This document shows, in pieces, positions 1 to 64,000 of a DNA stretch of 64,000 nucleotides; positions within the stretch are counted from its first letter, which is position 1; every line of letters starts with the position of its first letter. The notes beneath the pieces were generated by a model. It was not told the DNA's origin. It worked only from the letters and a program-made list of their open reading frames with translations, and searched no databases. The stretch comes from Octopus vulgaris (taxonomy: Eukaryota). The stretch is from positions 152,024,001 through 152,088,000 of the forward strand of contig OX597815.1 in the NCBI GenBank assembly GCA_951406725.2, written 5' to 3'. The translations under genes were made by a program, and so were the position numbers.

Positions 1-85
1 ATTCAATGGTGTAAAAAGAACAAGGGATATGTTGATGTCATCTGGTTAGAGTTAGCTAATATCTAGGGGTCAATTTCCCATTGCA
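1..85 (+). mobile_element. Degenerate RT fragment of an RLE-type (HERO/NeSL/R2-like) non-LTR retrotransposon
   Basis: Frame 1 reads IQWCKKNKGYVDVIWLELANI*GSISH, resembling the WLDLANAYGSIPH RT motif; contains an in-frame stop and is cut by the window edge. Confidence 0.6.
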
Positions 86-228
86 GAATTCCGCAAACCT
101 TTTAGAAAGAAGTTTACATAATTTGTGAATTGTGCTTTTATTGTTTAACCTTTCAAACACACTATATAAACCTTCCCATCAACATTGAAGTATGATATTA
201 GTCAGCACTGACTAATCTCTTTAACATT

Positions 229-383
229 GTGGAGTGGTTGGCATTAAAAAGGACATCCAGCTGTAGAAACCATGCCGATTCAGATTGGAAGCTGGTGCAG
301 CTCTTCATCTTACCACTTTCAGTCAAACCGCCTGACCCATTCCAGCATGGAAGGCAGACACGAAATGATGTTGATGATAATGA
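229..383 (+). mobile_element. Short RTE 3'-tail / SINE-like copy
   Basis: ggagtggttggcattaaaaaggacatccagctgtagaaac…cagcatggaaggcagacacgaaatgatg matches the RTE 3' end at 15715-15872; ends in a degenerate (GAT)n tail. Confidence 0.8.
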
Positions 384-411
384 TATATATATATGTATAT
401 ATATATATATA

Positions 412-591
412 CACGTAAAAAACACCCACTACACTAATGGAGTGGTTGGCGTTAGGAAGGGCATCCAGCTGTAGAAACACTGCCAAATCAGACTAGAGCC
501 TGGTGCAGCCTCCATGGCTTACCAGACCCCGGTCGAATCGTCCAACCCATGCTAGCATGGAAAACGGACGTTAAATGATGATGGTGATGAT
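412..591 (+). mobile_element. Short RTE 3'-tail / SINE-like copy
   Basis: cacgtaaaaaacacccactacact…ggagtggttggcgttaggaagggcatccagctgtagaaac…ggaaaacggacgttaaatgatgatg, near-identical to 16100-16279. Confidence 0.85.
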
Positions 592-629
592 ATATATATC
601 TATATATCTATATATATATAATCATTTTT

Positions 630-877
630 TAATTTTGCATATTTCTACTGTTCCACTTACAGACTGAACTTGTAATGTATGAATCAGCCGGCCGATTTCT
701 CTTTCTGAAAATCCTAGATTACCCAGATTATCCTTTGAGCATTTACTAACAAAACCTAGTGCTCCAATTGTTATTGGTATGAATATGAATTCTGGAGTTT
801 TCGAAGTAGTTGTCCATAGATATCCTCTTTTTCTTTGATTTCCAAAGAGATATTTATATCTGCAGGATAGCTGACCT
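630..877 (-). mobile_element. C-terminal restriction-like endonuclease fragment of an R4/Dong-like non-LTR retrotransposon
   Basis: Minus strand reads VSYPADINISLEIKEKEDIYGQLLRKLQ, then a frameshift, then FIFIPITIGALGFVSKC…LGFSEREIGRLIHTLQVQSVSGTVEICK. The K..KY-like and P+.+GALG motifs are typical of RLE C-termini. Confidence 0.7.
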
Positions 878-969
878 TTATGATGGTACATACATACATA
901 CATACATACATGCATACGTACGGACGTATGGTTTTTATGTGTATATATATATAAGTTTTACAGATTTAT

Positions 970-1068
970 ATGTACGTACGTATGTATGTATGTATGTATG
1001 TATGTATGTATGTATGTATGTATGTATGTATGTATGTATGTATGCATGCATGCATGCATGCATGTATG
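970..1068. repeat. (TATG)n/(CATG)n microsatellite
   Basis: Visible tandem tatg run followed by catg units. Confidence 0.95.
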
Positions 1069-1884
1069 CCATTGTTCAGTTTTATTTCAAGTGTAGCAAG
1101 TCATAAAAGGCAGCAATATGATGTATTGGTTGTTTACCCGAACAAGTATAATTGTTGGTAATCTCATTGGTTAAAATTACTGCCCATATACAAATTCTAA
1201 ACTTACGTCAAAGAAACCTTTCACAAAATATGGTTCTTAGAATTTGGATATGAGCAGTTATAAAAAATCCTGAATTTTGGGAAATTACTCAGTGTTTGTA
1301 GGATGTTACTAAACTCCACGACACTCACTCATTGAGATATTAGCTATTTTTTATGCCATGTCTATGATAAAAATCCAACAAGACTTATTTGAATTGTTGT
1401 GAACTCTAGTAGTTAGTATGAAGGATTAGCTAATGTGAATTTTAAGTCGTAAAGCACTATGACAAAATGACTTTACTTTCCAATTGTACTATAAATGCTA
1501 AATGTACATAAATAAAATAATGTAGTAATTATTTTCTCTTACTTCACGTTCTTCAAATTGTTAATGAAATTTATTTCTGCAATCATGAAACTGTGGTTAA
1601 AAAAACACAAATTTATTTATCTTCAACATACATGCATGCATAAAATGTCCATTAGCATTTCAAAGTATATATTTCTTGCTATGATGTTTATGTAACTGGA
1701 GTCAGGATTTATGTATAATGATAACACTTATAAGTAAGTTATAAGTGACATGTTTATCAATATATATTCCTACTTCAAAGGTAAAATATATTTACCTATT
1801 TCCAAATAGGAAACATAAAAATATAGTGTTATGCAAACAGTAACCAAACCAGCAATAAAACAAGATTTCTTGCCAATAGAGAAA

Positions 1885-2100
1885 GAGTCGGTTTCTAACC
1901 AAGATCCAAGGTTCCTTCATTGGAATTTCAACAGGGTATTTTTGTTTGTTTGCTTGTATGTATATATGTGCAGATTTTTATGTTTTATGTATATATTCTG
2001 ATGCATATAGTTGCATATCTAGATATTCTCATATGTATTTCAATGATAAACTTCTGGGAAGTTTTACAGATTTATACAGTTTCCGTGATTGTATCTATAG
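1885..2100 (-). mobile_element. Second 3'-end relic of the R4/Dong-like family
   Basis: Reverse complement of 2040-2095 gives roughly ETV*ICKTSQKFII, similar to the GTVEICK end of the 630-877 fragment, followed by probable 3' UTR. Confidence 0.45.
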
Positions 2101-2137
2101 TCATTGAAATGTATGTATGTATGTATTTGCAGACCTT

Positions 2138-2288
2138 TTAGTTTTCATTCACCAAATCTACTCATAAGGTTTTGTTTAGTCTAGGACTATACTAGAAGAC
2201 ACTTGCCCAAGTTGTCATTCAGTGGGACTGAACACAAAACTTTATGGCTGGGAAGCAATGGTTTTAACCACACGGCCACACCTATGCC
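2138..2288 (-). mobile_element. tRNA-derived SINE (family A), inverted copy
   Basis: Reverse complement aligns with 2747-2900 (gtggccgtgtggttaaaacc…ttcagtcccactg…ttgggcaagtgtcttctagtatag…ttgtgagtggatttgg-like). Confidence 0.75.
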
Positions 2289-2746
2289 TGTTGTCACTCT
2301 TATGCCTTCACTGTTTACAAAGAAAAAGAAAATTAAGCTGAAAATAGGACTAGAGACATGTGAAGACAATGGCACTGCTTGGCAAGATTGAACAAAGGAG
2401 AAATTGATAAAGAAAAATCTCTGCCACAAATGTCTGAGTGGCACAAGACTATGATATGAGGATAGATCATGTAGTTGAGGCACAAGACCTAAGATTTCTC
2501 ACAAGAAACCATCAAAAGTATATAATGAACAAGAGTACATAATACAAAAAAAAAGATACAGTATCACCATCTGTTTATCATTGTAAATATATACGCATTG
2601 TTCAGAGGCAAAAACAATATATATTGGAGAGGGAGACAAGCATCATTACTGCAGTGGCTTATGGGACTGACTGGTGCATTTTTAGCACAAATCTGTGAAG
2701 AATCTATCTAAGACACACATATATGTACATACATACATATATGCAA

Positions 2747-3062
2747 GAGTGGTTGTGTGGTAAGAAGCTTGCTTCCTAACCACAAGGTTCCGAGTTCAGT
2801 CCCACTGTGTAGCATCTTGGGAAAGAGTCTTCTACTATAGCCTTGGGCTGGCCAAAGCCTTGTGAGTGGATTTGGTAGAAGGAAACTGAAAGAACCCCAT
2901 TGTGTGTGTGTGTATATACGTATGTATGTATGTATGTATGTATGTATGTATGCATGTATGTGTGTGTGTATGTATTTGTGTGTCTGTGTTTGTCTCCCCA
3001 CCACCATTGCTTGGTAACCGATGTTGGTACTTTTACTTCCCTGTAGCTTAGTGGTTCGACAT
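2747..3062 (+). mobile_element. tRNA-derived SINE (family A) with internal (TG)/(TATG) microsatellite
   Basis: A-box-like tggttgtgtggtaa and B-box-like gagttcagtccc head, body, microsatellite, then gtctccccaccaccattgcttggtaaccgatgttgg tail. Confidence 0.75.
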
Positions 3063-3753
3063 TGAATTTCATAGTCTAGCATGTCTGTACTTCTCTGAAC
3101 AAATAGACCATGATATTCGATGTGGACATATTTGTGATATTTGTATGTAATCGTAGCTTTCCTGTGGGTATATATAAGTATCTCATTTATTTCCCTTAGT
3201 ATGCCTGGCTGATGAGGAAAAATTATTAGACTAATCCAGAAATTGATCAATCCAAGGCTAATTATTTTATGAAATTCTGTGAACTTAGTCCCATGATTTC
3301 AACACATGTATAATATAAAAGTGATAATTTTAAGTGGTTTCACGATTTAGCATCTATTTTCAGCATAGGCATGGTCTCTTCTCTGCCCTTAATTATAATT
3401 GTATTTTATACTATTATAAATCTCTATCTCTATATATATCTTTTAAATTTGTTAATGGGAAACATTTTGAACATGCAAATAAAGCTCCCATCCTATTATG
3501 CCTGCCTTAGTCTAATGATACTGACTGGTGAACCAGTTTTTGGCGGTTGCCTGAAATTGTACCGATATAATGTAGGATAAATATAATACCAATAACAATA
3601 ATCCTAGGATGGAATTTATAAGCATTTAATCCATTAAATGTTTCTAAATTTCATCCAAGGACTATTGTTATTATTACTACTCTCTCAATATATATATATT
3701 TCAGTTTTGGATTTGGTTTGCAAGATTCTTTATATGGGTTTGTGTGTTGAAGC

Positions 3754-3980
3754 ATATTCTGTTGTGTCTGGGGAGAGTCATTTTCTTTTTGTGTCTTATA
3801 ATGTAACACATTCACCGGTAAAATTTCCACTTATTTCTTATTTTTATTTTCCTAAAATTTTCATTGCATCTTGCAACCTTTTCAAGAGCAAAATAAAAAT
3901 AAGAAAAAAGTGGAAATTTTACCGGTGAGTGTGTTACATTATAAGGCACAAAAAGAAAATTACTCTCCCCAGACACAACA

Positions 3981-3986
<6 letters not shown>
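3754..3986. repeat. Fold-back inverted repeat (~97-bp arms, ~39-bp loop), MITE-like
   Basis: 3754-3850 (atattctgttgtgtctggggagagtcattttc…ccggtaaaatttccac…) is the reverse complement of 3890-3986 with a few mismatches; flanked on the right by (TA)n. Confidence 0.9.
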
Positions 3987-4020
<34 letters not shown>

Positions 4021-5088
4021 ATGTGCTTTAGAGGGATATATTTATCTGGGCAGATACTGTAATAGCTCTCAGTTATGGCTATCTGCTTCAATTAGTATTT
4101 AATGTCTCTGACTTCTATGAGTAGTCATTCATGCAGTAAATTCCACCATTGGGTAATTCCATGTTTGCTTCTCTGGATGTTAATATTATCTGAAGTATAT
4201 ATTAGCAATAATTATAATGATATGGAATTTAGAAACTGGTACATCTTCAACATTTATTCCTTTTTACAACCTACACGTGTTTCCACTGCATTTGGGCATG
4301 ATTTTCTGTGCAGATTTGTTGAAGGTCTGTCCAACAGCTAGCTTCAAAGTGAACTGAATACAGTTAGTTGCTTGTTGGTTAAGATTCGGGAGTAAATGAG
4401 GGGAGCTTGTTTTGAATCTGAAATCTGATCTTTTTGTAAGCTTGTAAAAGTTGACCATGGTTTCACACCAGATACTGCTCGAAGTCAGGATTCTATCTAA
4501 ATAGGTTAAAATTTATGTTACTGTTTTGACAGGCCTCATTGTGTATTGTAGTAGTTGGTTACTTAATAACATTATTTTCTAGTGTAGTTCATGTAATGTA
4601 ACGTTTTTAGTTATATATTTTTGTGGCTGTGAAAATTATGCTGGGGGTTTTGCAAACAACCTGCACATGCAAGTGCTACCAGCCGAGAACTCTGCATACC
4701 ACAATCCAGCAAGTGTATGGGGTCATCAGGAGAGAATGCGCACCATTTCAGTGCCTACCTCTTGACAGCATCAATGTGCACTGGTCCCACTCACTGATAT
4801 GAGGCCCCACTTGCTAGATCAACTGGTTATTAAATAAAGCTCAATATTCTTATAGACATCGCTCATCGTCTCTTTTTAACCAAATCCAGTGGTTAGCCTT
4901 TTCCACTGTAGTTTGGTATTTTCTTTACAGTGAGTTAGGTCTAGCAATAACAACAGTTGTCTCACATTGTGTCCAACAAACCTGAACAGGTGGCACATAA
5001 AAAGCACCCAGTACACTCTTGGAAAATTAAAATGACCTTCCTGAAATATAACATTATCTGTTTCAACACACAATTTCACATCAGTTAT

Positions 5089-5609
5089 CTTGAAACACAA
5101 ATTCATAAACATACACACATAGCAGTCATTTTCATAACACCTACACGTGTTTCAATGTCTACCTTCATTCATGTTTTACAATAAAATAAATTGCATTATG
5201 AATTTAGAAAGTAAAAATTTCTTCAAAAGAAAAATTCTTGCCAGAAAGAGATTTTTACCTTCTAAATTCATGATGCCATTTTTAACTGTAAAATATGAAT
5301 GAAGGTAGATATTCTTTTCTATTCTAGGAACAAGACCTGAAATTTTGGGGGAGGGGGACCAGTTGATTAGGTTGATCCCAGTATGCAACTGGTACTTAAT
5401 TTATTGACCCCGAAAGGATGAAAGGTAAAGTTGACCTCGGCAGAATTTGAACTCAGAACATAAAGACAGACGAAATACCATTAAGCATTTTGCCTGGCCT
5501 GCTAATGTTTCTGCCAGCTCACTGCCTTAAATGAAGGTAGATATTGAAACATGTATAGGCATTATGAAATTGACAACTATGTAAATAAATTGATTTTGCT
5601 GTGTTCAAG
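5089..5609. mobile_element. Degenerate palindromic (MITE/fold-back) element interrupted by a SINE
   Basis: Left arm cttgaaacac…cctacacgtgtttcaatgtctaccttcattcatgttttaca…gcattatgaatttagaaagtaaaaat pairs with right arm atttttaccttctaaattcatgatgc…tgtaaaatatgaatgaaggtagatatt[SINE]gaaacatgtatagg…gtgttcaag. Confidence 0.75.
5314..5529 (-). mobile_element. tRNA-derived SINE (family B) with 16-bp target-site duplication
   Basis: Reverse complement of the 9648 family (ggcagtgagctggcagaa…ttctgagttcaaattctgccgaggtcaactttacctttcatcctttcggggtc); TSD aatgaaggtagatatt at 5298-5313 and 5530-5545. Confidence 0.9.
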
Positions 5610-5774
5610 CACTCCATTTTTTTAATATCATATTACTAAAATTCTCTTCTCATATATCTAAAAGATGAAAACACTAATCAATATAGAGATAAACCAGTGG
5701 ACACTTGGATGTAAGACATCCTTAGATAGAGCAATTTTTTCTATACAGAACTATATATATATATATACATATAT

Positions 5775-7410
5775 AGGAATTTGAGATGGATTGCCCCTGG
5801 GAGCTCCTCTATGCTGATGACCTAGCCCTCATAGCAGAATCACTACTGGAACTAGAGAAAAAATTTCGTTTGTGGAAGCTAGGTTTAGAATCAAAAGGCC
5901 TTAGAGTCAATGTAGCAAAGACCAAAGTTCTAGTGAGTAGGAAGGCAAACTCACCACACACACCCTTAGGTAGGTGGCCCTGCTCGATCTGTAGAAAAGG
6001 TGTAGGTAGAAACTCCAGAAGATGTACCCAGTGTAAGCTATGGACACAAAAGAGGCACAGCAACATCAAAGGAAAATTAACTGAGAAGATAGCTTTCATG
6101 TATGGCACTCAAAAAACAGATTCCATTACACTCCAGGGGAAGAAACTAGAAGTAGTTGATAGTTTCTGCTGCCTAGTTAGTAGTGGGGGGTGGATGGTCA
6201 GAGAGTGTTACCACTAGAATAAGAATAGCCCGGGCAAAGTTTAGAAAGCTTCTTCCCCTACTGGCGACAAAGGGTCTCTCACTCAAAGTGAAAGGTAGAT
6301 TGTACAACACATGTGTGAAAATTGCCATGCTTCAAGGCAGTGAAACATGGGCTGTGACTGCAGACGACATGTGTAGGCTCAAAAGAAATGAAGCTAGCAT
6401 GATTCGCTGGATGTGTAATGTCAGTGTCCATGCACGTCAGAGTGTAAACGTCTTGAGAGAAATGTTTGACGTAAGAAGCATCGGATGTGGCATGCAGGAG
6501 AGACATTTGCGTTGGTATGGTCATGTACTACAGATGGATGAGGAGAGATGTGTGAAGAAGTGCCACTCCCAAACTGTTGAAGGAAACCGGGGTAGAGGTA
6601 GACCCAGGAAAACATGGGATGAGGTGTTCAAGCATGACCTTTGTATGTTGGGCCTCACAGAGGCAATGATGAAAGATCAAGACCTCTGGAGATATGCTGT
6701 GATTTCAAAGACCCAACAAATGAAGTGAGTTCATGGTTTGCAGGATGGCCTTCTGTGCTAACCTTGGTTCGTAGGGTGACCTGCTATGCTTGAGTCAAGT
6801 ACATCAACATCAAAATAAAAATCAAATGGATATTGTAGTTGTGATACCCGTGCTGGTGGCACATTGGGCCTCACAGAGGAAATGACGAAAGACTGAGACC
6901 TCTGAGATATGCTGTGACTGCTAAGACCCGACAAATGAAGTGAGTTCATGGCACACAGGATGGCCTACTGTGCTAACTTTGGATCGTAAAGTGACCCGCT
7001 GCTCTTGAGGAGACCTAATGAGTCAAGTACGTCAACACCAACATCAAAATAAAAATCAAATGGAAATTGTAGTTAAGATTCCTATGCTGCTGGCACGTAA
7101 AAAGCACCATCTGAACATGGCTAATGCCAGTGCCGCCTGACTGGCATCTGTGTCGGTGATATGTAAAAAGCACCAGCCGATCGTGGCCGTTTGCCAGCCA
7201 CCTTTGGCTCCTGTGCCAGTGGTACATAAAAAGCACCCACTACACTCAAGGAGTGGTTGGCTTTAGGAAGGGCATCCAGCTGTAGAAACATTGCCAAACC
7301 AGACTGGAGCCTGGTGCAGCCTCCTGGCTTCCCAGACCCCGGTCGAACTGTCCAACTCATGCTAGCATGGAAAATGGACGTTAAACAGTGATGATGATGA
7401 TGATGATATA
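5775..7410 (+). mobile_element. 5'-truncated RTE-clade LINE (RT C-terminal half, Cys-rich insert, 3' tail)
   Basis: ORFs 5786-6217 and 6183-6728 contain PWELLYADDLAL, WPCSICRKGVGRNS.RCTQCKLW, LRWYGHVLQMDE and GRGRPRKTW; frameshifted; 3' UTR duplicated; ends in (GAT)n at ~7390-7407. Confidence 0.92.
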
Positions 7411-7806
7411 TGATGAGCTTCTGTCAATTTCCATTTACCAAATTTACTCACACATGAAAAACTTTTCTTTCATTGTGTTAAACAAACAGTACTGCCCACT
7501 CCAAAAAAAAAAAAAGAAGAAAAAAGTAAGTAATATATTGCCTCAGTGCCTTGTGTCATAATTTTTATGTGACAGAATTTTCCAAACGGTTATTAAATTT
7601 TAAATCTATGGATTTATTTTGAAATATACATTCATAGAGTTTTTTTTTTTTGGTAGAAAAATGAGCAATGATCACTGAAAATCGATTCTGGCTGAGATGC
7701 ATTAGATCATAGGTTTCTGTCTGGCCAAGATTGGCCTTGGGCTAAACAACATCTGCATTTACTCAGAAATTTACTTTTTGCCTAATGGTGGTTATTTAAG
7801 TGCAGG

Positions 7807-7925
7807 TTAACACTCGCAGCTTCTATGCCCTGATTCTAGCATCTGAAAGCTCTGTTTTACTCTGGTATTATCATTATCCTGGTCAATATTTGTTAGGGTG
7901 TCAGGAGCAATGCCCAGATAGATAC
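7807..7925 (-). CDS. Death-domain-like exon (middle helices), truncated or decaying
   Basis: Strong acceptor tcttgtttttgtgtcttttgcag; phase-1 translation (G)IYLGIAPDTLTNIDQDNDNTRVKQSFQMLESGHRSCEC* fits the DD pattern LG+…+..I..+……Q.+.ML..W with W replaced by G (TGG>GGG); continues *PALK*. Confidence 0.6.
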
Positions 7926-9647
7926 CTGCAAAAGACACAAAAACAAGAACTAATAGCAACAACATTAGCAGTAATATAAATATAATAAAGAAACTTTATC
8001 AGTAGAGAAATAAGCATTGTTAAGAAACATGAAAAGTATAAGACATTGTTCTCAGTTTTTAAAGATGTTGATAAAAATATCAGAGGTTGAAAGAAAGGAT
8101 GAAGGTGGAGAAGAAATTAAAGATAAATTAAAAATTACTTTGGGGAAAATTTTTGGTAAACAAATGGAAGGAAAAGTGTTTGTGTAGGCAAAAGTGTATC
8201 AGAGCCAAAAGAATCAACATAGATCGTTAACAGTTACACCATTTGCTCCTAACATTGAAGATCACCTGATAACATCACATGATCAATTCCTGAAAAGGGC
8301 ATATGTAATGCCTCTCATTCTCTGGCTATTTAATATTTATAACATATCAACATGTAGACAGCAGCAGGGATTGGACTACCAAACAATACTAGTAATATTG
8401 GCTGCAGCAGGACCAATGAAATACGAATATGATACCAGAATAATCTCAGCTACACAAAATGCAAAATATAATATTGTCAGATAGACATCATATATTATAA
8501 AACACACTAGCTATAAACATGAACTAGGGTTCATGACTCATAGGAAATTTTGCTCTGGATCAAGGCCACAGTTTTATAGAGAAGTTGATAATGGAGAGGT
8601 CTGAAAGGAAACCAAGCAATGAAAAGAATTTTAGTTAACAGGAAAGAAGACAGGAGTCACCAACATCTGGACCTTACATCTACAACAGTTAGGTCCTGAA
8701 GGAATCACTGCATCAATCAGTATCTTTATCATCTGGAGAGTTATCATATTTGACATGCAAGAAAGGTGGGTGGGGGTGGGGATAGGAATTCGATATGGTA
8801 TACCCATTATACATTAGAGGTATAGTTGGATCAGAGGTAGATTGACAGAGAGAAAGCACTTTGTATGTAACATTTTAGTTAGAGAAAAAAAGTTAAGTGA
8901 AGAATGCACTGAAAGCTATTATGTTCACTGGCAACTAAGGGATTCCATGCCTAGATGAAAAGTAGATTGTATGATGTGTATTTGTAAAGTGTAATGTTGC
9001 ACTGAATCTGGAGGATGTATAAAAACTGACAAGAAATAAGGTAAGCATACTTCACTAGAAGTATGTTAGTGTGAAGGAAAGCTGGAGCAAAGATGAGCAG
9101 GAAGAAAATGTGGATCTCAGAAGAATAAGAGATAGTGTACAAAAGAGATGGTACAGATATAGAAGGAATATGGAAGATAAAGGTTCCAAGTGGAAAGAAC
9201 CTATAGAAAACGATGGCGGAAAAGCATAGCAAAAGTTAATCACAACAGTTATGCTGGAGTAGTTGTCTAAGACTGACAAACATAGAAAAATGAACATTAA
9301 GACGATGATGATAATCATGGACTGTTGTTGGTGAATTGATTTTACCCTAGTATATGACTGGTACATTCTGTATCAATTTCAAAAGTATAACAAGTCGACA
9401 ATGTCATAGATAATGCCCTCTCATAATTTCGATAAATCATTGATATAAGCTGATTGAGAAGATACTGTATTGATTCCCTGTGTCAAGGGTCAGCAGTTCA
9501 AATCTAACCCCAGCACTGCTCTCTGTCCCTGATAAACACAACTCTCTATAGTGCAGTCTACCTAGATGTAGATAGGTACAATAGGGAGGTACATGATATT
9601 GATGTAAATAATAAGAACATTGTATAAATAATATTTTATGTTATAAA

Positions 9648-10068
9648 GGCAGTGAGCTGGCAGAATCATTAGCACGCCAGATGAAATGATTAGCGGTATT
9701 TCGTCTGCCGCTACATTCTGAATTCAAATTCCGCCGAGGTCGACTTTTCCTTTCATCCTTTCAGGGTTGATTAAATAAGTAACAGTTATGCACTGGGGTC
9801 GATATAATCAACTTAATCTGTTTGTCTGTCCTTGTTTGGTTTATCCTCTCTGTGTTTAGCCCCTTGTGGGTAGTAAAGAAATAGGTATTTCATCTGCCAT
9901 TATGTTTTGAGTTAAAGTAGTGCCGAGGTCAACTTTGTCTTTCATCTTTTCAGGTCAATTAAATAAATAACAGTTACGCACTGAGGTTGATGTAATTGAC
10001 TTAATCCCTGTGTCTGTCCTTGTTTGTCCCTTCTATGTTTAGCACCCTGTGGGCAATAAGGAAATAAA
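9648..10068 (+). mobile_element. tRNA-derived SINE (family B) with internally duplicated body
   Basis: ggcagtgagctggcagaatc head; body ggtatttcgtctgcc…gaggtcgacttttcctttcatcc…aagaaata occurs twice (~9695-9882 and ~9884-10066). Confidence 0.85.
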
Positions 10069-10249
10069 TATTGTATGCTATTATACTTTCAGACAAGGAG
10101 AAATGCTATATTGCGATCTTCATGCCTTTCTAGATTGCATTTTAATGTAGAGGGGAGTGAAAGAAAATCAAGCTGAGTTTACATCAGTTAGGATAATTAT
10201 TTTATAACTGGTGTTTCATTAAATGAAAGGAATCCATCCATGAACATAC

Positions 10250-10622
10250 GTGGCACTCCATCGGTTATAATGACAAGGGTTCCAGTTGATGCCATCAATG
10301 GAACAGCCTGCTTGTGAAATTAACATGCAAGTGGCTGAGCACTCCACAGACACACATACCCATGATGTAGTTCTCGGCAAGATTCAGCATGGCACAGAGT
10401 GTGACAAGGCTAGTCCTTTGAAATACAGGTACAAGAGAAACAGGAAGAAAGAATGAGAGAAAGTTGTGGTGAAAGAGTACAGCAGGAGTCACCAGCACCC
10501 CCTGCCAGAGGCTCGTGGAGCTTTAAGTGATTTCGCTCAATAAACACTCACAACACCTGGTCTGGGAATCAAACCTGTGATCCTACGACTGCTGACCTAA
10601 CCACTGGGCCATTGCACCTCCA
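10250..10622 (-). mobile_element. tRNA-derived SINE (family C)
   Basis: Reverse-complement head tggaggtgcaatggcccagtggttagg…ggtttgattccc (A/B boxes); flanked by ccatgaacata / ccatgaatata, a probable TSD. Confidence 0.75.
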
Positions 10623-11993
10623 CACCCATGAATATAATCAATACTAGAAACTACAAGTTGATCTGGGAGTAAAGAACAACAATAAATAGAGAGAACCAGA
10701 CTGGACAGGGCAGATACAGCAACATTTCGCCACATACAATTAATCACCGCATGTCAGGGAAGTGTGGACTTCAACAAGATGAAGACATGCTGTGTCTGTT
10801 TCTATGGATCAGTGATTTACATGTTCTCATTTGGTTAGCTACATGTGTACAATATATTACTTGATCGAGGTTGGGTGCTGTGGCTATACAACTACAACAA
10901 GCACAACAGTACTGAAAATAAAAGAGCAGTTGAATATAAAGTGGATGCAGTTTGTTGTTTGTGTGAAGATCCAACACACATTACACCTACCACTTTCACA
11001 CCCAGACACATCTATAACTTCCCAGAATGTTCCTACAACAGAAAGTAACATTTACACACCAAACCAATAGCTTTATTGTCTATGTCCACCTTGACCACCA
11101 CTTATTCCTGGGATATACACTAACAGAAGAAAATACTAAAGACAGATATCTATGATCTTCTGGCTATGTCCACCATGATCAACTCCACTTTAGTTACCAA
11201 CAAAACAACAGACTGGACAGTAGAAGATATGTTGTTCCATCACTGCCAACCAGCAGCCCATACAATAGGCTAATGCAGGATGAGGCAGTGAGGCAGCCTT
11301 CACGTGATCACTTTAGCTATGAGATATAGCAGCTAAATTTCACTCAAAATACACCCTAACGTGCTATAAACAATACATTTGATAAAATGCTCCCACAAAC
11401 AAGTCAGGTGTTTCACACTTAGAAGACTTTTTATCATATGTCTGCCAGATGACGATAGACACTGGCTAAATAACACTAACTTATCGACAAACTCAGAAAA
11501 AAGGTAAAACAAACAAAAACATTACCATTAACTCACCTGCTTACACCAACACAACAGTGTATTTCAGTTTCCAATTCCAAAAGAAAATATCAACTGTATT
11601 GTCCACTCGCTTCCTAACCCCCAATGAAGAATAACGGACCACTCATGAACAGATAAAAGTTAAGAATCTTTCTTTCAACCTCGCTTCTTCTACCTACTAT
11701 CTTTGCACATATCATTATTATTCCTTCATTATTCTCTCATTATTCTTTCAGTATTCTCTCATTACTCTGTCTAGTTCAGTAACATGCCATTCATGTAAAT
11801 ATGCTTTTCATTTAGTCTTGTCTTCCTGTTGCTCCTGAAGATAACCTTATATTCATTGATTCACTTAACTATTAAAGTCTTAACACTCAGCCACTTATCT
11901 TTCCCCTAAAATTTGTCTTTCTCAGATTTTTCAAACCTACTTTCTTGGTCTCATGATTAGCAGAACCTCTTCCTAGTTCATGGTGCTCCCGCA

Positions 11994-12058
11994 CTCCCAC
12001 CCCCTCCACACATGTCTCCCACCCCTCCACACATGCCTCCCACCCCCTCCACACATGC
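11994..12058. repeat. 3x ~21-22 bp C-rich tandem repeat
   Basis: ctcccacccc(c)tccacacatg(t/c) three times, just upstream of the RTE ORF. Confidence 0.9.
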
Positions 12059-12230
12059 CGGAAGTTCCTATTCTTTGCCATCCTTGGGTTGCCTCCCATG
12101 AAGACTGCAAAAACCCTTTCGCCATCCCCACCCCTAGTCTCGGCCTATCTCCTATGTAAGGTAATGTTCATACAGTGCAAAATATGAAAGGGTAGTGTTA
12201 TGCAGGTTGAACTGAAGGCTACTGTATTGC

Positions 12231-15200
12231 TTGCTCATGAATTCTGCCAAATGCGAGTTTTCTTTTCAGGTACATGAAGCTACTGTCCACCATCCCAGGG
12301 TCTCTAGGGCCCATACCTCCCGCACCCTCAACGTTGGCACACTGAAAGGTAGGTCTGGCGAGATAGTCGAGATGCTTGAACGGAGATGTGTTGATATATG
12401 TTGCATCCAAGAAGTAAGGTGGAGAGGAGGTTCTGCTAGGTTCCTCACAGGCAAAGAACACAGGTACAAGATTTTCTGGGCAGGGAACACTGACGGGGTT
12501 GGGGGCGTGGGTATACTTCTCGCTGAAAAATGGGTAGATAAGGTAATTGAGGTAATCAGAGTATGTGACAGAATACTTAAGATTAGATTAGTGCTTCATC
12601 ATGGATTAGCAACCATTATATCGGCCTATGCTCCTCAGCCGGGGCTACCCGATGGACAGAAAGACCGATTCTATGACACTCTACTGCAGACTACCTCGTT
12701 GACGAACGACAGAGACCTTCTCTTTGTGGCTGGTGACTTCAATGGGCATGTTGGACAACATGCTGGGGGCTTCCATGGTGTCCATGGAGGCTATGGTTAT
12801 GGTTCCCGCAACGAGGAGGGAACCAGGCTGCTGGAGTTCTGCGATGCAAATGATCTTATGGTTTGCAACACTAACTTCAGGAAACCTACCACCTATCACC
12901 TACGATCGGGCCGACATACCAGCCAAATTGACTACATCCTTGCCAGGAAAAGGGAAAGATAGCTGCTTATAAATGCCAAAACCTTCCCAGGCGAAGAATG
13001 TACCCCGAAACATAGACTGGTTGTTAGTAACTTTAGGATCAGGACTAAGAGGACGACCAGAAGACGACCAGCATGGAGAAGAAGGATCTGGAAGCTTAAA
13101 GATCCTGCGAATGGACAGAGACTTAGAGATATGTTACTTGAAGCCTTTGACAAAGTAGAATGGGATATAGCTTCACATGGGGTAGAAGACAACTGGAGGT
13201 CTCTAAAGGATAACCTGCTGAGAACCATGGACCAGATCTGTGGCTGGTGCAAAGTCCCCACAAGACCCAAAATAACGTGGTGGTGGCACAATGTTTTAGA
13301 CAGGGCTATTAGAGAAAAGAGACAGGCTTGGAAGGACTGGAAGAATGGTGGTAGCAGGGAATTGTATCAGACTGCCAAAAGAGAAGCTAGGAGACAGGTC
13401 TATTTAGCCAGAGGGGAAGCAGATAAGAAAAAATTTGCCAATGTTCTGCGCCATGAGGACCAAAGACTTGAGGTGTCTCATGTTGCAAGACAGTGTGTGA
13501 GAGAGAATCGTGATGTGATAGGAGAAAAATGTGTTTGCATGGATGATGGATCACTTGCGCTAAATGAGGATGCAAAGGGAGAGGTTTGGAGACACCACTA
13601 TGAAAGGTTGCTGAATAAAGAAAATGAATGGGATAAAGAGAGTCTGCCGAATGTCGACCCAACAGAGGGAACAGCTATCCAAGATGACAGTTCCTTGGTA
13701 GTTAAGGCAATTAGAAGCATGAAGACAGGGAAAGCCCCAGGCCCATCAGGAATCACTGCAGAGATGCTTAAAATATCTGGTAGTGTCAGCTATAGCCTAG
13801 TCACCCATATAGTTAATCAGGTGATACACGGAGTCATACCCAATGACTGGTATAGTACCATAATAGTCAACTGCTACAAAGGTAAAGGTGACGCCCTAGA
13901 TACAAATAATTACAGAGGTATCAAGCTGTTGGATCAGGTAATGAAGGTTACGGAGAGGGTCATAGCCCAACTAATTAGAGAGAGAGTTAGTTTAGATGAG
14001 ATGCAGTTTGGGTTCATGCCAGGAAAAAGGACCACTGATGCTATATTCCTGGTAAGGCAGCTGCAGGAGAAATACCTAGCCAAAGATAAGCCCCTGTACC
14101 TGGCTTTTGTTGACATGGAGAAAGCCTTTGACAGGGTACCCTGATCCCTTATCTGGTGGTCAATGGGGAAACTAGGGATAGATGAATGGTTAGTGAGCAC
14201 TGTGCGAGCCATGTACAGGGACGCCACTAGTAAGGTGAGGGTTGGCAACGAGTACAGTGAAGAATACCGGGTAGAGGTAGGGGTCTACCAAGGCTCAGTC
14301 CTCAGCCCCCTCCTATTTATCATAGTTCTCCAGGCAATAATGGAGGAATTCAAGACAGGATGCCCCTGGGAGCTCCTCTATGCTAATGACCTTGCTCTAA
14401 TTGCTGAGTCACTATCAGAACTGGAGGAGAAGTTTCAGGTGTGGAAGCAAGGATTAGAATCGAAGGGCCTTAGAGTCAATCTAGCTAAAACCAAAGTCCT
14501 AATAAGTAGGAAGGTGGACAAATCACAAACACCTTCAGGTCGATGGCCCTGCTCAATCTGGAGAAAAAGTGTAGGTAGAAACTCTATAAGATGCACCAAG
14601 TGTAAGCTATGGACACATAAGAGGTGCAGCAATGTCAAAGGAAGGCTAACTAGGAAGATAGTTTTTGTATGAGGCAGATGCTCAGGAGCAATAAACACTG
14701 AAAATACACTGAGACCAACTTCTGTCGCATTCCAGGGAGAAAAACTATAAATAGTTGATAGCTTCCATTACCTAGGCGACCAAGTCAGTAGCGGGGGCGG
14801 GTGTGCTGAAAGTGTAACTGCTAGAGTAAGAATAGCTTGGGCAAAGTTCAGAGAGCTCTTACCTCTGCTGGTGACAAAAGGCCTCTCGCTCAGAGTAAAA
14901 GGCAGACTGTATGACGCATGTGTACGAACAGCCATGCTACATGGCAGTGAAACATAGGCCGTGACTGCTGAGGATATGCGTAAGCTTGCAAGAAATGAAG
15001 CCAGTATGCTCCAATGGATGTGTAATGTCAGTGTTCATACTCGACAGAGTGTAAGTACCTTGAGAGAAAAGCTGGACCTAAGAAGCATCAGTTGTGGTGT
15101 GCAAGAGAGACGTTTGCGCTGGTATGGTCATATGGTGAGAATGGATGAAGATAGTTGTGTGAAAAAGTGCCACACCCTAGCGGTTGAGGGAACCTGTGGA

Positions 15201-15872
15201 AGAGGCAGACCCAGGAAAACCTGGGATGAGGTGGTGAAGCACGACCTTTGAACTTTAGGTCTCACCGAGGAAATGACTAGAGACCGAGACCTTTGGAAGT
15301 ATGCTGTGCATGAGAAGTCTCGGCAGGACAAGTGAGGCCATAACCCGTGGCCTCTACATGGGGTGTAGCCAGTCCACTTATGCATACCTTTCCTTCATGG
15401 GACACAAAACTCTACTTGTGAAGACCTGTTGAGGCAAGTGAAAATCGAAATCGATCAAAATCAATGGAAATTGCAGCTGTGATACCAGTGCCGGTGGTAC
15501 ATAAGAAAACAATCCGAATGTGGCCATTGCCAGTGCCACCCCGACTGGCCTCGTGCCGGTGGCACGTAAAAAGCACCATCCGATCATGGCCGTTGCCAGC
15601 CTCGCCTGGCAACATGCCGGTGGCATGTAAAAAGAACCATCCGATCGTGGCCTTTTGCCAGCCTCGTCTGGCAACTATGCCGGTGGCACGTAAAAAGCAC
15701 CCACTACACTCATAGAGTGGTTGGCGTTAGGAAGGACATCCAGCTGTAGAAACATTGCCAGATCAAACTGGGCCTGGTGCAGCCTTCTGGCTTCCCAGAC
15801 CCCAGTTGAACTGTCCAACACATGCTGGCATGGAAAGCGGACGCTAACTGATGATGATGATGATGATGATGA
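12231..15872 (+). mobile_element. Near full-length RTE-clade LINE (APE endonuclease + RT), inactivated by stop codons
   Basis: APE motifs TLNVGTL, CIQEVRW, SAYAPQ, GDFNGHVG, SQIDY; RT motifs KAPGPSG, NYRGIKLL, QFGFMPG, FVDMEKAFDRVP, QGSVLSPLLF, LLYAND. ORF pieces at 12231/13131/14163/14961 share one frame, broken by stops (e.g. 12960, 14142, 14670, 14956, 15249). 3' UTR has ~50-bp tandem units and a (GAT)n tail. Confidence 0.96.
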
Positions 15873-16044
15873 TTGTGCTGTTTCATTTATCAGTATTACT
15901 GTAGATATTTTATGAAATTTTAGTAATATCAGTACCCTTTATAGAATTACATTACAGTTAATCTTTCAATTGGAAATAAGGAAGGGAACCAGTTCACAGT
16001 CCTTATAGAAACCAATTAAGCATTCTTATTTTATACTTATCAAC

Positions 16045-16279
16045 TGGTGTTTTTAGCGTGGCCGTTCGCCAGCCTCGTCTGGCACCTGTGTCGGTGGCAC
16101 ATAAAATCACCCACTACACTCTCGGAGTGGTTGGCGTTAGGAAGGGCATCCAGCTGTAGAAACACTGCCAGATCTGACTGGCCTGGTGCAGCCTTCGGGC
16201 TCCCCAGACCCCAGTTGAACCGTCCAACCCATGCTAGCATGGAAAACGGACGCTAAATGATGATGATGATGATGATGAT
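16045..16279 (+). mobile_element. RTE 3'-tail-derived short element
   Basis: Matches 15645-15872 (cgtggcc…gccagcctcgtctggca…cactacactc…gggcatccagctgtagaaac…atgatgatg). Confidence 0.9.
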
Positions 16280-16976
16280 CTCACTCTCGTGCTAGACTTT
16301 CAGCCAAATTTAGGAGATCCTGCTTGTTCGGCTTAGATTATCTGAAATATCTAAGGTTTTACACTTTATAGTTAAATTTCTATATCTCTATTGGAATTTA
16401 TATTTTATTGTTGTGAGATATTGCTATCATTAATGGTCAACTGGTGACCACTGTGATTTCAGTCAACATTTTTATACTTTCTACTGTGGTACCATGTAAT
16501 AACTTGATATCTAAGTCCATATCAGAGCAAACTAGACTTCCTAAATCTCCTCTCTATATTAAGACATCCTACTTAATCTAACAATGTTGCATTTATCTCA
16601 TTTATTTAACACTTGCTAAGGATTTTTATCACTTAGTTTTGTCTTCCATTAATTATATTTCTGCCATATCTATGATATGCCATTGTCCTCTCAAGTCTAG
16701 TCTTTACTAACCAATATTCTTCTCATTATCTGCTTAATTCCAATGTCAACCAGGGCTTAGCCATCTAAGATCTAGCCACAAACACATAACACACCACTTC
16801 AATTAGGATCATCATACACCTGCTCACTCTCTCTCTCTCTCTGTTAAAGGTTGCCACTGGTAATCTTGAATTTTAACTACCTACATTACAGTTCACCAGA
16901 ATGTCATCTGATTCTTGAAATATTTGAAAACATATACTTGTCATTCATCCTTCTTAATAAAGCAGGTTCTCTTCAG

Positions 16977-17420
16977 GTGAGCAAAGATTAGATCTACACA
17001 GGTGAAATGGACAGTGGTAATGTGCCCTCAAACACTGTGCATTTGCACTCAACATCATGAACTATATATAACCAATCATCCATATATTGCAACGAAAGTA
17101 TCTGGAATGGTACAAAAGAACTGATTCTCAAGAATATAGGTTACCTTTATTTAAATCTCATCTATATATCAAACAAAGTTACCTTCCCCTTGGTAATATC
17201 TCCTTTATCCATGTGGTTGCCATTGATAGGGTAGAAACCAAGAAACCAGAAAATTTGAGGACTTGGAACTTACACCTGTGTAGCAGGTTGTGACTGACAG
17301 AAACTGTCTTGTGATGTTATTGTTAGTATAAGAACAACATCAAAAGGAATATGTAATCCCATTCACGTTACCACTGTTATACTATATTTGTCACTGATGT
17401 TAACTAAAACCAACTAATTA
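16977..17420 (+). pseudogene. Decayed immunoglobulin-domain exon with hydrophobic C-terminal (GPI-signal-like) tail
   Basis: Reads …PSNTVHLH…/KYLEWYKRTDSQEYRLPL…HVVAIDRVETKKPEN/ED(x)GTYTCVAGCD*QKLSCDVIVSIRTTSKGICNPIHVTTVILYLSLMLTKTN*. Shows Ig C-strand WYK, D.G.YTC.A and a G strand, but needs frameshifts and has stops. Confidence 0.55.
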
Positions 17421-18332
17421 CAAAAGGTCGGAGTAATCCTTTATAAAATATACCTAAATAGTATCATAAATATACAGAAATATTTCACATTTTGTTTTAG
17501 GACACAATAACATCTGGACCTTATTGGACTATAGAAGTCAATAATGCCAGTGTGTAGAGAAGTGGTTAAGTGCACAAGAAAAACAGTAGAATTACTTACA
17601 CAGATGGTAATAAGGTTTAAATCTGTTGGGTGAGGGTACAAGATAATGCTATGACAAAATACGTTTAACTTCAGACATACAAATGTAAATCAGTTAATGA
17701 ATAATATCTGATTCATTACCATGTTAACAGTTTGTATATGTAATACAAAAAAAACACTGTCTGACATTGCAATACTAGATATCTATATAAATTGTATATA
17801 ATCTGACTAAAAAATAAGTAATTTTCACTACAGTGAATATGATTATTTCTCAGCACAGATCTATATTGTAGAAGTTCCATCATCATCATGATCGTTGTTT
17901 AATATCCGCTTTCTATGCTGAGGTCTGACTGGGGCTGGCAAGCGAGAAGGCTGCACCAGGATCCAATCTGATCTGATATATATGCATATATTTGTAAACA
18001 TACATATACATGCCCACAGATATATGTATATATATATACATACATATATATTCATAGATATATCACAGTGAAAGTGTTAACTCATATTACAATAGTGATT
18101 TTATTGTTTCACTTTTGACATGTAATGCTGAAATAGTGTAAGAGACAAGAGATTGCTCCAGGATCACATTAGACAAGAATTTGAAAATCTGTCTGGCCCA
18201 TGACGCTGCATGGAGCCTAAGTAAGACGTGTGTGAAATTTGAATGAAATCATGCAGGTAGTTCTCGAGTTTTAGTGATGCACACATACAGGCAGACAGAC
18301 AAACATTTACACTCACACATACATGTATTCTC

Positions 18333-18385
<53 letters not shown>

Positions 18386-18963
18386 ATAATACATATTCTA
18401 ACCTGAGCCATTCTGGGAAGATAGTCTGGCAAGAGATGATATCTCATATCAAACATCAGAGTACTGTAAAACACTGACATCTTCTTAAGATGAAAAATCA
18501 AGAAGAAATTCTGGAGAACGATTTTGTAAACAAACGAAATTATCTTTAACAATTTTTACCACTTAAAAACATTTTCAGTTGAGATTTGTTATTGAATCTC
18601 CTACATTAGAAAGCTGAGAATGATGTCCTTATAAGTACTTTTGACTTTAATTATCACTCTCAGAAGATGTTAATAACATCATTAAGCATCTCTGTTGGCT
18701 CACAACTGACAGTCACTCAGTCTTGTCATTCTCCACCTATCCTTCAAATCACCATTCTTATCCTCATTTTCCCACAACTTTCACTCCCTGCATCCTCATT
18801 ATTCTTCTTTCATCACCTCTCAACTTGTCACCTTGAATAAAAAACACATCATCAGAGCAGTAAGAACTGTCTTCTTTCATGGGATGCAAGAAAAACTGAC
18901 CAATGCTAGTCCTCAAGGAAAAACTTATAGAAATCAATTTGCTATTTTCAGTTTTATACTCAC

Positions 18964-19020
18964 CATGTGTGATTGATGTACATTGAACTGGTGTACTTAA
19001 CTGTTCATTTGGATTTAAGC
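18964..19020 (-). CDS. Micro-exon type A (57 nt, phase 1-1): (G)LNPNEQLSTPVQCTSITH
   Basis: atttcag|GCTTAAATCC…ATCACACATG|gtgagtat; open frame, length a multiple of 3. Confidence 0.7.
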
Positions 19021-21716
19021 CTGAAATACATAATTTCAAGTGTTATAATTTATAGTAAAATTTACCAGCATTCACATTCACACAAAAATCTATAATTATT
19101 AATCTAAACTTTTACGTTTAACAAACATTCACAGTAACACTGACCAAATGATTTTGCAGGTAGACTTTCTAACGCCTGTTGAGATTTTGTGATTGAGCCT
19201 CATACATTACCAAAGCCAACATTGATGTTCTAGTAAGTGACACGGTCTTTGATAATTGGATTCTCAAGGTGTTAGTAAATCATTAACCATCTCACAAATA
19301 ACTGTATCTTAGCTTCATCCATTCGGTCATGTCATGCTCCACCTCTCTTTAATGTCATTGTTCTTATCATCCTTTTCTTGTAACTTTCAGTCCCTGCATC
19401 CTCATTATTCTTCTGTTTTTACTTAAACTTCTCACTTTCTCAACATGTCTTCATGATTGTAAAAACACATGAAAGAGCAATGAGAATTGTATAATATTAT
19501 GAGATGCAAGACAACCTGACCAGTGCTAGCACTATGAGGAAATGGCCCCAGTACACACTTGAAAGTGATTGGTAAATGAGAGGAGACAGCATAATTTTCT
19601 GTGGAACGTTCAATCTAATTGTGGACATTGGAGTCTGGTGCTGCCCCTCTGCTTGCCAGCTGTGGTCAAACTGTCCAACGCAGGCCAGCATGGACAATGG
19701 ACGTAAAATGTTGATGATGATGACAATCTTATTAGTGCCTGTGTTACAATAAAACATACCCAAGAGACTTTATAAAATGGTTGCTGTTAAGATGGTAACT
19801 TGTCAAAGAAAATCCAGAGTATTTACGAGAGATGTGTGGCTACCTCAAGCAGTCAAAGTGGATGTTAACTCTGAATAAGAACTGGCTTGGACATTGATGA
19901 CCCATCTAATCGACGGGAGCATGGAAGCAGATGATGAATGATAATGAGATTATCATTTATTTTTTTGTATTTATTATTTTGCATCTTGCAGCCTGTATAT
20001 AATCTTTAGGACTTGAAACTTACACCTGTGTAGCAGGGTCTGACTGATAGAAACTGCCGTGTGATGTTATTGTTAATATACGAACAACATCAAAAGGAAT
20101 ACTAATCCCATTCATGTTACAACTGTTTTACTATATTTGTCACTGATATTAATTAAAACCAACTAATTACAAAAGGTCACAGTAATGCTTTATATAATAT
20201 ACCTAAATACTATCATAAATATACAGAAATATTTAACATTTTGTTTTAGGACACAATAAAATCTGGACCTTATTGGACTACAGAAGTCAATAATGTCAGT
20301 TTGTAGAGAAGTGGTTGTGTACACAAGACAAACAGTAGAATTATTTACATAGATGGTAATAAGCTTTAAATCTGTTAAGTGAGGGTACAAGATGATGCTG
20401 TTATAAAATCAGGTTAAACTTCAGACATACAAATGTGGATCAGTTAATGAATAATATCTGATTCATTATCATGTTACCGGGTTGTATATGTAATACAAAA
20501 AAAAAACACTGTCTTACATTGCAATACTAGATATCTATATAAATTGTATATAATCTGACTAAAAAATAAGTGACTTTCATTAGAGTGAATATGATTATTT
20601 CTCAGCACAGATCTATATTGTAGACGTTCCATCAAAATCATCATCATCATCATTGTCATCGTCGTTTAATATCTGCTTTCTATGCTTAGGTCTGACTGAT
20701 TTCTGGCAAGCGAGAAGCCTGAACCAGGCTCCAATCTGATATGATATGTATGCATATACATGTAAACATACATATACATGCATACATATATATGCATATA
20801 TATACAGACATATGCATACATAAATATATCACAGTGAACCTATTAACTCACATTACAATAGTGATTTTATTGTTTCACGTTTGACAAGTAATACCGAAAT
20901 AGTGTAAGGGATAAGAGATTGCTCCAGGATCACATTAGGCAAGAATTTGAAAATCTAATTGGCCCATGACGCTGCATGGACCCTAAGTAAGACGTGTGTG
21001 AAATTTGAATGAAATCATGCAGGTAGTTCTCGAGTTTTAGCGATGCACACATACAGACAGACAGACAGACAAACATTTACACTCACACATACATGCATTC
21101 TCAGGTATATATATATATATATATATATATATGGACAATAATACATATTCTAACCTGAGCCATTCTGGGAAGATAGTCTGGCAAGGGATGATATCTCATA
21201 TCAAACATCAGAGTACTGTAAAACTCTGACATCTTCATAAGATGAAAAAATCAAGAAGAAATTCTGGAGAACGATTTTGTAAACAAACGAAATTATCTTT
21301 AACAATTTTTACCACTTAAAAACATTTTCAGTTGAGATTTGTTATTGAATCTCCTACATTAGAAAGCTGAGAATGATGTCCTTATAAGTACTTTTGACTT
21401 TAATTATCACTCTCAGAAGATGTTAATAACATCATTAAGCATCTCTGTTGGCTCACAACTGACAGTCACTCAGTCTTGTCATTCTCCACCTATCCTTCAA
21501 ATCACCATTCTTATCCTCATTTTCCCACAACATTCACTCCCTGCATCCTCATTATTCTTCTTTCATAACCTCTCAACTTGTCACCTTGAATAAAAAACAC
21601 ATCATCAGAGCAGTAAGAACTGTCTTCTTTCATGGGATGCAAGAAAAACTGACCAATGCTAGTCCTCAAGGAAAAACTTATAGAAATCAATTTGCTATTT
21701 TCAGTTTTATACTCAC

Positions 21717-21773
21717 CATGTGTGATTGATGTACATTGAACTGGTGTACTTAACTGTTCATTTGGATTTAAGC
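21717..21773 (-). CDS. Micro-exon type A (57 nt), identical copy
   Basis: Same sequence and splice sites as 18964-19020. Confidence 0.7.
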
Positions 21774-22907
21774 CTGAAATACATAATTTCAAGTGTTATA
21801 ATTTATAGTAAAATGTACCAGCATTCACATTCACACAAAAATCTATAATTATTAACCAAAACTTTTACCTCTTACAAACATTCACAGCAACACTGACCAA
21901 ATGATTTTGCAGGTAGACTTTCTAACGCGTGTTGAGATTTTGTGATTGAGCCTCATACTTTACCAAAGCCAACATTGATGTTCTAGTAAGTAACACGGTC
22001 TTTGAAAATTGGATTCTCAAGGTGTTAATAAATCATTAACCATCTCACAAATAATTGTATCTTAGCTTCATCCATTCGGTCATGTCATGCTCCGACCTCA
22101 CTTTAATGTCATTGTTCTTATCCTCATTTTCTTGTAACTTTCAATCCCTACATCCTCATTATTCTTCCGTTATCACTTAAACTTATCACTTTCTCAACAT
22201 GTCTTCATGATTGTAAAAACACATCAAGGAGCAATGAGAATTGTATAATATTATGAGATGCAAATAACATGACCAGTGCTAGCACTATGAGGAAATGGCC
22301 CCAGTACACACTTGAAAGTGATTGATAAATGAGAGGAGACAGCATAATTTTCTGTGGAACGTTCAACCTAATTGTGGACATTGGATTCTGATATCTCATA
22401 TCAAACATCAGACTACTGTAAAACTCTGACATCTTCATAAGATTGAAAATCAAGAAGAACTTCTGGAGAACGATTTTGTAAACAAACGAAATTATCTTTA
22501 AAATTTTTACCAGTAGAAAAAGGTTTCAGTTGAGATTTGTTATTGAATCTCCTACATTAGAAAGCTGAGAATGATCTTCTTATAAGTACTTTTGACTTGA
22601 ATTATCACTCTCACAAGATGTTAATACATCATCTCTGTAGGCTCACAACTGACAGTCACTCAGTCTTGTCATTCTCCAACTCTCTTTCAAATCACCATGC
22701 TTATCCTCGTTTCTCACAACTTTCACTCCCTGCATCCTCATTATTCTTCCGTCAATATTTCTCAAAGTGTCACCTTGAATGAAAAAACAACATCATAAGA
22801 GCAGTAAGAACTGTCTAATTTTATGGGACGCAAGAGAAACTAACCCATGCTAGTTCCCAAGGGAAAACTTAGAGAAATCGATTTGGTACTTTCAGTGTTA
22901 TACTCAC

Positions 22908-22964
22908 CATGATAGATTGATGCATTTTCAACTGGTGGACGTGGCTGTTCATTTAGATATAAAA
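22908..22964 (-). CDS. Micro-exon type B (57 nt, phase 1-1): (V)LYLNEQPRPPVENASIYH
   Basis: aattcag|TTTTATATCTAAATGAACAG…TCTATCATG|gtgagtat; homologous to type A (NEQ…PV…SI.H). Confidence 0.7.
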
Positions 22965-25652
22965 CTGAATTTCATAATTTCAAGTGTTATAATTTATAGT
23001 AAAATTTACCTGCGTACACATTCACACAAAAAGCTATAATTATTAATCTAAACTTTTACCATTTACGAACTTTCACAGCAACACTGACAAAATGATTTCA
23101 CAGTGAGACATTCTAATGCTTGTTGAGATTTTGTGATTGAGCCTCATACTTTACCAAAGCCAACATTGATGTTCTAGTAGATAACACTGTCTTTGATTAT
23201 TGGATTCTTAAGATGTTAGTAAATCATTAACCATCTCACAAATAATTGTATCTTAGCTTCATCCATTCGGTCATGTCATTCTCCACCTCTCTTTCAAGTC
23301 ATTGTTCTTATCCTCCTTTTCTTGTAACTTTCACTCCCTACATCCTCATTATTCTTCCGTTATCACTTAAACTTATCACTTTCTCAACATGTCTTCATGA
23401 TTGTAAAAACACATCAAAGAGCAATGAGAATTGTATAATATTATAAGATGTAAGACAACCTGACCAGTGCTAGCACTATGAGGAAATGGCCCCCGTACAC
23501 ACTTGAAAGTGATTGATAAATGAGAGGAGACAGCATAATTTTGAGTGGAACGTTCAATCTAATTGTGGACATTGGATTCTGATGCTGCCCATCAGCTTGT
23601 CAGGTCTGGTCAAACTGTCTAACCCAGGCCAGCATCGACAATGGTGATGATGACAATCTTATTAGTGCTTGTGTTACAATAAAACATACCCAAGAGACTT
23701 TATAAAACGGTTGCTGTTAAGATGGTATCTTGTCATAGAAAATCCAGAGTATTTAAGAGAGATGTGTGGCTACCTCAAGAAGTCAAAGTGGATGTTAAGT
23801 CTGAATAAGAACTGGCTTGGACATTGATGACACATCTAATCGACGGGAGCATGGAAGCAGATGATGAATGATGATGACATTATCATTAACTTTTTTGTAT
23901 TTATTATTTTGCATCTTGCAGCCTGTATATAATCTTTAGGACTTGAAACTTACACCTGTGTAGCAGGGTCTGACTTACAGAAACTGTCGTGTGATGTTAT
24001 TGTTAATATAAGATCAACATCAAAAAGAACATCTAATCTCATTCAAGTTACTACTGTTTTACTACATTTGTCACTGATATTAATTAAGACCAACTATTTA
24101 CAAAAGGTCACAGTAATGCTTCATATAATATATCTAAATAGTATCATAAATATACAGAAATATTTAACATTTTATTTTAGGACACAATAACATCTGAACC
24201 TTATTGGACTATAGGAGTCAATAATGTCAGTTTGTTGAGAAGTGGTTGTGTGCACAAGAAAAACAGTAGAATTACTTACACAGATGGTAATAAAGTTTAA
24301 ATCTGTTGGATGAGAGTAGATGATGCTGTTATAAAATCAGGTTAAATTTCAGACGTACAAATGTAAATCAATAAATGAATAATATCTGATTCATTACATG
24401 ATTCATGTTAACAGTTTGTATATGTAATACAAAAAAATACTGTCTGACATTGCAATACTAGATATCTATATAAATTGTATATATTCTGAGTAAAAAAGAA
24501 GTGACTTTCATTACAGTGAATATGATTATGTCTCAGCACAGATCTATATTGTAGAAGTTCCATCATCATCGTTATCATCACCATGATTGTTGTCGTCAAT
24601 TAATATCTGCTTTCCATGCTGACATGTATTGGACGGTCTGACTGAGAGCTGGCAAGCCAGAAGGTTGCACCAGTCTCCAAACTGATCTGACATGTGTGCA
24701 TATATATGTAAACATACATATACATGCATACATATATATGCATATATATACAGACATATACATACACAAATATATCACAGTGAAAGTATTAACTCACATT
24801 ACAATGGTGATTCTATTGTTTCACTTTTGACAAGTAATACTGAAATAGTGTAAGAGATAAGAGATTGCTCTTAGAACACATTAGGCAAGAAGTTGAAAAT
24901 TTGTTTGGCCCATGACACTGCATGGACCTGAAGTGAGGCATGTGTGAAATTTGTATGAAATCAGTTGGGTAGTTCTCGAGTTTTAGTGATGCACACATAC
25001 ATACAGACACACATTTACATGCACACATACATGCATTCTCAGTAATATATATATATATATATATCTTTATATAGACTATAAAACATATTCTAACCTGAGA
25101 TATTCTGGGAAGATAATCCAGCGAGAAATAATATAGCATATCACATATTAGACTACCATAAAAATCTGACAACCTCATAAGATGATCAATCAAGAAGAAC
25201 TTCTAGAGAACGATTTTATAAACAAAGGAAATTATATTTAACAATTTTCACCACTTAAAAATATTATCAGTTGAGATTTGTTATTTAATCTCCTACATTA
25301 GAAAGCTGAGAATGATGTTCTTATAAGTACTTTTGACTTAAATATCAGTTTCCCAAGATTTTAATAACATCATTAATCATCACTGTTGGCTGGCAACTGA
25401 CAGTCATTCAGTCTTGTCATTCTCCAACTCTCTTTCAAATAACCATTATTATCCTCATTTTCTCACAACTTTCACTCCCTGCATCCTCATTATTCTTCTG
25501 TCATCACTTCTCAATGTGTCCCCTTGAATGAAAAAACATCATAAGAGCAGTAAGAACTGTCAAATTTTATGGGATGCAAGAAAAACTGACCAATGCTAGT
25601 CCTCAAGGGAAAACTTATAGAAATCAATTTAGTACTTTAGTTTTATACTCAC

Positions 25653-25688
25653 CGACTGGCGCTTCATTTCCATCCCGCATGTGTGGGT
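25653..25688 (-). CDS. Micro-exon type C (36 nt, phase 1-1): (D)PHMRDGNEAPV
   Basis: atttcag|ACCCACACATGCGGGATGGAAATGAAGCGCCAGTCG|gtgagtat; 21/36 G+C within AT-rich flanks. Confidence 0.72.
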
Positions 25689-28394
25689 CTGAAATTCATA
25701 ATTTCAAGTGTTATAATTTATAGTAAAATTTACCTGCATACACATTCAAACAAAAAGCGATAATTATTAATCTAAACTTTTACCAATTAAAGACATTAAC
25801 AGCAACACTGACCAAATGATTTCACAGTTAGACTTTCTAATGTTTGTTCAGATTTTGTGATTGAGCCTCATACTTTACCAAAGCCAAATTTGATGTTCCA
25901 GTAGATAACACTGTCTTTGATAATTGGATTCTTAAGATGTTAGTAAATCATTAACCATCTCACAAATAATTGTATCTTAGCTTCATCCATTCGGTCATGT
26001 CATTCTCCACCTCTCTTTCAAGTCATTGTTCTTATCATCCTTTTCTTGTAACTTTCACTCCCTACATCCTCATTATTCTTCCGTTATCACTTAAACTTAT
26101 CACTTTCTCAACATGTCTTCATGATTGTAAAAACACATCAGAGAGCAATGAGAATTGTATCATATTATGAGATGCAAATAACATGACCAGTGCTAGCACT
26201 ATGAGGAAATGGCCCCAGTACACACTTGAAAGTGATTGATAAATGAGAGGAGACAGCATAATTTTCTGTGGAACGTTCAATCTAATTGTGGACATTGGAT
26301 TCTGATGCTGCCCATCAGCTTGTCGGCTCTGGTCAAACTGTCTAACCCAGGCCAGCATGGACAATGGACGTAAAATGATGATGATGATGATGACAATCTT
26401 ATTAGTGCCTGTGTTACAATAAAACATACCCAAGAGACTTTATAAAATTGTTGCTGTTAAGATGGTATCTTGTCAGAGAAAATCCAGAGTATTTAAGAGA
26501 GATGTGTGGCTACCTCAAGCAGTCAAAGTGGATGTTAAGTCTGAATAAGAACTGGCTTGGATATTGATGACCCATCTAATCGACGGGAGCATGGAAGCAG
26601 ATGATGAATGATAATGAGATTATCATTTATTTTTTTGTATTTATTATTTTGCATCTTGCAGCCTGTATATAATCTTTAGGACTTGAAACTTACACCTGTG
26701 TAGCAGGGTCTGACTTACAGAAACTGTCGTGTGATGTTATTGTTAATATAAGATCAACATCAAAAAGAACATCTAATCTCATTCATGTTACTACTGTTTT
26801 ACTACATTTGTCACTGATATTAATTAAGACCAACTATTTACAAAAGGTCACAGTAATGCTTCATATAATATATCTAAATAGTATCATAAATATACAGAAA
26901 TATTTAACATTTTATTTTAGGACACAATAACATCTGAACCTTATTGGACTATAGGAGTCAATAATGTCAGTTTGTTGAGAAGTGGTTGTGTGCACAAGAA
27001 AAACAGTAGAATTACTTACACAGATTGTTAATAAAGTTTAAATCTGTTGGATGAGAGTAGATGATGCTGTTATAAAATCAGGTTAAATTTCAGACGTACA
27101 AATGTAAATCAATAAATGAATAATATCTGATTCATTACATGATTCATGTTAACAGTTTGTATATGTAATACAAAAAAAATACTGTCTGACATTGCAATAC
27201 TAGATATCTATATAAATTGTATATATTCTGAGTAAAAAGAAGTGACTTTCATTACAGTGAATATGATTATGTCTCAGCACAGATCTATATTGTAGAAGTT
27301 CCATCATCATCGTTATCATCATCATGATTGTTGTCGTCAATTAATATCTGCTTTCCATGCTGACATGTATTGGATGGTCTGACTGAGAGCTGGCAAGCCA
27401 GAAGGTTGCACCAGTCTCCAAACTGATCTGACATGTGTGCATATATATGTAAACATACATATACATGCATACATATATATGCATATATATACAGACATAT
27501 ACATACACAAATATATCACAGTGAAAGTATTAACTCACATTACAATGGCGATTCTACTGTTTCACTTTTGACAAGTAATACTGAAATAGTGTAAGAGATA
27601 AGAGATTGCTCTTAGAACACATTAGGCAAGAAGTTGAAAATTTGTTTGGCCCATGACACTGCATGGACCTGAAGTGAGGCATGTGTGAAATTTGTATGAA
27701 ATCAGCTGGGTAGTTCTCGAGTTTTAGTGATGCACACATACATACAGACACACATTTACATGCACACATACATGCATTCTCAGTAATATATATATATATA
27801 TATCTTTATATAGACTATAAAACATATTCTAACCTGAGATATTCTGGGAAGATAATCCAGCGAGAAATAATATAGCATATCACATATTAGACTACCGTAA
27901 AAATCTGACAACCTCATAAGATGATCAATCAAGAAGAACTTCTAAAGAACGATTTTATAAACAAAGGAAATTATCTTTAACAATTTTTACCACTTAAAAA
28001 TATTTCCAGTTTAGATTTGTTATTTAATCTCCTACATTAGAAAGCTGAGAATAATGTTCTAATAAGTACTTTTGACTTTAATTATCAGTTTCCCAAGATG
28101 TTAATAACATCATTAATCATCACTGTTGGCTGGCAACTGACAGTCACTCAGTCTTGTCATTCTCCAACTCTCTTTCAAATCACCATTATTATCCTCGTTT
28201 TCTCACAACTTTCACTCCCTGCATCCTCATTATTCTTCTGTCATCACTTCTCAATGTGTCACCTTGAATGAAAGAACATATCATAAGAGCAGTAAGAACT
28301 GTCTAATTTTATGGGACGCAAGAAAAACTGACCAATGCTAGTCCTCAAGGGAAAACTTATAGAAATCAATTTAGTACTTTAGTTTTATACTCAC

Positions 28395-28430
28395 CGACTG
28401 GCGCTTCATTTCCATCCCGCATGTGTGGGT
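28395..28430 (-). CDS. Micro-exon type C (36 nt)
   Basis: Identical to 25653-25688 with intact ttcag/gtgagt. Confidence 0.72.
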
Positions 28431-31136
28431 CTGAAATTCATAATTTCAAGTGTTATAATTTATAGTAAAATTTACCTGCATACACATTCACACAAAAAGC
28501 TATAATTATTAATCTAAACTTTTACCAATTAAAGACATTAACAGCAACACTGACCAAATGATTTCACAGTTAGTCTTTCTAATCTTTGTTCAGATTTTGT
28601 GATTGAGCCTCATACTTTACCGAAGCCAAATTTGATGTTCCAGTAGATAACACGGTCTTTGATAATTGGATTCTTAAGATGTTAGTAAATCATTAACCAT
28701 CTCACAAATAATTGTATCTTAGCTTCATCCATTCGGTCATGTCATTCTCCACCTCTCTTTCAAGTCATTGTTCTTATCATCCTTTTCTTGTAACTTTCAC
28801 TCCCTACATCCTCATTATTCTTCCGTTATCACTTAAACTTATCACTTTCTTAACATGTCTTCATGATTGTAAAAACACATCAGAGAGCAATGAGAATTGT
28901 ATCATATTATGAGATGCAAATAACATGACCAGTGCTAGCACTATGAGGAAATGGCCTCAGTACACACTTGAAAGTGATTGATAAATGAGAGGAGACAGCA
29001 TAATTTTCTGTGGAACGTTCAATCTAATTGTGGACATTGGATTCTGATGCTGCCCATCAGCTTGTCGGCTCTGGTCAAACTGTCTAACCCAGGCCAGCAT
29101 GGACAATGGACGTAAAATGATGATGATGATGATGACAATCTTATTAGTGCCTGTGTTACAATAAAACATACCCAAGAGACTTTATAAAATTGTTGCTGTT
29201 AAGATGGTATCTTGTCATAGAAAATCCAGAGTATTTAAGAGAGATGTGTGGCTACTTCAAGCAGTCAAAGTGGATGTTAAGTCTGAATAAGAACTGGCTT
29301 GGATATTGATGACCCATCTAATCGACGGGAGCATGGAAGCAGATGATGAATGATAATGACATTATCATTTATTTTTTTGTATTTATTATTTTGCATCTTG
29401 CAGCCTGTATATAATCTTTAGGACTTGAAACTTACACCTGTGTAGCAGGGTCTGACTTACAGAAACTGTCGTGTGATGTTATTGTTAATATAAGATCAAC
29501 ATCAAAAAGAACATCTAATCTCATTCATGTTACTACTGTTTTACTACATTTGTCACTGATATTAATTAAGACCAACTATTTACAAAAGGTCACAGTAATG
29601 CTTCATATAATATATCTAAATAGTATCATAAATATACAGAAATATTTAACATTTTATTTTAGGACACAATAACATCTGAACCTTATTGGACTATAGGAGT
29701 CAATAATGTCAGTTTGTTGAGAAGTGGTTGTGTGCACAAGAAAAACAGTAGAATTACTTACACAGATGGTAATAAAGTTTAAATCTGTTGGATGAGAGTA
29801 GATGATGCTGTTATAAAATCAGGTTAAATTTCAGACATACAAATGTAAATCAATAAATGAATAATATCTGATTCATTACATGATTCATGTTAACAGTTTG
29901 TATATGTAATACAAAAAAAATACTGTCTGACATTGCAATACTAGATATCTATATAAATTGTATATATTCTGAGTAAAAAAGAAGTGACTTTCATTACAGT
30001 GAATATGATTATGTCTCAGCACAGATCTATATTGTAGAAGTTCCATCATCATCGTTATCATCATCATGATTGTTGTCGTCAATTAATATCTGCTTTCCAT
30101 GCTGACATGTATTGGACGGTCTGACTGAGAGCTGGCAAGCCAGAAGGTTGCACCAGTCTCCAAACTGATCTGACATGTGTGCATATATATGTAAACATAC
30201 ATATACATGCATACATATATATGCATATATATACAGACATATACATACACAAATATATCACAGTGAAAGTATTAACTCACATTACAATGGCGATTCTACT
30301 GTTTCACTTTTGACAAGTAATACTGAAATAGTGTAAGAGATAAGAGATTGCTCTTAGAACACATTAGGCAAGAAGTTGAAAATTTGTTTGGCCCATGACA
30401 CTGCATGGACCTGAAGTGAGGCATGTGTGAAATTTGTATGAAATCAGCTGGGTAGTTCTCGAGTTTTAGTGATGCACACATACATACAGACACACATTTA
30501 CATGCACACATACATGCATTCTCAGTAATATATATATATATATATCTTTATATAGACTATAAAACATATTCTAACCTGAGATATTCTGGGAAGATAATCC
30601 AGCGAGAAATAATATAGCATATCACATATTAGACTACCGTAAAAATCTGACAACCTCATAAGATGATCAATCAAGAAGAACTTCTAGAGAACGATTTTAT
30701 AAACAAAGGAAATTATCTTTAACAATTTTCACCACTTAAAAATATTTCCAGTTGAGATTTGTTATTTAATATCCTACATTAGAAAGCTGAGAATGATGTT
30801 CTTATAAGTACTTTTGACTTTAATTATCAGTTTCCCAAGATGTTAATAACATCATTAAATATCACTGTTGGCTGGCAACTGACAGTCACTCAGTCTTGTC
30901 ATTCTCCAACTCTCTTTCAAATCACCATTATTATCCTCGTTTTATCACAACTTTCACTCCCTGCATCCTCATTATTCTTCTGTCATCACTTCTCAATGTG
31001 TCACCTTGAATGAAAGAACATATCATAAGAGCAGTAAGAACTGTCTAATTTTATGGGACGCAAGAAAAACTGACCAATGCTAGTCCTCAAGGGAAAACTT
31101 ATAGAAATCAATTTAGTACTTTAGTTTTATACTCAC

Positions 31137-31172
31137 CGACTGGCGCTTCATTTCCATCCCGCATGTGTGGGT
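31137..31172 (-). CDS. Micro-exon type C (36 nt)
   Basis: Identical copy, splice sites intact. Confidence 0.72.
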
Positions 31173-33887
31173 CTGAAATTCATAATTTCAAGTGTTATAA
31201 TTTAAAGTAAAATTTACCTGCATACACATTTACACGAAAAGCTATAATTATTAATCTAAACTTTTACCAATTAAAGACATTAACAGCAACACTGACCAAA
31301 TGATTTCACAGTTAGACTTTCTAATGTTTGTTCAGATTTTGTGATTGAGCCTCATACTATAACAAAGCCAAATTTGATGTTCCAGTAGATAACACTGTCT
31401 TTGATAATTGGATTCTTAAGATGTTAGTAAATCATTAACCATCTCACAAATAATTGTATCTTAGCTTCATCCATTCGGTCATGTCATTCTCCACCTCTCT
31501 TTCAAGTCATTGTTCTTATCATCCTTTTCTTGTAACTTTCACTCCCTACATCCTCATTATTCTTCCGTTATCACTTAAACTTATCACTTTCTCAACATGT
31601 CTTCATGATTGTAAAAACACATCAGAGAGCAATGAGAATTGTATCATATTATGAGATGCAAATAACATGACCAGTGCTAGCACTATGAGGAAATGGCCCC
31701 AGTACACATTTGAAAGTGATTGATAAATGAGAGGAGACAGCATAATTTTCTGTGGAACGTTCAATCTAATTGTGGACATTGGATTCTGATGCTGCCCATC
31801 AGCTTGTCGGCTCTGGTCAAACTGTCTAACCCAGGCCAGCATGGACAATGGACGTAAAATGATGATGATGATGATGATGACAATCTTATTAGTGCCTGTG
31901 TTACAATAAAACATACCCAAGAGACTTTATAAAATGGTTGCTGTTAAGATGGTATCTTGTCATAGAAAATCCAGAGTATTTAAGAGAGATGTGTGGCTAC
32001 CTCAAGCAGTCAAAGTGGATGTTAAGTCTGAATAAGAACTGGCTTGGATATTGATGACCCATCTAATCGACGGGAGCATGGAAGCAGATGATGAATGATA
32101 ATGACATTATCATTTATTTTTTTGTATTTATTATTTTGCATCTTGCAGCCTGTATATAATCTTTAGGACTTGAAACTTACACCTGTGTAGCAGGGTCTGA
32201 CTTACAGAAACTGTCGTGTGATGTTATTGTTAATATAAGATCAACATCAAAAAGAACATCTAATCTAATTCATGTTACTACTGTTTTACTACATTTGTCA
32301 CTGATATTAATTAAGACCAACTATTTACAAAAGGTCACAGTAATGCTTCATATAATATATCTAAATAGTATCATAAATATACAGAAATATTTAACATTTT
32401 ATTTTAGGACACAATAACATCTGAACCTTATTGGACTATAGGAGTCAATAATGTCAGTTTGTTGAGAAGTGGTTGTGTGCACAAGAAAAACAGTAGAATT
32501 ACTTACACAGATGGTAATAAAGTTTAAATCTGTTGGATGAGAGTAGATGATGCTGTTATAAAATCAGGTTAAATTTCAGACGTACAAATGTAAATCAATA
32601 AATGAATAATATCTGATTCATTACATGATTCATGTTAACAGTTTGTATATGTAATACAAAAAAAATACTGTCTGACATTGCAATACTAGATATCTATATA
32701 AATTGTATATATTCTGAGTAAAAAATAAGTGACTTTCATTACAGTGAATATGATTATGTCTCAACACAGATCTATATTGTAGAAGTTCCATCATTATCGT
32801 TATCATCATCATGATTGTTGTCGTCAATTAATATCTGCTATCCATGCTGACATGTATTGGACGGTCTGACTGAGAGCTGGCAAGCCAGAAGGTTGCACCA
32901 GTCTCCAAACTGATCTGACATGTGTGCATATATATGTAAACATACATATACATGCATACATATATATGCATATATATACAGACATATACATACACAAATA
33001 TATCACAGTGAAAGTATTAACTCACATTACAATGGCGATTCTATTGTTTCACTTTTGACAAGTAATACTGAAATAGTGTAAGAGATAAGAGATTGCTCTT
33101 AGAACACATTAGGCAAGAAGTTGAAAATTTGTTTGGCCCATGACACTGCATGGACCTGAAGTAAGGCATGTGTGAAATTTGTATGAAATCAGCTGGGTAA
33201 TTCTCGAGTTTTAGTGATGCACACATACATACAGACACACATTTACATGCACACATACATGCATTCTCAGTAATATATATATATATATATATATATCTTT
33301 ATATAGACTATAAAACATATTCTAACCTGAGATATTCTGGGAAGATAATCCAGCGAGAAATAATATAGCATATCACATATTAGACTACCGTAAAAATCTG
33401 ACAACCTCATAAGATTGAAAATCAAGAAGAACTTCTAGGGAACGATTTTATAAACAAAGGAAATTATCTTTAACAATTTTCACCACTTAAAAATATTTCC
33501 AGTTCAGATTTGTTATTTAATCTCCTACATTAGAAAGCTGAGAATGATGTTCTTATAAGTACTTTTGACTTTAATTATGAGTTTCCCAAGATGTTAATAA
33601 CATCATTAATCATCACTGTTGGCTGGCAACTGACAGTCACTCAGTCTTGTCATTCTCCAACTCTCTTTCAAATCACCATTATTATCCTCGTTTTCTCACA
33701 ACTTTCACTCCCTGCATCCTCATTATTCTTCTGTCATCACTTCTCAATGTGTCACCTTGAATGAAAGAACATATCATAAGAGCAGTAAGAACTGTCTAAT
33801 TTTATGGGATGCAAGAAAAACTGACCAATGCTAGTCCTCAAGGGAAAACTTATAGAAATCAATTTAGTACTTTAGTTTTATACTCAC

Positions 33888-33923
33888 CGACTGGCGCTTC
33901 ATTTCCATCCCGCATGTGTGGGT
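33888..33923 (-). CDS. Micro-exon type C (36 nt)
   Basis: Identical copy, splice sites intact. Confidence 0.72.
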
Positions 33924-36633
33924 CTGAAATTCATAATTTCAAGTGTTATAATTTATAGTAAAATTTACCTGCATACACATTCAAACAAAAAGCTATAATT
34001 ATTAATCTAAACTTTTACCAATTAAATACATTAACAGCAACACTGACCAAATGATTTCACAGTTAGACTTTCTAATGTTTGTTCAGATTTTGTGATTGAG
34101 CCTCATACTATACCAAAGCCAAATTTGATGCTCCAGTAGATAACACTGTCTTTGATAATTGGATTCTTAAGATGTTAGTAAATCATTAACCATCTCACAA
34201 ATAATTGTATCTTAGCTTCATCCATTCGGTCATGTCATTCTCCACCTCTCTTTCAAGTCATTGTTCTTATCATCCTTTTCTTGTAACTTTCACTCCCTAC
34301 ATCCTCATTATTCTTCCGTTATCACTTAAACTTATCACTTTCTCAACATGTCTTCATGATTGTAAAAACACATCAGAGAGCAATGAGAATTGTATCATAT
34401 TATGAGATGCAAATAACATGACCAGTGCTAGCACTATGAGGAAATGGCCCCAGTACACATTTGAAAGTGATTGATAAATGAGAGGAGACAGCATAATTTT
34501 CTGTGGAACGTTCAATCTAATTGTGGACATTGGATTCTGATGCTGCCCATCAGCTTGTCGGCTCTGGTCAAACTGTCTAACCCAGGCCAGCATGGACAAT
34601 GGACGTAAAATGATGATGATGATGATGACAATCTTATTAGTGCCTGTGTTACAATAAAACATACCCAAGAGACTTTATAAAATGGTTGCTGTTAAGATGG
34701 TATCTTGTCATAGAAAATCCAGAGTATTTAAGAGAGATGTGTGGCTACCTCAAGCAGTCAAAGTGGATGTTAAGTCTGAATAAGAACTGGCTTGGATATT
34801 GATGACCCATCTAATCGACGGGAGCATGGAAGCAGATGATGAATGATAATGACATTATCATTTATTTTTTTTGTATTTATTATTTTGCATCTTGCAGCCT
34901 GTATATAATCTTTAGGACTTGAAACTTACACCTGTGTAGCAGGGTCTGACTTACAGAAACTGTCGTGTGATGTTATTGTTAATATAAGATCAACATCAAA
35001 AAGAACATCTAATCTAATTCATGTTACTACTGTTTTACTACATTTGTCACTGATATTAATTAAGACCAACTATTTACAAAAGGTCACAGTAATGCTTCAT
35101 ATAATATATCTAAATAGTATCATAAATATACAGAAATATTTAACATTTTATTTTAGGACACAATAACATCTGAACCTTATTGGACTATAGGAGTCAATAA
35201 TGTCAGTTTGTTGAGAAGTGGTTGTGTGCACAAGAAAAACAGTAGAATTACTTACACAGATGGTAATAAAGTTTAAATCTGTTGGATGAGAGTAGATGAT
35301 GCTGTTATAAAATCAGGTTAAATTTCAGACGTACAAATGTAAATCAATAAATGAATAATATCTGATTCATTACATGATTCATGTTAACAGTTTGTATATG
35401 TAATACAAAAAAAATACTGTCTGACATTGCAATACTAGATATCTATATAAATTGTATTATATTCTGAGTAAAAAATAAGTGACTTTCATTACAGTGAATA
35501 TGATTATGTCTCAACACAGATCTATATTGTAGAAGTTCCATCATTATCGTTATCATCATCATGATTGTTGTCGTCAATTAATATCTGCTTTCCATGCTGA
35601 CATGTATTGGACGGTCTGACTGAGAGCTGGCAAGCCAGAAGGTTGCACCAGTCTCCAAACTGATCTGACATGTGTGCATATATATGTAAACATACATATA
35701 CATGCATACATATATATGCATATATATACAGACATATACATACACAAATATATCACAGTGAAAGTATTAACTCAAATTACAATGGCGATTCTATTGTTTC
35801 ACTTTTGACAAGTAATACTGAAATAGTGTAAGAGATAAGAGATTGCTCTTAGAACACATTAGGCAAGAAGTTGAAAATTTGTTTGGCCCATGACACTGCA
35901 TGGACCTGAAGTAAGGCATGTGTGAAATTTGTATGAAATCAGCTGGGTAGTTCTCGAGTTTTAGTGATGCACACATACATACAGACACACATTTACATGC
36001 ACACATACATGCATTCTCAGTAATATATATATATATATATATCTTTATATAGACTATAAAACATATTCTAACCTGAGATATTCTGGGAAGATAATCCAGC
36101 GAGAAATAATATAGCATATCACATATTAGACTACCGTAAAAATCTGACAACCTCATAAGATGATCAATCAAGAAGAACTTCTAGAGAACGATTTTATAAA
36201 CAAAGGAAATTATCTTTAACAAGTTTCACCACTTAAAAATATTTCCAGTTGAGATTTGTTATTTAATCTCCTACATTAGAAAGCTGAGAATGATGTTCTT
36301 ATAAGTACTTTTGACTTTAATTATCAGTTTCCCAAGATGTTAATAACATCATTAAATATCACTGTTGGCTGGCAACTGACAGTCACTCAGTCTTGTCATT
36401 CTCCAACTCTCTTTCAAATCACCATTATTATCCTCGTTTTCTCACAACTTTCACTCCCTGCATCCTCATTATTCTTCTGTCATCACTTCTCAATGTGTCA
36501 CCTTGAATGAAAGAACATATCATAAGAGCAGTAAGAACTGTCTAATTTTATGGGACGCAAGAAAAACTGACCAATGCTAGTCCTCAAGGGAAAACTTATA
36601 GAAATCAATTTAGTACTTTAGTTTTATACTCAC

Positions 36634-36669
36634 CGACTGGCGCTTCATTTCCATCCCGCATGTGTGGGT
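36634..36669 (-). CDS. Micro-exon type C (36 nt)
   Basis: Identical copy, splice sites intact. Confidence 0.72.
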
Positions 36670-39405
36670 CTGAAATTCATAATTTCAAGTGTTATAATTT
36701 ATAGTAAAATTTACCTGCATACACATTCACACAAAAAGCTATAATTATTAATCTAAACTTTTACCAATTAAAGACATTAACAGCAACACTGACCAAATGA
36801 TTTCACAGTTAGACTTTCTAATGTTTGTTCAGATTTTGTGATTGAGCCTCATACTATAACAAAGCCAAATTTGATGTTCCAGTAGATAACACTGTCTTTG
36901 ATAATTGGATTCTTAAGATGTTAGTAAATCATTAACCATCTCACAAATAATTGTATCTTAGCTTCATCCATTCGGTCATGTCATTCTCCACCTCTCTTTA
37001 ATGTCATTGTTCTTATCATCCTTTTCTTGTAACTTTCACTCCCTACATCCTCATTATTCTTCCGTTATCACTTAAACTTATCACTTTCTAAACCTGTCTT
37101 CATGATTGTAAAAGCACATCAGAGAGCAATGAGAATTGTATCATATTATGAGATGCAAATAACATGACCAGTGCTAGCACTATGAGGAAATGGCCCCAGT
37201 ACACACTTGAAAGTGATTGATAAATGAGAGGAGACAGCATAATTTTCTGTGGAACGTTCAATCTAATTGTGGACATTGGATTCTGATGCTGCCCATCAGC
37301 TTGTCGGCTCTGGTCAAACTGTCTAACCCAGGCCAGCATGGACAATGGACGTAAAATGATGATGATGATGATGACAATCTTATTAGTGCCTGTGTTACAA
37401 TAAAACATACCCAAGAGACTTTATAAAATGGTTGCTGTTAAGATGGTATCTTGTCATAGAAAATCCAGAGTATTTAAGAGAGATGTGTGGCTACCTCAAG
37501 CAGTCAAAGTGGATGTTAAGTCTGAATAAGAACTGGCTTGGATATTGATGACCCATCTAATCGACGGGAGCATGGAAGCAGATGATGAATGATAATGACA
37601 TTATCATTTATTTTTTTGTATTTATTATTTTGCATCTTGCAGCCTGTATATAATCTTTAGGACTTGAAACTTACACCTGTGTAGCAGGGTCTGACTTACA
37701 GAAACTGTCGTGTGATGTTATTGTTAATATAAGATCAACATCAAAAAGAACATCTAATCTCATTCATGTTACTACTGTTTTACTACATTTGTCACTGATA
37801 TTAATTAAGACCAACTATTTACAAAAGGTCACAGTAATGCTTCATATAATATATCTAAATAGTATCAAAAATATACAGAAATATTTAACATTTTATTTTA
37901 GGACACAATAACATCTGAACCTTATTGGACTATAGGAGTCAATAATGTCAGTTTGTTGAGAAGTGGTTGTGTGCACAAGAAAAACAGTAGAATTACTTAC
38001 ACAGATGGTAATAAAGTTTAAATCTGTTGGATGAGAGTAGATGATGCTGTTATAAAATCAGGTTAAATTTCAGACGTACAAATGTAAATCAATAAATGAA
38101 TAATATCTGATTCATTACATGATTCATGTTAACAGTTTGTATATGTAATACAAAAAAAATACTGTCTGACATTGCAATACTAGATATCTATATAAATTGT
38201 ATATATTCTGAGTAAAAAAGAAGTGACTTTCATTACAGTGAATATGATTATGTCTCAGCACAGATCTATATTGTAGAAGTTCCATCATCATCGTTATCAT
38301 CATCATGATTGTTGTCGTCAATTAATATCTGCTTTCCATGCTGACATGTATTGGACGGTCTGACTGAGAGCTGGCAAGCCAGAAGGTTGCACCAGTCTCC
38401 AAACTGATCTGACATGTGTGCATATATATGTAAACATACATATACATGCATACATATATATGCATATATATACAGACATATACATACACAAATATATCAC
38501 AGTGAAAGTATTAACTCACATTACTATGGCGATTCTACTGTTTCACTTTTGACAAGTAATACTGAAATAGTGTAAGAGATAAGAGATTGCTCTTAGAACA
38601 CATTAGGCAAGAAGTTGAAAATTTGTTTGGCCCATGACACTGCATGGACCTGAAGTGAGGCATGTGTGAAATTTGTATGAAATCAGCTGGGTAGTTCTCG
38701 AGTTTTAGTGATGCACACATACATACAGACACACATTTACATGCACACATACATACAGACACACATTTACATGCACACATACATGCATTCTCAGTAATAT
38801 ATATATATATATATCTTTATATAGACTATAAAACATATTCTAACCTGAGATATTCTGGGAAGATAATCCAGCGAGAAATAATATAGCATATCACATATTA
38901 GACTACCGTAAAAATCTGACAACCTCATAAGATGATCAATCAAGAAGAACTTCTAAAGAACGATTTTATAAACAAAGGAAATTATCTTTAACAATTTTTA
39001 CCACTTAAAAATATTTCCAGTTTAGATTTGTTATTTAATCTCCTACATTAGAAAGCTGAGAATAATGTTCTAATAAGTACTTTTGACTTTAATTATCAGT
39101 TTCCCAAGATGTTAATAACATCATTAATCATCACTGTTGGCTGGCAACTGACAGTCACTCAGTCTTGTCATTCTCCAACTCTCTTTCAAATCACCATTAT
39201 TATCCTCGTTTTCTCACAACTTTCACTCCCTGCATCCTCATTATTCTTCTGTCATCACTTCTCAATGTGTCACCTTGAATGAAAGAACATATCATAAGAG
39301 CAGTAAGAACTGTCTAATTTTATGGGACGCAAGAAAAACTGACCAATGCTAGTCCTCAAGGGAAAACTTATAGAAATCAATTGAGTACTTTAGTTTTATA
39401 CTCAC

Positions 39406-39441
39406 CGACTGGCGCTTCATTTTCATCCCGCATGTGTGGGT
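39406..39441 (-). CDS. Micro-exon type C variant (36 nt): (D)PHMRDENEAPV
   Basis: Plus strand cattttcatcccg instead of catttccatcccg, i.e. GGA>GAA (G>E); splice sites intact. Confidence 0.7.
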
Positions 39442-42147
39442 CTGAAATTCATAATTTCAAGTGTTATAATTTATAGTAAAATTTACCTGCATACACATTC
39501 ACACAAAAAGCTATAATTATTAATCTAAACTTTTACCAATTAAAGACATTAACAGCAACACTGACCAAATGATTTCACAGTTAGTCTTTCTAATCTTTGT
39601 TCAGATTTTGTGATTGAGCCTCATACTTTACCGAAGCCAAATTTGATGTTCCAGTAGATAACACGGTCTTTGATAATTGGATTCTTAAGATGTTAGTAAA
39701 TCATTAACCATCTCACAAATAATTGTATCTTAGCTTCATCCATTCGGTCATGTCATTCTCCACCTCTCTTTCAAGTCATTGTTCTTATCATCCTTTTCTT
39801 GTAACTTTCACTCCCTACATCCTCATTATTCTTCCGTTATCACTTAAACTTATCACTTTCTTAACATGTCTTCATGATTGTAAAAACACATCAGAGAGCA
39901 ATGAGAATTGTATCATATTATGAGATGCAAATAACATGACCAGTGCTAGCACTATGAGGAAATGGCCTCAGTACACACTTGAAAGTGATTGATAAATGAG
40001 AGGAGACAGCATAATTTTCTGTGGAACGTTCAATCTAATTGTGGACATTGGATTCTGATGCTGCCCATCAGCTTGTCGGCTCTGGTCAAACTGTCTAACC
40101 CAGGCCAGCATGGACAATGGACGTAAAATGATGATGATGATGATGACAATCTTATTAGTGCCTGTGTTACAATAAAACATACCCAAGAGACTTTATAAAA
40201 TTGTTGCTGTTAAGATGGTATCTTGTCATAGAAAATCCAGAGTATTTAAGAGAGATGTGTGGCTACTTCAAGCAGTCAAAGTGGATGTTAAGTCTGAATA
40301 AGAACTGGCTTGGATATTGATGACCCATCTAATCGACGGGAGCATGGAAGCAGATGATGAATGATAATGACATTATCATTTATTTTTTTGTATTTATTAT
40401 TTTGCATCTTGCAGCCTGTATATAATCTTTAGGACTTGAAACTTACACCTGTGTAGCAGGGTCTGACTTACAGAAACTGTCGTGTGATGTTATTGTTAAT
40501 ATAAGATCAACATCAAAAAGAACATCTAATCTCATTCATGTTACTACTGTTTTACTACATTTGTCACTGATATTAATTAAGACCAACTATTTACAAAAGG
40601 TCACAGTAATGCTTCATATAATATATCTAAATAGTATCATAAATATACAGAAATATTTAACATTTTATTTTAGGACACAATAACATCTGAACCTTATTGG
40701 ACTATAGGAGTCAATAATGTCAGTTTGTTGAGAAGTGGTTGTGTGCACAAGAAAAACAGTAGAATTACTTACACAGATGGTAATAAAGTTTAAATCTGTT
40801 GGATGAGAGTAGATGATGCTGTTATAAAATCAGGTTAAATTTCAGACATACAAATGTAAATCAATAAATGAATAATATCTGATTCATTACATGATTCATG
40901 TTAACAGTTTGTATATGTAATACAAAAAAAATACTGTCTGACATTGCAATACTAGATATCTATATAAATTGTATATATTCTGAGTAAAAAATAAGTGACT
41001 TTCATTACAGTGAATATGATTATGTCTCAGCACAGATCTATATTGTAGAAGTTCCATCATCATCGTTATCATCATCATGATTGTTGTCGTCAATTAATAT
41101 CTGCTTTCCATGCTGACATGTATTGGACGGTCTGACTGAGAGCTAGCAAGCCAGAAGGTTGCACCAGTCTCCAAACTGATCTGACATGTGTGCATATATA
41201 TGTAAACATACATATACATGCATACATATATATGCATATATATACAGACATATACATACACAAATATATCACAGTGAAAGTATTAACTCACATTACAATG
41301 GCGATTCTATTGTTTCACTTTTGACAAGTAATACTGAAATAGTGTAAGAGATAAGAGATTGCTCTTAGAACACATTAGCCAAGAAGTTGAAAATATGTTT
41401 GGCCCATGACACTGCATGGACCTGAAGTAAGGCATGTGTGAAATTTGTATGAAATCAGCTGGGTAGTTCTCGAGTTTTAGTGATGCACACATACATACAG
41501 ACACACATTTACATGCACACATACATGCATTCTCAGTAATATATATATATATATATCTTTATATAGACTATAAAACATATTCTAACCTGAGATATTCTGG
41601 GAAGATAATCCAGCGAGAAATAATATAGCATATCACATATTAGACTACCGTAAAAATCTGACAACCTCATAAGATGATCAATCAAGAAGAACTTCTAGAG
41701 AACGATTTTATAAACAAAGGAAATTATCTTTAACAATTTTCACCACTTAAAAATATTTCCAGTTGAGATTTGTTATTTAATATCCTACATTAGAAAGCTG
41801 AGAATGATGTTCTTATAAGTACTTTTGACTTTAATTATCAGTTTCCCAAGATGTTAATAACATCATTAAATATCACTGTTGGCTGGCAACTGACAGTCAC
41901 TCAGTCTTGTCATTCTCCAACTCTCTTTCAAATCACCATTATTATCCTCGTTTTCTCACAACTTTCACTCCCTGCATCCTCATTATTCTTCTGTCATCAC
42001 TTCTCAATGTGTCACCTTGAATGAAAGAACATATCATAAGAGCAGTAAGAACTGTCTAATTTTATGGGACGCAAGAAAAACTGACCAATGCTAGTCCTCA
42101 AGGGAAAACTTATAGAAATCAATTTAGTACTTTAGTTTTATACTCAC

Positions 42148-42183
42148 CGACTGGCGCTTCATTTCCATCCCGCATGTGTGGGT
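42148..42183 (-). CDS. Micro-exon type C (36 nt)
   Basis: Identical copy, splice sites intact. Confidence 0.72.
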
Positions 42184-44898
42184 CTGAAATTCATAATTTC
42201 AAGTGTTATAATTTAAAGTAAAATTTACCTGCATACACATTTACACGAAAAGCTATAATTATTAATCTAAACTTTTACCAATTAAAGACATTAACAGCAA
42301 CACTGACCAAATGATTTCACAGTTAGACTTTCTAATGTTTGTTCAGATTTTGTGATTGAGCCTCATACTATAACAAAGCCAAATTTGATGTTCCAGTAGA
42401 TAACACTGTCTTTGATAATTGGATTCTTAAGATGTTAGTAAATCATTAACCATCTCACAAATAATTGTATCTTAGCTTCATCCATTCGGTCATGTCATTC
42501 TCCACCTCTCTTTCAAGTCATTGTTCTTATCATCCTTTTCTTGTAACTTTCACTCCCTACATCCTCATTATTCTTCCGTTATCACTTAAACTTATCACTT
42601 TCTCAACATGTCTTCATGATTGTAAAAACACATCAGAGAGCAATGAGAATTGTATCATATTATGAGATGCAAATAACATGACCAGTGCTAGCACTATGAG
42701 GAAATGGCCCCAGTACACATTTGAAAGTGATTGATAAATGAGAGGAGACAGCATAATTTTCTGTGGAACGTTCAATCTAATTGTGGACATTGGATTCTGA
42801 TGCTGCCCATCAGCTTGTCGGCTCTGGTCAAACTGTCTAACCCAGGCCAGCATGGACAATGGACGTAAAATGATGATGATGATGATGATGACAATCTTAT
42901 TAGTGCCTGTGTTACAATAAAACATACCCAAGAGACTTTATAAAATGGTTGCTGTTAAGATGGTATCTTGTCATAGAAAATCCAGAGTATTTAAGAGAGA
43001 TGTGTGGCTACCTCAAGCAGTCAAAGTGGATGTTAAGTCTGAATAAGAACTGGCTTGGATATTGATGACCCATCTAATCGACGGGAGCATGGAAGCAGAT
43101 GATGAATGATAATGACATTATCATTTATTTTTTTGTATTTATTATTTTGCATCTTGCAGCCTGTATATAATCTTTAGGACTTGAAACTTACACCTGTGTA
43201 GCAGGGTCTGACTTACAGAAACTGTCGTGTGATGTTATTGTTAATATAAGATCAACATCAAAAAGAACATCTAATCTCATTCATGTTACTACTGTTTTAC
43301 TACATTTGTCACTGATATTAATTAAGACCAACTATTTACAAAAGGTCACAGTAATGCTTCATATAATATATCTAAATAGTATCATAAATATACAGAAATA
43401 TTTAACATTTTATTTTAGGACACAATAACATCTGAACCTTATTGGACTATAGGAGTCAATAATGTCAGTTTGTTGAGAAGTGGTTGTGTGCACAAGAAAA
43501 ACAGTAGAATTACTTACACAGATGGTAATAAAGTTTAAATCTGTTGGATGAGAGTAGATGATGCTGTTATAAAATCAGGTTAAATTTCAGACGTACAAAT
43601 GTAAATCAATAAATGAATAATATCTGATTCATTACATGATTCATGTTAACAGTTTGTATATGTAATACAAAAAAAATACTGTCTGACATTGCAATACTAG
43701 ATATCTATATAAATTGTATATATTCTGAGTAAAAAATAAGTGACTTTCATTACAGTGAATATGATTATGTCTCAACACAGATCTATATTGTAGAAGTTCC
43801 ATCATTATCGTTATCATCATCATGATTGTTGTCGTCAATTAATATCTGCTATCCATGCTGACATGTATTGGACGGTCTGACTGAGAGCTGGCAAGCCAGA
43901 AGGTTGCACCAGTCTCCAAACTGATCTGACATGTGTGCATATATATGTAAACATACATATACATGCATACATATATATGCATATATATACAGACATATAC
44001 ATACACAAATATATCACAGTGAAAGTATTAACTCACATTACAATGGCGATTCTATTGTTTCACTTTTGACAAGTAATACTGAAATAGTGTAAGAGATAAG
44101 AGATTGCTCTTAGAACACATTAGGCAAGAAGTTGAAAATTTGTTTGGCCCATGACACTGCATGGACCTGAAGTAAGGCATGTGTGAAATTTGTATGAAAT
44201 CAGCTGGGTAGTTCTCGAGTTTTAGTGATGCACACATACATACAGACACACATTTACATGCACACATACATGCATTCTCAGTAATATATATATATATATA
44301 TATATATCTTTATATAGACTATAAAACATATTCTAACCTGAGATATTCTGGGAAGATAATCCAGCGAGAAATAATATAGCATATCACATATTAGACTACC
44401 GTAAAAATCTGACAACCTCATAAGATTGAAAATCAAGAAGAACTTCTAGGGAACGATTTTATAAACAAAGGAAATTATCTTTAACAATTTTCACCACTTA
44501 AAAATATTTCCAGTTCAGATTTGTTATTTAATCTCCTACATTAGAAAGCTGAGAATGATGTTCTTATAAGTACTTTTGACTTTAATTATCAGTTTCCCAA
44601 GATGTTAATAACATCATTAATCATCACTGTTGGCTGGCAACTGACAGTCACTCAGTCTTGTCATTCTCCAACTCTCTTTCAAATCACCATTATTATCCTC
44701 GTTTTCTCACAACTTTCACTCCCTGCATCCTCATTATTCTTCTGTCATCACTTCTCAATGTGTCACCTTGAATGAAAGAACATATCATAAGAGCAGTAAG
44801 AACTGTCTAATTTTATGGGATGCAAGAAAAACTGACCAATGCTAGTCCTCAAGGGAAAACTTATAGAAATCAATTTAGTACTTTAGTTTTATACTCAC

Positions 44899-44934
44899 CG
44901 ACTGGCGCTTCATTTCCATCCCGCATGTGTGGGT
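44899..44934 (-). CDS. Micro-exon type C (36 nt)
   Basis: Identical copy, splice sites intact. Confidence 0.72.
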
Positions 44935-47653
44935 CTGAAATTCATAATTTCAAGTGTTATAATTTATAGTAAAATTTAGCTGCATACACATTCAAACAAA
45001 AAGCTATAATTATTAATCTAAACTTTTACCAATTAAATACATTAACAGCAACACTGACCAAATGATTTCACAGTTAGACTTTCTAATGTTTGTTCAGATT
45101 TTGTGATTGAGCCTCATACTATACCAAAGCCAAATTTGATGCTCCAGTAGATAACACTGTCTTTGATAATTGGATTCTTAAGATGTTAGTAAATCATTAA
45201 CCATCTCACAAATAATTATATCTTAGCTTCATCCATTCGGTCATGTCATTCTCCACCTCTCTTTCAAGTCATTGTTCTTATCATCCTTTTCTTGTAACTT
45301 TCACTCCCTACATCCTCATTATTCTTCCGTTATCACTTAAACTTATCACTTTCTCAACATGTCTTCATGATTGTAAAAACACATCAGAGAGCAATGAGAA
45401 TTGTATCATATTATGAGATGCAAATAACATGACCAGTGCTAGCACTATGAGGAAATGGCCCCAGTACACACTTGAAAGTGATTGATAAATGAGAGGAGAC
45501 AGCATAATTTTCTGTGGAACGTTCAATCTAATTGTGGACATTGGATTCTGAATCTGCCCATCAGCTTGTCGGCTCTGGTCAAACTGTCTAACCCAGGCCA
45601 GCATGGACAATGGACGTAAAATGATGATGATGATGATGATGACAATCTTATTAGTGCCTGTGTTACAATAAAACATACCCAAGAGACTTTATAAAATGGT
45701 TGCTGTTAAGATGGTATCTTGTCATAGAAAATCCAGAGTATTTAAGAGAGATGTGTGGCTACCTCAAGCAGTCAAAGTGGATGTTAAGTCTGAATAAGAA
45801 CTGGCTTGGATATTGATGACCCATCTAATCGACGGGAGCATGGAAGCAGATGATGAATGATAATGACATTATCATTTATTTTTTTGTATTTATTATTTTG
45901 CATCTTGCAGCCTGTATATAATCTTTAGGACTTGAAACTTACACCTGTGTAGCAGGGTCTGACTTACAGAAACTGTCGTGTGATGTTATTGTTAATATAA
46001 GATCAACATCAAAAAGAACATCTAATCTCATTCATGTTACTACTGTTTTACTACATTTGTCACTGATATTAATTAAGACCAACTATTTACAAAAGGTCAC
46101 AGTAATGCTTCATATAATATATCTAAATAGTATCATAAATATACAGAAATATTTAACATTTTATTTTAGGACACAATAACATCTGAACCTTATTGGACTA
46201 TAGGAGTCAATAATGTCAGTTTGTTGAGAAGTGGTTGTGTGCACAAGAAAAACAGTAGAATTACTTACACAGATGGTAATAAAGTTTAAATCTGTTGGAT
46301 GAGAGTAGATGATGCTGTTATAAAATCAGGTTAAATTTCAGACGTACAAATGTAAATCAATAAATGAATAATATCTGATTCATTACATGATTCATGTTAA
46401 CAATTTGTATATGTAATACAAAAAAAATACTGTCTGACATTGCAATACTAGATATCTATATAAATTGTATATATTCTGAGTAAAAAATAAGTGACTTTCA
46501 TTACAGTGAATATGATTATGTCTCAACACAGATCTATATTGTAGAAGTTCCATCATTATCGTTATCATCATCATGATTGTTGTCGTCAATTAATATCTGC
46601 TTTCCATGCTGACATGTATTGGACGGTCTGACTGAGAGCTGGCAAGCCAGAAGGTTGCACCAGTCTCCAAACTGATCTGACATGTGTGCATATATATGTA
46701 AACATACATATACATGCATACATATATATGCATATATATACAGACATATACATACACAAATATATCACAGTGAAAGTATTAACTCACATTACAATGGCGA
46801 TTCTATTGTTTCACTTTTGACAAGTAATACTGAAATAGTGTAAGAGATAAGAGATTGCTCTTAGAACACATTAGGCAAGAAGTTGAAAATTTGTTTGGCC
46901 CATGACACTGCATGGACCTGAAGTAAGGCATGTGTGAAATTTGTATGAAATCAGCTGGGTAGTTCTCGAGTTTTAGTGATGCACACATACATACAGACAC
47001 ACATTTACATGCACACATACATGCATTCTCAGTAATATATATATATATATATATATATATATCTTTATATAGACTATAAAACATATTCTAACCTGAGATA
47101 TTCTGGGAAGATAATCCAGCGAGAAATAATATAGCATATCACATATTAGACTACCGTAAAAATCTGACAACCTCATAAGATTGAAAATCAAGAAGAACTT
47201 CTAGAGAACGATTTTATAAACAAAGGAAATTATCTTTAACAATTTTCACCACTTAAAAATATTTCCAGTTGAGATTTGTTATTTAATCTCCTACATTAGA
47301 AAGCTGAGAATGATGTTCTTATAAGTACTTTTGACTTTAGTTATCAGTTTCCCAAGATGTTAATAACATCATTAATCATCACTGTTGGTTGGCAACTGAC
47401 AGTCACTCAGTCTTGTCATTCTCCAACTCTCTTTCAAATCACCATTATTATCCTCGTTTTCTCACAACTTTCACTCCCTGCATCCTCATTATTCTTCTGT
47501 CATCACTTCTCAATGTGTCACATTGAATGAAAGAACATATCATAAGAGCAGTAAGAACTGTCTAATTTTATGGGACGCAAGAAAAACTGACCAATGCTAG
47601 TCCTCAAGGGAAAACTTATAGAAATCAATTTAGTACTTTAGTTTTATACTCAC

Positions 47654-47689
47654 CGACTGGCGCTTCATTTCCATCCCGCATGTGTGGGT
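47654..47689 (-). CDS. Micro-exon type C (36 nt)
   Basis: Identical copy, splice sites intact. Confidence 0.72.
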
Positions 47690-50394
47690 CTGAAATTCAT
47701 AATTTCAAGTGTTATAATTTATAGTAAAATTTACCTGCATACACATTCACACAAAAAGCGATAATTATTAATCTAAACTTTTACCAATTAAAGACATTAA
47801 CAGCAACACTGACCAAATGATTTCACAGTTAGACTTTCTAATGTTTGTTCAGATTTTGTGATTGAGCCTCATACTTTACCAAAGCCAAATTTGATGTTCC
47901 AGTAGATAACACTGTCTTTGATAATTGGATTCTTAAGATGTTAGTAAATCATTAACCATCTCACAAATAATTGTATCTTAGCTTCATCCATTCGGTCATG
48001 TCATTCTCCACCTCTCTTTCAAGTCATTGTTCTTATCATCCTTTTCTTGTAACTTTCACTCCCTACATCCTCATTATTCTTCCGTTATCACTTAAACTTA
48101 TCACTTTCTCAACATGTCTTCATGATTGTAAAAACACATCAGAGAGCAATGAGAATTGTATCATATTATGAGATGCAAATAACATGACCAGTGCTAGCAC
48201 TATGAGGAAATGGCCCCAGTACACACTTGAAAGTGATTGATAAATGAGAGGAGACAGCATAATTTTCTGTGGAACGTTCAATCTAATTGTGGACATTGGA
48301 TTCTGATGCTGCCCATCAGCTTGTCGGCTCTGGTCAAACTGTCTAACCCAGGCCAGCATGGACAATGGACGTAAAATGATGATGATGATGATGACAATCT
48401 TATTAGTGCCTGTGTTACAATAAAACATACCCAAGAGACTTTATAAAATTGTTGCTGTTAAGATGGTATCTTGTCAGAGAAAATCCAGAGTATTTAAGAG
48501 AGATGTGTGGCTACCTCAAGCAGTCAAAGTGGATGTTAAGTCTGAATAAGAACTGGCTTGGATATTGATGACCCATCTAATCGACGGGAGCATGGAAGCA
48601 GATGATGAATGATAATGACATTATCATTTATTTTTGTATTTATTATTTTGCATCTTGCAGCCTGTATATAATCTTTAGGACTTGAAACTTACACCTGTGT
48701 AGCAGGGTCTGACTTACAGAAACTGTCGTGTGATGTTATTGTTAATATAAGATCAACATCAAAAAGAACATCTAATCTCATTCATGTTACTACTGTTTTA
48801 CTACATTTGTCACTGATATTAATTAAGACCAACTATTTACAAAAGGTCACAGTAATGCTTCATATAATATATCTAAATAGTATCATAAATATACAGAAAT
48901 ATTTAACATTTTATTTTAGGACACAATAACATCTGAACCTTATTGGACTATAGGAGTCAATAATGTCAGTTTGTTGAGAAGTGGTTGTGTGCACAAGAAA
49001 AACAGTAGAATTACTTACACAGATGGTAATAAAGTTTAAATCTGTTGGATGAGAGTAGATGATGCTGTTATAAAATCAGGTTAAATTTCAGACGTACAAA
49101 TGTAAATCAATAAATGAATAATATCTGATTCATTACATGATTCATGTTAACAGTTTGTATATGTAATACAAAAAAAATACTGTCTGACATTGCAATACTA
49201 GATATCTATATAAATTGTATATATTCTGAGTAAAAATAAGTGACTTTCATTACAGTGAATATGATTATGTCTCAACACAGATCTATATTGTAGAAGTTCC
49301 ATCATTATCGTTATCATCATCATGATTGTTGTCGTCAATTAATATCTGCTTTCCATGCTGACATGTATTGGACGGTCTGACTGAGAGCTGGCAAGCCAGA
49401 AGGTTGCACCAGTCTCCAAACTGATCTGACATGTGTGCATATATATGTAAACATACATATACATGCATACATATATATGCATATATATACAGACATATAC
49501 ATACACAAATATATCACAGTGAAAGTATTAACTCAAATTACAATGGCGATTCTATTGTTTCACTTTTGACAAGTAATACTGAAATAGTGTAAGAGATAAG
49601 AGATTGCTCTTAGAACACATTAGGCAAGAAGTTGAAAATTTGTTTGGCCCATGACACTGCATGGACCTGAAGTAAGGCATGTGTGAAATTTGTATGAAAT
49701 CAGCTGGGTAGTTCTCGAGTTTTAGTGATGCACACATACATACAGACACACATTTACATGCACACATACATGCATTCTCAGTAATATATATATATATATA
49801 TATCTTTATATAGACTATAAAACATATTCTAACCTGAGATATTCTGGGAAGATAATCCAGCGAGAAATAATATAGCATATCACATATTAGACTACCGTAA
49901 AAATCTGACAACCTCATAAGATGATCAATCAAGAAGAACTTCTAGAGAACGATTTTATAAACAAAGGAAATTATCTTTAACAAGTTTCACCACTTAAAAA
50001 TATTTCCAGTTGAGATTTGTTATTTAATCTCCTACATTAGAAAGCTGAGAATGATGTTCTTATAAGTACTTTTGACTTTAATTATCAGTTTCCCAAGATG
50101 TTAATAACATCATTAAATATCACTGTTGGCTGGCAACTGACAGTCACTCAGTCTTGTCATTCTCCAACTCTCTTTCAAATCACCATTATTATCCTCGTTT
50201 TCTCACAACTTTCACTCCCTGCATCCTCATTATTCTTCTGTCATCACTTCTCAATGTGTCACCTTGAATGAAAGAACATATCATAAGAGCAGTAAGAACT
50301 GTCTAATTTTATGGGACGCAAGAAAAACTGACCAATGCTAGTCCTCAAGGGAAAACTTATAGAAATCAATTTAGTACTTTAGTTTTATACTCAC

Positions 50395-50430
50395 CGACTG
50401 GCGCTTCATTTCCATCCCGCATGTGTGGGT
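50395..50430 (-). CDS. Micro-exon type C (36 nt)
   Basis: Identical copy, splice sites intact. Confidence 0.72.
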
Positions 50431-53140
50431 CTGAAATTCATAATTTCAAGTGTTATAATTTATAGTAAAATTTACCTGCATACACATTCACACAAAAAGC
50501 TATAATTATTAATCTAAACTTTTACCAATTAAAGACATTAACAGCAACACTGACCAAATGATTTCACAGTTAGACTTTCTAATGTTTGTTCAGATTTTGT
50601 GATTGAGCCTCATACTATAACAAAGCCAAATTTGATGTTCCAGTAGATAACACTGTCTTTGATAATTGGATTCTTAAGATGTTAGTAAATCATTAACCAT
50701 CTCACAAATAATTGTATCTTAGCTTCATCCATTCGGTCATGTCATTCTCCACCTCTCTTTCAAGTCATTGTTCTTATCATCCTTTTCTTGTAACTTTCAC
50801 TCCCTACATCCTCATTATTCTTCCGTTATCACTTAAACTTATCACTTTCTCAACATGTCTTCATGATTGTAAAAACACATCAGAGAGCAATGAGAATTGT
50901 ATCATATTATGAGATGCAAATAACATGACCAGTGCTAGCACTATGAGGAAATGGCCCCAGTACACATTTGAAAGTGATTGATAAATGAGAGGAGACAGCA
51001 TTATTTTCTGTGGAACGTTCAATCTAATTGTGGACATTGGATTCTGATGCTGCCCATCAGCTTGTCGGCTCTGGTCAAACTGTCTAACCCAGGCCAGCAT
51101 GGACAATGGACGTAAAATGATGATGATGATGATGATGACAATCTTATTAGTGCCTGTGTTACAATAAAACATACCCAAGAGACTTTATAAAATGGTTGCT
51201 GTTAAGATGGTATCTTGTCATAGAAAATCCAGAGTATTTAAGAGAGATGTGTGGCTACCTCAAGCAGTCAAAGTGGATGTTAAGTCTGAATAAGAACTGG
51301 CTTGGATATTGATGACCCATCTAATCGACGGGAGCATGGAAGCAGATGATGAATGATAATGACATTATCATTTATTTTTTTGTATTTATTATTTTGCATC
51401 TTGCAGCCTGTATATAATCTTTAGGACTTGAAACTTACACCTGTGTAGCAGGGTCTGACTTACAGAAACTGTCGTGTGATGTTATTGTTAATATAAGATC
51501 AACATCAAAAAGAACATCTAATCTCATTCATGTTACTACTGTTTTACTACATTTGTCACTGATATTAATTAAGACCAACTATTTACAAAAGGTCACAGTA
51601 ATGCTTCATATAATATATCTAAATAGTATCATAAATATACAGAAATATTTAACATTTTATTTTAGGACACAATAACATCTGAACCTTATTGGACTATAGG
51701 AGTCAATAATGTCAGTTTGTTGAGAAGTGGTTGTGTGCACAAGAAAAACAGTAGAATTACTTACACAGATGGTAATAAAGTTTAAATCTGTTGGATGAGA
51801 GTAGATGATGCTGTTATAAAATCAGGTTAAATTTCAGACGTACAAATGTAAATCAATAAATGAATAATATCTGATTCATTACATGATTCATGTTAACAGT
51901 TTGTATATGTAATACAAAAAAAATACTGTCTGACATTGCAATACTAGATATCTATATAAATTGTATATATTCTGAGTAAAAAATAAGTGACTTTCATTAC
52001 AGTGAATATGATTATGTCTCAACACAGATCTATATTGTAGAAGTTCCATCATTATCGTTATCATCATCATGATTGTTGTCGTCAATTAATATCTGCTTTC
52101 CATGCTGACATGTATTGGACGGTCTGACTGAGAGCTGGCAAGCCAGAAGGTTGCACCAGTCTCCAAACTGATCTGACATGTGTGCATATATATGTAAACA
52201 TACATATACATGCATACATATATATGCATATATATACAGACATATACATACACAAATATATCACAGTGAAAGTATTAACTCACATTACAATGGCGATTCT
52301 ATTGTTTCACTTTTGACAAGTAATACTGAAATAGTGTAAGAGATAAGAGATTGCTCTTAGAACACATTAGGCAAGAAGTTGAAAATTTGTTTGGCCCATG
52401 ACACTGCATGGACCTGAAGTAAGGCATGTGTGAAATTTGTATGAAATCAGCTGGGTAGTTCTCGAGTTTTAGTGATGCACACATACATACAGACACACAT
52501 TTACATGCACACATACATGCATTCTCAGTAATATATATATATATATATATCTTTATATAGACTATAAAACATATTCTAACCTGAGATATTCTGGGAAGAT
52601 AATCCAGCGAGAAATAATATAGCATATCACATATTAGACTACCGTAAAAATCTGACAACCTCATAAGATTGAAATTCAAGAAGAACTTCTAGGGAACGAT
52701 TTTATAAACAAAGGAAATTATCTTTAACAATTTTTACCACTTAAAAATATTTCCAGTTGAGATTTGTTATTTAATCTCCTACATTAGAAAGCTGGGAATG
52801 ATGTTCTTATAAGTACTTTTGACTTAAATATCAGTTTCCCAAGATGTTAATAACATCATTAATCATCACTGTTGGCTGGCAACTGACAGTCACTCAGTCT
52901 TGTCATTCTCCAACTCTCTTTCAAATCACCATTATTATCCTCGTTTTCTCACAACTTTCACTCCCTGCATCCTCACTATTCTTCTGTCATCACTTCTCAA
53001 TGTGTCACCTTGAATGAAAAAACATATCATAAGAGCAGTAAGAACTGTCTAATTTTATGGGACGCAAGAAAAACTGACCAATGCTAGTCCTCAAGGGAAA
53101 ACTTATAGAAATCAATTTAGTACTTTAGTTTTATACTCAC

Positions 53141-53176
53141 CGACTGGCGCTTCATTTCCATCCCGCATGTGTGGGT
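53141..53176 (-). CDS. Micro-exon type C (36 nt)
   Basis: Identical copy, splice sites intact. Confidence 0.72.
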
Positions 53177-55880
53177 CTGAAATTCATAATTTCAAGTGTA
53201 ATAATTTATAGTAAAATTTACCTGCATACACATTCACACAAAAAGCTATAATTATTAATCTAAACTTTTACCAATTAAAGACATTAACAGCAACACTGAC
53301 CAAATGATTTCACAGTTAGACTTTCTAATGTTTGTTCAGATTTTGTGATTGAGCCTCATACTATAACAAAGCCAAATTTGATGTTCCAGTAGATAACACT
53401 GTCTTTGATAATTGGATTCTTAAGATGTTAGTAAATCATTAACCATCTCACAAATAATTGTATCTTAGCTTCATCCATTCGGTCATGTCATTCTCCACCT
53501 CTCTTTCAAGTCATTGTTCTTATCATCCTTTTCTTGTAACTTTCACTCCCTACATCCTCATTATTCTTCCGTTATCACTTAAACTTATCACTTTCTCAAC
53601 ATGTCTTCATGAGTGTAAAAACACATCAGAGAGCAATGAGAATTGTATCATATTATGAGATGCAAATAACATGACCAGTGCTAGCACTATGAGGAAATGG
53701 CCCCAGTACACACTTGAAAGTGATTGATAAATGAGAGGAGACAGCATAATTTTCTGTGGAACGTTCAATCTAATTGTGGACATTGGATTCTGATGCTGCC
53801 CATCAGCTTGTCGGCTCTGGTCAAACTGTCTAACCCAGGCCAGCATGGACAATGGACGTAAAATGATGATGATGATGATGACAATCTTATTAGTGCCTGT
53901 GTTACAATAAAACATACCCAAGAGACTTTATAAAATGGTTGCTGTTAAGATGGTATCTTGTCATAGAAAATCCAGAGTATTTAAGAGAGATGTGTGGCTA
54001 CTTCAAGCAGTCAAAGTGGATGTTAAGTCTGAATAAGAACTGGCTTGGATATTGATGACCCATCTAATCGACGGGAGCATGGAAGCAGATGATGAATGAT
54101 AATGACATTATCATTTATTTTTTGTATTTATTATTTTGCATCTTGCAGCCTGTATATAATCTTTAGGACTTGAAACTTACACCTGTGTAGCAGGGTCTGA
54201 CTTACAGAAACTGTCGTGTGATGTTATTGTTAATATAAGATCAACATCAAAAAGAACATCTAATCTCATTCATGTTACTACTGTTTTACTACATTTGTCA
54301 CTGATATTAATTAAGACCAACTATTTACAAAAGGTCACAGTAATGCTTCATATAATATATCTAAATAGTATCATAAATATACAGAAATATTTAACATTTT
54401 ATTTTAGGACACAATAACATCTGAACCTTATTGGACTATAGGAGTCAATAATGTCAGTTTGTTGAGAAGTGGTTGTGTGCACAAGAAAAACAGTAGAATT
54501 ACTTACACAGATGGTAATAAAGTTTAAATCTGTTGGATGAGAGTAGATGATGCTGTTATAAAATCAGGTTAAATTTCAGACGTACAAATGTAAATCAATA
54601 AATGAATAATATCTGATTCATTACATGATTCATGTTAACAGTTTGTATATGTAATACAAAAAAAAATACTGTCTGACATTGCAATACTAGATATCTATAT
54701 AAATTGTATATATTCTGAGTAAAAAATAAGTGACTTTCATTACTGTGAATATGATTATGTCTCAACACAGATCTATATTGTAGAAGTTCCATCATTATCG
54801 TTATCATCATCATGATTGTTGTCGTCAATTAATATCTGCTTTCCATGCTGACATGTATTGGACGGTCTGACTGAGAGCTGGCAAGCCAGAAGGTTGCACC
54901 AGTCTCCAAACTGATCTGACATGTGTGCATATATATGTAAACATACATATACATGCATACATATATATGCATATATATACAGACATATACATACACAAAT
55001 ATATCACAGTGAAAGTATTAACTCACATTACAATGGCGATTCTATTGTTTCACTTTTGACAAGTAATACTGAAATAGTGTAAGAGATAAGAGATTGCTCT
55101 TAGAACACATTAGCCAAGAAGTTGAAAATACGTTTGGCCCATGACACTGCATGGACCTGAAGTAAGGCATGTGGGAAATTTGTATGAAATCAGCTGGGTA
55201 GTTCTCGAGTTTTAGTGATGCACACATACATACAGACACACATTTACATGCACACATACATGCATTCTCTGTAATATATATATATATATATCTTTATATA
55301 GACTATAAAACATATTCTAACCTGAGATATTCTGGGAAGATAATCCAGCGAGAAATAATATAGCATATCACATATTAGACTACCGTAAAAATCTGACAAC
55401 CTCATAAGATGATCAATCAAGAAGAACTTCTAGAGAACGATTTTATAAACAAAGGAAATTATCTTTAACAATTTTCACCACTTAAAAATATTTCCAGTTG
55501 AGATTTGTTATTTAATCTCCTACATTAGAAAGCTGGGAATGATGTTCTTATAAGTACTTTTGACTTAAATATCAGTTTCCCAAGATGTTAATAACATCAT
55601 TAATCATCACTGTTGGCTGGCAACTGACAGTCACTCAGTCTTGTCATTCTCCAACTCTCTTCAAATCACCATTATTATCCTCGTTTTCTCACAACTTTCA
55701 CTCCCTGCATCCTCACTATTCTTCTGTCATCACTTCTCAATGTGTCACCTTGAATGAAAGAACATATCATAAGAGCAGTAAGAACTGTCTAATTTTATGG
55801 GACGCAAGAAAAACTGACCAATGCTAGTCCTCAAGGGAAAACTTATAGAAATCAATTTAGTACTTTAGTTTTATACTCAC

Positions 55881-55916
55881 CGACTGGCGCTTCATTTCCA
55901 TCCCGCATGTGTGGGT
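55881..55916 (-). CDS. Micro-exon type C (36 nt)
   Basis: Identical copy, splice sites intact. Confidence 0.72.
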
Positions 55917-58621
55917 CTGAAATTCATAATTTCAAGTGTTATAATTTATAGTAAAATTTACCTGCATACACATTCACACAAAAAGCTATAATTATTAATC
56001 TAAACTTTTACCAATTAAAGACATTAACAGCAACACTGACCAAATGATTTCACAGTTAGACTTTCTAATGTTTGTTCAGATTTTGTGATTGAGCCTCATA
56101 CTATAACAAAGCCAAATTTGATGTTCCAGTAGATAACACTGTCTTTGATAATTGGATTCTTAAGATGTTAGTAAATCATTAACCATCTCACAAATAATTG
56201 TATCTTAGCTTCATCCATTCGGTCATGTCATTCTCCACCTCTCTTTCAAGTCATTGTTCTTATCATCCTTTTCTTGTAACTTTCACTCCCTACATCCTCA
56301 TTATTCTTCCGTTATCACTTAAACTTATCACTTTCTCAACATGTCTTCATGAGTGTAAAAACACATCAGAGAGCAATGAGAATTGTATCATATTATGAGA
56401 TGCAAATAACATGACCAGTGCTAGCACTATGAGGAAATGGCCCCAGTACACACTTGAAAGTGATTGATAAATGAGAGGAGACAGCATAATTTTCTGTGGA
56501 ACGTTCAATCTAATTGTGGACATTGGATTCTGATGCTGCCCATCAGCTTGTCGGCTCTGGTCAAACTGTCTAACCCAGGCCAGCATGGACAATGGACGTA
56601 AAATGATGATGATGATGATGACAATCTTATTAGTGCCTGTGTTACAATAAAACATACCCAAGAGACTTTATAAAATTGTTGCTGTTAAGATGGTATCTTG
56701 TCATAGAAAATCCAGAGTATTTAAGAGAGATGTGTGGCTACTTCAAGCAGTCAAAGTGGATGTTAAGTCTGAATAAGAACTGGCTTGGATATTGATGACC
56801 CATCTAATCGACGGGAGCATGGAAGCAGATGATGAATGATAATGACATTATCATTTATTTTTTTGTATTTATTATTTTGCATCTTGCAGCCTGTATATAA
56901 TCTTTAGGACTTGAAACTTACACCTGTGTAGCAGGGTCTGACTTACAGAAACTGTCGTGTGATGTTATTGTTAATATAAGATCAACATCAAAAAGAACAT
57001 CTAATCTCATTCATGTTACTACTGTTTTACTACATTTGTCACTGATATTAATTAAGACCAACTATTTACAAAAGGTCACAGTAATGCTTCATATAATATA
57101 TCTAAATAGTATCATAAATATACAGAAATATTTAACATTTTATTTTAGGACACAATAACATCTGAACCTTATTGGACTATAGGAGTCAATAATGTCAGTT
57201 TGTTGAGAAGTAGTTGTGTGCACAAGAAAAACAGTAGAATTACTTACACAGATGGTAATAAAGTTTAAATCTGTTGGATGAGAGTAGATGATGCTGTTAT
57301 AAAATCAGGTTAAATTTCAGACGTACAAATGTAAATCAATAAATGAATAATATCTGATTCATTACATGATTCATGTTAACAGTTTGTATATGTAATACAA
57401 AAAAAAATACTGTCTGACATTGCAATACTAAATATCTATATAAATTGTATATATTCTGAGTAAAAAATAAGTGACTTTCATTACTGTGAATATGATTATG
57501 TCTCAACACAGATCTATATTGTAGAAGTTCCATCATTATCGTTATCATCATCATGATTGTTGTCGTCAATTAATATCTGCTTTCCATGCTGACATGTATT
57601 GGACGGTCTGACTGAGAGCTGGCAAGCCAGAAGGTTGCACCAGTCTCCAAACTGATCTGACATGTGTGCATATATATGTAAACATACATATACATGCATA
57701 CATATATATGCATATATATACAGACATATACATACACAAATATATCACAGTGAAAGTATTAACTCACATTACAATGGCGATTCTATTGTTTCACTTTTGA
57801 CAAGTAATACTGAAATAGTGTAAGAGATAAGAGATTGCTCTTAGAACACATTAGGCAAGAAGTTGAAAATTTGTTTGGCCCATGACACTGCATGGACCTG
57901 AAGTAAGGCATGTGTGAAATTTGTATGAAATCAGCTGGGTAGTTCTCGAGTTTTAGTGATGCACACATACATACAGACACACATTTACATGCACACATAC
58001 ATGCATTCTCAGTAATATATATATATATATATCTTTATATAGACTATAAAACATATTCTAACCTGAGATATTCTGGGAAGATAATCCAGCGAGAAATAAT
58101 ATAGCATATCACATATTAGACTACCGTAAAAATCTGACAACCTCATAAGATGATCAATCAAGAAGAACTTCTAGAGAACGATTTTATAAACAAAGGAAAT
58201 TATCTTTAACAATTTTCACCACTTAAAATATTTCCAGTTGAGATTTGTTATTTAATCTCCTACATTAGAAAGCTGGGAATGATGTTCTTATAAGTACTTT
58301 TGACTTAAATATCAGTTTCCCAAGATGTTAATAACATCATTAATCATCACTGTTGGCTGGCAACTGACAGTCACTCAGTCTTGTCATTCTCCAACTCTCT
58401 TTCAAATCACCATTATTATCCTCGTTTTCTCACAACTTTCACTCCCTGCATCCTCACTATTCTTCTGTCATCACTTCTCAATGTGTCACCTTGAATGAAA
58501 AAACATATCATAAGAGCAGTAAGAACTGTCTAATTTTATGGGACGCAAGAAAAACTGACCAATGCTAGTCCTCAAGGGAAAACTTATAGAAATCAATTTA
58601 GTACTTTAGTTTTATACTCAC

Positions 58622-58657
58622 CGACTGGCGCTTCATTTCCATCCCGCATGTGTGGGT
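58622..58657 (-). CDS. Micro-exon type C (36 nt)
   Basis: Identical copy, splice sites intact. Confidence 0.72.
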
Positions 58658-60757
58658 CTGAAATTCATAATTTCAAGTGTTATAATTTATAGTAAAATTT
58701 ACCTGCATACACATTCACACAAAAAGCTATAATTATTAATCTAAACTTTTACCAATTAAAGACATTAACAGCAACACTGACCAAATGATTTCACAGTTAG
58801 ACTTTCTAATGTTTGTTCAGATTTTGTGATTGAGCCTCATACTATAACAAAGCCAAATTTGATGTTCCAGTAGATAACACTGTCTTTGATAATTGGATTC
58901 TTAAGATGTTAGTAAATCATTAAACATCTCACAAATAATTGTATCTTAGCTTCATCCATTCGGTCATGTCATTCTCCACCTCTCTTTCAAGTCATTGTTC
59001 TTATCATCCTTTTCTTGTAACTTTCACTCCCTACATCCTCATTATTCTTCCGTTATCACTTAAACTTATCACTTTCTCAACATGTCTTCATGATTGTAAA
59101 AACACATCAGAGAGCAATGAGAATTGTATCATATTATGAGATGCAAATAACATGACCAGTGCTAGCACTATGAGGAAATGGCCCCAGTACACACTTGAAA
59201 GTGATTGATAAATGAGAGGAGACAGCATAATTTTCTGTGGAACGTTCAATCTAATTGTGGACATTGGATTCTGATGCTGCCCATCAGCTTGTCGGCTCTG
59301 GTCAAACTGTCTAACCCAGGCCAGCATGGACAATGGACGTAAAATGATGATGATGATGATGACAATCTTATTAGTGCCTGTGTTACAATAAAACATACCC
59401 AAGAGACTTTATAAAATGGTTGCTGTTAAGATGGTATCTTGTCATAGAAAATCCAGAGTATTTAAGAGAGATGTGTGGCTACCTCAAGCAGTCAAAGTGG
59501 ATGTTAAGTCTGAATAAGAACTGGCTTGGACATTGATGACCCATCTAATCGACGGGAGCATGGAAGCAGATGATGAATGATAATGACACTATCATTTATT
59601 ATTTTGTATTTATTATTTTGCATCTTGCAGCCTGTATATAATCTTTAGGACTTGAAACTTACACCTGTGTAGCAGGGTCTGACTGACAGAAACTGTCATG
59701 TGATGTTATTGTTAATATAAGAAAAACATCAAAAGGAATACTAATCCCATTCACTTTACCAAACTTATACTACATTTGTCACTGATATCAATTAAAACCA
59801 ACTAATTGCAAAAGGTCACAGTAATGCTTTATATAATATATCTAAATAGTATCATAAATATACAGAAATATTTAACATTTTATTTTAGGACACAATAACA
59901 TCTGGACCTTATAGGACTATAGGTGTCAATAATGCCAGTTTGTAGAGAAGTGGTTGTGTGCACAAGACAAACAGTAGAATTATTTACACAGATTGTAATA
60001 AGGTTTAAATCTGTTGGGGGAGGGTACAAGATAATGCTATGACAAAATAAGGTTAAACTTCAGACATACAAATGTAAATCAGTTAATGAATAATATCTGA
60101 TTCATTACCATGTTAACAGTTTGTATATGTGATACAAAATGAAAAAACACCGTCTGACATTGCAAAACTAGATATCTGTATAAATTGTATATATTCTGAC
60201 TAAAAAATAAGTGACTTTCATTACAGTGAATATGATTATTTCTCAGCACAGATCTATATTATAGTAGTTCCATCATCATCGTTATCATCATCATTATCGT
60301 CGTCGCCGTTTAATGTCTATTTTCCATGCTGGCATGGATTGGACGGTCTGACTGGGAGCTGGCAAGCCGGAAGTTTGCACCAGTCCCCAGACTGATCTTA
60401 TATGTATGCATAGATATGTAAACATACATATACATGCATGCATATATATAAATATATATACAGACATATACATACACAAATATATCTCAGTGAAAGTATT
60501 AACTCACATTACAATATCGATTTTATTGTTTCACATTTGACAAGTAATACTGAAATAGTGTAAGAGATAAGAGATTGCTACAGGATCACATTAGGCATGA
60601 AGTTGAAAATTTGTTGGGCCCATGACATTGCATGGACCTTAAGTAAGGCATATGTGAAATATGTATGAAAGCAGTGGGTAATTCTTTAGTTTTAGTGATA
60701 CACACATACGAACAGACAGGCAGACACACATTTACACGCACACAAACATGCATTCTC

Positions 60758-60812
<55 letters not shown>

Positions 60813-61385
60813 GACTATAATACATATTCTAACCTGAAACATTCTGGGAAGATACTCCGGTGAGAGATGATATCTCATATCAAACATCAGAGTATGTAAA
60901 TCTCTGACATCTTCATATGATTAAAAATCAAGAAGAACTTCTGGAGAACAATTTTGTAAACAAACGAAATTATCTTTAACAATTTTTACCAGTAGAAAAA
61001 GGTTTCAGTTGAGATTTGTTATTGAATCTCCTACATTAGAAAGCTGAGAATGAATTCTTATAAGTACTTTTGACTTGAATTATCACTCTCACAAGATGTT
61101 AATACGTCATCTCTTGAGGCTCACAACTGACAGTCACTCAGTCTTGTCATTCTCCAACTCTCTTTCAAATCACCATTCTTATCCTCGTTTCTCACAACTT
61201 TCACTCCCTGCATCCTCATTATTCTTCCGTCAATATTTCTCAAAGTGTCACCTTGAATGAAAAGACAACATCATAAGAGCAGTAAGAACTGTGTAATTTT
61301 ATGGGACGCAAGAAAAACTGACCAATGCTAGTCCCCAAGGGAAAACTTATAGAAATCGATTTGGTACTTTCAGTGTTATACTCAC

Positions 61386-61443
61386 CATGATAGATTGATG
61401 CATTTTCAACTGGTGGACCTGGCTGTTCATTTTAGATATAAAA
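61386..61443 (-). pseudogene. Micro-exon type B copy with a 1-nt insertion (58 nt); dead cassette or homopolymer error
   Basis: Plus strand ttcattttagat versus ttcatttagat in 22908-22964; phase-1 reading hits TGA after LYLK. Without the extra base it reads LYLNEQPGPPVENASIYH. Splice sites intact. Confidence 0.6.
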
Positions 61444-64000
61444 CTGAAATTCATACTTTTAAGTGTTATAATTTATAGTAAAATTTACCTGCATACACAT
61501 TCACACAAAAAGCTATAATTATTAATCTAAACTTTTACCATTTACGAACTTTCACAGCAACACTGACCAAATGATTTCACAGTGAGTCTTTCTAATGCTT
61601 GTTGAGATTTTGTGATTGAGCCTCATACTTTACCAAAGCCAACATTGATGTTCTAGTAGATAACACTGTCTCTGATTATTGGATTCTCAAGATGTTAGTA
61701 AATCATTAACCATCTCACAAATAATTGTATCTTAGCTTCATCCATTCGGTCATGTCATTCTCCATCTCTCTTTCAAGTCATTGTTCTTATCCTCATTTTC
61801 TTGTAACTTTCACTCCCTACATCCTCATTATTCTTCCGTTATCACTTAAACTTATCACTTTCTCGAACATGTCTTCATGATTGTAAAAACACATCAAAGA
61901 GCAATGAGAATTGTATAATATTATGAGATGCAAGACAACTTGACCAGTGCTAGCACTATGAGGAAATGGCCCCAGTACACACATGAATGTGATTGGTGAA
62001 TGAGAGGAGACAGCATATTTTTCTGTGGAACGTTCAATCTAATTTTGGATATTGGAGTCTGGTGCTGCCCCACAGCTTGCCAGCTCTGGTCAAACTGTCT
62101 AACCCAGGCCAGCATGAGCAATGGACGTAAAATGCTGATGATGATGATGACAATCTTATTAGTGCCTGTGTTACGATAAAACATACCCAAGAGACTTTAT
62201 AAAATGGTTGCTGTTAAGATGGTATCTTGTCATAGAAAATCCGGAGTATTTAAGAGAGATTTGTGGCTACCTCAAGCAGTCAAAGTAGATGTTAAGTCTG
62301 AATAAGAACTGGCTTGGATATCGATGACCCATCTAATCGACGGGAGCACGGAAGCAGATGTTGAATGATAATGACGTTATCATTTAAGTTTTTGTATTTA
62401 TTATTTTGCATCTTGCAGCCTGTATCTAATCTTTAGGACTTGGAACTTACACCTGTGTAGCAGGGTCTGATTGACAGAAACTGTCGTGTGATGTTATTGG
62501 TAATATAATATCAACATCAAAAAGAACATCTAATCCCATTCATGTTACTACTGTTTTACTACATTTGTCTCTGATATTAATTAAGACCAACTATTTACAA
62601 AAGGTCACAGTAATGCTTCATATAATATATCTAAATAGTATCATAAATATACAGAAATATTTAACATTTTATTTTAGGACACAATAACGTCTGAACCTTG
62701 TTGGACTATAGGCGTCAATAATGTCAGTTTGTAGAGAAGTGGTTGTGTGCACAAGAAAAACAGTAGAATTACTTACACAGATGGTAATAAGGTTTAAATC
62801 TGTTGGATGAGAGTAGATGATGCTTTTATAAAATCAGGTTAAATTTCAGACATACAAATGTAAATCAATAAATGAATAATATCTGATTCATTACATGAAT
62901 ATCTGATTCATTACATGATTCATGTTAACTGTTTGTATATGTAATACAAAAAAAATACTGTCTGACATTGCAATACTAGATATCTATATAAATTGTATAT
63001 ATTCTGAGTAAAAAATAAGTGACTTTCATTACAGTGAACATGATTATATCTCAGCACAGATCTATATTGTAGAAGTTCCATCATCATCGTTATCATCATC
63101 ATGATTGTTGTCGTCAATTAATATCTGCTTTCCATGCTGACATGTATTGGACGGTCTGACTGAGAGCTGGCAAGCCAGAAGGTTGCACCAGTCTCCAAAC
63201 TGATCTGACATGTGTGCATATATATGTAAACATACATATACATGCATACATATATATGCATATATATACAGACATATACATACACAAATATATCACAGTG
63301 AAAGTATTAACTCACATTACAATGGCGATTCTATTGTTTCACTTTTGACAAGTAATACTGAAATAGTGTAAGAGATAAGAGATTGCTCCAAGAACACATT
63401 AAGCAAGAAGTTGAAAATTTGTTTGGCCCATGACACTGCATGGACCTGAAGTAAGGCATGTGTGAAATTTGTATGAAATCAGCTGGGTAGTTCTCGAGTT
63501 TTAGTGATGCACACATACATACAGACAGACTGACACACATTTACATGCACACATACATGCATTCTCAGTAATATATATATATATATCTTTATATAGACTA
63601 TAAAACATATTCTAACCTGAGATATTCTGGGAAGATACTCCAGCGAGAAATAATATAGCATATCACATATTAGACTACCGTAAAAATCTGACAACTTCAT
63701 AAGATGATCAATCAAGAAGAACTTCTAGAGAACGATTTTGTAAACAAAAGAAGTTATCTTTAACAATTTGTACCACTTAAAAACATTTCCAGTTGAGATC
63801 TGTTATTGAATCTCCTACATTAGAAAGCTGAGAATGATGTTCTTATAAGTACTTTTGACTTTAATTATCAGTTTCCCAAGATGTTAATACATCATTAATC
63901 ATCACTGTTGGCTGGCAACTGACAGTCACTCAGTCTTTTCATTCTCCAACTCTCTTTCAAAACACCATTATTATCCTCGTTTTCTCACAACTTTCACACC

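Follow-up and report, generated by a model that had tools for sequence, protein, structure and literature searches.

The tandem array and its cassettes

The window, i.e. the whole stretch of DNA analysed, comprises 64,000 nucleotides of Octopus vulgaris (GCA_951406725.2, contig OX597815.1, positions 152,024,001 to 152,088,000). From position 17255 to beyond the window end, at about 65600, a minus-strand gene contains a head-to-tail array of about 48 kb, with a k-mer period of 2740-2772 and a unit of about 2.75 kb. Macrosatellites are defined as head-to-tail kb-scale units of high identity, the copy number of which varies among individuals, and the array is composed of such high-identity units. 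On the minus strand, 17 of the 19 GGTGAGT sites of the window share one within-unit position, in agreement with an earlier note that placed one minus-strand segment at the same position of each unit. The tandem arrangement of symmetric small exons and introns described there was also borne out. An 18th segment (66 nt) lies just past the window end. The features are the following, all on the minus strand and given in the order of the gene.

G000:C2:152238397, minus, start codon of the host gene
L001 2896-3227, minus, TM5-TM7 exon, outside the window
177-242 bases past the window end (L001 177-242), minus, D, first tail exon, 66 nt, 18th cassette
17255..64000, minus, tandem array of introns and exons, 3′ part of the adhesion GPCR gene, running about 1,600 bases past the window end
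61386..61443, minus, B′ cassette, 58 nt, out of frame, with a new AG 12 nt 5′ of the acceptor
58622..58657, minus, C cassette 1, 36 nt, phase 1-1
55881..55916, minus, C cassette 2
53141..53176, minus, C cassette 3
50395..50430, minus, C cassette 4
47654..47689, minus, C cassette 5
44899..44934, minus, C cassette 6
42148..42183, minus, C cassette 7
39406..39441, minus, C cassette 8, single substitution, E in place of G
36634..36669, minus, C cassette 9
33888..33923, minus, C cassette 10
31137..31172, minus, C cassette 11
28395..28430, minus, C cassette 12
25653..25688, minus, C cassette 13
22908..22964, minus, B cassette, 57 nt, in frame, two tyrosines, absent from the O. sinensis model
21717..21773, minus, A cassette 1, 57 nt
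18964..19020, minus, A cassette 2, 57 nt
16041..16341, minus, remnant of death-domain exon 1, with an in-frame stop, a dispersed-repeat insertion of about 230 nt (presumably SINE-like) and loss of the donor GT
7807..7925, minus, death-domain exon 2 as the final coding exon, with 39 aa left after a deletion and a stop

The 17 cassettes of the window (13 of 36 nt, three of 57 nt and one of 58 nt) are all bounded by an acceptor ending in TCAG and by the donor G/GTGAGT, where the slash marks the exon boundary. Counting confirms that the 16 cassettes of 36 or 57 nt are in phase 1-1 and stop-free. The AG-free stretch 5′ of the acceptor, first estimated at about 45 nt for the C units, measures 43 nt in B and in each of the 13 C cassettes, 67 nt in the two A cassettes and 10 nt in B′. 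This last cassette, which differs from B by a single base added within a run of A, sits 5′ of all C exons and its inclusion leads to a stop within five codons at most. Being out of frame with an early stop, it makes the array translatable only if it is skipped. Thus, the idea that any subset of segments may be skipped holds for 16 of the 17, whereas the 58-nt one has to be skipped. In the B-C13-B-A2 order given in the earlier note, the leading B peptide corresponds to the out-of-frame cassette, and one C carries E for G. The C peptide is devoid of Ser, Thr and Tyr. From its charge-hydropathy value (0.34, for a boundary at 0.47), the tail repeat is hydrophilic and probably disordered, as initially suggested.

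C units differ from each other by 0.2-2.4% and have 51 informative sites in common, and an 11,011-bp higher-order duplication spans four units; duplicated reads are thereby ruled out as the origin of the array. Expansion of a short array by the assembly is hardly credible. Although the extra base of B′ would be typical of long-read errors, and two N gaps and inverted near-duplicates are found nearby, the differences between units are shared in a tree-like manner and 11 copies occur in an independent O. sinensis model. One unit is truncated, with a B-to-A intron of 1,134 nt. Every unit also retains a remnant of an E/D-type acceptor, which has mutated to TGG in each of the 13 C units and has 19 nt after it in the A and B units; a second exon per unit was rejected as coding. 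Between A2 and the last exon, a simple filter for in-frame small exons gave one candidate, which contains a stop, and none passed.

The host gene and its O. sinensis ortholog

The cassettes are located in an LRR-GAIN/GPS-7TM adhesion GPCR gene of about 207 kb, after the TM5-7 exon and before the last exon. This host gene went unnoticed in the earlier note. An in silico model of 55 exons, all with AG/GT sites, gives a single continuous ORF of 1,635 aa (4.9 kb), which requires the skipping of three exons: an out-of-frame 61-nt LRR exon, B′ and the death-domain remnant. The ectodomain contains 18 in-frame LRR exons of 72 nt, plus Cys-rich and GAIN-region exons. The GPS exon (L004:2352-2489) precedes TM1 and matches PF01825 (E 1e-16). 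Its region contains H-L-T-S, which we take to be the GPS cleavage motif. All TM exons are open in one frame and have the organization of a secretin-like 7TM domain. With single exons, Pfam gave E 0.004 for the TM3 exon, below the cut-off, and no 7tm_2 match for the TM5-7 exon; single death-domain exons and P0126 had no match either. The identity of the TM5-7 and death-domain exons thus rests on orthologs.

In O. sinensis, the RefSeq ortholog XP_029651540.2 (LOC115224769), an automatic model named 'uncharacterized', is identical to the O. vulgaris model at 1420 of 1494 aligned residues (95%). Its domains above cut-off are LRR (LRR_8, 7e-137), GPS and 7tm_2 (PF00002, E 2e-12). It ends with D-C11-A2-last exon and already joins 11 of the 36-nt exons, which are thus not without annotation. 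D, the two A cassettes and the last exon are common to both models, but the O. sinensis one has 11 C instead of 13 and lacks the B cassettes and TM1-TM2. Because it leaves out the TM1-TM2 exons, intact in O. vulgaris, it is not fully reliable.

As the repeat follows TM7, the tail is predicted to be cytoplasmic. It is extremely improbable that the cassettes form a gene of their own, whether for a secreted polymorphic mucin or of the micro-exon kind, even if the layout of an exon within a tandem unit is shared with SmPoMuc. Indeed, the exon nearest to D on the upstream side is that of TM5-7, at a distance of 2.65 kb and compatible in phase; the C peptide contains neither Ser nor Thr, and the cassettes represent 705 of the 4,908 coding bases of the model. 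In schistosome micro-exon genes, the coding region consists mostly of symmetric exons of at most 36 nt and the product is secreted. Considering this small coding share, and the restriction of 36 nt to the C type, the proposed analogy with these genes fails.

Frame and divergence across paralogous loci

Four neighbouring paralogous loci carry different cassettes in the same intron. In the cluster, 60 donor-flank matches, minus seven copies of death-domain exon 1 and six intron-only matches, leave 47 cassettes, 43 of which have a length that is a multiple of 3. None of the 26 distinct in-frame cassettes contains a stop in the phase-1 frame, whereas stops occur in 12 and 23 of the 26 when the two other frames are read, and in 67 of 78 flanking windows. 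In 2,000 shuffles, at most 18 of the 26 were stop-free; these sequences are related and do not amount to 26 independent tests.

Such keeping of frame and avoidance of stops, maintained despite 12-50% divergence in exon sequence among cassette types, speak against the idea of an intronic satellite, in which exon-like remnants would never be spliced and RefSeq tails would be gene-prediction artefacts. Aligners and predictors can be misled by repeats, and no independent short protein was found with the O. sinensis ortholog tail (one weak plant match among 7,997 scored, nothing relevant). However, homologous exons are coding in ankyrin-RING-death-domain models. Moreover, O. sinensis XP_029658130.1 (LOC115232413), an automatic model labelled isoform X7, connects cassettes of the paralog type with a complete death domain, in a cassette order that differs from that of O. 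vulgaris paralog P3. At NCBI, alternative isoforms are annotated from transcript alignments. We therefore hold the intronic satellite to be very improbable.

Exon divergence between cassettes is about twice that of introns. In eight disjoint pairs, picked by the analyst for equal length, 58 of 420 exon positions differ, versus 291 of 3893 proximal and 489 of 7659 distal intron positions. In these pairs, pS is 0.083 and matches the intron rate, while pN is higher than that rate, at 0.153 (p~1e-5 to 1e-7); pN and pS do not differ significantly (p=0.12). Homogenisation of introns by gene conversion could also produce this pattern. Within the array, constraint on the C exon was not detected (1 variable site of 36, versus 125 of 2,651 in the intron).

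The death domain and the proposed history of the tail

The array gene copy of O. vulgaris has no complete two-exon death domain, and the same 39 aa close the O. sinensis ortholog model. In contrast, both death-domain exons are open in paralogs P0 and P3, and exon 2 of P0 is 49% identical (E 2e-18) to the Pfam-confirmed domain of P0002. It may be asked whether the copy is decaying, the tail or the whole gene being unneeded after loss of the domain. The product would then end at B′, or the gene would be a young pseudogene, and the C array would have grown neutrally by unequal crossing-over. The breakage of both death-domain exons would agree with such decay, as would the early stop from B′, the out-of-frame LRR exon, the lack of purifying signal in the C array and the neighbouring GPCR copies, which are partial or devoid of any LRR exon. 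However, the 55 modelled exons are open over 4.9 kb, at 95% identity to the sister-species model, splice sites and frame are kept by 16 of 17 cassettes, and the AG-free zone is broken in B′ alone, which fits skipping. On this basis, decay appears unlikely.

Octopus ankyrin-RING-death-domain ('MIB2-like') genes, e.g. XP_029656683.1, have the same two-exon split of the death domain (41-47% identity) and tandem 51-nt phase-1 linker exons. They differ by encoding cytosolic proteins and by linker introns of about 115 nt, against about 2.7 kb in the GPCR array. For the C donor, the initial 45 bases of the intron score 18-30 with 14 of 14 donors of linkers or death-domain exon 1 from four ankyrin-death-domain loci, but at most 7.5 with the host gene's own 37 upstream donors. 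Given this homology with the linker donors, the receptor probably acquired linker and death domain together by grafting; the tree of death domains has no root, and distribution is the sole basis for the direction of the graft. Elsewhere, C31 has a TM exon at 898 kb and, 50 kb downstream of it, a death-domain exon; the pair was rejected as a second such receptor, the domain belonging to an ankyrin-RING gene.

We consider it likely that the array constitutes the 3′ portion of the LRR-GAIN/GPS-7TM gene, that its cassettes are spliced in series, without B′, to encode a cytoplasmic tail of some 270 residues, predicted to be disordered, and that this tail derives from a grafted module. Position, canonical splice sites, the in silico ORF, and frame and stop avoidance across paralogs are directly observed; history and function we infer. 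The phase-1 linker exons and the two-exon death domain would have come by exon shuffling from the ankyrin-RING-death-domain family and been joined to the phase-1 end of TM7, at a time preceding the O. bimaculoides split. In the vulgaris/sinensis lineage, the linker exon and its enlarged intron would have been multiplied by unequal crossing-over and homogenised, with a fast divergence of the exon sequence. The cassettes may act as interchangeable signalling linkers, bearing Ser/Thr sites and Tyr motifs, between receptor and death domain. Any signalling role of the Tyr and Ser/Thr motifs is read from consensus patterns. With the death domain lost and C devoid of Ser, Thr and Tyr, the array copy would act as a receptor that lacks this domain and whose spacer is mostly inert.

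A broader and more doubtful proposal is that a skin and sucker adhesion GPCR family of octopuses signals via a captured death domain and a plug-in micro-exon cassette tail, subject to diversifying selection, reshuffling across paralogs and species, and alternative splicing, copies without the domain, the array copy included, being decoys or dampers. If true, one receptor head would be wired to many tail lengths and sets of Tyr/Ser motifs.

Comparison with known systems

Coding exons are contained in the LPA kringle IV-2 macrosatellite, whose product is secreted, and the DRD4 VNTR is a variable intracellular repeat of a GPCR, within one exon. In SmPoMuc genes, a 27-bp exon lies in a 1-kb unit of a mucin 5′ region (Roger et al., 2008; PMC2576457). 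Short exons with flanking introns in tandem, introns more homogenised than exons, both inside a gene and from gene to gene, and multigene clusters are points of likeness, although in octopus introns are more alike than exons between cassette types and not within the C array. The analogy drawn earlier thus stands for gene architecture, without an expected sequence relationship: the octopus exons have 36-66 nt, in a 2.75-kb unit, and belong to an adhesion GPCR, after TM7, rather than to the N-terminal end of a secreted mucin. Chicken BG is a polymorphic single-pass Ig surface protein, with a cytoplasmic tail from many small exons (13-36, varying between genes), 21-nt heptad coiled-coil exons, ITIMs and alternative splicing (PMC4046983). 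The octopus gene shares the tail made of many small exons, but is a 7TM receptor with a predicted disordered tail and near-identical kb-scale introns. Searches of open-access full-text literature did not reveal any GPCR with an exon-plus-intron macrosatellite as its intracellular tail in association with a grafted death domain, and the term 'death domain' is absent from 300,000 characters of a 2026 adhesion GPCR review (PMC13197933). The locus is a known architecture, that of SmPoMuc and chicken BG, in a new setting.

In a single genus, it would record how exons were shuffled, with a donor family that can be recognised from bases of the intron, how they were amplified and diverged fast, and how a domain was lost. 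An 'uncharacterized' model becomes a testable system, in which paralogs with and without the death domain offer natural contrasts for octopus-specific receptor signalling.

Judged by best matches, the host gene appears closest to the listed members of group 3 in the octopus-specific expansion of adhesion GPCRs described by Ritschard et al. (2019; PMC6408891), which resemble it by LRR, GPS, adhesion 7TM and tandem clustering; the available part of that article does not report tail repeats or splicing. The second-best match cluster of the host gene includes O. bimaculoides A0A0L8FLR8 (cluster-mate XP_052821851.1, 70% identity), listed there as the one Death-domain member of the group. Its expression is skin/sucker-biased (tau 0.96). 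This relative has a tail of 5-residue Ser/Thr/Gln repeats and an intact death domain, whereas the O. vulgaris gene has an exon-plus-intron array and a broken one.

The tandem array and its cassettes

The array observed in the window (G000:C2:152024001-152088000) is real. It is made of head-to-tail units with a period of 2.74-2.77 kb. Of 19 GGTGAGT sites on the window's minus strand, 17 share one position within the unit, which bears out the earlier note's claim of one donor-closed segment per unit at a constant place.

Features of the array and of its immediate surroundings (bare positions are window coordinates; L001 is the stretch starting just beyond the window end)
17255 to a point some 1,600 bases beyond the end of the window: tandem array, head-to-tail
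Minus strand, 13 copies of 36 nt: C cassettes, closed by GGTGAGT; one copy with G to E
Minus strand, one copy of 57 nt: B cassette, closed by GGTGAGT
Minus strand, two copies of 57 nt: A cassettes, closed by GGTGAGT
Minus strand, one copy of 58 nt: B' cassette, closed by GGTGAGT
L001 177-242, 66 nt: D cassette, the 18th, just outside the window
L001 2896-3227: exon reading as TM5-TM7, 2.65 kb upstream of D

The 13 C units differ from each other by 0.2-2.4%, have 51 informative sites in common and include a four-unit duplication of 11,011 bp. They are therefore true copies, made by successive duplication, and an assembly artefact is unlikely. Comparison of these 13 units gave no sign of constraint within the C array.

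Serial splicing of the cassettes into one long tail is the most likely reading; any 3n cassette could be skipped without loss of frame, and unequal crossing-over would change their number. Least well supported is an adaptive role for the tail's length or composition. Free skipping of any subset, as first proposed, holds for 3n cassettes but not for the 58-nt B': with D followed by B' in the model, the protein stops five codons past D. Among the 17 cassettes, B' alone has a broken AG-free zone. A CAG|GTAAAT motif is found 45 nt upstream of the acceptor in 13 of the 14 B and C units, and in B' as well. It might serve in cryptic or recursive splicing; used as an acceptor, it would add a stop.

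The host receptor gene

The TM5-TM7 exon has 60 genome matches, four of them within this cluster. Its closest database relative (93%) is O. sinensis XP_029651540.2, which has LRR, GPS and 7tm_2 domains and ends with D, eleven DPHMRDGNEAPV copies, two A peptides and 39 terminal residues. All exons of this protein were located on the genome; the start codon is at C2:152238397 and the stop codon at window 7807. The resulting model has 55 exons with AG/GT sites and a single ORF of 1,635 aa (1420 of 1494 aligned positions identical). Three exon-like segments had to be omitted from it, namely B', an LRR exon of 61 nt and the remnant at 16041-16341. That the array is a satellite never spliced is unlikely. 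The repeat is predicted to be cytoplasmic because it comes after TM7, and its composition is on the disordered side.

The architecture is already known from SmPoMuc (PMC2576457) and chicken BG tails (PMC4046983). The analogy with SmPoMuc extends to this architecture; a stand-alone mucin is unlikely, given the position of the repeat after TM7. As to a cephalopod equivalent, the cassette exons already figure in a RefSeq model made automatically. Neither the array nor the cassette family nor the graft proposed below was found described in searches of open-access full text.

Next closest is an O. bimaculoides protein that ends in a Pfam Death domain and falls in one cluster with A0A0L8FLR8, expressed chiefly in skin and sucker. 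The latter is given as the sole Death-domain member in group 3 of the octopus-specific adhesion GPCRs by Ritschard et al. (2019; PMC6408891), where this receptor occupies one line. Tail elongation may be recurrent in octopus adhesion GPCRs, because the tails of this relative (a 5-residue Ser/Thr/Gln repeat) and of P0015, a database octopus adhesion GPCR (repeated Tyr motifs), are repetitive too.

The LRR ectodomain is encoded by symmetric 72-nt phase-2 exons (G000:C2:152184-152220 kb; L010, L021-L024). Compared with the O. sinensis model, one is extra, two are missing and one is degenerate; therefore, the receptor head too varies through exon gain and loss. A degenerate GGAT satellite of 4-14 kb occupies the intron before the TM5-TM7 exon, both here (L001 3420-7570) and in the paralogous loci P2 and P3. 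GC-richer stretches at 12000-15500 (last intron) and 5800-7000 (beyond the last exon) look like retroelement remnants.

Loss and origin of the death domain

Two neighbouring paralogs, P0 (at C2:151.94 Mb) and P3 (at 152.48 Mb), have both exons of the death domain open. Exon 1 of the host gene contains a stop and a dispersed-repeat insertion and lacks the GT; its exon 2 is shortened by a deletion, a lesion also present in the paralog P4. Since the O. sinensis model has the same 39 terminal residues, the loss would predate the split from that species. The main rival to serial splicing, a decaying gene copy in which the array has grown neutrally, is to be weighed here; with lesions on one side and a single long ORF on the other, we regard it as improbable. 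Exon 1 is tandemly duplicated in P0 and P3 (G000:C2:151941823-151943981 and 152479803-152480976), and an O. sinensis model has two copies.

Exon 2 has at least 62 genome matches, at least 58 of them outside the C2 cluster. The four outside matches examined all follow ankyrin exons, with a RING exon seen in three. Database relatives are ankyrin-RING-Death 'MIB2-like' proteins, whose genes interrupt the domain where the receptor gene does. In the two C29 genes, the linker between RING and death domain is encoded by phase-1 exons of 51 nt, repeated in tandem at a spacing of about 166 bp. Against linker or death-domain exon-1 donors of ankyrin-death-domain loci, the first 45 intron bases downstream of the C cassette score 18-30 (14 of 14 donors); against the 37 upstream donors of the receptor itself, their score does not exceed 7.5. 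A precomputed Death domain occurs in one of the 120 receptor relatives listed. In the simplest reading, a single graft placed linker and death domain at TM7's phase-1 end. One side of a branch (90/91) is made up of the four receptor domains; because the tree is unrooted, the direction of the graft is inferred from distribution. A large death-domain family with repeat-exon linkers occurs on C29, C30, C31, C10 and other contigs; no paper on it was found in the open full-text literature.

Paralogous cassettes and neighbouring loci

A donor-flank search over 864 kb around the window gave 60 sites, of which 47 are cassettes; the 13 dropped are seven death-domain exon-1 copies and six intron-only matches. 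Cassette lengths are multiples of three in 43 of 47, and the 26 distinct in-frame sequences have no stop in the phase-1 frame (12 and 23 have stops in the other two). Between cassette types (45 pairs), exons are 50-88% identical and flanks 84-98%. In eight disjoint equal-length pairs, 13.8% of exon sites differ, against 6.4-7.5% of intron sites; synonymous sites differ by 8.3%, like introns, and non-synonymous sites by 15.3%, a difference that is not significant (p=0.12). This pattern suggests diversifying selection. Intron conversion is a rival cause of exons diverging beyond introns. Spider silk genes are cited in the SmPoMuc paper (PMC2576457) as having introns homogenised to a greater degree than exons.

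Many paralog cassettes are Ser/Thr-rich or have acidic YxxI/L/V/P-type Tyr motifs, the SH2 docking consensus. The nearest paralog of C (81% identical) has Tyr at the position of C's Asn. In O. sinensis XP_029658130.1, labelled isoform X7, paralog-type cassettes are joined to a complete death domain, in an order unlike that of P3. Isoform names at NCBI come from transcript evidence. This label comes closest to being RNA support, and it belongs to a paralog in O. sinensis.

P2 (minus) and P3 (plus) point apart around an N gap at 152374883 (G000:C2:152.33-152.43 Mb; L035-L045). Neither has the 5' LRR exons. Across 25 kb of the GAIN-TM4 region they match the host gene at 97-98% identity, yet their tails differ; recent inverted duplication, conversion and misassembly are alternatives. 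In P0 (G000:C2:151.886-151.948 Mb; L018-L020, L075-L078), the receptor exons run on the minus strand and the tail, with its death domain intact, on the plus strand. An N gap at 151930783 lies between them, and the scaffold may have been joined there in inverted orientation. P4 (G000:C2:152535214-152666139) has a signal exon, and no LRR exon was found ahead of its Cys-rich region; an O. vulgaris-labelled protein model covers its ectodomain only, without tail. The first exon of P4 is 97% identical to the O. sinensis model, against 89% for that of the host gene, which suggests exchange between paralogs.

Follow-up and report, generated by a model that had tools for sequence, protein, structure and literature searches.

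Short exons diverging within conserved introns in the predicted cytoplasmic tail of an Octopus adhesion GPCR: likely selection and recombination among exon-plus-intron units

A 64,000-nt stretch of Octopus vulgaris DNA (OX597815.1, 152,024,001 to 152,088,000, assembly GCA_951406725.2; hereafter the window, to which all positions refer) carries short exons, A, B and C, set in similar introns. Our favoured reading, to which we give a probability of roughly two in three, is that these are versions of one exon duplicated together with its introns, in which selection likely diversified predicted intracellular docking sites while recombination in the introns likely shuffled whole units. The observations behind it are the gene context, the homology of all exon types, an excess of nonsynonymous change, exon and flank trees that disagree, and one spliced junction.

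The exons are read on the minus strand, each preceded by ttcag and followed by gtgagtata, with phase 1-1. They form a tandem array of exon-plus-intron units (17255..64000) that extends slightly beyond the window end; beyond the end of the array, past the window, come a 66-nt type-II exon and then 7TM exons. We counted 17 slot exons in the window, with the last 7TM exon on one side of them and the death-domain exon on the other. The first type-I exon in transcript order is B' (61386..61443, 58 nt), which is B-like and in which one A more than in B shifts the frame (LYLK, then a stop), unless B' is skipped or the assembly is in error. There are 13 C units (25653..58657), roughly 2.75 kb long and each containing one 36-nt exon (PHMRDGNEAPV); 12 of the 13 exons are identical, the variant at 39406-39441 reading PHMRDENEAPV, and the mean difference among 12 whole C units is 0.9%. 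The original prediction, which gave exon coordinates, lengths and GC contents correctly, concerned the C exon at 25653..25688 (36 nt, 58% GC), B at 22908..22964 (57 nt, LYLNEQPRPPVENASIYH) and A, whose copy 2 lies at 21717..21773 (57 nt, 35% GC, LNPNEQLSTPVQCTSITH) and whose copy 1, with the same letters, closes the series of slot exons ahead of the death-domain exons (18964..19020, 57 nt).

The intron scaffold is common to four neighbouring paralogs, and the 38 type-I exons of the window and the paralogs all fit a single 66-nt pattern once a gap of 9 or 30 nt is allowed, which identifies C as a homologue of the others. C is this pattern minus 30 nt, the gap being flanked by two ACAGCCA-type short repeats (a microhomology read from the alignment). 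It had been described as 21 nt shorter than A and B and hardly related to them: the net length is right and resolves in the alignment into a gain of 9 nt and a loss of 30 nt, but C is a family member, identical at 29 of 36 positions to a paralog's 36-nt exon. The main length classes thus differ by multiples of three (9 and 30 nt). Three of the 38 type-I exons, the window's own B' among them, are out of frame, each by 1 nt, and one of eight type-II exons has a frameshift.

The host gene is predicted from its sequence to encode an Octopus LRR-GAIN/GPS-7TM adhesion GPCR, with the slot exons as a predicted cytoplasmic linker. As found by tblastn and Pfam, HRM, GAIN-region, GPS and 7TM exons lie upstream of the array and a death-domain exon downstream, and all 12 exons from HRM to TM7 are open, with matching phases. 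The features of an adhesion GPCR are present: a GPS motif before TM1 (PF01825 in proteins P0001-P0004; the window gene's GPS exon is CSCNHLTSFALL), a secretin-type 7TM region (7tm_2, PF00002, in P0002 and P0004, and in the window gene's TM3-4 exon at E 0.0028, under the curated cut-off) and a long ectodomain with adhesion modules, namely LRR domains in P0002 and P0004 (Pfam) and many 24-codon LRR exon matches upstream of the window gene on the same strand. From HRM to 7TM, P0004 and the exons of the window gene match at 62-90%, and the O. sinensis model XP_029651540.2 ends in the same tail as the window gene, with C eleven times and A twice. Frameshifts interrupt the 7TM region in three of four paralogs; an apparent stop in the TM5-7 exon of paralog G5 proved to be an alignment artefact. 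The best non-octopus matches for the 7TM region are vertebrate ADGRG6/GPR126 proteins, at about 30-33% identity and under the database label 'G6-like'. However, the octopus proteins carry LRRs where the mammalian matches have N-terminal PF00431 and PF00354 (CUB and pentraxin domains), neither of which was found in Pfam scans of P0001-P0004, and one octopus protein has a death domain. We read the label as one of likeness rather than of demonstrated orthology.

A complete death domain is present in P0004 (PF00531) and, by exon content, in two paralogs. In the window's gene, exon 1 is a remnant (16275..16341, minus strand) that has lost 1 nt and the donor GT and gained an insert of some 230 bp, and exon 2 is shortened: the terminal coding exon (7807..7925, minus strand), which encodes the C-terminal part of the domain (IYLGIAPDT...RSCEC, then a stop), is 51 nt shorter than in two paralogs. 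Intact paralogs of death-domain exon 1 have flanks in register with those of the slot exons, and because these flanks are common to both, the linker exons may descend from death-domain exon 1; direct similarity between the exons was not significant (best 5 of 300 shuffles, 15 comparisons), the match being confined to the flanks. Exon A is joined to the terminal exon 7807..7925 in one public contig (run X18; X17 and X18 were taken as RNA by guess), and the 30 loose letters at this junction occur once in 864 kb. Neither B nor C was seen in mRNA among reads placed over 21560-23400 from 4 of 24 listed runs, where the low cover of B counts as no evidence. One further intermediate slot exon is present in a public DNA contig.

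We compared exons with about 490 flank sites, not counting splice signals. The differences between A and B amount to 15/57 in the exon and 57/490 in the flanks (Fisher p 3.6e-3), those between A and C to 13/27 and 53/489 (p 3.8e-6), and those between B and C to 14/27 and 41/488 (p 3.5e-8). The exons are thus far more different than their flanks, as had been claimed; the flanks, described as nearly the same, are similar, at a measured 88-92% identity. C and the paralog's 36-nt exon show no significant excess over flanks (p 0.078), and the values for C and its closest paralog exon (pN 0.21, pS 0.32) mean no excess on that pair. Across the 21 distinct in-frame type-I exons the distance is 0.34 in exons and 0.10 in flanks, about threefold, and exon distance exceeds flank distance in 205 of 210 non-independent pairs. 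Nonsynonymous distance leads (pN 0.355, pS 0.204, flank 0.104; for A versus B, pN 0.27 and pS 0.11), and diversity by codon position is 0.38/0.31/0.20, third positions being least variable. A Tyr stands at a shared codon (NE/YE) in 4 of the 21 exons.

Elsewhere in the gene, the HRM-to-TM4 exons show no excess over their own flanks (0.018 vs 0.024), the TM5-7 exon differs by 0.119 vs 0.070, and death-domain exon 2 by 0.143 vs 0.046. The excess divergence falls on the cytoplasmic side, and the core ectodomain (HRM-GAIN) is without it. The LRR ectodomain agrees with the suggestion of a recognition gene, but it is the cytoplasmic side, and not HRM-GAIN, that changes fast.

On the exons' own tree dN/dS is 2.9 (2ΔlnL 10.9 against 1), a signal that rests on 21 codons, with tree lengths of 3.24 for dN, 1.12 for dS and 0.78 for flanks. 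Omega also exceeds 1 in the subsets G2+G5, G3+G4 and long exons (2ΔlnL 11.9, 6.4 and 7.9); the 36-nt subset on its own is not significant (2ΔlnL 2.1, n=8). None of 160 neutral simulations with rate variation, CpG hypermutation (x10) or mid-exon recombination reached 2.9, and we rejected these as sources of the omega value. The accelerated, positively selected exon evolution that had been proposed is borne out. Of the proposed neutral route to C through ordinary indels, the deletion does explain its length, but the substitution rates are not neutral.

In AU tests, exon data reject flank trees and flank data reject exon trees (p <= 1e-3), and upstream and downstream flanks are mutually rejected (p about 1e-4), each data set being represented by its own best tree, a choice that favours rejection; the mutual rejection of exon and flank trees indicates that introns also recombine. 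Recombination between units, absent from the original prediction, also contributes. Introns could then be kept artificially young by gene conversion while old exon lineages were kept apart, the exons themselves not being fast. Besides the disagreement of exon, upstream and downstream trees, homogenisation alone is favoured by the C-like 36-nt exons of three genes, which form one group (bootstrap 93) when their flanks do not, by the distance between B' and C, which, on the exon's 5' side, drops to 0.00-0.03 more than about 1.1 kb out, and by a pS about twice the flank distance. It predicts, however, dN no greater than dS in the exon, against the excess of dN and the least variable third positions observed, and none of the 50 simulations with mid-exon recombination gave omega 2.9. 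We consider it unlikely as the sole cause, although the synonymous tree length, 1.4 times that of the flanks, implies that intron homogenisation adds to the contrast.

Under the favoured reading of selection and recombination together, tandem duplication would have begun with an exon unit of phase 1-1 that is probably akin to death-domain exon 1, and frame-keeping deletions (9 nt, and 30 nt between short repeats) would have produced the 57- and 36-nt types. Selection would then have driven amino-acid change in which the Tyr (NE/YE) and Ser/Thr runs were repeatedly gained or lost, changes that, judging from motif patterns, would alter kinase, SH2 or arrestin docking. Unequal crossing-over would recently have multiplied C and would keep the mid-introns alike, and decay of the death domain in the window's gene may have left a receptor with altered or decoy output. 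We rejected an ITAM/ITIM reading of the paralog tyrosines, whose spacing misfits the consensus.

Selection might instead reflect an intracellular arms race, the linker serving as bait or target for proteases or effectors of pathogens or parasites, cleavage of which would free the death domain. That selection acts on a low-complexity linker ahead of a death domain (disorder being inferred from composition), the LRR ectodomain and the restriction of the O. bimaculoides homologue to skin and sucker in the accessible part of PMC6408891 would suit such a role, but the death domain is broken in the window's gene, the near-identical C exons are not diverse baits, and the TM5-7 acceleration fits a change of signalling better; we think this improbable. 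It is very improbable that the tail is a dispensable spacer whose contrast arose from drift, small numbers or local mutation bias: the type-I, type-II and paralog 7TM frameshifts and the loss of death-domain exon 1 agree with relaxed constraint, but neutrality predicts equal exon and flank distances and omega near 1, both rejected, and the length classes keep the frame. Relaxed constraint is largely refuted as an account of past history, although the 7TM frameshifts and out-of-frame slot exons mean that decay may now affect much of the cluster and that selection may be past. That a foreign or spliced template supplied the exon in the C slot, in the manner of ASSET, can be set aside as the least probable alternative, for although the change in C relative to A and B stops at the splice sites and its GC content is the highest of the 21 exons (0.58, with 0.35-0.52 outside C), C fits the family pattern without extra gaps, the 38 type-I exons are colinear with intermediates among them, and a genome-wide search at <=3 mismatches found 13 matches to the C 36-mer, all inside the window, so that a possible donor would differ by more than three mismatches or lie in sequence that the assembly lacks.

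Divergent exons set in conserved introns have in general been described before; for such an array in a GPCR tail, literature searches found no published description, and the accessible part of PMC10084454 held nothing relevant. The exon-2 repeats of Schistosoma mansoni SmPoMuc (PMC2576457, as far as accessible) likewise consist of tandem units of one short exon plus intron, up to about 20 per gene there, with unit microsatellites, introns more alike than exon types and between-gene recombination. They belong to parasite mucins whose exon types are, according to the authors, kept apart by purifying selection, whereas our repeats are predicted to be cytoplasmic and have dN/dS above 1. In snake three-finger toxins (ASSET, accelerated exon evolution; PMC2474615, same proviso) intron segments are highly similar and exon segments sharply different, but there unrelated segments are exchanged in a folded secreted toxin, and here colinear homologues lie in one gene's array. 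CARD8/NLRP1 tripwires (PMC10249858, in part) also have a positively selected unstructured region tied to a death-fold domain, and an autoproteolytic domain in the protein; ours differs in being a membrane receptor with a predicted extracellular GPS cut, no FIIND and, in the window's gene, a broken death domain. A0A0L8FLR8 (class B), the cluster member of the O. bimaculoides homologue, clusters with P0004 and is listed in group 3 of the Octopus-specific adhesion GPCR expansion of PMC6408891, in the accessible text as the sole group-3 sequence with a Death domain. That source describes tandem clustering in group 3 and a dN/dS above 1 at branch level, and gives, in its supplement, a Tau of 0.96 for the homologue (skin 0.71, sucker 0.17, axial nerve cord 0). 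As far as accessible, it detected no sites under positive selection and gives no account of tail exon arrays ('intracellular' and 'C-termin' occur 0 times in its main text), whereas here the signal is placed on cytoplasmic linker exons. The linker-exon result locates the branch-level selection reported for this group.

Searches for adaptive change in receptor families usually look outside the cell, at ligand binding. In the present case the core ectodomain exons resemble one another as closely as their introns do, the signalling side is ahead, and change comes in units of a single symmetric micro-exon; the array is also a visible case of linker exons probably derived from a domain exon. We hold it unlikely, but worth stating, that in LRR adhesion GPCRs of octopus skin linker exons born from death-domain exon 1 would be a modular, rapidly changing library of cytoplasmic baits or docking sites in an arms race with pathogens, paralogs with and without the death domain being paired signalling and decoy receptors; if true, this would give GPCRs an equivalent of tripwire sensors or paired immune receptors. 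The slot exons themselves are modules ready to be swapped in tests of how adhesion GPCR tails govern their outputs.

Tandem units of ~2.75 kb fill the window from 17255 to its end, and each carries one slot on the minus strand in the order ttcag, exon, gtgagtata. A first search gave 16 slots and a later one the 17th: two A exons (57 nt), one B (57 nt), 13 C (36 nt) and one B' (58 nt). The exon coordinates, lengths and GC values of the original prediction were correct on recheck, and its claim that the exons diverge more than their flanks was borne out. With splice signals excluded and ~490 flanking sites per pair, A and B differ at 15/57 exon and 57/490 flanking positions (Fisher p 3.6e-3), A and C at 13/27 and 53/489 (3.8e-6), and B and C at 14/27 and 41/488 (3.5e-8). 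The array contributes 235 codons if B' is skipped, whereas including it stops the reading frame immediately.

The window spans G000:C2:152024001-152088000, and we read the gene context from the 800 kb surrounding it. One exon upstream of the array matches P0001, an Octopus vulgaris protein named adhesion GPCR G6-like, at 100%. Mapping of the O. sinensis protein P0002 (XP_029651540.2) and of P0004 from O. bimaculoides placed upstream, on the minus strand, exons for the signal/LRR part, the GAIN region (a label presumed from position), GPS and 7TM, with a weak HRM match there (E 0.037); a death-domain exon lies at window 7925. The 12 HRM-to-TM7 exons all have open frames and compatible phases, and the series ends in phase 1, as the slots require. 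The tail of P0002, a gene model from a separate assembly, is the same: one type-II exon, eleven C, two A and a terminal exon. Further, a contig from the public run X18 (presumed RNA) aligns to all 57 nt of exon A with no mismatch, and its loose end runs on into window 7894-7923, a string unique in 864 kb; this is a spliced junction from exon A to the terminal exon, the only slot junction observed among reads placed over 21560-23400. The last intron also holds a decayed LINE-like element (12216-15340, plus strand) with endonuclease- and reverse-transcriptase-like frames containing stops, putatively of RTE type. A second LINE-like fragment lies at ~5775-6700, with numerous copies across 864 kb, and ~4 kb of degenerate GGAT-type satellite (L011, C2:152091400-152095600), found in paralogs G3 and G4 too, occupies the intron preceding the TM5-7 exon.

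Four paralogous loci within 0.8 Mb (G1, G3, G4, G5) share the scaffold of the window's gene (G2). Our family set comprised 38 type-I units with both flanks (G2 17, G3 7, G4 6, G5 8), excluding one 36-nt exon lacking an upstream flank match and eight type-II exons (66-129 nt, acidic, acceptor further upstream). All 38 exons fit a single 66-nt pattern with a gap of 9 nt (57 class) or 30 nt (36 class); two ACAGCCA-type repeats flank the missing 30 nt and suggest a microhomology deletion. C is identical to a G3 exon (SHMQDVYEEPV) at 29/36 positions, and run X2 contains a DNA contig with a further variant, C-like at its start and A/B-like at its end. The original prediction had also offered exon-limited replacement of C, for instance by conversion from a spliced template; a whole-genome search with the C 36-mer at ≤3 mismatches gave 13 matches, all inside the window, and no donor outside it. 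Given the colinear alignment, the G3 likeness and the intermediate variant, replacement from a foreign template is unnecessary.

The type-II exons (G000:C2:152440898-152476393 and 151932529; L046-L049, L081) have their acceptor ~200 nt upstream, where it persists, unused, in type-I units, and bear acidic, GAT-rich stretches containing tyrosines (YDEI, YEHL, YSEV, YEVL). We take acidic Tyr motifs and Ser/Thr runs in slot exons to be putative docking sites. G3 and G4 (G000:C2:152326000-152438500) are almost identical inverted copies joined at a 100-N assembly gap, and the G1 tail is inverted relative to its own 7TM exons close to another gap; partial misassembly is possible. This genome holds at least 55 TM5-7 exon matches, four of them close, and the tails of four more distantly related octopus proteins are short.

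For rates we kept 21 exons, after removing three frameshifted and 14 duplicates. Mean distance was 0.34 in exons and 0.104 in flanks, with pN 0.355 and pS 0.204; exon exceeded flank distance in 205 and pN exceeded pS in 170 of 210 non-independent pairs, and diversity at codon positions 1, 2 and 3 was 0.38, 0.31 and 0.20. Fitted on the tree of the exons themselves, a codon model gave omega 2.9 (2dlnL 10.9 against omega 1; tree lengths dN 3.24, dS 1.12, flank 0.78). The subsets G2+G5, G3+G4 and the 13 long exons were each significant; the eight short exons alone were not (2dlnL 2.1). Rate variation, tenfold CpG mutability and mid-exon recombination were simulated under neutrality (60, 50 and 50 runs) and rejected as the source, omega 2.9 being reached in 0/160 (maxima 2.0-2.5). 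These results support the proposal of accelerated, positively selected exons; counting against selection, the data span 21 codons and C against its nearest paralog exon gives pN 0.21 and pS 0.32.

Comparing the window's gene with its paralogs exon by exon, from HRM to 7TM plus death-domain exon 2, we found the HRM-to-TM4 exons to differ by 0.018 (flanks 0.024), the TM5-7 exon by 0.119 (flank 0.070) and death-domain exon 2 by 0.143 (flank 0.046), the latter two with pN > pS; core exceptions are the G5 TM2 (0.105) and TM3-4 (0.129) exons. At one slot codon the 21 exons carry Asn 13, Tyr 4, Leu 3 and Phe 1 times.

Recombination between units is likely from three observations. Exon, upstream-flank and downstream-flank trees were mutually rejected in AU tests, which lean to rejection because each tree is the best for its own data set; the mean difference among 12 whole C units is 0.9%; and on one side the distance between B' and C declines almost to zero well away from the exon. 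Intronic unequal crossing-over or conversion would probably multiply and shuffle units and enlarge the exon/flank contrast; dS, at 1.4 times the flank tree length, fits such an addition. At 28395-50394 the most similar C units are those four apart (3 differences for C3/C7, 8 for C2/C6), a higher-order repeat that, read from sequence, marks a recent duplication of ~11 kb. Overall, we consider it about two-thirds probable that the divergence reflects positive selection together with unit recombination in the exons that encode the cytoplasmic linker of an octopus LRR adhesion GPCR.

The flanks of death-domain exon 1 (72 nt, phase 1-1) match slot flanks in register, which makes a common ancestral unit likely, the direction of descent being conjectural. 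The exon's downstream flank matches at 35/42 positions (10-22 in 13 further exons of this gene), with local flank scores of 37 and 49 (others 8-19) equalled in 0/300 shuffles; the exon sequences themselves show no significant likeness, and in the G5 flank test the best downstream match was the neighbouring slot, not the donor of exon 1 itself. In the window's gene exon 1 is broken three ways and the terminal exon lacks 51 nt, which fits the direct joining of A to the terminal exon. Exon 1 itself is repeated in G1 and G4 (G000:C2:151941673-151944082 and 152479653-152482205; two intact copies and one degenerate), G3 has a stop inside its copy, and G5 places one slot exon after it. 7TM frameshifts occur in G1, G3 and G4, and the frame is lost in 3/38 type-I and 1/8 type-II exons; assembly errors may account for some of these, and selection on slot exons may be partly historical.

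Our literature searches, covering open papers, found no account of this tail array. In the partial text of PMC6408891, group 3 of the octopus-specific adhesion GPCRs includes the O. bimaculoides homologue, its member with a Death domain, which is expressed chiefly in skin and sucker; for the group the paper reports branch-level selection and no selected sites. The linker's homologue in O. bimaculoides (P0004/P0110) consists of an internal tandem repeat of QSTSQ type preceding a whole death domain, a different route from the exon array to lengthening the same linker. As far as excerpts of the sources describe them, SmPoMuc (PMC2576457) has the same architecture as the octopus array, snake toxin genes (PMC2474615) show the same exon/intron contrast, and CARD8 (PMC10249858) could, by analogy, model a bait or tripwire role for the linker.
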